Below, piece by piece: positions 1-64,000 of a stretch of DNA of 64,000 bases (positions are counted from its first letter, which is position 1; each line of letters opens with the position of its first letter). The notes under the pieces are model-generated. The model was not told the origin of the DNA. It ran no database searches and worked only from the letters and a program-made list of their open reading frames with translations. The translations under genes were made by a program, and so were the position numbers. The stretch covers positions 110,341 through 174,340 of the forward strand of contig MNCI01000270.1 of assembly GCA_015680685.1 (NCBI GenBank). The letters run 5' to 3'. This stretch comes from Gnetum montanum (lineage: Eukaryota; Plantae; Gnetophyta).

Positions 1-2970
1 TGCCAAAGGTGACAATAGATAACGTTAGACATGTTCTTGGAGTCAAAAGAAGCTAATTTCAATTCCACGGCTAGATGATTTAGGTCTAAATTTCAATAGT
101 GGAGGTGGCCATTGGAGGATTTCTAAGGGAATCATGACCATTCTGAAAGAAAAGAAGGAGGGCAGCTGAAAGAAAAGGAGGGCAGCTTATATACATTGAT
201 GGAAGATTCATGCAACTCTGTTGCAACAGTTTTTGATGCAAAATGTTCTGAAGTGTGGCATAGATGTCTTGGACACATTGGCTGGTCAGGCTTAAAGGTA
301 CTTCAAAATCAATCTCTCATTCATGTATTTTCTTATGCCCAAACTGATTGCAAAAACTATTTAGTTGGAAAATCTAGGAGAGTAAACTTCTGTAGGGATC
401 TGAATAGCAGAAAGAAAAATAAGTTAGAATTGGTCTATTTTGATGTTTGTGCTCCTATGACTCCCATTTCTCTTGGTGGATCTGTTTATTTTGTAACTTT
501 CATAGATGATTATACAAGAAAGGTTTGGGTTTATATGATGAAATCAAAAAATGAAGTGTTTTTAGTTTTCAAAACATTTGTTGCAACAGTAGAAAATGAA
601 ACAAGTCTGAAAATAAAATGTTTGCAAATTGATAACGATGGGGAGTACACTTCCAAAGTATTTGCTAATTTCTGCAACAGCAAAAGAATTAAGCACATGC
701 ATACCCCTCATGGTACCACAGGAAAACGGAGTTGCTAAAAGATGCAACAAAACATTGTTGGATTGTGCTAGAACAATGGTTTCAGGTGCTAGCCTACCTA
801 AGATGTTTTGAGGAGAGGCAGTTAAGACTGCAGCATATTTGGTGAACAGGTCTCCACATTCTTTAATTGATAATGTTGTTCCAGAAGTTGTTTGGAGAGG
901 TAAAGGCATTTCATACAATCATTTAAGAATTTTTGGACGCAAAGCATTTATGCATATTCCAAAAGAGAACAGAACTAAGCTGCAAGACAAGGCTAAACAT
1001 TGCATATTTGTTGGATATGGAGAAGATGATTTAGAATTCAGACTTTGGGATCCTGAATTGAAACGTGTAGTGAGATCAAGGGACGTTAAATTCAAAGAAA
1101 ACATGATATTTAGTGAGCTGCAAATGAAAGACAAGGACAACAATGGCTCAAACAACATGAGAACTCCTTTTAGGGTGACTGAAGAAGTTGAAAATGATTA
1201 AATTCATGGCTTTTCCAAATCTGGAAACATTGGACAACATGCTGAAATTACATGGCAGCAAGCTGGGAACTCAAGATAGCAAGGAGAAAATGGAGGACAA
1301 CAAGGAAATGAGGAAGAAGATGATGAACAGGCTACAAATGTGTCTCATTGGGTTAGAAGGTCAACAAGAGCTACCAGACCTCCTGACAGGTACTCTCCCT
1401 CGCTGAATTATGTACTTTATAGTGATAGTGGTGAACCGAAAACAATGGAGGAAGCCATGACGTGTACTGATGCTACAAAGTGAAAGGCAACTATGAATGA
1501 TGAATGGGAATCACTCCAGCAGAACAAAACGTGGGAGCTAGTTCAATTGCCAAAAGGGAGAAAACCCTTGGAGTATAGGTGGCTATACAAAATTAAAACA
1601 AAGGCCAATGGGGGAAAACATTACAAGGCCAAGTTGGTGGTGTAACGCTATGCACAAAAACTAGGCATAGACTTTCAAGAAATTTTTTCTCCGATGGTAA
1701 AACAATCTTCTATACATTTAGTGCATGGACTTAGAATTGGAATAGCTTGACATAAAAACAGCATTCCTCCATGGAGATTTGGAGGAGGAACTATACATGA
1801 AATGGCCAAAAGGGTATGAAAAACAACAAGGTTTAAGTCTAGTTTGCAAACTAAAAAAGAGCTTATATTGTTTGAAACAAGCCCCTAGGCAATGGTATAA
1901 AAGGTTTGATACCTTCATGAAGAACCTGAATTATCAAAGAAACAATCTGGACCACTGTGTGTATTTTTCTGGAGATGTTTCGAGTAAGTTTACAGTGTTG
2001 TTGTTGTATGTTGATGATATGTTAATTGCTGGAAATGACATGGCAAAAATAAAACATCTAAAACTGGAAATGGGCAAAGAATTTGCTATGAAGGATTTGG
2101 GACAGGCAAAGAAAATTCTTGGAATGAATATTTACAAGGACAGAAAAAGGAAGAAGCTGTAGCTGAGTCAAGAAGATTACATTGGAAAGGTTCTAAAACA
2201 TTTCAACATGGAGGATGCAAAACCTATAAGTACACCTCCTTCAGCACAATTTAATTTATCAAAGGAGGACTGTCCAAAGTCAAAAAAGGACTTTGAAAAG
2301 GTGAAAAACGTCCCATACTTTTGCTATTGGGTCATTGATGTATGCCATGGTTTGTACACATCCTGATATTGCTTATGCCATTGAAGTAGTTAGTAGATTT
2401 ATGACCAACTATGGGTGGAATCACTGGCTGGCTGTTAAATGGATTCTAAAATATTTAAAGGGCACAAAAACACATTGCTTGTGTTTTGGAGATGCTAATC
2501 TGCACATTGAAGGTTTTGTAGATGCAAACTTTGCTGTTGATCATGATACAAAATGTTCCACTACATGGTACACATTTTTTTTTGGTGGTGCAACAGTGAG
2601 TTGGTTGTCACATCTACAACCACTGGTAACTTTATCTACAACCGAATCAAAATATGTAGCTCTCACAGAAGCATGCAAGGACATGTTATGGATGAAGAGA
2701 TTCTTGCAATCTCTTGGATTAAAACAACAAAGGTATGCTTTGTTTTGTGACAGTTTGAGAGTAATCCATCTTGCAAAGAATTCTGCCTTTCATGCCAAAA
2801 TAAAACATATATATATCCGGTTCCACTTCATAAGAGAAATCATAGAAGACGGCTTGGTGCATGTTCAAAAGGTCCATACAAAGCTTAATGTTGTTGATGC
2901 TTTAACAAAACTAGTGATAGTTGAAAAACACATTTTTTGTAAAAAGAAGCTTGAGATAGTTGAAGCTTAA
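1..2970 (+). pseudogene. Ty1/copia pol (GAG-pre-integrase, integrase, RT, RNase H), disrupted by stops and frameshifts
   Basis: WHRCLGH, YFVTFIDDYTRKVW, QENGVAKR (integrase); SLYCLKQAPRQW, LLLYVDDMLI (RT); TLSTTESKYVA, KHIYIRFHFIRE (RNase H); INT-RT-RH order is the copia order. Confidence 0.97.
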
Positions 2971-3023
2971 TTAAAAGTGCACATCTCTTGAAGGCTGGTT
3001 GGATTTGTCTTCAAGGGGGAGTT

Positions 3024-3508
3024 TGTTGGAAAAATGAAGACAAATACATTAGTATTATTTGTTGTATTTCCTTTTATGTTTTGAAAAGGATGTTGCATTT
3101 TAAATAATGATATGAAAATAAATAGAGGGAGAGGGGTCAGTTTGTAAAATGATGTTTATGCGGGGATGTGTTTTATCCCACATGTGTTAGGATTGGGATT
3201 TGGTCCTAATGTTTCCTTATAAATAGAAGGCTTGGGGTAGCATTTAGGTGGGTGTTTTTTTTTTTTTTATGTAGAAGCATTGTATTGGAGTTTTACCTTG
3301 GAGACGAGAGTCTAAGATCTGAGATCTATTGGAGTAACAGATTGGGTGCTTGGGAAAGCTATAAGGACAGCTTGTGTCCTTAAGATTTGAGCAAAATAGA
3401 AGGCAAATCAACATTGTTGTGGAGGTAGGGTAAAAAGGGCTCAAACCACGTAAATCTTTGTGTTCTTATGCTATTTTCTTTCATTGTTTTCATTCTACTT
3501 TTACAACA
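3024..3508 (+). mobile_element. 3' LTR of the copia element
   Basis: Polypurine tract AAGGGGGAG at 3013-3021, then TGTTG...CAACA termini; TATAAATA at ~3218. Confidence 0.85.
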
Positions 3509-6500
3509 AACGTTTGCTAGAGTTTACAGCAGTTTTTCAGTGATTTACAATGTCTATTTTATCTGCTACAGTGTGATATTTTCTGCCTTTAACGTTTTAT
3601 TCAAATCTACAGCGTTCTAATAATTTCTCCAGAGCTTCTCTAGTGTATTTTCAGATCTGATCTGCTGACTGTTTTATTGAAACTATGTCTTCTGATTATA
3701 ACACCTCCAACAAACCCCCAAGAAAGCAATGATGGTAGTTTTCTGCCGGTTCTTCAACCCCCCTCCCCCCATGGTCACTGACCTTAAGAAGCACCCCAGA
3801 TCAAGAGAGCCTAGCCTAGAACATAACTCATTCAATGTTTCAAAACTATGGAGATTGCAAGAATGCCATGGATTTTCAACAGAGAGATCAAAATCTTGAG
3901 CAAATATCGCTCCTAATGCAATTAAGGTTGTCATGGATTCTGGGATTGCAAGTGATTAACAAGGAGTTCTAGTTAACAAGTGTCAAGTGGAGGACTATGA
4001 CCAGTTTTGTCAGCTAGTTTCTACTCCATTTTGGAATGAGGGACCTACCAACCCCTAGGTCTTTGAACAAATTAGTTGCATGTAGTGGCAGCTACAACGG
4101 CTTCCTGCCCCATCCAATGATGATGTTAGCCCATCCACTCCCTCCCCAATCAATCCATAAGCTCCAGCCCAAGGCCATCTATAGTAAGGTGCTCCTCTGA
4201 GGTGGCCACTTGGTGGTGTTTTTGCTCTGTTGCTGTTTGGACATGCAAGTCAATGTAGGGCATTGTGCCATTGGATAATGTTTTCATTTTGTGTTTGATG
4301 AACCGTTGGTCTCATGTAGATTGGATTTCCTATTTGAGTGCTGGCCAAAAAGGCAGCCTGGCTTTGTGTTTTCAGTCTTTGGAAATTATGTGTCCGCTAC
4401 TTGGGCCTGGTAAGGACAGTTACAATGTTTCCATTTTTGTTGTTTTTGCCCAAGAGCCTTCATGGCATTTTTGCAACTCTATGTTACTATAAAGCTCTTT
4501 GGTTTTCATCCAAAAAAAATACATGTAACAAAATAAAAGCAGTACAAAACTCTATAAAGTATGAGTTTCAAATAGGTAACGGCATTGCTATAACTAGAGG
4601 TAGCATGGAAATGTGAGCATCTCTGCTGGCAGCCCTATACAGAAGCAATTAAATTGGTGGAGATTAAATCACCATCTTTTTATGGTGGTTGTTGTCAGAA
4701 CCTAAAACAGCTTAACTATAAGTACACCACAAGACATATAGCCAACATGATACATCAAAAGAATTATGGAGGAATATAACGATGCCTGAAATGTATCTCA
4801 AACTGGAAACCCCTTGTTTGCAAATCCTTGTCATACAATGAACTAACTGCTTAGCCATCTCACATTGGCCTGACAGTGAAGGCCTTGACAAAAACTCAGT
4901 GTCAATGTTGGATAAAATGATGTACAATAAACAAGAATCAGTGAAATTCAGTGGAAATAGTGTACTTGAAGTAGCTGACTAATGTCTGCCAAGACAAAGA
5001 CAGCTCCAAAGAAACGTTTGGCATTGTGTGCTTAATCCTGAGTTTATGAACCAACTTAAGACAAAATATTCTACTGCTGCTGTCAGAGGTTGCAGAGTTC
5101 AGACGTTGCAGAGTTCATATGTCATCAAATAAGATGTTAAAAATGTAGGAACATTCTTATCTACATGAAACACATATTTCAAGTAAACAAATGAAGCTGG
5201 CATAGAGAAGGATGCAACAGCAACATGTGAAAAACAAAGAAAGAAGATTTCCTAATCATACTAAGTATACTTACAAGAAATTGCATAAATTGATTTCATT
5301 CCCTGTTTGAGGTGGCTTTGAAAGTATACCCAAACTCCTCTTGTTTCTCAAACAAAATACAGTCCCAGAATGAGAAATTTGATTTCTCTTTTATTTTTAA
5401 TGTACTTTGAGATGTTCAAAACATTTCCAAAAATAAAAAATGTTTTTCATCTTTCAAGTATGCTACTACAAGGCCACTATTCGGCAAGATTCAGGTCAAC
5501 TATGCGCATGAGTTTGTTTCCTTAAAAACAGCAAGATTGACAAAAAAAACCAAGTTACCTGAAGCTGTCAGTGATAAAATCAGACTTGAATCCAATCGTA
5601 TTAAAGTTTAATGATCTCTTTACCATAAGTTTTCTATAGGTAATTTACAGATGACTTTTACAGTATAAGCTTCATTTATAAGTTGAAGAGACAAAATCCA
5701 CACAATATTAAAAAATAAACAAAAAAATAACAAAGCAAAGAATGTGGAACAAGGAAATGAAGAGAAGTTGTTAAAGAAATTAGGAAAAGTGCCCTGCATG
5801 TTACCTAAAAATATTAAATATTAATACATGTCTTACAGTTAATAATGAGGTGTTAGTCAAGTGCTGAGACTCGTTATTTCAAAGCTCTAAATTATAGGTT
5901 CAATTCCAGTGAGTAGCACTAAGTTATATAGTTCTACTTAAATCCTATAAAAGTTCTGCATTGTCTATAAGTCATGTTACTTTTATTATGCAGATCTTTT
6001 CATCATCGGTACCACTTTTAATATGAATTTAAAGGGGAAAAAACCCACACAAAACACAAAATTAAATAAATGTTTTTCCGGGGCTTTAGCACATCCTCAA
6101 TATGTATTTCTGGGCTTTAGCAGGACTACACATTTACAATCTATTTTGGCTAAATGGCTACAAACCACTCGTATTATAGTGCCTAGTAATCCACAACTTT
6201 TCTTTTGGAATTTCTGATTTTCGCTGTGTTTTTTTTTTTTTTTTTAACAAGTCTTTCACTGTTTAGTTCTCTCTACCTCGTCGTGAGTTAGATGCCGATG
6301 TTTACTATCTTACTGTCTTTATCTTGTCGTGTGTTTTCCTCCTCTTTCTTTGGTTTTCCAAAATGCTTTTACACTCCTGATTCAGCCAACAGCCCATTTT
6401 TCTTTTCAAGGACACAGGCTGCTCAAATCAGCAAGGATGATGTACTGTGGCGATGACTGCCACTTACTACTAAACACTATTTTTTAACATTTTAAATACC

Positions 6501-6736
6501 ATGGGTATATTCAACTTCTGTTCAACCAATTTTATCACAAGAAGTAGCTTCTGCTTTCTATGAGTTACACTACACAATTAAGCAAACGACCCATGTTATT
6601 CAATTCACCCTAGTTACTATTATAATGCTAAAGCTGCCTGAAACATTTTGGTGCTGCGTTCCAACTCCATCTGTCCGTTAAGACGGTCTAGATTACTGTA
6701 CTTTTGTACTTTAATAACTAAAAGACAGATTCGTAC

Positions 6737-7177
6737 CTTTAAATAAACAATCAGATATTGTAAACCAAAATAGTCCGGGTTTAAAACTGGGCTCTTGCTC
6801 CCTTCAGTAGCAGATATATAGAATCAGCAAATCAAAACATCAAAATGAATAAGAAAAAAGGATAATCCAATATCGTCGGTCGAAAGCATAAAAATACCTG
6901 ATATGGAACCGTAAATGAGAATGCGAATAAAACCCGTCACACCAACCGGAAATTCCGGTTTTAATGTGTATGGATTTGCTGGTGAAGGGTCGTCTGACAG
7001 ACAATATGATCCGAACTTAATTCTCCGAGTGCAAATAGGAAAATTCGTCATATCTGTTATGCAAGTATGAAAACAGGTACAAGTGGGTCCTGCAAGTTCG
7101 AGATCAAACTCCTTGGATTGTTCTTCGATTTCAAACCCAAATATACAGTGGCATATGACTGTCCGCGGACCGGTCAT
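6737..7177 (-). other. Putative 5' exons of an unidentified host transcript (6898-7177 and 6737-6801)
   Basis: CpG-rich island in CpG-depleted DNA; donor CAG|GTATTT at 6897, 96-nt intron, weak AAG acceptor, second exon open in phase (GSKSPVLNPDYFGLQYLIVYLK) ending AAG|GTACG; no family recognised. Confidence 0.3.
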
Positions 7178-8469
7178 TCAGATTTGCACTAACTACCTTT
7201 AGTTTGAGATGGATTTTTTAACTTTCTTAAGGTGTATGGCGTCACATGGTGTGACCATTTTTGGCCAAGACTCTTAACTACTAACCTGTCTAGGATAGTC
7301 TTTCTTGATCATAGTAACAATGAGGTCTTAGCCGGGTGGTATGGGTCTTGACCTAGTAACCTTAGGTCACACATTCAATTCTGCTACTCTAGGTCACAAG
7401 TTTGATTTTACTAAGTAGCATCAAGTTATAAACTTTTGTAAATCTTGGGGCATACCTATGTTTCAATTATTTCAAGTTCCAACACTGGGTGTACCTATGT
7501 TTCAATTATTTCAGGTTCTAACACTCCTATTTCTCAATCACAGTAAAATAATTATATGGTCATAACAATAAAGAGAAGCTCTCTTGGTCAACTCATCATA
7601 AGAATTAAAAGGAGCTTTATGTTCTAAGGGCTAACTACCAATTTGTTGGACTTTGCCATGGTAAATAAATTATAAGAGATGAACTTTTTAATGAAAAAAA
7701 AATTTATTCTCATCATAAAAGTTAAAAGGAGCTTTCTGTTATGAGGGCTAACTACCATTGGACTTTGCCATAGTAAATAAATTATAAGAGATGAACTTTT
7801 TAATGAAAATTATTATTTTGGCTATGAGTTTTGCTAAGAGGCCAACTACTTTATAACCTAGACTTTGTTCTTGGAAAATCAATTTTCAATGCATCAATTT
7901 GATATTTTTTAATTTGAAAAACATAAATGATTCTCTCAACGAAATATAAGATATATACCATAAAAATATAGCTAAACTAGTTTCTAACTCATAAAAGAGG
8001 GGTTTATCTTACTTTGCCACTACCATAATTATTTACATTTATTTCAATATATATATATAAGGGTTTAGAGCATGTTTTGTATGCATTGTTCACCTCATTA
8101 AAATATATGGTTGGTAGTTTATGGTTGTACAAAGTTGTAGTTTATGGTTTGTAGTTAAAATATATGGTTTGTAGTATGCAACAAAATTCTACTATTCATT
8201 GTAAGGGCAATATTGTTCAGTGGGTTTCTCTCAAGCCTTGCAAAATCTTGAAAAAAGATTCTATTTTCAAAATTTTATGAATACCTTTTTCTTTTGAGTC
8301 TAATTTTATTATTTAGAAGGATAGCTCTTCCAAATATGTTTAGAAGGATAGCAAATATGTTTTCCCTTTGAATCCAAAAGTTGCTTATGAGATTATTACA
8401 AAAAATAATTTTATTCATAACAAATTCAATAAGGCCTAAAAAATACAATTATCATCTTACTTTTGGATG

Positions 8470-9115
8470 AAGAAAATGAAAGATATTTGAAGAGTTCAAA
8501 TATTTTTTAAAATTCATATTTTTTATGGTGTCTTATTCATCAAGGTCTTCCTATTAGCACTTGTCTTCAACATACGAGAAATTTTTTTCTCAATCTCCTA
8601 TTCGTATAAACAAAGACTCACTTTCTCATGCTTTTTTTAGTGCACTATTACTCAACATGCTTGTAAATGTACATCCAAATTTTGTAACAACTTTCAACCA
8701 AGCATCAATGAAGTCATTATTGGTTATCAACTTGCTTGGTCTACTTTATTTCTTTACATTTGGAATTGTCTTCGACCACTTGTTCTTTACTCTATTTGAA
8801 AGCTTCAATGTGTAGTTATTTTCCAAAAGCAAGAGCATAATTTTGACCTCTCTTTAGGTGTCAAATATCATATTTTCAAATATGTCACTTTTTAGCTATA
8901 ACTTCAAGCAAAAAAGCTCCCAATAAAAGCTGAACAATTAATTTGATTTCTATAGTATTAATTTCTTTTTATTTTGGAGGCTCAAGGATAGAAAGCTTTT
9001 AGCTTTTGTTGCTATTTTTTCCTTTTTGTGATTGATATATTCTTTTTTCTTTAAAGAGAATTTTCTACTTCTCTTTATAAGAAACTTTTTAGTAAGAAGT
9101 GAAACTCGTGAGGAT
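8470..9115. repeat. Left arm of a diverged inverted duplication (right arm 9620-9922 plus 23294-23630)
   Basis: CTTTACTCTATTTGAAAGCTTCAATGTGTAGTTATTTTC (~8786-8823) is near-identical to the reverse complement of GAAAATAATTACATAT[A1]TGAAGCTTTCAAATAGAGTAAAAG; further matching blocks along both arms. Confidence 0.8.
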
Positions 9116-9922
9116 GCTTCTGAATAAGGGGATTCCCTATTCCTTTTCTTGTCCTATAAGGAATGTTTTTTAGGATTGGTTGTAAGGATGAAAACTTGAA
9201 AAGGCATTTCCAAAACTAGTGGGTTTTTTTCTTTAGACTTTATCTTCAATGATCTAATGTACTCATAATTTTTTTTAATATTACTATTCATTTTTTTGGA
9301 ATCTAACACCCCTTTCCCCTTAAACTCTATTAAAGTACTCTATTTATTACATCTTGAAGAAAAGCTAAATCCATGATAATGATAACTCTCATGCAATATT
9401 AGTTGAATGAAAGAAAAACTCATAATATGAATCAAACTCCAAAACATGATTAATAATATTTAAAAAATTTTAAGTACATCAAATCAATGAAGAGAGAGTC
9501 TAAAGAAAAAGGCCAATAATTTGGAGATCCCTTTTTAGATTTTCATTCTCATAACCAAACATAAAAAAATCTTTCCTTTAGGGTGGGAAAAAAATCAAGT
9601 CTTGCCCTTGGTCAAAAGTGTGCTCATGAATTTTCACTTCTTACTAAAAGGTTTCGTGTAAGGAAAATGAGAAAACTCTCTCTAAAGACAAATGAACACA
9701 TCAATTGGAAATAATGAACAAATAGCTTAATTTTATAGAAAATTAGGAGCTCCCAAAATAAAAAGAAATTAATTTAATAAAAAATAAATTCATTATTCAT
9801 CATTAACTAAGAGCTTTTTTGCTTGAAACTATAGTTAAAAAGAGACATCTTTGATAATATGATATTTAACTCCTAAAGAAAGGTCATGTTTATGTTTTTA
9901 TTGTTAGAAAATAATTACATAT

Positions 9923-10308
9923 TGATGAGCCGCAATATCGGGGCTGTGATATTGCATCCACGATATCAGGTATGCGATATCGGGGCCTTCCAAGCGATAT
10001 CGGACATCCGATATCGGGGCCTGTCTTATCACCTATAAATAAGAGGTAGGCACACTTGGTTTGGCAATAGTTGGTTCATTAGTCTTAGTCCCTTACTTGA
10101 ACTCTTGCCTTTTTCACTTCTCAGAGTTAGAGTTATTTCTGAGTGCCCGCAATAGGAGTCATAAAGCGAATGGGTCCTTATTTGAGCCTTGTGTACCCGC
10201 CTGGGTTCTGTAAAGGCGCATAAGCACCTAGTCCTTGGAATTTGACTGGATCGTGCATGTACGCTTGTATTCATATGGTTGAGCAACAGGATACCCCGCT
10301 GCTCATCA
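9923..10308 (+). repeat. A1 5' LTR (internally deleted)
   Basis: Aligns to 22438-~22711 and ~23177-23288. Confidence 0.92.
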
Positions 10309-10309
10309 T

Positions 10310-10327
10310 TGGTGCCATTGCTAGGGA
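10310..10327 (+). promoter_or_regulatory. Primer-binding site, tRNA-Asp type (decayed)
   Basis: TGGTGCCATTGCTAGGGA equals TGGCGCCGTTGCCGGGGA with CpG-type transitions, immediately after the LTR. Confidence 0.8.
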
Positions 10328-10446
10328 CTTTGTTGTTTGTGCACTAGCTAGAACTTAGGAAATCTTTACATCATTGGAACAAACCCTTAGGGTTGGTTAT
10401 CTTACAATTAGTGAAATGAAAAGTATTGCACACTGAATAGAAAGTT

Positions 10447-13400
10447 ATGTCCCCTTCTTCTTACGAGAGTGTTTCACCACCTAAGTCCGATACAGGGAAC
10501 AATCAGAGGAGTAGTACACATGATAATCCGCTAGTCCCTCAACAGTTTCATGTGGTATACGTTCATCCTGATGAGTATAGACCAAACTTTACCTTTATCC
10601 TTCACCAAGATGAACAATTATGTTGGCGCGATTTATAAGGTAACATAGTGTTACCTCCCGATTGCTCAGTTTTGGGCATGCTTATTCATGCTCTTACACG
10701 AATTGGTATGCAACATTTATAGGCAGAGTACGTTGTTCATGATCATGACTCGAGAGAGTATCGACCCATGGAGGCACAACATCAAAGGGATCTACAACAG
10801 GAGAGATGTCATAAATCCATGAAGGGGAAGTTATCTCGAAATGTCCCATATGTCATAGGTGAAAATGAGGGAGTGAACCTACCTTAAGAGGTCTCCCACG
10901 CAATGATGTTCCTCCTGTTGACTTCGGTCAAGGGGTTGTGTATCAGAATCTTCATGTAACTATCCATAACCCAAATTTTGGTATCGATGGACACAAAGGG
11001 TTTGAAAAAGGAACACGAACACATGAAAAAGATGGACATTCTAATCATAATTACAATTAAGGCTGCGACCACCGAAGAGAAGGAAGCAGGCACCATCATG
11101 GTGACAGTCCTCCTCTTTCTTTACCTTCATCATCTCCTTCATCCTCTCCTTCAGGATCTAGATGTAGTCACAAGGAAAAAGACCCTAAGGATAATGGTAA
11201 GCGAAATGGGAATCATAGACAAAGCAGCCGAGCAAGAGAACGAGGGCATTCTAGAGAAACTCATCATGAAAGGAGGGAGAGTAGGGGACAACATAGGCAT
11301 CATAAACGCCATAAACAGTATGATCACGATGAACCCCTACTTGCTACCCAAAGTATGCTAGATATAACTGAGGCTGTTAGAATCCCAACAAGGCACTAAA
11401 AAATAGTAGGATCAAAAGATTGGACATAAACAATATCCCACGATTTGAAAGGGGATACAATGCTAATCCTCAAAATCATTTGCAAGCATTTGATGATGCA
11501 TGTGCCTTGCAAAACATAAAAAACGAATGGCAAAAACTCAAGTTGTTTTCATGGACACTGATCAAGGAAGTGGAAAGTTGGTACTAGTCCTTAGAACCAG
11601 AATCCATTTGTTGATGGAGTACCATGTTAGAACTTTTTAATGATAAGTATCAAACATACTCCCCAGTGTCCAACCTATGAAAACAAATCCAAGGATGAAA
11701 AGAAGGAGGACATGAACCCTTGGATGCTTCCATGGGCCGATATTATGCATCGTTACATCGTTGCCCAGGCCATGGTTACTAGCAGAGGGAACAACTATGC
11801 CATCTCGTAGATGGGCTTAGGCACGAAACGCGAAGAACCCTTGGGACTTATGCCCAAGGAAGGCTATATGAGCTTAGGCCTGGAGCAAGTTGCTAAAGAG
11901 GAAGGTTAGTTAAGGAAAACAGAGAGTGTGGAAGAATATAACAAAGATCCTTCCCTCCAAAAGAAGGGAGTTAGATTTTATGAGGATGAAGAAGAGTCAC
12001 CACTCAAAGAGATGGTGAATAAGAAAACTTTGCCCATTTAGAAATTTGCATCAGAAGTATCAGCAAAGGTAGATCAAATGTCAGACTCCCTAGATAATAA
12101 ATTTTAAACCATTCTTAAAATAATAGAGGAGTCTAGGGAACAAAGTAGTGATCGAGAAAGGAGAAAAAAGAGAGAAGATGAATATGCACATAATAAAGGT
12201 AAGGGTAAAGTGGCCATCATCGAAGAGGTTGTGGATTCAGATACAGAAAATACAGAAAATGATGGTGGATGTGAGATATGTCAATATGACTATCCTAAGG
12301 GATGTTACCCTATAATCTCACACCTATAGGAGTCTGGGGTGTATGCACTTAACCCAGGATTAAACAGAAGGCAAACACCCGGAAGGTTACCTTATCCCCA
12401 AGGTAACCCAAGGCAGTTCCACCAATCCTTGATGTATTATACAAGTGGAACTCCACCACAATCAAATGAGCAGTACCAATAGTGGTAGCATCCACAATCA
12501 TGGGGGGTGCCACCACCACATCAACAGTAGCCTTAAGGTCAACTTGACCTGTATGAATACTACGTGTAGCAACCAATCTCTCCATGTAACTCTACTAGTC
12601 ACATTGCTCCCCAATCTCACTACCAAACCCACAAGTACTATAGAACTCCTTCTCCTAGGGATGATGTTACACAAATGAACTATCCTTCTCATCCAGCTAC
12701 ATCTCTTCCACCCTTAGCTCCATTACCACCTACTCCAGCTATGTAGGGTGAGCTCCCTACCCAACTATAACAACGTAACACTACAAGGGCTGTTAATCCT
12801 CAATCTACTGTTGGTTCAAACAACTACACAAAGAAGAGACCTTTCTTTAGAACCAACAATCTAACTAAGTCCTTACAACCACAAGTGGCTAATCCTCCAA
12901 ATGCCTCACCATCATTCAAATCTTTGGAACTCCCTTCAAACCAAGAACCACGCCCAACACATATGGTCATGTTAACTCATGCTGTCATCAATTAGATTAA
13001 AGCTGGCCACTTTCCTAGGAAATTTTCTGATCCTGGAAGTCCTCTTATATATCTACAAATTGCTGGGAATGAACTTTGTAAGGCTCTTTTGGATTCAGGT
13101 TCTGGTGTCAACTTAATCTCTCAAGAAAGGTACAAAGCCTGGAACCTGCCTCCACTAAAAAAGAGTAACATTCATTTAGAGCTAGCCAACTAGTCCATCA
13201 CTATCCCATTAGGACTAGTGGAGGACATTGTTATCACTGTTTGTGGATGGTCGTACCTAGCTGAATTTCTAGAGATTCAAGTTAATAACTATGATCCTAG
13301 GAATATCATAATGGGAAGAGCATGGCTAAGCACAATTGACACATTCCTAGGAATATGTGATCTTTCCCTAGAGATATCAAAGGAAAATATATTTGGAAAG

Positions 13401-13460
13401 ATTGAAAAGAAGAAAGTTTTGTACATTGCATACAGTGACATAGGGTGTAATTGTGTGTAG
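10447..13460 (+). pseudogene. A1 gag plus aspartic protease remnant
   Basis: Gag-like HLQAFDDACAL...KLKLF (~11477-11550); Pro-rich linker; DPGSPL...ALLDSGSGVNLI at ~13030-13120. Confidence 0.85.
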
Positions 13461-13729
13461 AAGTCCTAGTTTGTACAACGTTTAACATTACTTGCATGCA
13501 ACCAGTGTGCACAAGTAACTAACACACAAAGATGCTTGTATGCAACAGCTATAAGATAAGAAGGCACCTAGTGGCTGATAGCTGACCAAGAGAGCAATTC
13601 AACTATATGCATGGAATCAACTGAGGGGTTGACTTGCACTTACAATGATAGCATAGATACATTAGAGCAAGTCCATCACCAACTTCCACGTCTCAACATT
13701 GAAAGTATCAATGGGGGGAAGTTGGAAAT

Positions 13730-14530
13730 CCCTGTTGTTATTGTTGACTATTTCACAAAGTGGGTAGAAGCAGCTACTATTATAGATTGTACATCATCTA
13801 CCACTGCACGATTTGTTCAACAACAAATCATTAATAGGTTTGGTGTGCCTCGTGCACTTATTTCTAACAATGATACATACTTTACAGGTGCAACTTTTCG
13901 AAAGTTGATGCAACGCTTAGGAGTGGAACACAAGCTGACTACACCATACCACCCTCAAGCGAATGGTCAAGCCTAAGTAACCAATAGGGAGATTACGAAA
14001 ATATTGACAAGAACCATTAGCAAGTATAGGTGAGAGTGGAGCACCAAACTAAACGATGCTCTTTGGGCATATTGCTCCACATGGAAACCCCCTATAGGCT
14101 ACTCTCCCTATGAGTTAGTCTATGGAAAACTCTCAATGCTTCCTATTCAAGTAGAAATCTGTACACTATCTACGACATGTGATCTCAACCTTGACCTTAA
14201 TCTAGCACAAAAAGAATGGTTAATGAACCTTAACCTACTAGATGAGAACCGATTAGTTGCTCTGTCATCTAATGAATTGCACAAGGCTTTTAATAAACGA
14301 CAACATGACCTAAGGATTAGAAAAGTTAAATATCAACTGGGAGATAAGGTTGTTTATTGGAACCCCACACACGTGCCACAATGCACTAAATTTCAAATGC
14401 TATGGGAAGGACCTTATATTATGCATGCAACTTTTCCTTTAGGGGCCATGATGATTTACAAACTTGAGAGCCTAGATAAGAAATTGTCGGTCAACATCCA
14501 ACAAGCCAAACCTTTCCATGAGCCTAGAAC
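13730..14530 (+). pseudogene. A1 integrase remnant
   Basis: IVDYFTKWVEA, RFGVPRALISNN, TPYHPQANGQA, GYSPYELVYGK, WEGPY. Confidence 0.92.
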
Positions 14531-16635
14531 AATCAATACCAATACTACCTCTATTGATGGACAACCCTACTCGCTATTCCAGATCTCCTCCCTCCAACTC
14601 AGTCATCAGGGAGAGGGCCACCAATGCTAATCATTCTCAACCCTTAATCCCTTTTGTATTTTTGTTTTACAGATTTTTATTCTACACACTTTTTCATATT
14701 TACTTATTTTTTTTTACACCATCGTTACCATTTTTACTATTTCTTTGTTTGTTTGATTTACTTTCGTTTGTCATACAATAAGTGCTCATGCTGGTAGATT
14801 GTCCTATAATGGTGTTGATTGTTAATGTTTGGTTTTTAGCTTTGATTTTTAATCTTGATACTAAGATATGGTTCTTTTGATAAAATAGGCAATGAGTTCA
14901 CGACATCCATTCCTCCATTTAACTCTACGGTCCCCCTTGTCTTGGAAATGTACTATCCTTTTTTCTAAATAAACTTATTAATGAATTGGTGACTTGATAC
15001 TCTTCAAACTAGGGAAGGACTCAATGGTTGAAAAGGGTGTGACTTCAAGGGGATTTGACACACTTGTGCTAGCTATTCTCTTGGGTACTTGGATGTTTTT
15101 CATGGGTTTTCTGCCATTTCTCTATTGACCAACTATTAGGAAGTTGAATGAATCTAAATAAGTCTTTGCATGGTGTGGTTCTCACAGAAAAAAAACTAGT
15201 GGGAATTCAAAGCACACCCCTTAGACGTAATAAAGAAACATGGGCTACAAACATTGGTTATGACACTAGAAAGACATGTTACCCATGCCTGAAGGTTCCC
15301 TCTAAGTAAGGCCCTTTCTCGCTTCCTGCTTCCCTATCTTTCTCTCCTTAGAATGGTGGTGACTAGATTGATGCATTCTTGTTGCTTCATGAGGATGGGT
15401 TGGTCAAATGTATTGATGCGAGGTCACTAGTTATGGTTGGTGAGTTTGGACTTGGGATGAATTTTATTCAATCACCGTAACCATCTAATACACAAGGGAC
15501 TCTACACAACCTTACTCTTGGGATTCCATTCCATTTTCTCCTCTCCTTCCATACTGTTGGCACATTTGGCCATTTCATGGAACATAGATATGAGATGATT
15601 GAAACCTTCAAAATATTTCAATAGAACTATTGAAATGGCAAGATGTAGGTTTCAAAGGTATTGATTCTTGTCACTCGCTAAAAAAGATTGGATGAGATGG
15701 GATGCATTTATTCTCCCTAATTTTAGTTCTTCAGATTATCAATCGGACTGATACTTAGCATGGGAAACAAGCATATGATTTTGGTTCTCAAAATTCACTA
15801 GGTTGGAACTTTTATGTGGCTCAATTTTGTAGAATTCTTTGATCATTACTTATCCTTACTGAAGATGTTCACCTTCTTCCAACACATCTCTTTTGTGGAT
15901 ATTGAATTGACAAGCAAGGAATCTTTAGTGTTAGAAATACTTTTAGGAATTGATCATTTGGATACAAACGGTTTATTTTCATTGCCTTCAGAAAATTGCT
16001 TAAAGATTGATAAAAGAAAAATATCCTTATTGTTGATGTTTGAAAAGATTCATTGCAAGGAATATGAAACTTGAAAATCGTTTGAGGATGATTTTGAAAT
16101 AGCATGACAAAATGTTCAGAGTAATTATAAAGAGGGAATTGAGAAGTGGGATGCTACATATAGCATGCTCCTTTATGGTAGAAAATATTTTGAGGAGTTT
16201 GCCGATAAAGTACAAATATATTTTCCATATTGATAGTTCAGAGATTGTCATGAACAAATGTTTGTATGAACTATCCCATCAGAATATTGGTGAAAGTTTT
16301 CAATATCTGTGTGTCTTCATTTACATCTGCATGAAACATCTTGCCTGCTAAGGTTACTGAAGAGTTTGAACATAATGTGGCGTTGGATTCCAAAATGTAT
16401 GTCTAGAGTTGTGAAAATTTGTGGAGCAATGAAACCGTATATACTTTCCCTGCCCAACGCTAACATTTCTAGTGGAGAATGCACACGTTAAAGAAACTAA
16501 CGGTTGCAAAATTGCGGAGGGCATGGAGGTTTCTAGGTTTGAATTTCTACAGGGCAGTGGGGCTCGCTTGCCGATCTGGCTTTGGTTGGACTCATGGACA
16601 CTATTTGCAATGCCGTGTGCATACGTAGGTAAATC

Positions 16636-16735
16636 TGGTACTGCTACCAGCACCATGGTTCAATTCGCGGGCCACGCAGCTGCAACACAAACCTGCGTTG
16701 CCCTTTTTGCAATGATGGATTCATGGAGGAATGCG
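16636..16735 (+). pseudogene. Captured N-terminal zinc-ribbon of a RING1-like (RNF126-type) E3 ligase
   Basis: Frame not shown in the ORF track reads WYCYQHHGSIRGPRSCNTNLRCPFCNDGFMEE, resembling the WCxxC...CPxCxxGFxEE pattern (second Cys is His here). Confidence 0.6.
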
Positions 16736-17030
16736 AATCAGAGATTCATAGCCATGGCAGGAACCCTAGCAACTCTAGCGATGACTCGGATGAAGAATTC
16801 ATGGCAGACATGATGTATTCCATATGAAGGTATCTGGCCAAACATTACGAAGTGCCTATGTCATCGACGATTATTTTCCAATGGGTTCGCCATTCAACAT
16901 GCATGCCCATGATGATGAGTTCCCATTCAGGCTTCGCAGGCTGAGGCATGGGCATTTCAATTTCGGTGCGGATTTCTTCATCAAGCAGCTGCAATTTCCT
17001 GCAACAAGATGCAACGACGGATTCTCAGCA

Positions 17031-17240
17031 TTGAATGCAAATTTGAGACGATACAACTATGAGAAGTCGATTCCCGTTCAGAAGTACGCAATTCCGATTT
17101 CCCTGGCTGGACAAGACCTTATGGCTTGCGTGCAGACCAGATCAGGGAAAATTGCCACGTTCTACTCTCTGATTATCACAGGGATTCAGTGCAGGCCCTG
17201 CCTTGCTCCTTCCTATGGTGCCCACAAAGCATTTTCGCGT
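17031..17240 (+). pseudogene. Captured DEAD-box helicase fragment, DDX3/DED1 (plant RH11/37/52) type
   Basis: LNANLRRYNYEKSIPVQKYAIPISLAGQDLMACVQTRSGKIATF = Q motif plus degenerate motif I. Confidence 0.88.
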
Positions 17241-17906
17241 CTCCTAAACCCACATCTAGCTGCCCTAGTCTAACAGCGGTCGTTCCTGGGCAAACAGGCG
17301 AAATGGTGACAAAAACCATGACAAGAGACGATTGGCTCGGCTTGGTTTCAAAAGACTACGCGCTTTGGAATACGATCAGTACCTCTTTCAGGAATACATT
17401 CAAAGAATATACAACTGCACTGATCTTCAGGGTTTCTGGTTTTCAACGTCATGTGGGAGATGCTAAGAGAAATTAATCCATGGACTACGGCAAAAACAGA
17501 AAAATCTAAGCTGGGATTCACTGTGTTTTTAGCAGGAATTATTTTAGCAAAATTTTTGAATCAATATGTGGAGGTCCCACCGTTTATGTCGGAATTGTTA
17601 TTGGATATAACTACCATGGCATAGCATTTCGTTTTAATACATTTTGCAGGTTCAAATCCTTCAACTCACAGATGATTTGGACAAATAGAGGTTGATGGCA
17701 GGTAGGAAGAAAATCATGGATCCCAAGCATTAGAAATATGGACAAATATTACACACTTACATATATATTTATATATTAACCCATCCATGTATGCATCAAC
17801 TCCATGGTTATTATCTCTACTACTATGATGTAAATAACAATAAAATATTTTATGATTTAAAAAGGGAATTTGTGCAACAATTTTTCAAAGTCCCATGTGA
17901 ATTGAA

Positions 17907-18115
17907 CACTTGTCAATTGAAATGGTGGTTATAACCACCACCAAGGCCACTTGTCAACTACAACTTTTTTATCTCCACAATAACCACTTGTCAACTAAAT
18001 GGGCCACTTGTTAACTAAACGGGACACTTGTCAACTACAACTTTTTTATCTCCATGGTGACCACTTGGCAACTGAATGAAGACACTTGGCCACTAAATAG
18101 GACACTTGTCAACTG
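17907..18115 (+). repeat. Array of ~8 CACTTGTCAACT-like motifs upstream of the G1 TATA box
   Basis: Copies near 17907, 17947, 17984, 18004, 18024, 18061, 18082, 18102; CTATAAAAA at ~18253. Confidence 0.8.
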
Positions 18116-19261
18116 CAGCTTTTTTATCTCTATGGTGGTTGCAACCACCCAAAAGTTTTGTAACTTACCTAACTTTTTGGGCAAGTAATTAACTTCCTTA
18201 CTTGGGAGAAAAGTTAGCTAAGATATTTTAGAATGTAACTATCTTATGAACCCTATAAAAAGGATTTAGGGGTAAGAGATCAGAGACACTCAATATCACA
18301 AGGACTTTTGGAAGGACTACAAGCTCTCACTTGGGGGAGGACTTAGAGACACACTTGTAGTCACACATTGTGAAAGATTGCTTGTAAGATGGCTTGCTAA
18401 AGAAAAGATTGCAACCTCTTTGTCATAGTCCTGTGAGTTATGTTTTATTTTTATTTTGTCTAAATTTTTTAGCTAGTGGTTTAGATAGTATCATCTTTGG
18501 CAAGTAATTTTGGGATTTTTAGATTGCTCTTATTGTTCTTGTTGCATAATTTGAAAATTTTTATTAAAATTTTGCCATAGAAGCACTAGTGTTTGAAAGC
18601 CTTCAGAGCATTTTAGTAGTGAATTTGGTTATTGTGCAATGTATAAGAATTGCTATTGAGATCGTTGTAAGAGAGCCTCTGCTTGTAGTTATGTCGTTGA
18701 ACCATTCAATAGTCAAGAGGGTTTAGAAAATCTTTGGTATTTTGATGGGACCAGAATAGCTTCTTTTTATCTTTAAAGTGAATCTCCATGATATTTCAAT
18801 CAAAAATTGTCAAGTCTTTTGAAGGTTCTGTTAAATGCAATTGTTGACATCCATTATCTAGCCAAAATGGAGTCTCGTACGTGATAGTTTACGCAGTAAT
18901 TTTTGGTANNNNNNNNNNNNNNNNNNNNNNNNNNNNNNNNNNNNNNNNNNNNNNNNNNNNNNNNNNNNNNNNNNNNNNNNNNNNNNNNNNNNNNNNNNNN
19001 NNNNNNNNNNNNNNNNNNNNNNNNNNNNNNNNNNNNNNNNCCGCCACAGCACACACACATACTCACATTAACTATTGAGTTTATTTGGAGGTATCTGGGC
19101 CTTGGTGTTGCCAGAGACCAGCAAGCACCTAAATCCTGTTTGAGGACACTCGTTGGCGGTTGCGTCCCAAATGGTCACCAACACATACTTCTTCCCATAT
19201 TCCACCTCATTGCCAATTTTATGATTAGTCTATGTCTTGGTTAACACATTGTTAGTCTTTG

Positions 19262-20600
19262 TGTTGGCAACCATTTGGGATGCAATCCCCAACGAGTGTC
19301 CTTGAACAGGATTTAGGTGCTTGCTGGTCTCTGGCAACACCAAGGCCCAGATACCTCCAAATAGACTCAGTAGTTAATGTGAGTATGTGTGTGTGCTATC
19401 ATGAAAAATGAAACGGTTGGGTTGTGTGTAAAATTTGAAATGAGTTATCTTAAAGAGATTCAACCAACTTTGCAAAGTACTGTGAGTTGTCAAGAGTTCC
19501 TATTTTGTTCAATTGCCTAGTCTATGCGGTCCTTATAATACCTACTTGTAACAAATAAAGTTTTGCAAAAACATTTGAGCACAACTTTGCAAATCTACTT
19601 CTAATTTTCCCCAGAGANNNNNNNNNNNNNNNNNNNNNNNNNNNNNNNNNNNNNNNNNNNNNNNNNNNNNNNNNNNNNNNNNNNNNNNNNNNNNNNNNNN
19701 NNNNNNNNNNNNNNNNNNNNNNNNNNNNNNNNNNNNNNNNNNNNNNNNNNNNNNNNNNNNNNNNNNNNNNNNNNNNNNNNNNNNNNNNNNNNNNNNNNNN
19801 NNNNNNNNNNNNNNNNNNNNNNNNNNNNNNNNNNNNNNNNNNNNNNNNNNNNNNNNNNNNNNNNNNNNNNNNNNNNNNNNNNNNNNNNNNNNNNNNNNNN
19901 NNNNNNNNNNNNNNNNNNNNNNNNNNNNNNNNNNNNNNNNNNNNNNNNNNNNNNNNNNNNNNNNNNNNACTAGATACAGAGGCTCTCTTACAACAATCTC
20001 AATAGCGGTTCTTATACATTGCACAATAATAAAATTCACTACTAAAATGCTCTTAAGGCTTTCAAACAAAAGCTCTTCTATGAAAAAATTTTAATAGAAA
20101 TTTTCTATCATGCTACAAGAACAATAAGAGCAATCTAAAAATCCCAAAATTATTTGCCAAGCATGATACTATCTAAACCACTAGCTAAATAATTTAAACA
20201 AAATAAAAAATAAACATAACTCATAGGACTATGACAAAGAGGCTAAAGTGTTGTCTTTAACAAGTTATCTTACAAGTAATCTTTCACAATGTCTTCTTTA
20301 CAAATGCTCTTCCCCCAAGCCACCAAGACCCAGAGCGAGACCCCCCTCAGAGACCTCTTTCCTTCCTACCCTTGAAGCCCTTTTATAGTAACCTCAAGGT
20401 AGTTACAATCATCATGAGAAGGTGAGATAAGTTACAAACATTATGGGTGGTTATAACCACCATAGAGATAAAAAAGTTGCAGTTGACAAGTGTTCCATTT
20501 AGTTTCCTAGTGGTCACCATGGAGATTAAAAAAGTTGTAGTTGACAAGTGGCCCTTGTAGTGTTTATAACCATCATGTCAATTGAGAGGCTACAATTGTC
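19262..20600 (-). mobile_element. G2: inverted copy of the giant-LTR 3' block (5' end not located; possible cargo ~20830-21800)
   Basis: 19262-19397 is the reverse complement of 19048-19183 with a few substitutions; 19969-20590 mirrors ~17910-18680. Confidence 0.85.
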
Positions 20601-22437
20601 ATGAAATTACAACATTTATAGGAAATTTAAAATGAAGCCAAGTATCTAGTGGCTATATTCACCATAGGGTTAATGTTTATAGGTGATGAATATCTTGTAG
20701 TTGCAACCATCATGATAGACTAGGGAGCCATGGAGGACTCATGTTTTGTTTCTACATGTCTCATTATAGTATGGCCATAAATATATTCATATTTCAATTT
20801 TATGACCCCAAACAACCATAGTAACTTATCCAAATTGGTACCCATTTATCTATATTATTATTTTTCTTATGTCACTCCCAATTTATGTGCAAATTCTCTA
20901 GATCATGAGGATGTTTGGCTTTTTGGAATAATAAAACCGTAGTCAAGATGTTTGCAGCATATTTTTTACAAATTATTGCGTGAGCTTGTTTCATCAAGAG
21001 TAATGTTTGAACTGAAACTGGGATAATGAGCAACGCCAACTCCCTCATACGCAAATATTTCAAATTAACAGGAAATTCACGGCTGTTAATCATCAAGCTT
21101 CTGACTTGCAGCAAAGAAATGAAGAATTCCGCCATTTGCTAGTGTGGTATTGTAATTCATCCTTGCTTCGGTAGTTGCAAATGTCGAGTCACTGGTGTCG
21201 TCTAGATACACCAAAGCTCTGTTTTTAGTGACAGTTATTCAGTATCAAAAGGTTTGAAACTCTTCTGAGCATCCTGGCAATTTTTACATGAACTGTACGT
21301 GCCCTACACCAGTGGAGCCAAAGGCGCAATGGAAATGATTACAACCATCGTTCGCAGTGAGACCTCCATGTGTGCTCAGCGTTCACTGAATGTTTGGGAC
21401 CAGATTCTTGGCAAGATGCCCTTGTCTACCATGATTTAAGATTTCCGTCAGCTACGGTTATGCACTACATTTTTCTTGGAGTTTATTTCTCTACCATGCC
21501 CTGGTGCTCTGTCAAATACGAGCTAGAAACACTATTGCATTTTTGCCCTTTTATGTGAAGACTCCACTCTCTATATACTGTGGATTATTGAAGGAGATCT
21601 TCTTTTTCTTTTGTAGGTTCCAGGAGCAAATGATAACTCTGGTTTAGGATTCTAACCGCCTGAAATATTTGCCCTAGATTTACCTAGGGCTTCCTACGTT
21701 TTTCTTTCTAAATTCATTTTATTCAATTTGTGAATCAGGGACAGCTGTTGTATGATTTGGGTGCTAATATTGGCAAGATTTTGATATATTCTTGATGCTT
21801 GTCTTGCTGTTTTTCTTCTAAAACTGTTGCTCATAACCTATTCTTAGTTGTAGGGGCCCTGTCACAAATTTTTCCATTCAATTACCTATCTCACCCCTAC
21901 ACCTTGGGTAGTTATTAGTTAAAAACCTCTAACCTAGTATCTGCCATACCCATAACCCAGCCAATGCACTTATATCAAAGCAAGGTATTAATTGCATTAT
22001 GGCTTATATATCCTTGCTAATTTGTGACTGTGTTGTATGTGCAGATGGCGATTACATGAACAATGGATTGGGATAGGAGGAAGTACTCGAGACGGACTGG
22101 AGCTGGAGCATTTACATAATGAACAAGTTTGGTCATGTGGCTATGGATAAACAACGGAATGCACATTTTTGACATGGGTAGCAATGCACCTTATTTTCTT
22201 TTTTTTCTCTCTCTTTCTTTTCAAGTTGTCAAATGAGGATCTCGATGTTATCTATGTACAGTGTTCACCACAATGGGCATGAACACCAATGTTGTAATAT
22301 GTTTGTTGATCTGTTCACTAGGCACTTTGAGTCTATTATTCCATGTCACTGTTAGTTCTCATTTAGTCAATAATCCCATACCTTCCCAATATTTTGTAAG
22401 GAACTCGAGGACGAGTTTTCATTTAGTCGTAGGGGTA

Positions 22438-23288
22438 TGATGATCTGCGATATCAGGGTCACGATATCACATCTACGATATTAGGTATACGATATTAGGG
22501 CCTTCTAAGCGATATCGGACATCTGATATTGAGGCCTATCTTGTCACCTATAAATAAGAGGCGGGCGTACTTGGTTTGGCAATAGTTAGTTGATTAGTCT
22601 TAGTCCCTTACCTGAACTCTTGCCTTTTTCCCTTCTCAGAGTTAGAATTATTTCTGAGTGCTTGTAGTAGGAGTCATAAAGCAAATGGATCCTTATTCGA
22701 GCATTGTGTACTTGAGCACACATTGTGGCTGGAAATAAAGACAAACTTTGTTATAAACCTTGCAACATTCAAAATAGCTTATTTAATGTTATTTATAGTT
22801 ATTTAATGCTTTCCTTAGTTAATTAATGTTCTCTCTCTCTCATCTTGTTAGCTCTCCCAAGTAAGCACATTTAGTACGACCACATCGAGCATGCGTGGAA
22901 CACTTGGTAACCTAGTAACGATTAGCATTTGATAATTCTAGTAGTGTTGCACTGGTTCAGGATGTGTACGACAAGTGGGAACAGATGCTGGTGTTAGGAC
23001 TAGTTAGAGTATAGTAGATTAGTTAAATTGAATTAGTTATTTAATTAGTTCACTTCTCCGTTTGTAGCACTAGGGCATAAAACATTAGAAAATATATAAA
23101 AATCATATACCTCAAGTTTACTTAACCATACAATCGTGCTATACAAGTAAGCTTGGGAAGACAATGATTGACTAACCTGCCTAGGTTCTGTAAACACGCA
23201 TAAGCACCTAGTCCTTGAAATTTGACCAAATCATGCATGTACGCTCGTATTCATATGGTTGAGCATAGGGATACCTCGTCGCTCATCA
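22438..23288 (+). repeat. A1 3' LTR
   Basis: TGATGA...CTCATCA, preceded by AACTCGAGGACGAGTTTTCATTTAGTCGTAGGGGTA. Confidence 0.92.
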
Positions 23289-24942
23289 CATATTGAAGCT
23301 TTCAAATAGAGTAAAAGATAAGCAATTAAAGACACTTCCAAATGCAAAGAAAGGAAGTAGATATTTGATCATCAAGAATGACTTCATTGATGCTTGGTTG
23401 AAGGTTATTACAAATTCCAGATATCAATTTTCAAGTGTGATTTGTAACATTACACTCGAGAAAAAAAAACATGAGAACAAGAGTTTTCACTTTCAGGTAA
23501 AGGACATTGAGAAGAAACAATTCTCATATGTTTAAGATGAGTGTTGAAAATTCCTTGAGGAATAAGACACCATAACAAATATAAATTTTTGAAAAGATAG
23601 GAGCTCTCCAAATATCTTTCATATTTCATTCCTTTCTTACTGTTGGTACATTTTAGCCATTTCATGGAGTAGGATTTATGGGCTTGTGACACTAAAAGAG
23701 TTAGATGAAATACTGGTTGGTAACAACAACATCAAGAGGAAATTCCATATGGCATCCAGAAAACTCAATAGAGATAGTAGTTACCTCCATAACAACATCT
23801 AGCTAGAAACTTTAATGGGTGGCTCTCCTGAGTTTCTTGCATCACTTACATTTTCTAATAATGAAATGGAGTCTACAACAAAGCTAATGTTGACATTCAA
23901 AACAATTATTTGGTGTTGTTTCCCTACAACCACAACAAATTATCATTACTAATAAATCATATTTTTCGGAAACTAAGATGTCTTAGCCCTGATGTTGAAT
24001 CTCATGCTATGTTATTGAATATCTGATATTGTGGGATGTATGCTTGCTTATAAATACAGTACTTGGGCGCATGATTCAAATAACTTTCATTCCACCCTTA
24101 GGTAGAGTCTTGCAATTTCGTTTCATAGTTTTAGCAATAAAGTGAATGCCTGTAGTGTGGTGTTGAGCAGTTGTATAGAATCTTTATTCAAGTGAAGTGT
24201 ATTTGGGCATAGTTGATGTCTGAAAATGAAGATTGAGATTGTTTTTCATCATTGCAGCATCCACTTCGTTTTACTGTTTTACTAAGCATAGTTTTTACTA
24301 TTTTCTTAGTTTAATCATTTACATTTCCAAGTATTTTACTTTCTTGTTCATTAGTAAAGTGGAATGAATACGACTAGTTTTGAGCATTTAAGTGTAATCG
24401 TTTGGTAATTCCTATAGTATTATTGCTTAGTTTGCCCAGTAGCATAACACTTGGTAACCTAGTAATGGTTATATGAGCCCAAGACATGTATGATAAGCTA
24501 GGACCAGATGCTCATCACTCTAAGCTAGAGTAGATTTACATTACCTTCATTACTTAGATTTAGTATTAAATTTCATTCTCAATTATGTTTAATTCTAGGA
24601 GTAATTAGGGCCTAACAACATTAATTATCATATGCCTCACTTTGGACTAAACCATATGTGACAAAGCTACCACTAGTCTAAGTAGGAAGAGAGTGTCCTG
24701 CGATTAATACTTAACAATCTAGATGCCACAACTAGTCGCATCCATGAAATTTGATTGGATTATGCGTGAATGCTTGTGGTTTGTATGGTTGGATGTAGGG
24801 TAGCCTACCGCTCATCATTGGCATTGTTGCCAAGGATGCTGCTAGTTATTTAGATTAATTATATTATAAATGATTACTGTAAAAGTATTAACAATTTATC
24901 TTTTAGAAAATATTAATATTTTAAGTCACACCCATTAAAACC

Positions 24943-27000
24943 ATGTCTTCTTCACATAGGACCAATAATGCATTGTATGATGAAAACACTCATAGGAAAA
25001 ATGGTAGGTTCTATACTGAAGAGAATTGGAGTGAACAACCTCAAGCAAGAGTTTCATATGCTCATTTCGACTCGTACTACATGCAAGGACTACGTTCAAT
25101 TGGTATAAACAATTCTAGAGGAGATGGAATAAGTCTTAGATCAAGAAGGACCTCAAGGTCTAGGACCTCCTGTAAACCTAGAAAAGATAAGTCAAGGCAT
25201 CATGGGGAATACTATAGGAGCCATGGTGATTCTTCCAATTCCTCATCTTCCTCTTTCTCTTCAATGTCTAGTTCTAATGGAGATGAACATAGGTCTAGAG
25301 ATAGAGCTTCACTATGGGGTCAACAAAAAGATAGAAACTGAACCCAAAGGCAAAATCAAAGACATCAAAATGAGCATAGAAGAGATCATTATAATCATAC
25401 AAGTAGAAATAGAAATTATCTCCATGACATGTCTGATGATGGTAAATCCTTGTTGGCTACTAAGGGCATGACGTATATAATAGAGGCAATTAGAATACCC
25501 CATGGGCACTAAAGGGAAAGTTGCATCAAAAGGCTTGATATGAATAATATCCCTAAATTTGCGAGAGGCTATAATTCTAATCCACAACATCACTTTCAAG
25601 CATTTCATGATGCCTGCACCTTGCAAAACATCGAGAGTGGCAAAAGCTTAAGCTTTTTCTTAGGATACTAATAGACAAAGCTGAAGGTTGGCATAGATCG
25701 TTGGAACCAAATTTAATCCATTAATGGTCCACAATGCTGGAAATCTCCAACGAGAAATACCAAACCTATACGAGAGTGTCCAACCTGAGAAAACAAATCC
25801 AAGGATGGAAGTAGGAAAAAAATGAATCCTTGGATGTGGCCTTGGTTAGATACTATTTGCTACTACATAGATGTCCAGGTTATGATTTCTATCAAAAAGA
25901 GTAGCTTTTCCACATCATAGATGGGCTTCATAACCAAACAAGAGAGACCCTTGGGATTTATGTCCAAGGTTGGTTTTTCAAATTAAAAGCCCATTAGATG
26001 CAAAGGCTAATCAGATAGGTGGAAAAAAAAGAAGGAGAGCTATGTAAATGAGAGAATCTAGAGGAATATAACTAGGATCCAACACTTCAAAAGAAAGGGG
26101 TCCATATCTATGATGAGAAAAAAGAGGTAGCTCTTGATCAGGTGATTTCACAACAAACCTTGCTAATATAAAATTCTTTTGCTAAGCTTAAAGCAAGGAT
26201 AGATAAGATGTGGGAGTTGATGAATGAAAAATTCACAACCTACGTGAAAACCATAGAGGAGAAGGTGGCACAAAACAAATCAAGTAATCAAAACAAGAAG
26301 AGGAAAAAGAACAAAGAAGCAGGTAGGAACACTTACTAGCAAAAAGGAAAAATAGTTGTAGTAGAAGAGGCTATAGACTCAACCATGGAAGAGGATGATG
26401 GATGTGACATTTGCTAATATGACCATTCAAAGGGCTATTACCCAGTTATGTTACATCTACAAGATTTTGGGGCTTTGGCTTTGAATCCCAAGTTCATACA
26501 AAAGTAAATGCCTAGGAAATTACCTTACTCACAAGGTAATTATAGACAATCCTACCACCAATCATACTATTTCTGTGGGATGTCTTATCAGCCTCAACAC
26601 TACTATCAACTGTAGTGGCAAAACCCATAGTCAATGGGGATGCCATCAACAAATTAGCAATACCCTGATTACCAACCAGACCCCTATGACTTCTATGTTC
26701 AACAACCTATTTCTCTAGATGGTCCTACTTCCTTGACCTCAAATCACTACTACCACTCTTTCAAATATCATCAACTCACAACATCACCTTTGGGATCACC
26801 ATCTCAAACCTCTTATGCTCTGTGACATCCTCAATATTCTCATACTTCCCTCCACCATATGTCACCACCACCAACAAAGGGAGAATTAGCACCACAACAT
26901 CAATGAAAGAATGTCATTTGTGCTATGAACATACAAGTAAATGATAATGTTAGTAGATCTTAGCTAAAGTCTCAAAAATGTCCTTTCTTTAGGACAATTT
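24943..27000 (+). pseudogene. A2 gag remnant
   Basis: Collinear with A1 gag, e.g. CAAGCATTTCATGATGCCTGCACCTTGCAAAACAT (~25597) vs CAAGCATTTGATGATGCATGTGCCTTGCAAAACAT (~11483). Confidence 0.8.
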
Positions 27001-30000
27001 CCACACATGGGCACAAAACTCATAAACCTACTAGCTAATCAAAACTAGCACAAGGCCAACCAAGTGCAACATCCTTTGTCATCAAAATAATGTCTCCTAA
27101 TTCGATGTAGGAGCCAACACTCGTTACCACTCCAGTGCAAAACATAATAGATAAACCTATTACTATGAAGAGACAAGCAATTCCATGCTTTACTACTGAA
27201 AAAGAAGGATGCAGTTGTGGACTGACCTTCTAGAATGTCAACACAGTCATTACCCTAGTCTAAAAAAAATGTGAAAAAAAGTGTGTGCACAAAAAAGAGT
27301 AGGGGTCACTAAATGAAAAGACACCTGGTGGCCAACAACTAAGAACTTTCAATTATCCAAAACATGCATGGACAAATCTGAAACGCTTATTAATTCCCAT
27401 TCTAAGAAAATGACCCCAACTAAGAACTTACAAATGAAAATACTAAACCACAACCATACACCAATAGAAAGAGGAACTAACTACTTAGATGATCAAAATT
27501 CAATTATCATCAAGATTACATGGGATGATAACCGAAAAACTAAGTCACTAAGGATGGTAAGTAAGAAACCTCAAGTGTATGATCTAGGGAAACTAGGGTT
27601 CATTTTCCAAATACTCACACATGAGTTCAGTTGTGGGGGAGACACTAATCATGATCAAGAAATTAATAAGCATTTTTCAATTTCTTTGTTTTACAATTTC
27701 TTTTTGATTTCTATTTTTTTGTTATGCCTTTTCACATTTCTTACCAATTTACACATTCTTTAATATCTTTTCATTATTTTACATTTTTTTGTTTCTTAAA
27801 CCATTTGCAATTTTTTGATATTTTTTGCTTCTTTTTAATCATTTTTATTCTTAATATCTTTTACAATTTTTCACACTTTATTTACATGCTACTTGTACAT
27901 ATTTCTATCAATTTTGAATAAAACACATTGAATAAAGTAAGATGTAGTCCCAATAAGATGAAGATTTCCCTATGTTATCAAATCATAAGGAATTGATTAT
28001 TTGTATAGTGAGACCACAACATTCACTCATCCATCCATTAATAAGAGGTTCTGACCATGACCATAATGATATTCTTTCCATCATAAAACCAATAATAAAG
28101 TTGTGATCATTATGCCTAGACCGAAAAGTGAAGAACTAAGTGGGAATGCAAAGGGTATGACATCAAGGGGATTTGTGGATTCTCTTGAACAACTACCATA
28201 TGTTCTATCATGTTGCTAAGGTTGTAATTATATCCTTTTAGATCTCACAAAAAATTGGTGTAAGAGTACAATAAGTGCTACATTACCATATCACTAGAAA
28301 GACATGTTACCCATGCTTGAAGGTAGTCCTCTGGTAAGGTTGACGCAAATAAAAATAAACTCCATGCATAGAATAAATTTCTAGGGGTCCCACTAGAAAG
28401 ACATGGTACCCATGCCTGAAGGTAAGTGATTTCATAGGAATCAAAAAATAAAAAAATAAAAGGTGCAATGAATAAACTCCTCCCTTGGACAATATGCCAA
28501 GTGGTAATACTCCTTGCAATAATGGTTGTCTTATAGTTGTAAATCTAAAGCATGAAGCAATCTGATGTCACTAGAAAGTGGTTTGAAGTTGGTTTGAATC
28601 TTGGAAAGAAGGGCTAATGATTACTTTAACTATCAATAACACACAAGGATTTATTATGCCTATGATAAGACACCTCACATCCCAAGTTCAGCAATCCCTT
28701 CTCTAGTCCATCTCACCTCACTGTATATTTAACCATAACTTGTGGTTTTGTATAATATAGTGTTATTTTCTCAATCTAGTGATACTAACATGTGTGTTTT
28801 TCTGGACAGGTATGTCTTACATTGAATTCCTTGAGTGCCTAAGGACACTTTGGGCATCATTACACAAGGTCACTAAGGGCTAGAGCCTACCTTGGGGAGG
28901 ATCCACTTGCATAACTCTTATATTTCATACTTGCCAAGCAATTCCACATCATCTTGTGCCTTCCAAGTTCATCCAAAATCTAATAAATGCTTCCCATAAT
29001 ACCTTGTCCATACATTAGAAATTCATTACCCATCTCTTGTCCATAAAATAAACTTTCAGTGTTCGAGATTCCTTCTTTAGGAACTTTGAATGCTAAATTT
29101 TCAAAAAATGTGCACCATTAATGGCCATGACCCTCTATATAAGCTTTACATCTTTCAAATATTCCATTTGACTCATTTTTCCAAGAAAAATTAGTGAAAA
29201 TTTTGAACTTTTTAATGGTGATGTCATATTTACAATATCGTATGCACCTACAATGCGCTAACTACGATGTATGATCCATGATGTCAAACATTTAAAAATA
29301 GTATATATATGCATAGGAGTTAGTGAAAATTTTCAGTTTTCTCATTTGTAGCAAGAGAAGTTTTTGTAGTTTTTTCCTCAGCCCTCTTGCACACTAGCTT
29401 CCAAAGGCCATAACTTCCCCCTTGTAGCTTTGATTTCTTAAATTATTCAATCTTGTTGATCTTAGAGCTCTTAACTTAATCGTTAGGGGGGAGGGGGTGC
29501 ATTGTGCAATATAAGCAAATAAAAATTTGAAAATTTGATCCAGAAATTCATAATGCCCGAAAGATATTATAAAGGGTAAGTATAAAAAGATAATAAGAAT
29601 CTTAAAGTTAATGAATCGAACTAAGGAGAAAGATTCAGATAATACTCTTAATAGACCATATCAACTATGTTAGGCCATAATAAGCAAGGAAAACTATGGA
29701 AGGTCATAAGTAACTACAATATATAACACTTAAGAGGTTCCTTTTTGAATTTTTTTTGAACTTTGCAATTGTAATAAGATAAGAACTTAATCTACCCAAG
29801 GGTATGAGCAAGGTAAAGAACTATTAAGAAATGATAGGAACACCCTAATAATTTCAAATCCTTGTTGATTGCAGATGGCCCTGAAGAGGATACCAGAAGG
29901 AGACACTGCACAACCGGTAACAAAAGATTAAGAGATTATGGGAGAGATCGAGTGGGGGAACAAACCCCACAAGAAGAACATGTAGAGAAGGAGGCTCAAT

Positions 30001-31242
30001 CATACAATATTCATCAAGAAACTCTTTTTAAAAAGCACTAACCCAAGGGGAGGTAGAAATTCCATAAGAACCTAAACAAGCATGGTGCCTCACGTTGTCA
30101 CTAGATAGCCTCTAGGCCATCCAACAAGATCGATCATGTTCACGATCATTGTGGAATTGAATTTTGCTTCCTTTATGAAAGTTTCTTTAGAAGTAGTGAA
30201 GACACAACTACAAACATCTCCATTATGGCTCACACTAACCAACAGTAGTGAATGAAACTTGGAGAAACCTACCAATTATGGAAAAACAAATAGGCTGATG
30301 CTACAGTGAAAATTGAAGAAGTCTCTTTGCCATACTTAGTAGAAAGAATATATGGAAAAAGAAGATAGGGATAGAAGAGGAGAAAGTTTCCAAAAGCCTA
30401 ATGACAAAGGGAAGAAGCCAATCAAATTGCCACCACCACTGAAAATATGAACTACATCAAGCCACTTCAACTTTTTTTTGTTTTGTCATGTAACCGTGAC
30501 ATTTTTGTACACACCATTGCGACACTTAGAGTCAGTTAGTAGTTGGAGCAAATCAATAATTCCATACCTTTCTAATATTTTTTAAGGAACTTGTTCCTCC
30601 TTTTGTTCACTCAAGGATGAATTTTCATTCAATCGTGGGGGTATGATGAATCATGTTTTTTAGTGACTAAGATATCTTAGCCTTGATATTGGATCTCATG
30701 TACGTTATCAAATATCCAATATTGTGGGATGCATGCCTACCTATAAATACAACACTTGGATGCACGATTTGAATAACTTTCATTCCACCCTTTGGTAGAC
30801 TCTTGAAGTTTCGTTTCATAGTTTTAGCGATAGAGTAAATGCCCACAGTGTGGTGTTGAGCAGTTGTACGGAATATTTATTTAAGTGAAGTGTACTTAGG
30901 CATAGTTCATGTTTGAAAATAAAGAACGAGATTCCTTTTCATCATTATAACATCCACTTAGTTTTACTATTTTACTAAGCATAGTTTTTACTATTTTCTT
31001 AATTTAATCATTTACATTTCTAAGTACTTTACTTTCTTACTCATTAGTAAAGAAGAATGAGTATGACTAGTTTTGAGCATTTAAGTGTAATTGTTTGGTA
31101 ATCCTAGTAGTGTTATTACTTGGTTTTCTTAGTAGCATAACACTTGGTAACCCAATAACAGTTATATGAACCCAAGGCATGTATGATAAGCCACGACCGG
31201 ATGCTCGTCGCTCTAAGCTAGAGTAGATTTATATTACCATCT

Positions 31243-34200
31243 TGTTGTCACATTTAGGCCATTGAATAGAATAGGCTTACATGATAAAATTGGTTAAGAT
31301 TTTTTTTTTGGTGCTCTATTGGTATTCATAGTCATCTATGAATGATTTTGAGTAGTTGTGAGCATAAGGATGAGGTTATGGAAGAAGGGAAATCATTATA
31401 CTCTTACCAAAGATTACAAGCAAGACTTGAGAAAATCAATTATAAAAGCAATTTTAAATATTGCAATATTGAAGACAAGGATACAAAAGTATCAAAGAAT
31501 TTTATATGGAACACCTTACAACAAGCTTAAGCTCAGAGCAAGTATCTAGTTTTTAGATTTTAATCCATGAATGGAAGGAAGCCATATNGAGCAAGTATCT
31601 AGTTTTTAGATTTTAATCCATGAATGGAAGGAAGCCATATTTAAAAAACAAATCACATGCAATAGGTAGTGTAATAGCAGCATAGCTAAATTTGTGAGAA
31701 TGGGCCACTGAAAGCTGTATGTTCAAACAATTTTTATTAGTTTCCTACAACTGTAAAATAAGGATACTGGTAAGGGCAATTTGTCAAACACTTGTCATGT
31801 GCCTTGCATTTGAAATATATCAATCAACATGCCCATATTCAAAATACAAAGAAATCAAAAAATCAAGAATAGGCATTGAATTCATAGCAACGGATAAAAG
31901 AAAAAAAAACACAAGCCAGGTATCAAGAATATGTTAAGATTTTTCTGCCAGTTGCGCTTGGATTGTTACTAACATAGTAACTATAACAGATGGCACTAAA
32001 CAAGTAAGGTCAAAGGGTTTAACAACTAATATTGGCACTTGCATACAAATTAAGAAGAAGAAACATAGGAAGCCCTGTGAGTATTGTTTAAAAATTTTGG
32101 GGACCAAAATTTGGGTTATCATAATCCTAAATTGCATTTGCATTACACTGCTGCATCAGAAAAAAAATCTTTCCTTGTATGAAATCTGTGGCACCCAGTG
32201 AATAAAAAGATTCAAGCCTAGGTGCGCATGCAGGGCACAAAAAGAACCACAAATTTCTACAAAAGAAAATGTAGGAATTAGGTAGCAAAATAGAGTGCAG
32301 AACATGCTAGGAAACAAGCCCTAAAGTAACAAATATAGATAGACAATGCAGTGTGGAGAGCCCATTCAAAAAACAAATCAGGTACACCACAATCACAGCT
32401 GGTGGAGACTATAACAAAAAACTAATCATGGCAGACAAGGGCATCATTATAAAACTTTGATGGAAGCGGCTTAGGATTGCAGCAACTGTGTGTTTTTTTT
32501 TTGGAGTGTGGCACATGGAAGTATCACCAAACGTGGTGGTAGGGTGTTGCTCTGTAGAGATCTCTGGTTGTAGGGGACATGCTAGGTGTTGATCGTAGCA
32601 GCAGTTCTGAATGAGGGTTTCTTGTGGCCTAGTGAAACACATAGGGCACAATTTGTTCACAATGATAGAGATTTTGGATGCAAAGGTTTAGGTAAAATAT
32701 TTCTTTTGGGAATATGACGTGCTACTTTGACATGGTTAAGACCATATAATATTTTACCTTGCTAGCATGGTTAACCCATTGGTCATGTATTGATTAAATT
32801 TTTATATACCATTTGAAAAATTTATGTGAGGGGCTATTGATGGATGGGACACTTGTCAATTATGATAAATATTTTCTAAAATTTGTGATGATCTTCATGA
32901 TATGGCTCCAAAGGACACATTTGGCCACCATACCTAATTTCTCTATGGTAGTCATGATTAAGCTACCTTGAAGATTATAATCACCACATGCTTGACTTTA
33001 TTTTCTATAAGGGTTTAGACTTCCTATGGAAGTTGCAACTACTTATAAAAATATATATGTAATTTGAGAAAATACATGCCAATGTTAGCATGATTTTCTC
33101 CTAACTTGTTGGCAAGTAATGTCTTCTTAACTTGTTGGGCAAGTTGTAACTTCCTAACTTGGTGAACAAGTTATCCAAGATATTTTGTAAATCCTAACTA
33201 CCCATGGAGCACTATAAAAAGGCTTCAGAAGGTAGCTAGAAGGGGCTTTTTGGGGGGAATGCAATGAAAAAAAATGAAAATAAAGAAGACATTTTGAAGA
33301 TTACTTGTTAGATGGCTTGCTAAAGACACCATTTCAGCCGATTTGTTTTAATCGTGTGTGTTATATTCTTCCTGTTTTGTTTAAATTACTTAGCTAGTGG
33401 TTTAGATAGTATCATGCTTGGCATTTAAATTTGAGATTTTTAGATTGCTCTTATAGTTCTTGTTGCATGATAGTAGTTTCCTTTTGAAATCTACCATAGA
33501 AGAGCTTACGTTTAAAAGCCTTAAGAGTGATTTATTATTGAAATTTATTATTATGCAATGTTTAAGAACCACTATTAGGATTGCTATAGGAGAGCCTTTG
33601 CAGTAGACATGCCATTGGGCAACCAATAGTCAAGAGGGTTCAAAAAATCTTTGGTATTTTGATGGGACTGAAATAGCTTCTTTATTTATAAAGTGAGTGT
33701 CATAGTATTTCAATCAGAATTTGTCAAATCTTTTGAAGGTTTTGTTGAATGCAATTGTTGACAACTATTATCTAGCCAAAATAGAGTCTCGTACATAGTA
33801 GTTTACATAGCAATTTTTGGTAGCATAGTAAAATTTGTCTTGAAGAAATTGCTTGTTTGAGCCTAGAAAGTTTGAACAATTTACAGATATTGAATTTGGG
33901 ATAGCTTTATTGTGAAGTGTTTTCTTGTATCAGTTTACCTTATCAAAATATTTGAGATTGTACACAAATCTGCTTTGTTTTCTTTCTTTTTCTAAGTCCA
34001 TTGAATCTCATTCTATTTCTAGTTTTCTTATGGAATTTTTTTGCCTCTCTGGGGAAAATTAGGAGTAGATTGGTAGAATTGCGCTCAAATGTTTCTGCAA
34101 AATTTTATTTGTTATAAGTAGGTATTATAAGGACTGCATAGACTAGGTGATTAGACAAAATAGGAATTTGCATCAATTCACAGTATTTGACAAAGTTTGG

Positions 34201-34402
34201 CCAAATCTCTTTATAATAGCCATTTATAGGTTTTTATATTCAGCCCAACCCTTTCAACATTCACAATAGCAAACACATACTCACGTTTAACCGTTGAGTC
34301 TATTTGGGTGTATCTGGGCCTTGGTGTTGCCAGAGACTAGCAAGCACCTAAACCGTGTTCAAGGACACTCATTGGTGGTCGCATCCTAAATGATCACCAA
34401 CA
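31243..34402 (+). mobile_element. Giant solo-LTR-like unit G4 (3.16 kb) inserted in the A2 3' LTR
   Basis: TGTTGTCACATTTAGGCCATT...GATCACCAACA; TSD CATCT/CATCC, where the A2 5' LTR has a single 5-mer; CTATAAAAA at ~33212. Confidence 0.88.
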
Positions 34403-34789
34403 CATCCTTACTTAGATTTAGGATTAATTTTTATTATCAATTATGATAATTGCTAGGAGTAATTAGGGCCTAACAACATAATTATCATATGTCTCACTTT
34501 GGACTACAGCATATGTGACAAAGCTACCACTAGTCCAAGTGGGAAGATAGTGTCCTACGATCAATGCTTAATAATTTAGATGCCACAACTAGTCCCATTC
34601 ATGGAATTCAACCGAATTATGCATGAATGTTTGTGATTCATATGGTTGGACGTAGGGGTAGCTATCGCCCATCAATCACCACTCAATTGTATCCAATAGA
34701 GTTCACAAGAAGTGTGTTTTTCATTCTCCAGCAATGACGTATTTTCAAAATTATCTAAAAGTGAAGGAACAAATAAATGATATTGGAAA

Positions 34790-35385
34790 TGAAAACTTGC
34801 TTTGGACAAAGATTGCTCAAGGAGAGTGGGAGATGACACCATTGGTTGCCCTGCCATGTCTAGGCAGATAAGAATTATTTAGATGTTACTTAGAAACCTT
34901 TTGGTTGGAGTAAATTATCTACACTGTCATGGACTAGCACATATGGAGCTATGCTTGAAAATTGTTCATATAAGCTATGTAAATAGACATATCTAGGTTG
35001 GAATAGTTGGAAACTTATCTAATTTGTATTGTAAGGATTTCAAAGATAGTACACATGATAATAAAGTTGATAGACAGAAATGTATGATGGCATTTGATGT
35101 TAGGTGTGTGGGTTTCATGATGTCTAAACTCGTATTACTAGAGCTTATGATACCTTCTGTGTTTAGAAAGCTCAATATTTACAAGTGAAGAAAAACAACC
35201 TATCATGTTTATGTGAATATTTGTTGCTAATCATTAGGTAGTATTCTCCGACTGGAAGCATTGATGTGTAGTTGGTTGGATGCCTTTCAACATCCATTTC
35301 TATGTAATCCTCACTGGTTTATGGAACCATAAGTGGACATCATTAGATGTGGTCTTAGATCAATAGTTGTACACATAGTTGAGGT
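34790..35385 (+). pseudogene. Captured kinase-domain fragment of ORG1/FBN11 (PAP14)-like protein
   Basis: LALDKDCSRRVGDDTIGCPAMSRQIRII*MLLRNLLVGVNYLHCHGLAHMEL...MMAFDVRCVGFMMSKLVL...WLDAFQHPFLC...VDIIRCGL. Confidence 0.85.
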
Positions 35386-35394
35386 CCATAATAA

Positions 35395-35510
35395 TGGGAA
35401 ATAATTGTAGGTCGTTAATACTATGTTGGTGAGAGAAGACCATTTTTGTTTCATACCAATAGGAGGTGGGAAGACGTTATGTTACTAGATTCCTACATTT
35501 ACAAAGGTCG
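35395..35510 (+). pseudogene. Captured RecQ helicase fragment (motif 0/I)
   Basis: GK*L*VVNTMLVREDHFCFIPIGGGKTLCY*IP resembles RecQ GRDCFxLMPTGGGKSLCYQIP. Confidence 0.8.
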
Positions 35511-35749
35511 TAGATTATAATTAGAATCATTATTTCAATTTGCAAATAAGAGAAGATTAAAAAATATTATTTTCATCTAGAAAGAAAAACTAATAGATAT
35601 GCAAGATTGACTTACTGGAAACTTGTGTTTTCAAATTATGTGATGGTGTTTTTAATGAAATCAGATGAAATATCTGGGTTAAGAAATTTTTTATGACCTT
35701 CAACCACTGCTACGTTTGGACAGTTCAGAGATTTAGGTGGAAATAACTC

Positions 35750-35938
35750 TTAATGTTGGTGCTAATATTGTTCAAAAGGATTTGTTATCTCCTAATAAAT
35801 TAATAGCTCATAATGCTAGTGGTTGCAGTGAAAAGAATTTTATTTAGTGATTGGAAGACAGGATACAATGCGATGATAGATGCATATGAGAATCTCATGA
35901 ATGCAGGAATCATTGATCCTATGATAATCCCTAGGTGT
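35750..35938 (+). pseudogene. Captured chaperonin-60 alpha C-terminal fragment (part 1)
   Basis: VGANIVQKDLLSPNKLIAHNA.../SDWKTGYNAMIDAYENLMNAGIIDPMIIPRC. Confidence 0.88.
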
Positions 35939-38900
35939 TGTTGATACCAACATGTCCCCTGCTATCGCACGAGGCCATGAATTTTTAGTTTTAATACCAT
36001 GAAAATGTCAAGATCCATCACATATCATCATCCGCATAGTTTATACTAGTATTTCAAAGGCCTTCCTTGGAAAGATAAACGTGAGAACCTAGTGGTTGTT
36101 GGCAAAAAACCTACTTTGATAATCTAAAAATGGTTTGTAACATACTTAAGAAGGAAAACAATATTTCTTCAAGTTTTCAGGGTCTAATTTACTGGTATAG
36201 GAAGCATTATTGGTAATAATTGCTAAATCAACAATTCCAAATTTTGAATTGATCTAAATTAATCAATTAATTAATAAATTAGTTACACCTTGCAAACTTA
36301 TATGTTTTATTCCCATAATAAAAAACTCTTAGAAAATACGATGGTGGTGTTGTGTAGACAATAGCAAGTAGTGGGCATTTAGTAGGGACGTGTAATGTGG
36401 GCAACGTGGGTAATCGATGAGGTGGATGTAACGTATTTTGGTGGATGCAACTGACATGGCAAGGTGGTGAACATGCAGTAATGGTAGAGGGGGACATAAT
36501 TGATGGCATGGTGGAGCAAGTGGATAATGTGGACATTTAAACTCATCAATAGGTAGTGGCTATAAAACTAGTGATAGAGTGTAGCAAAAGGGATATCGAC
36601 CTCCCCCCTTTGTTGCTAGCATATGCAAATATGAAATTGGCAAGGTTTTCTCTCTCTCTCTCTCTAGTGTTGGCAAGAGCACGATAGAGTGATCAACTGA
36701 AGAAGACAAAGGGCATAGAGACGTTGTAAGCAATAGCATCTGTGACAATTCCTAGTGGCTATTGCTTGCATGTGCATTAGTAGGCACGAGCAATGTTGTA
36801 GGTGGCAGGTAATAACCAACCGAAGGAAAGACATCTCCTAGGGCCTCTCTCTCTGGATCTCTCAAGGCACGTGAACTATCTATCCAATGGCAACAGTGCG
36901 TTGGTGAGTAATGATTGCGAGGTAGTAGTAGTAGTGCATTGGCAAGCGATGACAAACAAGTGGCGGTGGTGGTCAACAACTATAGGTGACGTATGGCAAA
37001 GGCTTGTGCATTAGCAATGGTAGTGGTGGTGCACAGTGTCAGTAGCAATGCAAGAGGAGTGACTCGTGCATCAGTAGGTGTGTCAATGGCAACACAGGGC
37101 AATGTGTGATCAGTAGGATCTATTGCAGCAGTTAATGACATGTTGCAGCATGCATGGAATGGTGCATCATGATGCGTAATCAGTAGTGTCTGCTCCAATA
37201 GTTAATGACACGTTGCAACGTGTGGGACATGGCACATGCATTAGCAGGCACGTCAATGGTGGCGCATGATGGTCTACAATCGACAACATCTATTGTAGGC
37301 ATTAGGTTGTGTGTGACAAGCATTGTAGGTAGCACGCAGTAGGTGCAAACGATGGCGACTATGATAGTACATCAAAGACGTGAACAGTAAGCGACCCTAG
37401 GGGTTCTAAGCCTCTCTCTCCTCATGGACATAACCAACAGCAGGGGTAGCATGTCCCTGCGCAAAGGGATTTTTATCCTTATGATAGTAGGATTTTTTGC
37501 CTAGTAGCAACAATGGCGATGCAAAGTGACCACAACAGCAGTAGGTGGTGGTTGTGCACAATGATGAAAGGGGAGGATCCCCATTTAACCGTAATGTCAC
37601 ATAACTCTCTCCAGCTAAGACTATTCTTAGTTTTCCATACTCATATGGGAGGCACCCTAGGCGATAGTCTCCTTAAAGAAGTTTTTTCAGATGTTGGTGC
37701 ATCCAAAATTTATGCATCAACACCTTTTTGGTGCTAGAAGGAGCACTTGTTTCATTTTCTCATCATGTTTCGGAACCTATTTTTTTTGAATGTTTTTGCT
37801 AAAAATCTCTATTTTTTGACCCTTGTTTTGAAAAATCTTTGTTCCTTACTTCTTTATAGCCCCTATTCCTTAAAAAAATTCATTCTACTTTATTTTTTAA
37901 GAATTTTGAGCTCTGTATTTTCTGATTTCAAAAATTCTATTTTTGAAAATTTTCGTTTCTTGTTACTGGAGTCTCATCGTCCATTTCTAATCCTATTTTC
38001 AAATTTATCTTGTAAACTCTCATTTTCAAGTCCTATTTTCAAATTTGTACTCTAGTGGTCCTTACCTTAGCTCCAAATTTGATGAGGTGATTTACATCAT
38101 TTTTCTTTTAATTTAACTTTCTAAAAATCTGCATTTTCTGTTTTATTTGCAATTTTAGCTTTCCTTTTAAAAATTAAAATTAAAAAATATAGTATTTAAA
38201 TATTTCTCTATTTTCTTTAATTTTTAGAAGTTGTTAGTATTTTACATTTCCTGTTATTTTTCATTCTATGAGTGAATCTTCATCTCAATAAAGAGCTTCT
38301 ACTCCTGCCCATAATCAACCAGCTACTCATCATTTCATTTTAAAAAAACAATGAGCCTCACCTTTCCCAAGTCCTATCCCTAGATGAACTCGAACTAGGA
38401 TGGTAGCCAATCAACCTGAGTTTCCTTAATGAGCAACCTCTTTAACTTCACCAACTATCATAATATTCCAAAGTGACTTCAAAACATAAATTTGTTCTTC
38501 GATCCCACAACCCCTACTAGTGATGACTGCCAACATAGACAATGTTTTGAAACCTTCTTAGGAATCCATAACATTATCTAAAATGACATAGCATGTAGGG
38601 TATTTGTGACAACTTTCAGGAGAAAATCCACCTAATGGTTTTTGATGCTCCCAAATGCCTCTATCGACTCATGGAAAGAGTTTAAAAATAAGTTCCTACT
38701 TTAGTTTGATAGGTTCACTAGCCTTGCCATAGCATCAAGCAATTTCACAAGCTTAAGGAAAATACCTAGGGAAAATGTCTGAGATTACAATCTAAGATTC
38801 CTCCATCAACTTGCTTATGTGCCAAGTGAGATGCATCTACAATCTAGTGGCATCCTCAATTTTTAACTATCTACCATTAACCCATTCTTTTCCTATGGCA

Positions 38901-41900
38901 TTAAATCTAATCCCAAGATAATATAAATACAAGGAGTGATGGCTAAAGTTACCGAGTTAGAATAAATTACCCTCATGCATAGCATTTAAACCCAATTTGG
39001 AATGATGAGTAGTAGTAACCCTATGTAATCTAGTCCTCTACCTTTACCAACTTTCCCAATGACCAATTCTATGTTTCAAACTCCTCTCTCCCTTCAACTG
39101 ACTCAATCTTTAAACAATTATTTTTTAAGTTCAACGTCTTCTTCATTTCTACCACCTAACACTAGTTTAAATGATGACTAATTGAAAGCCTTAATTCAAT
39201 CTATCATAAACCAAAATGGTATATCTAATCTTGTTGGACCTAAAACTCAAACTTAAAATTAGATGACCCAAATATTAACTTCACTTCAAAAAATTTCCAA
39301 TGAAGTAGTTGAATTAAAGCAAAACAACAAGAAGGTTCCTATACAATCTAAAAAGCCAAGTACATCAATCAATGATGATTATTTTCATCTTCATAATACT
39401 AGGCAATATTCATAGAAGACTTGTCCTCAATTTTTAGCATTATATGGTGACAATGCCCAAGGTCAACAAAATGGAAAAACCCTAATTATGGTCTTGGACA
39501 TACCTCATTAAACCTAGAACGAAGAAGTTCCCTCATTAGAACAAGTTATGATAAGTGGTCCCAACCCACAGAACACTCACTACCGTAGACTTAGTGCTAT
39601 TATGAACACCACACAACAAAAAATAGGAATGATCCTTATACTCATCCAAGCAGAAGAGCTCCTAGTCAAAATAATAGAAATAATCAAATCGGACCATCCC
39701 AAGCAACCGCCCCACAACAACCAAACCCCTCCTCTATACTTAGAAGAACACCACCTCAATAACAAGCCAAAAAGGAATATAATACTTCCAATTTAGTTGA
39801 GGATTTGAAAAGAGTTAAAGCCAATATTTTAATGTATGATCTTCTACATTTTAATGAAATGAAAGATGCAATTCAAAAGATAATTCATACATCTTGCACC
39901 AATAAAGAAAAATCTCCAAGAACTGAAAGGCAAGTTCATTTTGTAAAAAGTCCTAACATGTTATCAATACAAAATGCAAGTAATTCCATGTCAAACACGA
40001 AAGAGCAACCTCCTTTCTTGACAACTTTGATAATTTTAGGAAAGTATGTTCACAATTTTTTAATGGATTTTGAAGCAACTGTTATTGTCATGCCACTTCA
40101 GGTATGTAAAACATAAGTACAGATGTTACCACTAGCAAGAAGTGTGATACAACTCAATGGATCTGATGTACCTATGGTAGAGTCATTAAAGGGAGTAAAA
40201 GTACAACTTAAATAATGCCCTACTTTTACATGTTATACAGATATTTTAGTAGTCGATATGTCATCCACTTATGGTGTGCTTTTCTCTAGGACTTTTGGAG
40301 CCAACTTTGGGGGCTTCTTTAGTTCAAATTTCTTAGAATTATTAATTCCTATTAAAGGAAAATCCAAATATATAGTAATCTTTATATTGGAGTTATTGAA
40401 GTTGGGCTTGGCAAACATGTTATAAATGACCATGAGAGTGAGCTGTTAGGAATAAATACTTTTGCTTTTAGTGAATGTGAAGAAATTTATGAAGATGCCT
40501 TGCCTTATTATCAACATGATGGAAAAACATGTCTTTTGGATGACTTGCTACCATTTGAAGAGGATAAAGATATAAATGAGATCCTAATAATTAAAACACT
40601 AAAAGATGTGCTAGATTTTGAGGACATATCCATTGAACATATTCCTAGGAAAGAAAATTATGTTCCTGATTTATTGGCTTGAATGGCCACTACTTTAGAT
40701 GCCCCTCGTAGACACAATGCTTGGGATTCTGAAAGAATTATCGAAAAGGTTAACTTCTATTCTATTCTAGATAATATCTTTCCTTTCCAAGTTTTGATGA
40801 TAATAATCACATTCATGTATCTTTATTTTCCAAGTTTGAACTTAGTGATTGATGTTTTAAAGTTTCTTAAATTACTAAAGAAGCTATGTCAAATGATGTC
40901 ATATTTTTTAAATTTAGTCCCCATTAGAGAACAAACAAGTGAATTGCAATTATGTATTGATTTTCATAATCTCGATCATTGACAAATTGTTAAAAGATGA
41001 TTTGACAAGTGATATGCAGGCAAAGTCTTTAAAATAGAAGATTTAGTCCTTAAGAGAGATAGAACATTTGGTCAAACAGATCCTCAAAGTAATTTTTCTT
41101 CTATGTGGTTAGGCCCATTCCAAGTTATAGATGTCATTGGCCCAAATGTTTACAAAATTGCTAATTTGCAAGGATATAAGTTACATAGAAATTTTAATGC
41201 ATTTCATCTGAAGCATTTCTACTCAGATGCCCCATGTGAACACTTGGTAGATCCTTATTTGCATGTTTTCTTCCCCTTCACCATGCATTTCATTTGTATA
41301 TAGTTGCATTTGAATATTTTTTTTTTTTTGCATTTCCATCATTTCTTTCTTAGCATAATGGCTTTGGTTTGATTTTTGCTTTTCATATGATTTTAGTAAT
41401 CATTATGGTCATTTGAGTTACTAGGTGTTGGATCATAATAACACCATTAGAAAATAATGCAAGTATAATAATTTATATGATATATCATATTACTATTATA
41501 TAAAATCTCCTTTATATGATATATTATAATAATGCTATGATTCTTCCCAATTTATTTCAAGGTTTTAGTTTTATTAGTTATGTTGGATTATGAAGGATGG
41601 GATTTATACTAACTTATATGTAATCATCATGATCATGTGAGTGTAGGATATTTGACATTGGAGAATGGTTAGCCACAATTACTAAAGTGTGATGACCTAT
41701 GGCTATCCTATGAGCAATAGGGTGAAGTGTGTTTATCTTCACTTGAAAACTCTTAGCCACCCAGGAGACCTACTATGATGCCATCTAGATTCTAATTAAA
41801 GGCACATACACGAGGGTTGAACTGCACCATGGGCAAAGTTTCTAAAGGACCATGTTCTTTGGCAGTGCAGCTAATCAGCTAAACTCGTGTTGGAATTCCT

Positions 41901-42243
41901 ACCTTAAGAATGACGTACATTATGAGCAAAATTTCCTAAAAAGAAAAAGAGACAAAAGAAAAAATGAAGACAATGTTCAGTGGTAGTGTAATAAGTTCTT
42001 GAGTGTAATGGGATTTGGCAGTAATCAAAACTCTAGCCTCCATTTCCCTTTTAAACCTATTTCCCCAAGATTCAAAAAAAGAAAAAAAGAAGAAGAAAAG
42101 AGTCCTAAGGGAAAATTTGAAAACTATGGCTAGCTATGATCTAAGATAAGCTTGTCCTCTTCATTAAGTTTGGCATAAGTCTCATGCTCACACTAGTCCA
42201 CATACTTTTACCTTTATCTTGTGAGAAGATTGGGAATAAGATC

Positions 42244-42279
<36 letters not shown>

Positions 42280-42922
42280 GAATAATTGATTTATAAATAG
42301 TATATGTTTTAATATTAATTAAATAAGATGGTGTGGTAAGGGTGGTCCATGTTTAGTTCTTTCTTGATTATATGGTCATTTTAATCATGCTTTGGTAGGT
42401 ATAGTTACTTTCAAATTCTATTCATCTATGTTTTATGATTTGTTCGATCCTTTATCTTTTGCATCCCCTTTAAAAGTTTCTATAGCTTTGCTGTTCCTTG
42501 CATTTGTATGCAATTTATAGTTTGGAGGTTAAGTGTTGATACCAACATCTCCCATGCTATCACACAGGGCCATGAATTTTAAGTTTTAATACCATGAAAA
42601 TGTCAAGATCCATCACATATAATCATCTGCATTGTTTATACTAGTATTTCAAAGGCCTTCCTTGGAAAGATAAACATGAGAACCTAGTGATTATTTGCAA
42701 CAAACCTACTTTGATGATCTAAAAATGATTCATAACATAATTAAGAATGAGAACAATATTTCTTCAAGTTTTCAAGGTCTAATTTACTGGTATAGGGAAC
42801 ATTATTGGCAGTAACTACTAAATTAGCAATTCTGACTCCCAAACTAATCTAAATTAATAAATTAGTTACAGCTTGGAAACCTATACGTTTTATTCTTAGA
42901 ATGAGAAACTCTTGGATAATAC
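35939..42922 (+). mobile_element. Tat/Ogre-like Ty3/gypsy element T1, non-autonomous, 3' LTR truncated
   Basis: 5' LTR 35939-37722 (TGTTGAT...ATCAACA), PBS-like TGGTGCTAGAAGGAG at 37729; gag (DIACRVFVTTF...W...SIDSWKEF), protease HNFLMDFEAT, RNase H tail IEHIPRKENYVPDLLA, integrase tail WLGPFQV; 3' LTR 42534-42922 matches only the first ~390 bp. Confidence 0.88.
42249..42275. repeat. (TA)n microsatellite
   Basis: Directly visible. Confidence 0.95.
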
Positions 42923-43010
42923 GATGTTCTTACAACATAGATGATGGTTGTGGAGAAAGTTAAATAAAAAATTAGCTCCTTCTCTAACTCTCTCTACACA
43001 GTGATATAGT
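42923..43010 (+). pseudogene. Chaperonin-60 alpha C-terminal fragment (part 2, resumes after T1)
   Basis: TGTTCTTACAACAT (frameshifted CALQN-like) then MVVEKVK*KLAP, like the VVEKPKPK tail. Confidence 0.65.
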
Positions 43011-43049
43011 GTGTGCATGAGGATAATAGTAAACAAAAATCTCTAATTT

Positions 43050-43450
43050 TTATGCCAAACTATCCTGTGTAGATTAATGTAATAATTTATGATTGGGATA
43101 TTGTTTGTAAAGCACAATTCTTGGATTAGTTAATATCACTGTTGAAAAGGAAGGTCATGTTAAAGTTGAGTGGTATGCATTGGATAGCTCTTTAGGCTAG
43201 GTCTATATTCAAACAAGTACAATATATGTTTCGATTAACCCTTCTCTACCAACAATATTTGAGTTGTTACTAGAAGAAGTTGTTAAGCACCATTATTCAT
43301 GCATGTTGGAGAGATCTTTTCTATACCATAGTCACATGTATGTGTCTAGATAGAATATATGCTTTCATTCAAATGTTTTTGTAAAGTAGCTAAAGGTGGT
43401 ACTACTATTTGAAGATATTAAAGAGATCAAGAAAAAGTTAGCATGACATT
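43050..43450 (+). pseudogene. Captured C2 plus GRAM fragment of a BAGP1-like protein
   Basis: PV*INVIIYDWDIVCK..ILGLVNITVEKEG...WYALDSSLG*V and [40 protein letters not shown]. Confidence 0.88.
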
Positions 43451-43967
43451 TATTTTACCTAGAATTACAATGATTCTAACAATTTTGACCAATGATGCAT
43501 GTATATGCTGGTTAAATGATGATGTAGCTATTGATGAAGGTGCCTACATCAATGAAGGCTTCTTGGTGTGAAATTAAAGGACATGCTTGATAGTCTACAA
43601 GATTTTTCATCTATTGGTTTTTGGTGGTTTCTTGGTCACTGCTCGCTCAAAGATCTGTGAGTTACATGGATTCCTCATTAACACATGTTGGAAATGGAGC
43701 CACTAGTGCTCACAACATAGTGCTACCAGTCTCCACCAGTGAGTGGGGAGCTACTGCCACTACAAGTCCATGAATAGAAACATGTGTGACCTATATGCAT
43801 GAACATAGAGCATCCAAGAATCATCTCCAATGATGATGATAATGGATGCAAAGCTGATGCAACAAAGTAATGAACAAACATGCTAAATGATGACTAGAGA
43901 GCCTCCACTAGAAAAGTCAAGGAGCAATAGTACAATTTTTCCATTTGGCTATGGTGCAAGAGGATGT

Positions 43968-46009
43968 TGTTGATGCATAAATTTTGGACACATCAACACT
44001 TGAAAAACTTGTTTAGGAAGACTATAGCCTAGGGTGCCTCCTATGTGGATATAGAATCCAAGAATAGTCTTTGCTAGTAGGGCAATGCGACATATAAAGA
44101 TGCTAGTAAGTTAAACAATTTTAACAAGGAAATATAAAAGGTATTTCAAGATAATTTTGACTGAAAGACAACCATTTTCTTTTAAATTTTCAACAATAAA
44201 ACTTATGTATCAATAAAACATGAAATTAAAGCAGAAAATAGCTAATAGCTTAGATTGGATTAATTTGAGTTTTGAAGTAAAATGAGTTTTGTGTTTACTC
44301 CACAACACAAACATCATAGTTCAATTATAGAAATAGAAAATGATAGAATGAAATGATGACTTAGCTTAAAATGAGCACAAATGGAATGACATCTAGTGCA
44401 ACCTTGCCTACTAGTGCTTACAAGAAGCACACCTCTTCTAACAAGCTTGCCACCTCTGACCGTTAAATCTACTCGTTGCTCTACCTCGAACTACCTCTGG
44501 GAGAGCCATTGAATAAGCAACAAAAGTAAGAGAGAACCTTAGGATTTTCCACCATGACTTCACTTAGAGAAAACCCCCACCACCATAGCTAGTTTTCTTT
44601 CTTCTTCATCATAGCTAGCTTTTTGCTTCCTCTATTGTAGCTAGCTTTCTACATTTTCTATGTCCTCTTTCCTTGCCAAGGAATTTATAAGGACTAGTCT
44701 AGCACATGAGGAGCCACCACGTGTGCATAATGCCCATGGCAATTACTACCCATGCGTAGTGTTCATTGTAACGTCCACTACCACCAACTGCACATAACGT
44801 CCATTGTAACATCCATCGATCACGTGATAAAGAAATGTGTAGCTCCCACCATCCATGTGCAAGTAATGGTTGCAGGAATGTGTAGTGGTGAAAATGAGAT
44901 GGAACCACACCCCAGCTCCTGCTCAATGGGTGGCTACATGGACTTGGCACAGCAGAAACATGCTTCTGCAAAAATATGCAACAACAGGAGAGAATTTTAT
45001 CGGAAACAGAAACTTTTGTTTCCATGGGAGAATAAAAACTGCAATGCCATCTCATGTTCTATTTCCATTGGAACCTATCTTGTTTCCATGGGAGAATAAA
45101 AACTGCAGAAGTGTCCTCTACCCACCACACTGCATATAAAAAGCCACCTCACAACTGCTCGCATCACCACCATTTTCATTGGAGTCACAAAGGAGGCTTC
45201 AGAAGATTCCCTACAAAATTTCGTTACAATTCTTGGCATCTCTGCCATGTCAAAATTGACCAAGCATGCCTCTATTCATGGTGATGATGGACAAGGAAAG
45301 GTGTAGATTTCTTGCAACTTCCATTTCTATTCTGTATCATTTGTAGATAATCCATAAATGGATCATGTGATTTTAAATTGTGTAGGGAAATAGAAATTGC
45401 AACTAAACTTTCATTGCTATGGTAGGTAATGTTTGCATGTATGTGGAAGGTGGGAAAACTTGCTAAGGAAAAGTGGTAGGGATGACCACCATAAATGGGT
45501 AGCACTGGTTAGAAACCAAGAAACTCCCTGGAAGCTAAATAATCGATAATTGTCAGTAGGGAGATGGTACCATAGCTGGTATTTGAGAATATCAAATTTC
45601 AATCACTTCACACCCTAACTCCTTTGTTTTTTTTGTTAAATTTTTGTTTTATTTTTTTTATTAATAAGGGATAATGATAGGTTGCATAAGTGATAATCTC
45701 ATTGGCTTGTTAGGTAAAGGTTGGTACATAAAGTCACACTGAAGTTATCATTAAACTCCTTTGTAAGATCTTTAAATTCTCTAAGTCTAACTATGATTGT
45801 CAAACCAAAGAATGACTATAGATATACTTTATGATGTATGGCCAACATGATAATTATTGAGAAATAGAGCAATTTCTAAATTGTGACTCAAACTTGCAAC
45901 CAATTTCATTACAAGATAATGAGCTAAAACCATAGGATTTTTAACTATCAATGGACTAAAACTTATTTAATCAAGGCCCCGTGCTACAATCGGAGTGTTG
46001 GCACCAACA
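43968..46009 (-). mobile_element. Solo LTR T2, related to the T1 LTR
   Basis: 43968-44095 is the reverse complement of the T1 LTR 3' end; ~45940-46009 resembles the reverse complement of its 5' end; flanks GATGT/AATAC do not form a TSD. Confidence 0.78.
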
Positions 46010-47162
46010 AATACAAAGTAGGATTTTCTAACTACATAGGTAAAAAAATACAGTGGTGATTTTGGACTTGTATGTTAGATGCTTTGTTTTAAAGAAATTT
46101 TTTTTATGAAAAGAAATGTATGGAATGATTATTTAACATCCTATATAAATGGGACATTTTTCTAATTTACCTTAAATTCTTATAGAAGTTATAATGGGAC
46201 ATTTGTCTAATTTACCTTAAATTTGTATAGTAATTATAACTTTCCTTGGTGATTATAATCAAAACCTCATAATGTTTGTAATCCACCCTAGGTTTTTATG
46301 ATGATTGTAACTACCCTAAAGTTACTATAAAAAGAACTTCAAGGGTAGAATCGTTCGGTTGTGGGTTGGGGGGGTTGAGAAGGGGGTATGTATGCGCGCA
46401 CGCATGGTAATTAATAGAAGAAAAATTGAAGTTGTAAAGCATGGTTTGCCAAAGGCATTAATTTAGTTGCTTTGTTTTAATCCTATGAGTTCTTTTTTTC
46501 TCATTTTGTCTTTAGTTGCTTAGCTAATGGTTTAGATAGTATCATGCTTGGCATTTAATTTTGAGATTTTCTAATTGCTTTTATAGCTCTATTTTTTGTG
46601 CAATACTAGACTTCTATTAGGTTTGCCATATAAGAGCTTATGTTGTCTTAGAAAAGCATCTTGAGCAATTTAATAGCAACGTCTTTATGAAATTTCCTAT
46701 TTGAGTCTAGAGTATCTAGAAAAATCTTTGATACTTTGAGATGACTTGAAATAGCTTCAATTTTTAAGGTCTTTTCCTTGATGTTTCAATCTTAAAATTG
46801 TTAAATCATTTTTGATAGCTCTATTATTTTCAATTCTTAATAACTATTAACTAGTCAAATAAAAGCTTGTACTTTTCATTTACAAAGCATTTTGGTAGTT
46901 TAATAAGAGTGTCTTTTATGAAATTGGTTGTTGAGCTGAGAGGGTTTGGACAATTTGTAATACTTAGATTGAATTGGAATAACTTTATTATGAAGTGTTT
47001 CCTCATGTTCAATTTATCTCACTTAAATGTTTGAGATGTCACAAAAATTTGCTTTCTTTTCTTTTTTCTTTCTAAAATCCATTGAATCTCGCTCTATTTC
47101 TAGTTTTCTTGTGGATCTTTATCTTTTGGGGAAATTAGGAGTAGATTTATCCTAAACCCCTA

Positions 47163-48314
47163 TGTTGACCTTTCGGTATGCCAAAACCTTAAGGAAAATG
47201 GAGAACAAAGAATGTCTGTTGTGGATGATGTGTTTATAGGACATGAACAAGAACTACACATTAGGACTAAGGACTTAAGAAAATCAAATCTACAATAAGA
47301 TGTGAAAACGAAGACTACATAGGCAACATGAGAGCATGTATAAGTATGGATGAAAACAAAGATTACAAGCCAAATGAGAATTCTTCAAGGATTGGGAAGA
47401 AGCCAAATTGACGAGAGAATGCCTCAAGAACCAGAGTTTAATGAGTTGAGGAGATGTGGAGATGTCTCTAAGAAACAATAGATGTTTCAACTGAGAAGAG
47501 TGAAATTATAGGAAGACACCTTCAAGAAATAGTAAATGCATCCTTTGTAGAGTAGACATCTCCCAAGATATGTTCCATTCTACAAGGAGACATCTCTCTA
47601 GAATTGAGGTAGATCTTAGATAGACATCCTAACTTTATAGGAGACATCTACACTAGCAGTTGGGTAGCTATTGCATGAATTTTGAGTCATTTTTGGAAAC
47701 TATGGAGCTATAAGAAGACATCAAATTCTTGGGAATTCTGTAAGAAGTATCAACTTCAAAGCAATCATTGTTTATTTTATGCTGTTGTACTTTCATACTT
47801 CATTGTAACATTATTTGCTTGATTTTTTGTAGTACTGTGCTTCAAAGTACAAGGACTTGTAATTTGAGATACACTCTTTCCTTGTTTTCTTTTCTAGTTC
47901 TTTGTAGCCTTGCAGGGTTGATGTGCTTCTTATGAGAAGGCATCCATATTGAGCTTTTTGGGATCGTACGGGATTAAGTGGTTTTGCAGTGGTAAAACAC
48001 TACGAAGCAAAGCTTAATTTTATAAAGGTTGTGGGATCCTCTAAACCACATTTTGAGCTTGTTGAAACCTTGTGGGGTTGAGGGATTTCGCAACAACAAA
48101 ACTCTCTGTAGTAGAGCTCAAATCTTGTAAAGGTTATGATGTCCTCTAAACCACATTTTGGAAGAAACTAGGTCCAGAGGTATGCAAGGAATCTACCCTC
48201 CAAGTGTAGACTACCCAAGTTGGGGAACCATGTAACTTTGGTGTGTTTTTTGTGACACATTTGACTTCCACTTGTGAAACTTATTCAACCCCCCTTCTAA
48301 ATTCTCGATCCTCA
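47163..48314 (+). mobile_element. Sirevirus-like (copia) solo LTR
   Basis: TGTTGACC...CCTCA, TSD CCCTA/TCCTA, C-rich TTATTCAACCCCCCTTCTA motif ~15-35 bp from the 3' end, as in Sirevirus U5. Confidence 0.75.
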
Positions 48315-49760
48315 TCCTAAAGACTATAAAAATCTAAACATTAAATCCTAAGAACCATAAACAATAAACCCAAATCCTCAAATACCCTAAATCCTAAAAC
48401 TTAAACCCTAAAACATAATCCCTAAACCTTAAAAAACCATTACCCCTTATATCCTATACCATAAATTCCTAACCTTTAAAACCCCAAACCCTAAATCCTA
48501 AAATCCTAAACACTAAAAACTATAGTCCGTATACCCTAAAAATCCTAAAATCATAAAACATAAAAATCCTAAACACGAAAACACTTTAAACCCTACATAC
48601 TAAAACATAATCCTAAAAAATTCATAAATCATAAATCCTAAAACATAATCCGTAAATCCTTAACACTATACCTTATACCCTAAAAATCCTAGATCCTAGA
48701 TCCTAAAACCCCTAAACATTAAAGCCTAAAATCTAAACCATAAATGCTAAAATCCTAAATACTAAAAATCCTAAACCCTAAACCCTAAAATCAATACATC
48801 CTAAACCCTAAAAAGCATAAATCCTAAATAGAAAACTCTAAACTTTGCACCTTAAAAACCTTAAACCATAAATCCCAAACCATAAACCATAAATCCTATA
48901 AACCTCAAATCCTAAGCTCTAAAACCTTAAACACTAAAAAACCTCAAACCTATATCATTAAAACTATACATCCTATACCCTAAAATATTAAATACCAAAT
49001 ACTAAACACTAAACTCTAAAAACCATAAAACCTAAACACTAAAAATTATAAACCCCAAACACTCAAAAACTAAAAACCCTAAATCATAAGCCTAAAACCT
49101 AAATCCTAGAAGCCCTAAATCCTAATTCCTAATTCCTAAACCCTAAACCATATACGATAAACCCTAAAATCCCCAAATCCTAAACCCTAAAAATATAAGC
49201 CCTAAACCTTAAAAACCTGAAATCCTAAATAATAAATCCCAAACCAAAAACCCTAATCCAAAAATCCTAAAAACCATAAATTCTAAACCCTAAAATCATA
49301 TATCCTAATCACTAAAACATCCTAGAACCAAAACCTTAAAAACTCTAAACCCTTAAAATCATAAACCTCAAAATCCTAAATCTTAAAGCTTAAAACATCC
49401 TTAACCCTAAATCCTAAATCACTAAATATAAAAAACCTTATACATTAAACCTTAAAAGCTAGACATCTTGAATCCTAAATACATTAAATCCTTAAGGCTC
49501 AACCCTAAACTCTAAACCTTAAAACCTAATCCTAAATCCCAAAAAACGCTAAAATTGAAACTCTAAATCGAAAATTCAAAATCCTAAATACTAAACCCTA
49601 AACCCCTAAACACTATAAAATCCAAAATCCTAAACCCTAAAAACCATAAATCCTAAACCATAAATACCAAACCCTAAACCCTCATCCTTAAAAATCCTAA
49701 TCATAAATCATAAAACCCCTAAAACCAAAGCACTAAATCCTAAAAATCCTAAACATAAAA
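48315..49760 (+). repeat. Degenerate telomere-like (CCCTAAA/TCCTAAA/CCATAAA) array; also 47149-47162
   Basis: ~1.45 kb of 7-9-nt variants, C-rich strand on plus. Confidence 0.9.
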
Positions 49761-52700
49761 GACCACGTTGATGAGGACCCATCAACAAATCACAAAAGCT
49801 CTATATATACTACCATAAACTTTGAAATTTTTATCATTTGCTTCATAATGCTAGGGGAGTTTTTGCCATTTTTCAGAGCCCAAAACCTTCTAGAGTCCAT
49901 AACTTCTCAATTGTTTGCCCAAATCACTCCATTCTTTGATCTTGTAGCTACCGAAGGTAAACTCTTTATCATGGGGGCTGCAAACCATAAGGTTTTTGAT
50001 AAAAAATTTTTGAAAATTTTTCTAACTCCCCCAAAGGATTAATAAAGTTAACAATATACAAACATCAATTTTTTGAAAGTTAACCCTTCCAACACCCTTT
50101 GGCATGATTTATTAACAATAACACAAATAAAATAATGATTGAATTAATTAAATCAACCATAATCACAACTTAGCCAACTGTAACTATCCTAAGGAGATAA
50201 AGGTATGCCAATTGTTTCATGTTACACAACAAATTGCAAACCCATGGTCTTATTGTGATTACAGATGGCACTAAGATTGAAATGCCCGCAAGAAGTCGAA
50301 CCCTCTCAACCAAGGGAGAAATGACCTAGAGCTAGAAGGCGTTAACAAGAACAAGCCCAAGAACCACAAGTGGCAACCCATGCAATGGGATCTCTTCGTT
50401 AGGAGCCCGAAGTGGAATATGTTTGACAAATTTTGGAAGAAGAAATGTTAATAGAGCAATCACAGCAAGGGGAAGCACTGGGACCTGTGCCAAGGCTTGA
50501 ATTCACTTTAACTCTAACTTTCCTTGACATCATCAGATCCTAAGAGATTCAACGCTTAGTTCTCTAAGAACTGAATTTCAGGCCATTTCTAGAGAAAGCT
50601 CTAGCTAAAGTTAGAACATAATTGCAAACCTCTCCCATGTGGCCAATCATTAGCTCCAGTGGAAAGTGATACATGGGAGAGACATATCTCTTTTGGAACA
50701 ATAGAAGGCTAGGGTCCATAGTAAAAATCAAGGATATTCAAGTGTCCTCCTTGATCAAGGCTATCAGACAGGTATTGGGGTTACTTGATATTGGGACACA
50801 GCTGGTAGAGCTATCAACACAAGGTGACCCTGAGGCTAAAAAGAAGTGGACTTAGCAATGTTATAGGGTTAACCATAAGGAGTTCGACACACTCAGATCG
50901 GCGAAGTGCATCTACTTCAAGATAGTGTCCTATTACCTTAATCCAATGGTGAGGTCCAGCAAGGTGACCACCTTTTCCACTTGAGCATGTACCACTCTAA
51001 GCAAAAGATTTCTTGTAAACCTTCCACAATTGATCTATTTAGAGATTGAAAAATGCTTCAAGGAAAACGAACATGGAAGGAAAACCCTACCCTTTCCATG
51101 CCTCATTCAGAAACTCTGTAAAAGGGTAGAAATGATCTGCTATGCCAACTACACAATTTGACATGCTCCTTTGGCTTCATGGCCTGAAATTATGAAAGAC
51201 AAGACACTTGCCACAACTAAAGAAGAGGAGCAGCTACCACCTCCACCGCCTACTCAAGAAACAATACTTAAGGCCTGCGTAGCCATTGAATGCTTGCATG
51301 AAATCTGAGAGCAACTCTTACATGAGCAAGAGAAGCATGTAGGGATGAGTAGTGTAGACCCATCTATGTATTGACTGGCGATGAGTCACCTTAATGAGGT
51401 CACTCGGACAATCAGCTAGATGGAAAGGGGTGGGTCAATATTCTCTGTGCAATGAACGCAATTGCCCGTGAGGTCTAATCCCAATGCTTGAGAGGTGACA
51501 ATGTCATCATTGTAACACCATTTATTCTTAGAAATTTCTAGGAATGCCGCCTCCTTTTTGGTGCGTTTGGAAAAAGGTGAAGGGGCCACTATACTAGTGA
51601 TGCAACACCAAGGGCAAGAGACTGTGGGTGAAGTAGTTGTTGACCGCATCATCAAGCACTTAATGCACCTGCAGCATCTGTACCAGATGTATTTACACTT
51701 TGAGATGTGAAGATGTTTGTAGGCATGGTTAGTGGAAGATTGAGTGTAGCCCAACATGAAGAATTACTATATCAACTGGTAGGGACTAGGCAATCAATTC
51801 TAGATATCTTTGATTTTTCGGATAACATCACTATAACCCAGTCGGAGCTATTGGAAGCAAGGGGCAAATGTATCATCTTGGAGGGGCAATTTGAAATGAC
51901 TCAAGCACAAAATCAATGTTTGGCCACAAAGGTTGCTAAATTATATGTCCATCTTGCTAATCTCGCACTCCTCAATCCAACAATAACTAAAGATGAAGCT
52001 TTTCAACAGCTTCAAGAATGATTTAGGAAGGTTGAGGAGGTGGTGGTGACAACCATCCTCGACTAGTTATTCAGTTTAGAAGGACTTGGTTTAGATGTGC
52101 TAAGAGAATGAGGCACTAATTTTAGAAAATCATCGCTTGCGTAATGTTGATGTTCAAAAAGAACAAATGCAGGGATTCATTCATCAACAGCAGGAGTAGC
52201 TAGCCAGGGTGAATATTGAATTAAGGAAATTGGCCACAAAAAAATTAGAATCTATCTATGGAAGAAGTTTATGCTTGACACTAGAAATCTTCCATTGAGA
52301 TTGCCGCCTAGAAAAATGAAGCTTTGAAGTTTGAAAAAGTTTAAAATGACTATAGAGACCAGGTTGGCTTGTAGAAGGAAGTAAATGAGAAGCACATGTA
52401 GATGGCAAAGGCAAAAGTAAATGAAGCTCTCTAGCAACTTCAACAAGGAAGAGAGATATGATAGCCCATCATTAATGGGATTGATGCCTATAACAAAGCA
52501 AAGATCTGCCTAAGGGAGTTGTAGATTGAAGAAATGACTGAATACATGGAGTCAGCCAATCTCTACTATGTGAACTTAGCAATGCTAACTATCGAATAGC
52601 TGTGGTTAGAGTTGGAAAAACAAGTGGCTAGCTTGTATTTGCTATACAAGGTAAAGTTCAAACACCATAAAGACACCAAGTAGAAGCTTAAGACTGCAAA

Positions 52701-54203
52701 TGCTAAACTCAAAGTTCGTAGAGCACAGTTCACGAATCAATGATAAACTACTGAGAACTTGGCCAAAAGAATGAATAATTACCAGAAGCTGAAAGATGTA
52801 GTCAGAGCATTCAACATTGAACTCAAATAATTCATTGCCTGGTTTATCAATGCAAAGGAGCTATTTCTAGCAATCTCATGTCCTTCGGATGTGCCCGTTC
52901 CAACCCACATTGGCAAAGTTGCATGGACAGTGCACAATCCTACAAGTAAGGAGGAGAAAATAAAAGCATTTTTTGATGCTTTCTACCTTCCACCAAAAGT
53001 TGCAACAACAGTAGGACAACCACAACCACCTAGATCATTACACGTGCTTGAAGCTGGTGAAGGTCCTTCAGAAGCCATCACCTCCTAGGATTGTTTAACC
53101 TTCTCCACCAACTTCACACCATCAGAGAGCATGCTATCCAAGTTTTAAGAGTCACATTATGGTGTTCAATTTTGTATCATGAACATCATAATTTTTGTAA
53201 TGTGTTCATCTGTACACTCAGAAACTTAGTTTTGTCAAGTCAGTCTATTTTGTTACGAGTTAATCAATAATCACATACCTTCCCAATTTTATAAAGGAAC
53301 TTGAGATGAGTTTTGATTTAGTCATGAGGGTATGATGAGTCAAGGTTTGGTTGCATTGATGAGGCCTCGTCAATGTGGCCTAGTTGATTGGGCCTCGTTA
53401 GGCCCCGTCAACACATGCAATGATGTGTCAACGAGGCCCCATTGACATGGGGTTCGCTTTTCAGCTATAAATACACGCTCACTAGCCACATTTATGGCAA
53501 CAAGATTTTAGTAGTAGTCGAACTCTTGCAATTTCTCTCAAGTGCCCATAGTAAGAGTCATTGAGTGTATGGATCTTTATTCGAGCATTGTTGTACCTGA
53601 GCACGACAATGTGTGCGGCAATAAAGACGAGCTTTTTGATAAACCTTGCAGCATTTTGGATAGATTAAATATTTCATTTATGCATTCGATGTTTTCAATT
53701 AGTTATTCAATATTTTCTAGTAATTAAGCTAGATAGATTAAATACATAAATATGATCACTTCGAGCGTAACATGTATTTTCTTGGTAATCCTAACAGTGT
53801 TAGTGCTTGGTGCATCCAATAGCGTAGCGCTTGGTAACCTAGCATTGGATACGTGGGTTCAGGATGTGTGTGGAAAGTGGGAACAAATGCTTATGTTAGG
53901 ATTAGTTAGAGACTAGTTAGTCAGTTAATTTAGATTAGTCATTAAATTACTCTATCTCTCTTTTTTCAAGCACCCAAAAACATAAAACATAAAATGATAA
54001 AAATGATATGCCTCGATTACTCTTAACCATACCATTATGCTTCACAAGTGTAATTGGGAAGACAACGAATAACCTTAGGGCAAGGCTCACTTCCTAGAAG
54101 ACTAATATACTGGAAACTGTAAAGTCTACGAAATTCAACCAAATTGTGTGTGAATGCTTTGTGATTGGTATGGTTGGATGTAGGGGTACCTCCCTGCTCA
54201 TCA
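49760..54203 (+). mobile_element. Athila-like element A3, 3' portion only
   Basis: Pre-PPT block (AATCAATAATCACATACCTTCCCAAT...GAGGGTA) shared with A1/A2; LTR 53333-54203 TGATGAG...CTCATCA homologous to the A1 LTR. Confidence 0.88.
50265..53088 (+). pseudogene. A3 extra ORF (Athila env-like / plant transposon protein domain plus long coiled coil)
   Basis: Long decayed frame whose stops look mainly C>T-derived; IKAIRQVLGL, VNLPQLIYLEI, TLPFPCLIQKLC; E/Q/K-rich tail. Confidence 0.7.
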
Positions 54204-54959
54204 TACATTGTATTCAACATGGTGCACTAAAATAATATGAGAAATGTAGAAGGCCAAATGGAAAAGAAACTTTATTAATAAGTGTATTTGGATTATGCTC
54301 CGAGTATTCTTGAGTTGTCTTCCTTTAATATCTACCCCTTGAAAACAATTTAGCACTACTACCATAGTTAGGCCTAGACCTGGCTAAAATGCGTAATTAA
54401 GTCCGTTCCTTTCTTACATTGTCTAACTGTTATTACATGTCATTAATGACTCTGCAACTATTTGTTAATACAATCTCTAAGTTATTGATATAAATATCTT
54501 TCCTCAAAGGACATGTTCGTAATTATCGGATGTTATTCAGTAATGAGGATGTGACAAACTACCTCCGTTAGCTTTCATTCACCCTTCAACAAATCAATAG
54601 TAGGATCTTCCGTTATGCTTCAAGACTTTAATTTTTCCTTTTTAATGGAGCTTAACAAGTTTCCACTCATTCTACAAGATAAATAAATTAGATAGAAATT
54701 TGAGGAAAAAATAAGTTAACAATCATATCAGAAACTTACATTAATTCTCTTAGCAATAACAAAAGGTGAATTAAGGATCTTCCAGCTACTAATCACAAGT
54801 CCTAACTAGAGCTAGACCATGATTACTTGAGTGAAGGTAAGACAAATCCTTATTCTCAACTTGTACTGGTTGAGAATATTTACTTCACTAGTTTTTAGAA
54901 ATATAAATTAAATATAGAAACAAAAAATAGGAAAACCAAGAAATAGAATAAGAGTTAAG

Positions 54960-55330
54960 AAACTTCATATTCTTTATCTCCTGCTAGGAATCAAGGGATG
55001 TAGTTGTAATACAACCATAATAAGGATGTAATGTATCCACCACTTTTATTTAGTGTTGATACTTGAGCACAAAAGATGCTACAATGAGGTTTGCTACCTT
55101 TGTTGAAATTGAGCTTGTCCACTAATGTTGCACTAATTCCAAGGTTCCATTTTTTGTATACATCATCCTCATTACTTCCATTGAATTTTACAAGACCAAG
55201 TTTTTCCAACATCATTTTCCTTGATGTTTCCTTCATTTGCCTCACTTGTCAAGGGATAAGAAAACAAGAAATCACACATCATAGTTGTACTCTACTTAGT
55301 AATGAAATGCCTCCTCTTATAGGTATAGAT
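54960..55330 (-). pseudogene. Degenerate MULE-associated PMD/DUF1985-like ORF
   Basis: CVISCFLIP...DDVYKKWN...GGYITSLLWLYYNYIP loosely resembles that family's pattern. Confidence 0.3.
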
Positions 55331-57276
55331 CTTCAATAGCCTAAGCAACAAAGTTTTCGTCTACTTGATCACAAACAAGTCTACTAGATGCAATGTATGC
55401 TATACTACCTAGCACTCAACTTTAAGTCCTCAGAAATTGAAATTGAGGATCACTAAGTATCCCATTCTCTTGGAATTAAGCTTGTAGGTCAACCATGCTT
55501 ATGTTATTTAAACTCTTAATATATTGTAATTCCATCTTTTATGAAAATAATTTTGCTAAACTCCACAATTTTAATTCAACTTTTATGTTGCTATTGAAAA
55601 TTTGTTACCTAATTATGTTTCTTCCAACAAAATTTCACATGGCTAACACAAAAACCACTTTAACCCTTGATGTATATGAACTTAATCAAGTGACCTTTAA
55701 TTGAATTCTTATGGAATAATAAATTCACCTTATGTTGGTATCAAAACTCTAGATCATTTAAGTCATTTAATTTAAAGCATGTTCAATGTTTCTACTAAAC
55801 TTTTTTTTTAATATAATTACTATTTTATTGTAAGATAATTTACCATTAGCTTGTCCCCTTTTATTATTATAACTTTGGCAGCATGATAATGTAACTTAGA
55901 AAAAGATCATCACTCAAAACCATAGTGCTAATCTTGCAAAGCAAAGTCCCAAAAGAGTCAATAGATGAGCAAAAGCCTAACCTCTTCAAGTCGTTACGCC
56001 TAGGCTTGAACTCACATTTTTGACATAAACACCTTATTACCATAATTCCAAATGATGATCCCTAAAGATGATAATACTGTATATAATTGAATAATGTCCA
56101 TTATTGAAATTAAAGCATGGTTACTCATTTTGAGCTGAAATTAAAGCATGGTTACTCATTTTGAGCTTGGTAAAAATGTATGGGAAAACTAAAAAAATGT
56201 TGACATTAGCATCAATACTATTGCCCAAAAACAATGTCAAGACATTATGAATACCAAAAGAATCCTTTAAAAAGTAACTTTTTCTCTCATTAACAAAGAA
56301 CTTATGATTTTGTAGAGACATTCCAATGAATATAAGTAAATAGTGAAAAACTTGGTTTCAATTTCATCATGCAAAAAATTAAATTAGATAAAATTCTTTG
56401 TTAATAGATGATCATTAGATGAAGTAACATTGATACCAAAATTAAAATGATAATAAAGGATTAGAAATGAAAGGCTTAATGCTTATAATGATCATCTTGT
56501 CAAGGCACAACTCCTAAACTTGAACTCATGTCACCCAATCTTGAACACAATCTTATTACCTTACCATCACTCCAAATGATGACAAAAAAAAAAAAAAACA
56601 AAAACCTGTAGGAATATTGTAATATATAAATAAAAAAGTGACACCCAAATTTTCAAATATTAGACAATTGTGATTCTTATTTCAATTATAAGATTAGATT
56701 AATACCTTGTATGATCATTTTATCTTTAATCCTATTGATAATTAAAATAGATCCCATGAATAATCTCATTGTATTTCATCTCTTATTTTACTCATAAAAA
56801 ATGGTTGAATGAAACTTGTGTCATCAATGCCAATCAACCAAAGAAAAGCCAAGATATTGATTTTGTAACCGTTTAAGAATTAATGAAAACAAAAAACTTT
56901 TTATTTAAAAAAATAAAAAATGGTAAATTTTTTTTAAAATATTGGAAACACCAACATAACTTCTAGAAAAAATTCCAAGAGATTCAAGCACCCAAGCTTA
57001 ATTTGGCCAAGACTCGATGAATCCAACTTAAGCTGACCAAAAAAGCTCATTGAATCCAAAAATATTTTTGACAGAATTTGGGAAAACCTAAACATGGATT
57101 GGTAAACTGCAACATAAAAGTTCAAAGAAAATCACCGCATTTCATGATCAGAATTTGGAAGGGAAAAAAATAGCCAAATTTACCGCCTAATTCTTAGTTC
57201 TTTAAAATCAACCGAAACAAAAACCATATTAAATGGTTTAGACCCCTGGCCAGGAATAAGTAGTTAACAACAGTAC

Positions 57277-57383
57277 TCATAGGCTGCTCAGGAATTCGGC
57301 AAAGCTTTTAACATGTGGCTCCCAACCAACCAATTCACGAGTCCTGCTATTGTCCATTTTCTTACCAAGTGGTCCAGAAGTGC
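57277..57383 (-). CDS. Last coding exon of an NAD(P)-binding Rossmann-fold protein (At2g39080-like)
   Basis: Acceptor TTAAG| at 57384; reads (G)TSGPLGKKMDNSRTRELVGWEPHVKSFAEFLSSL*; upstream exons not found in the window. Confidence 0.82.
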
Positions 57384-58414
57384 CTTAACAACCATAAAGA
57401 TACACAACATGTATTAGGACAAACAAGATGCTACAAAAGTTCTATGTACATGGTTGATACAGCTAGAAAGCTAGCACAAGGATAGGGTATTAAAGCATCT
57501 GCAATATCATAAATTTTTCTAATAAGCTTCACAATAATGTTCAATTCCCAACCAATAGTTGGCGAACTTTAAAAGCATGTGGATACATGATCTAAAAGCA
57601 GCCCAAGTATAAAAGATCACCATCGCAATACAGTGAATATAGTGAGCACCAACTCCCAAAACGAGGTGTCCGCACATATTTGAACAATCTGTCCTAAGCG
57701 CATATGTAAATGTGGGAACTTCATGAAAACCAGAAATAAATATTCTTCAATAATAAGGATACATCACCATACAAATTAACAAACAAAAATCACACGAATT
57801 TACAGAATCCATACCAACTGCCTATACAGGCCCTCCACATTTCAAATATTACAATGATGTAGGATAGCACTGAAAAGCTTCATATTCGATTGTTGTAAGA
57901 GAGAAAATTAAAATATACATTGTTGAGTGAAAAACTGAATATAACATGGAGCAGTTAAAGATCGGAATGCAACCAAAATAAAAAATAAAAAAAAATTGAA
58001 ACAGAAAAATAGAAAGGTTGGAGATGTGCTCTTTGAAGTTCGAAATCTCAATTTTGTAATTCAATTCAGATTAACTGCTTATTCTTCTTGTCATTTCGTT
58101 TTAACCAGCATAATTACCAGAATTATGTTTATGTTTAGAAATTACGTGCATAAAACTTTCTTTTAAAATCATGCATCTGAAAGCATTTGCTCCTACTAGA
58201 TGGAGTGTCTCCTAAAATAGGATTGACATTTAAGCTTCAATACTTTGAAATGGAATGGTTTTCTTCTTAAATACAAAAAGTAGCTTGTTGCTGCTTTTTA
58301 AATAATCCATTACTTGCACTGTCAGCAAAACATTCTGTTATGTGACCTTTAAGACTTTATATTCTGGATTATATTCTATGCTATAAACTAAAATGAAAAT
58401 TTGACAGGACAACA

Positions 58415-58822
58415 ATCAGACCAGCCTTAAGTGTGACTGAATGTTGAGCAGTACAAAAAAGTTATGAACAAGAAGTTAGTGTAGGAGAAACGTGAATGCT
58501 TAGATGTATGTTGAATGTTGCTAAAAGAGATAAACTGTACAATACAGACATTAGAGAAAGCCTTGAAGAAGCCTCTATTGAAATGGCATCTTCGATGATT
58601 TGGGCATATGCAAAGAAGATCAGATAATGAACCTATAAAAAAAGGTTGCTACATCATCATTCCAAAACAGCTATGCAAAGAAAGGCATAAGAAAAAATAA
58701 TTGCAGATGACCTGAAAAAATTGCAAATAAACAAAGATCTAAGTCTTCATAAAAGCGAATGACAAAAAAGAATCCATCTAACAAACCTTATTTTGTTAGG
58801 ATAAGGCTAGGATGATGATGAT
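58415..58822 (+). mobile_element. RTE-clade LINE 3' fragment
   Basis: Decayed ...LR*FGHMQR; ends GGATAAGGCTAG(GAT)n; homologous to 60240-60682. Confidence 0.82.
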
Positions 58823-60239
58823 TACATTCTATGTTATGTTATATTGTAATTTAAATTCTTAAGCTTGAACTTGTTTTGATGCTAATATATACCTTTGAAG
58901 ATGTAACTTATAATTATAAGTTGATATCAAAATTTTTAAGCAAAGTTATTATTTATTAAATTTTTTTGAATTATTTAATATTTAAAACATAAAAACCATT
59001 TTTATTACTAAGTGAATGGGTCAACGTTTAGTACCATTCTGGATTAATATTTTAAGATTTCTGAAAACCTTATCCATGGTTATGTTTAATATTTTAATAT
59101 TTTATTGTATTGAAAATTTTAATTAATAAAATTACATCATAATTCAAAGCCATTGCACCCCACTCAAATTTGATAAACTACTCAATTTTACATATAGGGG
59201 ATATATCTCTAATAGTATCATCGTTTAATTGATGAAATTGTAATGTTTAATGCTTTTAAAAAGTGCCTTAAGTGCATTACTGTTCTATTATTTGATTAAA
59301 CTATTAATATTTATTGATGTGACCATAGCATGTGTGCGCTGGTTTTAATCGCTTTAATATCTGCAAATGGTTACTTTCACAAAGAGACTTAAAACAAGTC
59401 AAAAAGTAGGCTACTACTTGGAATTGAATGAGAAAAAGCAACTAGGAAAGATTAGATTGCTTAGATATTGCTTCAACCAATGCTAGGATGACATTCTGTT
59501 TAAACTTCACATTAATAGCTTAAAAGAGAACAAAGAACTCCTTTATTATAAAGTGGTTATCATTCTTGCAAATTCCCACTCATTTCTCATGCATTTAAGA
59601 CCTTGGTTATCCAAGTTGTCGTCATATTAGGAATAAAAGAATGGGATTTTAGGGATGAGTTGTTGACTCATTATTCAATGAATAAAGTTTGGTGCACAAA
59701 TCTTTACCCTATAAATAGGAAGGATTTTGCTTTTGCATGTACTTTTTTGTAAAGTAGGAATGACCACACAAGCTAGTTTGATGTAAGTGTGCCTTGTTAT
59801 GATGATATGTGTCATTTGGTGTTGATTTATGGAACTCACGTATGATTTTATAACTATGATTGATTGATTCAACCATGAGCTCAAGATTTGTGGACAGTGC
59901 TGATTGGTGAATCTATCTATGATTTCATGATTGTGATTGACTGTCAATGAGAGGTGACTCAAACGGTTAGCTTATTGTCTAACATGGATTTGCAAGCAAA
60001 ATGTTGGGAGGTCAAACTCAAGGCATCGTTACATTCCTGTAATTTTTTTAGAGTATCATGTTGGTGATATGTCTTGAGGTGATTGTGATGGATTTCAACG
60101 ATAATGACTATGTGCTCATGATTTGGGACATTTGAGTGGTGTTGATTTGAGCTAAGCCTTGTTTATTTTGTTCTTTTATGATGGTTTTGGTATATGTATC
60201 ACCACCACTTATGATGCTATTTGATAATATTTAATAATT

Positions 60240-60682
60240 CATCATGAGGCCTGCTATCTTATATGGTGTTGAATGTTGGGCAATAAAAAGAGGTATGAAC
60301 AAGAAGTTAATGTGGTAGAAATGTGAATGCGTTGATGGATGTTGAATGTCACTAGAATACATAAACTACATAATACAAACATTAGGGGAAGACTTGAAGT
60401 GGTTTCTATTTTTGATAATTTACAAGACTGGTGTCTTAGATAGTTTGGACATGTGCAATGTATATCAGATAGTGAGGCTATAAACAAAGGTTGCTACATC
60501 ACTATTCTAGGAAAACCACCAAAAAGAAGATCAAAGAAGACATAGGAAAAACGATCAAAGATGATTTGAAGAAACTGCAAATAAATAAAGATCTAGCTCT
60601 TCATAGAGGTGAATGGCAAAAAAGAATTCATGTAACCGGCCCCATTTTGTTGGGATAAGGCTAGGATGATAATGATAATGAT
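60240..60682 (+). mobile_element. RTE-clade LINE 3' fragment
   Basis: RPAILYGVECWAIK..EQEVNVVEM*MR*WM...LR*FGHVQ; GGGATAAGGCTAG plus GAT/AAT tail. Confidence 0.88.
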
Positions 60683-60790
60683 TGTTTTTACCTTTTTGGA
60701 TGCCTTGGAGCATATAAATTTTTGAGGATAATGGCCACTAGTGATGGAGTAAATTTGATTTGTGATTTCTAGGCATGTCTTAGTAATGTC

Positions 60791-62890
60791 TTTTTTTTTC
60801 TTTTGAGAAACTGTCGGGTACAGTATTAAAAGAAGAAATGTAAACTATACAAAAACTACACATCCGTGGGAGTCCTCTCCCTTTTGTCAATGANCTTTTG
60901 AGAAACTGTCGGGTACAGTATTAAAAACTACACATCCGTGGGAGTCCTCTCCCTTTTGTCAATGACCTGTTCCAAAATTGGGACTAAACCACCATAGTCC
61001 CAAACATGCCCCCCATTGAACATACAAAAACCCAGAAAGGAGCCATAGGGTCCCCTTACGCTCTCGTTGTTACGTATCCCCAGCTAAGACATGGACCAAG
61101 CCCAACCGATGTGGGCAAAAACACAGTCACCAAAATGACCAAGAGCTCATTTGAAAGAAACCAAACAAAACAACAACCTAAAAGGCAACCATGCCCCTTA
61201 GATATGTCAAGGCAATTGGGAGCATCTACACATGGGCTGCAGCCGCTAGTTAATGTCATTAAGCATATTGTGCTGCTCCTCCGTATCAATGAAAGCCGCA
61301 ACTTGCTGAAAATTTTTAAAGGTCTCCACCTTTCGTGCGGCCGCATCACCCCTACCATCAAGGTGTAACTTTGCTGATGTCCATTTGATGAAAAGCCTGA
61401 GACCCTACCATGATGATAAACAATTAATGTTCATTATAATCTAGGGGTATTTCCTTTCATGCAGCTAGGTAATCGCATTCTGTTCATGCACACGATCTTG
61501 CTAATGTTGAAGCTGCTCATCCTCCATACATTCATTCTCTTGTTGTATCTCTTCCACCTGTTCTTGTGCTAATCATTCCAACTCTTCCTACTGGATTTTG
61601 GCCTTGAGCTACTTATGGAGCTTGTCCTCCAAGGTGGCCATGGTCACCACATCCTCCATTTCTTTCTACCTTAGAATATCCTTAATCATATCTTGGTGTC
61701 GTATCTTCGCCTACAGTAGCAACTACTGAAAGACCTCCTCTCGCAATTGCCATGTGGCTTCCTAGGCTTCCCACTCATTGTGCACCCTCAAGGCGGCCTC
61801 CTCCATGGCTCTCTCAAGCACCCTTTGCTAGTACTCCTGCTCCAACCACTCAGCTTCCTCCTTATCATCCTCAACTTGAGGCTGAAGCGACACATGTTGT
61901 TGATGGCCAAGTGAAATAGTCTACCCTTTATCTGTTCGGTCACCAGTCAGCATCATCCCCAATAGTCTATCTTGAGGCTGCCTAGCCGCAATGTCCTCAC
62001 CCGACCACCTATGAACATAGAACGAGTTGTAGGACCCCACCTGCTCCCTTGGTGCAGGTTTAGACCACAACACAAGAATAACCCCCATGTGCCACCTTTG
62101 CTACTTCTACTGTAGGAAAGCTAGGAAAAATTTAGGCACATTAATTGATCACCCTAAGCACAAACTTTTCAAAAAATTGAAATGAACCCCATACAACTTC
62201 CACATGTTCCCAAACTAGATGAAGAACCTTTCAATCAATTCCACCACATCCTACCAGAAAGGTAGCAACCCAAATTTACGCACATGCCTGCTCGCAATCT
62301 GCAGCATTGATTCGGGAAAAAAGGCCTTTGCGTCTTGGAGGCCTCTCTCCGTGGGCAGAACCATCTTCCCCCAAGAACATAGGCAATTGCCTCCTCAATG
62401 AGGTTGATCCTCACCCCCCAGAAGGTAGTGGCATCCATGCACCAATTGTCAAAGAAGGCCCCATCTTGCAAATCTTGGTCCCCCACCAACATTGAGAGGA
62501 AATCAGCCTAGCCCACACGTGTGACGAGGGCCCACGGCTACATCATCTCCTGATATCTAGTGCAAGAAGGCTCATAAGTCGACGTCACTTCCATATTGAC
62601 AATAGCTTCTTGCTAGAACCAAACACCAACTGCATCCACCTGCATAAGCAGTGGTAAAGATAAATTTCTGAAGAGTAAATGGTTGCAGGATTGCCGCAAG
62701 CACCATAGAATGGCCATAGCTTTAGAGTCCCTATCAAGTCTGACAGGCAAGGAGATTCCAATCACCCGCCAAGTGGTAGTAGCAAAGGGGCAGCTATAGG
62801 CAAAGTGTCTCCACATTTCAATTCCTTGAAAACAAGACGGGCACCCCTCACCAACATTTAACCTGCATCCCCCTCCCTGTGGCTAGTTTT
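60791..62890 (-). mobile_element. 5'-truncated L1-like LINE: CCHC zinc finger (zf-RVT), extra ORF, 3' UTR and A-rich tail
   Basis: KLATGR../CPSCFQGIEMWRHFAYSCPFATTTW...AILWCLRQSCNHLLF; minus-strand end TTAATACTGTACCCGACAGTTTCTCAAAAGAAAAAAAAA. Confidence 0.65.
61205..62594 (-). pseudogene. Unknown transposon-associated protein, copy 1 (with coiled-coil insert)
   Basis: MEVTSTYEPSC...DQDLQDGAFFDNW...IERFFI*FGN...INVPKFFLAFL...QQVAAFIDTEEQHNML...PMCRCSQL. Confidence 0.7.
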
Positions 62891-62927
62891 CCAAGCTCTC
62901 CGCGTGTGGAAAGAAATCGAGGCCGCA

Positions 62928-63868
62928 ATGGGAATCACGCCAACATTTGAAACCGGACTGCGCCGTGTTTCAAGAAGACGAGGAACTCTGGCAGATGGTG
63001 ACACAGTGCGGCTGGTGTGACCCTCTACAGCGACTGGTCAGGGACCCAGATTTGGCAAACGACGCTTTCTTTACCAACTGGAGCAACGATCGGACCTTTT
63101 TCCAAGCATGCAAGATTCTCATCACAAAATCCTCAATCGCCAGCTGTCTGGGGGTCCAGGTCGCCGGTGAGGTCATCCTACTGTCTACCCGTGGTTTGCA
63201 AGATGCGGAACTATTTTTCGAAGGGCCCGTGCCACGCAGACGGAGCCGTCAGGTGCCCCGGTCTTTTCTTCCCCATCTCTAGGCCCGGGCAACAAATCTG
63301 GTGGACAGATTTTTTGTGCAATTTGGCAATGGGTCCAAGCTCTAGGGACTACATTTTGCATTTCTGCGTTGCCTAAAACTGGGCTGCCAAGTTAACCTCC
63401 CTCGCTTTTTCCTGGAAGCTCTCTTGCTTAAACGGTGAGGCCACCATTCGGGGTTAATTTTAGCATTGCGGCGGGGGCTAGAGGGGGGCCAACACCTGTC
63501 GTCATCTGCCCCCCTGCTGACCCCCCAAGCCCTTCGTCCAGCCAAGGGAACCGCTGGACCTTGATCAAGCACACAAGCACAGTGCCTGACAATGGCTTAG
63601 AGGGGGGCACTGCCCGTACCTCATCCTAGAAATCAATTGCGAGAGCTCCTAGGGTGAGCTCAGACACCATATCCGCCAAACCTCAGCGCGGTTTCATCCT
63701 AATGGGGGAGCTTCATCGATGGACCAGAACAGGCAGGAGTTGGCCATGCAGGGTATCTAGCAGGTTGTCAGTTTCATGGACACAGAAGACCACCGAAACA
63801 CTTTGGACCTCCTCCATGAGCTGGAGCACCCACATTGCGCTTGTCGTCGGCTACTAACGAACCCCTAG
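62928..63868 (+). pseudogene. Unknown transposon-associated protein, copy 2
   Basis: MGITPTFE/PDC...DPDLANDAFFTNW...VDRFFVQFGN...VNLPRFFLEAL...QVVSFMDTEDHRNTL...PHCACRRL. Confidence 0.72.
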
Positions 63869-64000
63869 TGGGGGGGGTGTCTTGGACCGTGGACGACGTT
63901 CACCCCCTGGTCGTCGCCGCTTTCCTTGTCCTTTCGTGCCCCCCCTGGAACTATTGAAGGGTGCCCCCCCTGGGACTATCGAAAGGTGCCCCCCCGGGAC

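Follow-up and report, generated by a model that had tools for sequence, protein, structure and literature searches.

LTR-like units with shared ends and differing, in part apparently gene-derived, interiors in a Gnetum montanum contig

Nested elements of the locus

The window (the whole stretch of 64,000 nucleotides that was analysed) carries units of one kind, here termed G units, two of which are complete, together with two LTR retrotransposons of another family, E1 and E2 (Table 1). E1 contains both G1, nested in its internal region, and G2. Its LTRs (TGATGAG..CTCATCA, 9923-10309 and 22438-23288) are 86% alike and are bordered by a perfect TSD, CATAT, at 9918-9922 and 23289-23293; it also has a PBS-like TTGGTGCC and reading frames for gag, PR and INT, and its rve domain occupies 13611-13976. 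E2 interrupts the unit behind the 23641 tip after 309 bp and itself bears G4 in its 3' LTR. The two E2 LTRs (23950-24817 versus 30644-31241 plus 34405-34674) are 85.6% identical, the TSD is ATTAC/ATCAC (ATTAC at 23945-23949), a PPT-like GTGGGGGTA is present and the gag region is homologous to that of E1.

The assembled length of G1 is 3629 bp, which becomes about 3.9 kb when its gap is sized from G4. The N runs of G1 (18909-19040) and G2 (19618-19968) occupy the same stretch of a high-copy 3' block, and their flanks are colinear with G4 in matching orientation; judged by the length of G4, the real gaps would be about 436-445 bp, against 132 and 351 as assembled. The TSD still matches across the gap of G1. 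G2, read on the minus strand, terminates in CCAACA at 19262; over its final 136 bp it is 93% identical to G1, and its interior runs on rightwards from the 3' block, while a 5' tip for it was looked for in the window and not found.

Table 1. Positions of the features in the window
Feature	Position	Strand	Evidence or remark
E1, LTR retrotransposon of E2 family	9923..23288	+	LTRs, TSD, coding frames
G1, complete solo-LTR-like unit	15555..19183	+	tip TGTTGGCACATTT, end GGTCACCAACA, TSD
G1 cargo 1, zinc ribbon piece, N-terminal RING E3 ligase type (weak match)	16639..16731	+	PF14369 Zn_ribbon_19
G1 cargo 2, DDX3/Ded1/Vasa-type DEAD-box piece	17019..17216	+	phmmer against PDB
G1 3' block	17894..19183	+	BLAST to G2 and G4, alignment, repeat search
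G1 tandem 16/57-nt CACTTGTCAAC motifs	17900-18156		repeat search; upstream of TATA box
G1 TATA box	18253-18260	+	followed by conserved stretch to CCAACA
G2, 3' block of minus-strand copy	19262..20650	-	CCAACA end, BLAST, alignment
G2 TATA box	20381-20388	-	alignment
Third G-type 5' tip and first 309 bp	23641..23949	+	~29-nt match to G1 tip
E2, complete but degenerate LTR retrotransposon, other family than G	23950..34674	+	LTR pair, TSD
G4, complete solo-LTR-like unit, 3160 bp	31243..34402	+	tip, TSD, empty site
G4 interior, no recognised identity	31272-32970	+	
G4 3' block	32970-34402	+	TATA box at 33212
Train of putative host gene pieces, continuing behind E2	34680..35941	+	tblastn, homology searches
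FBN11/PAP14 piece, 597 bp	34793-35389	+	tblastn, E 4e-62
RecQ motif I piece	35411-35485	+	E 0.009
CPN60 C-terminal piece	35737-35941	+	match at 35825-35938, E 2e-4
Gypsy pol fragments	39763-41300		PR/RH/INT
Possible C2 domain end and GRAM domain piece	43073..43443	+	motifs by eye in translation only
Truncated G-type 3' block	46150..47147	+	68% identical to G4 positions 2036-2829
TATA box of truncated block	46325-46332	+	aligned in register

Shared ends and differing interiors

A scan of the window returned three exact 5' tips, all on the plus strand, at 15555, 23641 and 31243 (about 0.008 expected by chance according to our own estimate), in line with the start motif that the original prediction had assigned to G1, G4 and a third unit, ‘G3’. 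Likeness among the tips extends for some 27-29 nt from the first base. The units end in TGTTG..CCAACA, with a 6-bp terminal inverted repeat TGTTGG/CCAACA in G1 and G4. At the other side, a 3' block of 1.3-1.45 kb is common to all four copies (G1, G2, G4 and the truncated block at 46150-47147), 68-93% alike between copies by BLAST. BLAST and alignment place the TATA box in register in each of them, and CTATAAAA falls in one column of the alignment of the 3' blocks across all four. Approximately 150-350 bp upstream of the TATA box are likewise common to the copies; the stretch from the box to CCAACA, presumably R and U5, spans about 1.15 kb. The block was predicted to reach CCAACA in G1, G2 and G4, and this end was located in all three; the truncated copy is without its last ~330 bp and hence without CCAACA or a TSD. 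Upstream of the block the copies are unrelated, as had been anticipated: each of the four interiors in the window is different, and no BLAST match was found between those of G1 and G4.

The 5-bp TSDs claimed for G1 and G4 were both recovered, perfect in the former (CATAC at 15550-15554 and 19184-19188) and matching at four of five positions in the latter (CATCT at 31238-31242, CATCC at 34403-34407). An empty counterpart of the G4 site exists within the window in the paralogous 5' LTR of E2, at 24547/24548, and read contigs of organisms A and C join 31237-31241 straight to 34408-34411. With their TG..CA ends, TSDs, empty site and nesting in LTR retrotransposons, G1 and G4 behave as products of an LTR integrase. 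The label ‘LTR’ is applied because of termini, TSDs and copy number; no full-length element with two G-type LTRs, and no PBS or PPT, was found within the window.

In public DNA runs, summed contig depth was 200-800 on the G4 interior versus 1e5-6e5 on its 3' block, the approximately 1000-fold rise lying at 33074-33318. The interior is itself a lower-copy repeat, represented by contigs that are 85-90% alike. One contig of organism C spans the G4 tip and the start of the interior and then continues leftwards for about 300 nt, a hint that this part of G4 may occur a second time, next to a different flank.

Pieces of host genes in the interiors

The interiors of G1 and of the unit behind the 23641 tip are supported as holding sense fragments of several host genes, set back to back, as judged from homology searches. 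For G1, the DDX3-like part of the predicted cargo stood firm (E ~1e-7): the piece covers the Q motif and motif I (E 8e-8 to 1e-6, phmmer, PDB), and its best matches, Vasa-like, Ded1 and DDX3X, align at the same residues. The RING-type zinc ribbon fared less well, as the match to profile positions 4-34 of 35 is weak (E 0.01) and lies under the Pfam gathering score; the translation does show the CxxC..CPFC pattern. Searches of the G2 and G4 interiors gave no identifiable gene piece.

Behind E2, the FBN11/PAP14 piece matches residues 209-433 (225 residues) of the tblastn query P0001, which has Pkinase and PAP_fibrillin domains, in one frame and colinear with the transcript. In Arabidopsis, FBN11 is split into no fewer than 10 exons (PMC8145590), and the piece appears colinear with a spliced mRNA over its whole 225 residues. 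The RecQ piece, for which 12 of 12 matches were RecQ helicases, follows the FBN11 piece at a distance of 21 bp. No poly(A) runs were seen beside the FBN11, RecQ and CPN60 pieces in the translations. All three were retained from the cargo first listed for ‘G3’, except that the best match of the CPN60 piece is a beta-type plastid Cpn60 and not the alpha type; for the possible C2-GRAM piece, recognised by eye in the translation, searches of Pfam, PDB and the Atlas returned nothing. Sense orientation to the unit, another part of the original prediction, applies to five of the five tool-supported pieces, a bias that is to be read over only two independent trains, the antisense strand having been screened with less power.

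The claim that ‘G3’ is a single unit was not confirmed, since the 23.5 kb between the 23641 tip and the truncated 3' block contain E2 with G4, PR/RH/INT fragments of gypsy type and a pair of 405-bp repeats, and a 3' end is missing. One giant LTR reaching from 23641 to beyond 47147 is nevertheless a serious possibility, although we are inclined somewhat against it. About 5.8 kb would be left once E2 (10.7 kb) and a possible second nested element, at 35939-42926, are taken out; tip and block lie in the right order and in like orientation, gene pieces resume 147 bp past the second 405-bp repeat, as if a 7-kb block had been inserted into the train, and the 405-bp repeats are 86% alike, comparable to the LTR pairs of E1 and E2. 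Against this, any TSD is lost together with the 3' end, a TSD for the 35939-42926 block was looked for and not found, and, were that block not an insertion, the remaining 12.8 kb would far exceed known LTR sizes. Moreover, with four G-type copies crowded into 32 kb, two unrelated fragments in tandem are plausible.

Origin of the patchworks and relation to known systems

We regard it as fairly probable that G1 and G4 represent solo LTRs from a single, very abundant group of LTR retrotransposons and that the patchworks in their distal U3 arose, most likely, by reverse transcriptase template switching. In this best explanation, G2 and the two ‘G3’ fragments would be partial copies of the same kind, the first ~29 nt would be the U3 attachment site, and the shared parts would be those needed for integration, transcription and strand transfer. 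The distal U3 would be free to vary and, in at least two copies, would have become a patchwork with short, sense, putatively intron-less pieces of unrelated host genes. While copying the 3' U3 of the element RNA in minus-strand synthesis, reverse transcriptase may switch to cellular RNAs, or to RNAs of other transposons, packaged alongside and then return; the patchwork would pass to daughter copies, because the 3' U3 is the template for both LTRs, and would persist in solo LTRs. Since the cargo precedes the LTR promoter, it would be passive DNA in a solo LTR rather than an expressed chimeric gene. This explanation is favoured by the colinearity of FBN11, the abutting pieces, the lack of visible poly(A) and the sense orientation, the last being expected if RNA templates are copied in one direction. 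An R plus U5 of ~1.15 kb would be unusually long, and this counts against it.

Alternatively, the units could be ordinary solo LTRs with a normally divergent U3, and the gene pieces could be later arrivals in single old copies, left there as filler DNA or cDNA when double-strand breaks were repaired, or as small retrocopies, without ever having moved together with the LTR. The cargo of G1 is known from G1 alone and could have arrived after insertion; the copies are old, with 3' blocks divergent enough to have left ample time, and a genome-wide gymnosperm survey reports vast numbers of dispersed gene fragments in these genomes (PMC13477047). We nonetheless hold this to be unlikely, as in two independent copies a multi-gene train occupies an equivalent position, 0.4-1.1 kb inward of the tip and still upstream of the promoter, with all pieces sense, with no poly(A) run visible beside them in the translations and with so short a spacer between FBN11 and RecQ; the lower-copy repeat in G4, with its suggested second copy elsewhere, points the same way.

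Less likely still is a guest transposon, i.e. a Helitron, a Pack-MULE/Pack-CACTA or a cargo-bearing LTR fragment, inserted in the U3 and owning the mosaic. Multi-gene mosaics are known best from these classes, the ends of Helitrons easily escape the eye, and the ‘G3’ region does hold nested E2, gypsy fragments and the repeat pair. However, a search for inverted repeats of at least 14 nt found none in the G1 interior, hence no TIR pair around its cargo, and the apparent colinearity of FBN11 with spliced mRNA contrasts with Pack-type elements and Helitrons, which capture at the DNA level and usually keep introns. Like G units, Pack-MULEs and Helitrons have fixed ends round mosaics of several host genes. 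Their DNA-level captures often retain introns, and MULEs have 9-10-bp TSDs and long TIRs, Helitrons no TSD and a hairpin end, unlike the 5-bp TSD and TG..CA ends of G units. That the units are non-autonomous elements of another class with chance TG..CA ends is very improbable: no partner LTR, PBS, PPT or coding region of the G family was found in the window, but a 5-bp TSD combined with TGTTGG..CCAACA is the mark of an LTR-element integrase, the units are free of long TIRs and of internal terminal repeats, and a block that contains a TATA box preceded by tandem motifs is built as LTRs typically are.

The original suggestion that a family of this sort might be undescribed is too strong, given published template-switch capture, foreign DNA in LTRs and the gymnosperm survey. 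Capture of genes by such elements has been described before; what is unusual here is solely the location within the repeat. By template switching, with secondary retroposition, LTR retrotransposons capture partial mRNAs and multi-gene chimeras (PMC5131818). The maize Bs1, Drosophila and vertebrate cases resemble G units in their partial, intron-less sense pieces of several genes per chimera, and in a chimera carried and re-mobilised by an LTR element, as we read the G units (PMC5131818). There, the retrocopy takes the place of part of the coding region between the two LTRs and microsimilarity at junctions is the key evidence, whereas in G units the pieces lie inside the LTR, between U3 tip and promoter. 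The gymnosperm survey counts some 400,000 TE-borne exon fragments captured in each genome, hosted by Ty3/gypsy and Ty1/copia elements, and 13.7% of host TEs contain at least two; it is a bulk account whose accessible text neither places fragments within the LTR nor describes a family with fixed ends (PMC13477047).

Del/Tekay chromoviruses resemble G units in their very long, length-variable LTRs (1.1-4.4 kb), whose two ends carry short conserved attachment sites (PMC4029996). No gene cargo is reported for them (PMC4029996). Foreign sequence within LTRs is also found in BARE-2, Veju (PMC13317346) and Cassandra (10.1101/2023.07.14.548913). BARE-2, with Wis-2 sequence in its LTR, and the long Veju TRIMs passed it on within a subfamily (PMC13317346), yet that sequence is other transposon or unknown DNA from a single event, in contrast to the different host-gene mosaic of each G copy. 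Cassandra TRIMs share with G units host-derived sequence in the LTR, in their case 5S rDNA-derived and in both LTRs (10.1101/2023.07.14.548913); there a single capture, that of a Pol III promoter, is conserved and functional, while the pieces in G units are variable, decayed and apparently protein-coding in origin.

Termini, target duplications and setting of the units

The window consists of AT-rich plant DNA, nearly all of it nested retrotransposons, among which self-comparison and reading of the ends revealed four copies of one LTR-like repeat, designated G1 to G4 (Table). The terminal pairs were TGTTGG..CCAACA in G1 and TGTTGT..CCAACA in G4, and the 3' end of G2 likewise reads CCAACA, as had been claimed for these three copies. 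The 5' tip shared by G1, G3 and G4 was also confirmed: a degenerate 13-mer occurs exactly three times in the window, at 15555, 23641 and 31243, always on the plus strand (by our own estimate, about 0.008 exact matches are expected by chance), and the likeness among these tips extends over approximately 27-29 nt. The 5' tip of G2 was searched for in the window and was not found.

LTRs were recognised by TG..CA termini that form a short terminal inverted repeat (TIR), and by a target duplication (TSD) of 4-6 bp with an empty site. Both features of solo LTRs were seen here, with the TSDs predicted for G1 and G4 present and an empty site available for G4. The latter unit interrupts the 3' LTR of E2, a member of another retrotransposon family, of which the 5' LTR is uninterrupted at 24547/24548 and provides a paralogous empty site; moreover, public contigs from DNA runs of two organisms joined 31237-31241 straight to 34408-34411, skipping 3167-3173 bp. 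These observations establish G4 as a genuine insertion. The TSDs and flanks at positions 9918, 15550, 19257, 23636, 23945 and 31238 include several similar ones (CATAT, CATAC, CATCT, CTTAC, ATTAC), and the G1 tip and the 23641 tip are each preceded by 25 nt of pyrimidine-rich sequence, with a likeness of about 80%; this resemblance may reflect target preference or chance.

The hosts of the units, E1 and E2, are two members of that other family and have LTRs of the type TGATGAG..CTCATCA with GATATC-rich repeats before the TATA box (pairs about 86% alike). Their PBS-like sequence is TTGGTGCC, and G(T/A)GGGGTA resembles a PPT. Frames for gag, protease and integrase are present in E1, with neither reverse transcriptase nor RNase H between 13457 and 13572, and E2 retains gag-like sequence only. 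G1 was also considered as the 3' LTR of E1 and rejected, as no purine tract precedes 15555, G1 possesses its own perfect TSD and the true E1 3' LTR lies at 22438-23288.

Table. Positions and properties of the repeat units, their host elements and the gene pieces (window coordinates)
Feature	Position	Strand	Properties
G1	15555-19183	+	start TGTTGGCACATTT, end GGTCACCAACA; perfect 5-bp TSD CATAC/CATAC
G2	CCAACA end at 19262	-	tail to tail with G1
G4	31243-34402	+	flanks CATCT and CATCC; interrupts E2 3' LTR
Fourth 3' block (G3)	46150-47147		ends ~330 bp before expected terminus
E1	9923-23288		perfect TSD CATAT; contains G1 and G2
E2	23950-34674		TSD ATTAC/ATCAC; complete degenerate LTR retrotransposon
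Zn_ribbon_19 piece of G1		+	Pfam E 0.01, weak
DDX3/Ded1/Vasa piece of G1		+	Q motif and motif I; E ~1e-7
FBN11/PAP14 piece	34793-35389		matches kinase-plus-fibrillin protein, residues 209-433, one frame; 54% identity, E 4e-62
RecQ motif I piece	35411-35485		E 0.009; 12/12 matches RecQ helicases
CPN60 C-terminus piece	to 35941		E 2e-4; top match beta-type plastid Cpn60
Direct repeats of 405 bp	35939-36343 and 42534-42926		86% identical; start TGTTGATACC
Gypsy protease, RNase H-end and integrase fragments	39763-41300		by eye; bracketed by 405-bp repeats
Possible C2 domain end and GRAM domain	43073-43443		by eye in translation

Fixed 3' block and variable interiors

Homology among G1, G2 and G4 begins approximately 1.3-1.45 kb before the 3' end; the conserved stretch leading up to CCAACA measures about 1.15 kb. 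In alignment A4, CTATAAAA occupies one column in all four copies; the TATA box stands in register in each of them, with tandem CACTTGTCAAC-type motifs upstream. RNA reads showed no clear start or end. A loose RNA end at 33848 was rejected as a transcript boundary, its sequence being what we take to be the cDNA strand-switch primer, and a T-run at 33375 was discarded as evidence of poly(A) or transcription, since it fits internal priming.

Upstream of the 3' block, BLAST identified the tip as the only sequence common to G1 and G4, and the four interiors in the window all differ from one another, which bears out the proposed combination of a fixed 3' block with unrelated interiors. The same partition was visible in read depth, taken as the sum over contigs of two DNA runs mapped to 31000-34650: it amounted to 200-800 in the G4 interior, 1e4-3e4 in the TATA zone and 1e5-6e5 at 33318-34415. 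The step from the G4 interior to the 3' block is thus about 1000-fold, and the 3' block must be common to vastly more copies than any single interior. The G4 interior is itself still repeated, with contigs 85-90% alike, and one contig of organism C, which carries the tip together with the first part of the interior, extends about 300 nt further leftwards. This may point to a second copy of this part of G4 in another flank.

Both runs of N in the assembly fall within one stretch of the high-copy 3' block, and their flanks are colinear with G4 in equal orientation. Measured against G4, the true gap sizes are about 436-445 bp, versus 132 and 351 as assembled. The 577-bp contig between the gaps holds the G1 end, the G1 TSD and the G2 end, and the matching of the TSD across the gap supports the contig join; none of the reading frames depends on either gap. 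It should be mentioned that within G4, at 31536-31640, a 52-bp stretch is duplicated exactly around a single N at 31588. One of these copies is skipped by contigs of two DNA runs and by one RNA read, so this is an artefact of assembly joining.

Gene pieces and the extent of G3

Both gene pieces of G1 are located in a GC-richer stretch (0.45 vs 0.33). The second set of pieces follows the tip at 23641, which continues for 309 bp until E2 begins; with E2 excised, the tip is joined to 34680 and a train of gene pieces starts some 115 bp further on. The clean evidence for captured genes consists of G1, a bounded unit with two small pieces, and of this train, which is convincing although its tip is an orphan.

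Over residues 209-433, the FBN11 piece follows a Welwitschia transcript colinearly, uninterrupted and in one frame; this transcript is its best match, in keeping with, though no proof of, gymnosperm DNA. The passages cited from PMC8145590 give at least 10 exons for the approximately 670 residues of Arabidopsis FBN11, and the uninterrupted stretch of 225 residues therefore argues for a spliced template as the probable source. The RecQ piece follows after 21 bp, and no A-run beside either of the two was seen in translations. PDB searches with the FBN11 segment 34997-35185 and with the segment 35419-35517 returned no match. As a separate observation, P0002, an annotated angiosperm protein of 753 aa from Hibiscus syriacus, joins a LINE-type reverse transcriptase and zf-RVT to an FBN11/PAP14 stretch; it seems that a retroelement has captured this gene in a further lineage as well.

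The gene identities given in the original prediction stood in part: zinc-ribbon (weakly), DDX3, FBN11 and RecQ were supported by search tools, whereas the CPN60 piece, called alpha-type, matched the beta-type best, and the C2-GRAM-like stretch was read by eye only, with no match in Pfam, PDB search or Atlas. Its description of the G2 and G4 interiors as holding unidentified sequence agrees with our results. No gene piece was identified in the G4 interior, and the minus-strand frame of G2 at 20969-21425, which follows the sense strand of the unit and comprises about 150 codons with few stops, had no match in Pfam or PDB; this near-open frame resembles one more gene piece in decay. Pfam scanning of about 45 stop-free interior segments recovered the weak zinc-ribbon match only, the method being too insensitive for short decayed pieces.

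The giant unit proposed as G3 was upheld as to its 5' tip and its 3' block, but its 3' end is missing, and between the 23641 tip and the truncated block lie E2 with G4, the 405-bp repeat pair and gypsy fragments. The gene pieces halt at the first 405-bp repeat and restart 147 bp past the second one, as would fit a second nested element, leaving about 5.8 kb for G3. The left 405-bp copy begins within the last CPN60 codons and is flanked by a direct repeat, GGTGTTGT; a continuation of CPN60 past either 405-bp repeat was looked for and not found. However, neither a matching TSD nor a CA end was found for the block bracketed by these repeats, and the missing 3' end of G3 makes its own TSD uncheckable. 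A single G3 spanning this distance is a plausible reading that we place somewhat short of probable.

Class of the units, route of capture and neighbouring elements

The termini, TSDs, empty site, TATA-bearing conserved block, copy number and nesting habit point to solo LTRs. The window contained no full-length element with such units as both LTRs together with PBS and PPT. A pattern scan of metagenome and viral contigs with a conserved 30-mer of the 3' block gave no match, a scan with an 18-mer gave 24 matches, all due to chance and without BLAST similarity, and a search for proteins homologous to the 74-aa ORF of the block yielded nothing. Pack-MULEs and Pack-TIRs have long TIRs and TSDs of 9-10 bp (or 3 bp), whereas the units have a TIR of just 6 bp and a TSD of 5 bp; no inverted repeat of at least 14 nt was found within G1. 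Helitrons lack TSDs and possess 5'-TC..CTRR-3' ends with a 3' hairpin, whereas TSDs and TG..CA ends are present at the units. Were the pieces processed pseudogenes made by LINEs, each would be expected to end in 3' poly(A) and to be enclosed by a long TSD, whereas they are abutting internal CDS fragments with no A-run seen in the translations around FBN11 and RecQ. A minus-strand orientation of the units was dismissed as well, since both ends lack an adjoining PBS-like sequence, and the gene pieces, like the TATA box, all read on the plus strand.

The best explanation, which we consider probable, is that the units are solo LTRs of an abundant group whose variable distal U3 carries, in at least two copies, a patchwork with host-gene pieces, most likely produced by template switching. 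Preservation of the attachment sites, proximal promoter and R-U5, with the distal U3 free to vary, fits selection on an LTR, and the passages cited from PMC5131818 present partial gene pieces of unrelated origin that lie back to back, in sense and free of introns, as a signature of template switching. Reverse transcriptase would switch template onto co-packaged RNAs and, if the switches were placed in the 3' U3, the mosaic would be copied into both LTRs. A later decoration of single old copies appears unlikely as the origin of the pieces, and their delivery by a guest transposon still more so. More tentatively than the template-switching explanation itself, one hugely abundant gymnosperm LTR group might possess a permissive slot in the distal U3 in which spliced mRNAs were captured repeatedly, so that each sublineage would bear its own mosaic in both LTRs and each solo LTR would retain one.

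To regard this family as unprecedented was too strong a claim, since the cited parts of the literature already document that LTR retrotransposons of maize, rice and sorghum capture gene fragments (PMC2774510, PMC3726574), that Bs1 is a multi-gene chimera (PMC5131818) and that foreign sequence occurs within the LTRs of BARE-2 and Veju (PMC13317346) and Cassandra (10.1101/2023.07.14.548913), along with long LTRs of variable length whose attachment sites are conserved (PMC4029996). Those parts do not describe an abundant LTR group in which multi-gene mosaics that vary from copy to copy lie between U3 tip and promoter. Judged by the window alone, the units extend known LTR-mediated capture modestly and do not form a new class.

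For gymnosperms, the passages cited from PMC13477047 put the TE-borne exon fragments of each genome at about 400,000, with two or more fragments in 13.7% of host TEs. If the fragments occupied a fixed position within the LTR, their route of capture would become testable. Young intact copies would be expected to carry an identical mosaic in both LTRs, with microhomology at the junctions and almost always sense orientation. If general, capture would be placed in the LTR and not in the internal region, and this single route could explain much of the exon-fragment load of gymnosperm genomes, which is reported to run to hundreds of thousands. For annotation, such solo LTRs produce false gene or pseudogene calls, and they may feed small RNAs against the donor genes.

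Some further features of the locus were recorded. The first 5000 nt (1-5000, plus strand) contain a Ty1/copia element (gag-pre-integrase, rve, SH3_retrovirus, RVT_2), which has no relation to the G units. An inverted repeat of 8473-9296 versus 9441-9925 plus 23288-23625 is foldback-like, with arms of about 830 bp that are 74-75% alike, and the E1 insertion divides the right arm precisely. At 48330-49744, an array of about 150 degenerate copies of a CCCTAAA-type 7-mer (62% matches), in which C strongly outweighs G, looks like an interstitial telomere-like repeat.
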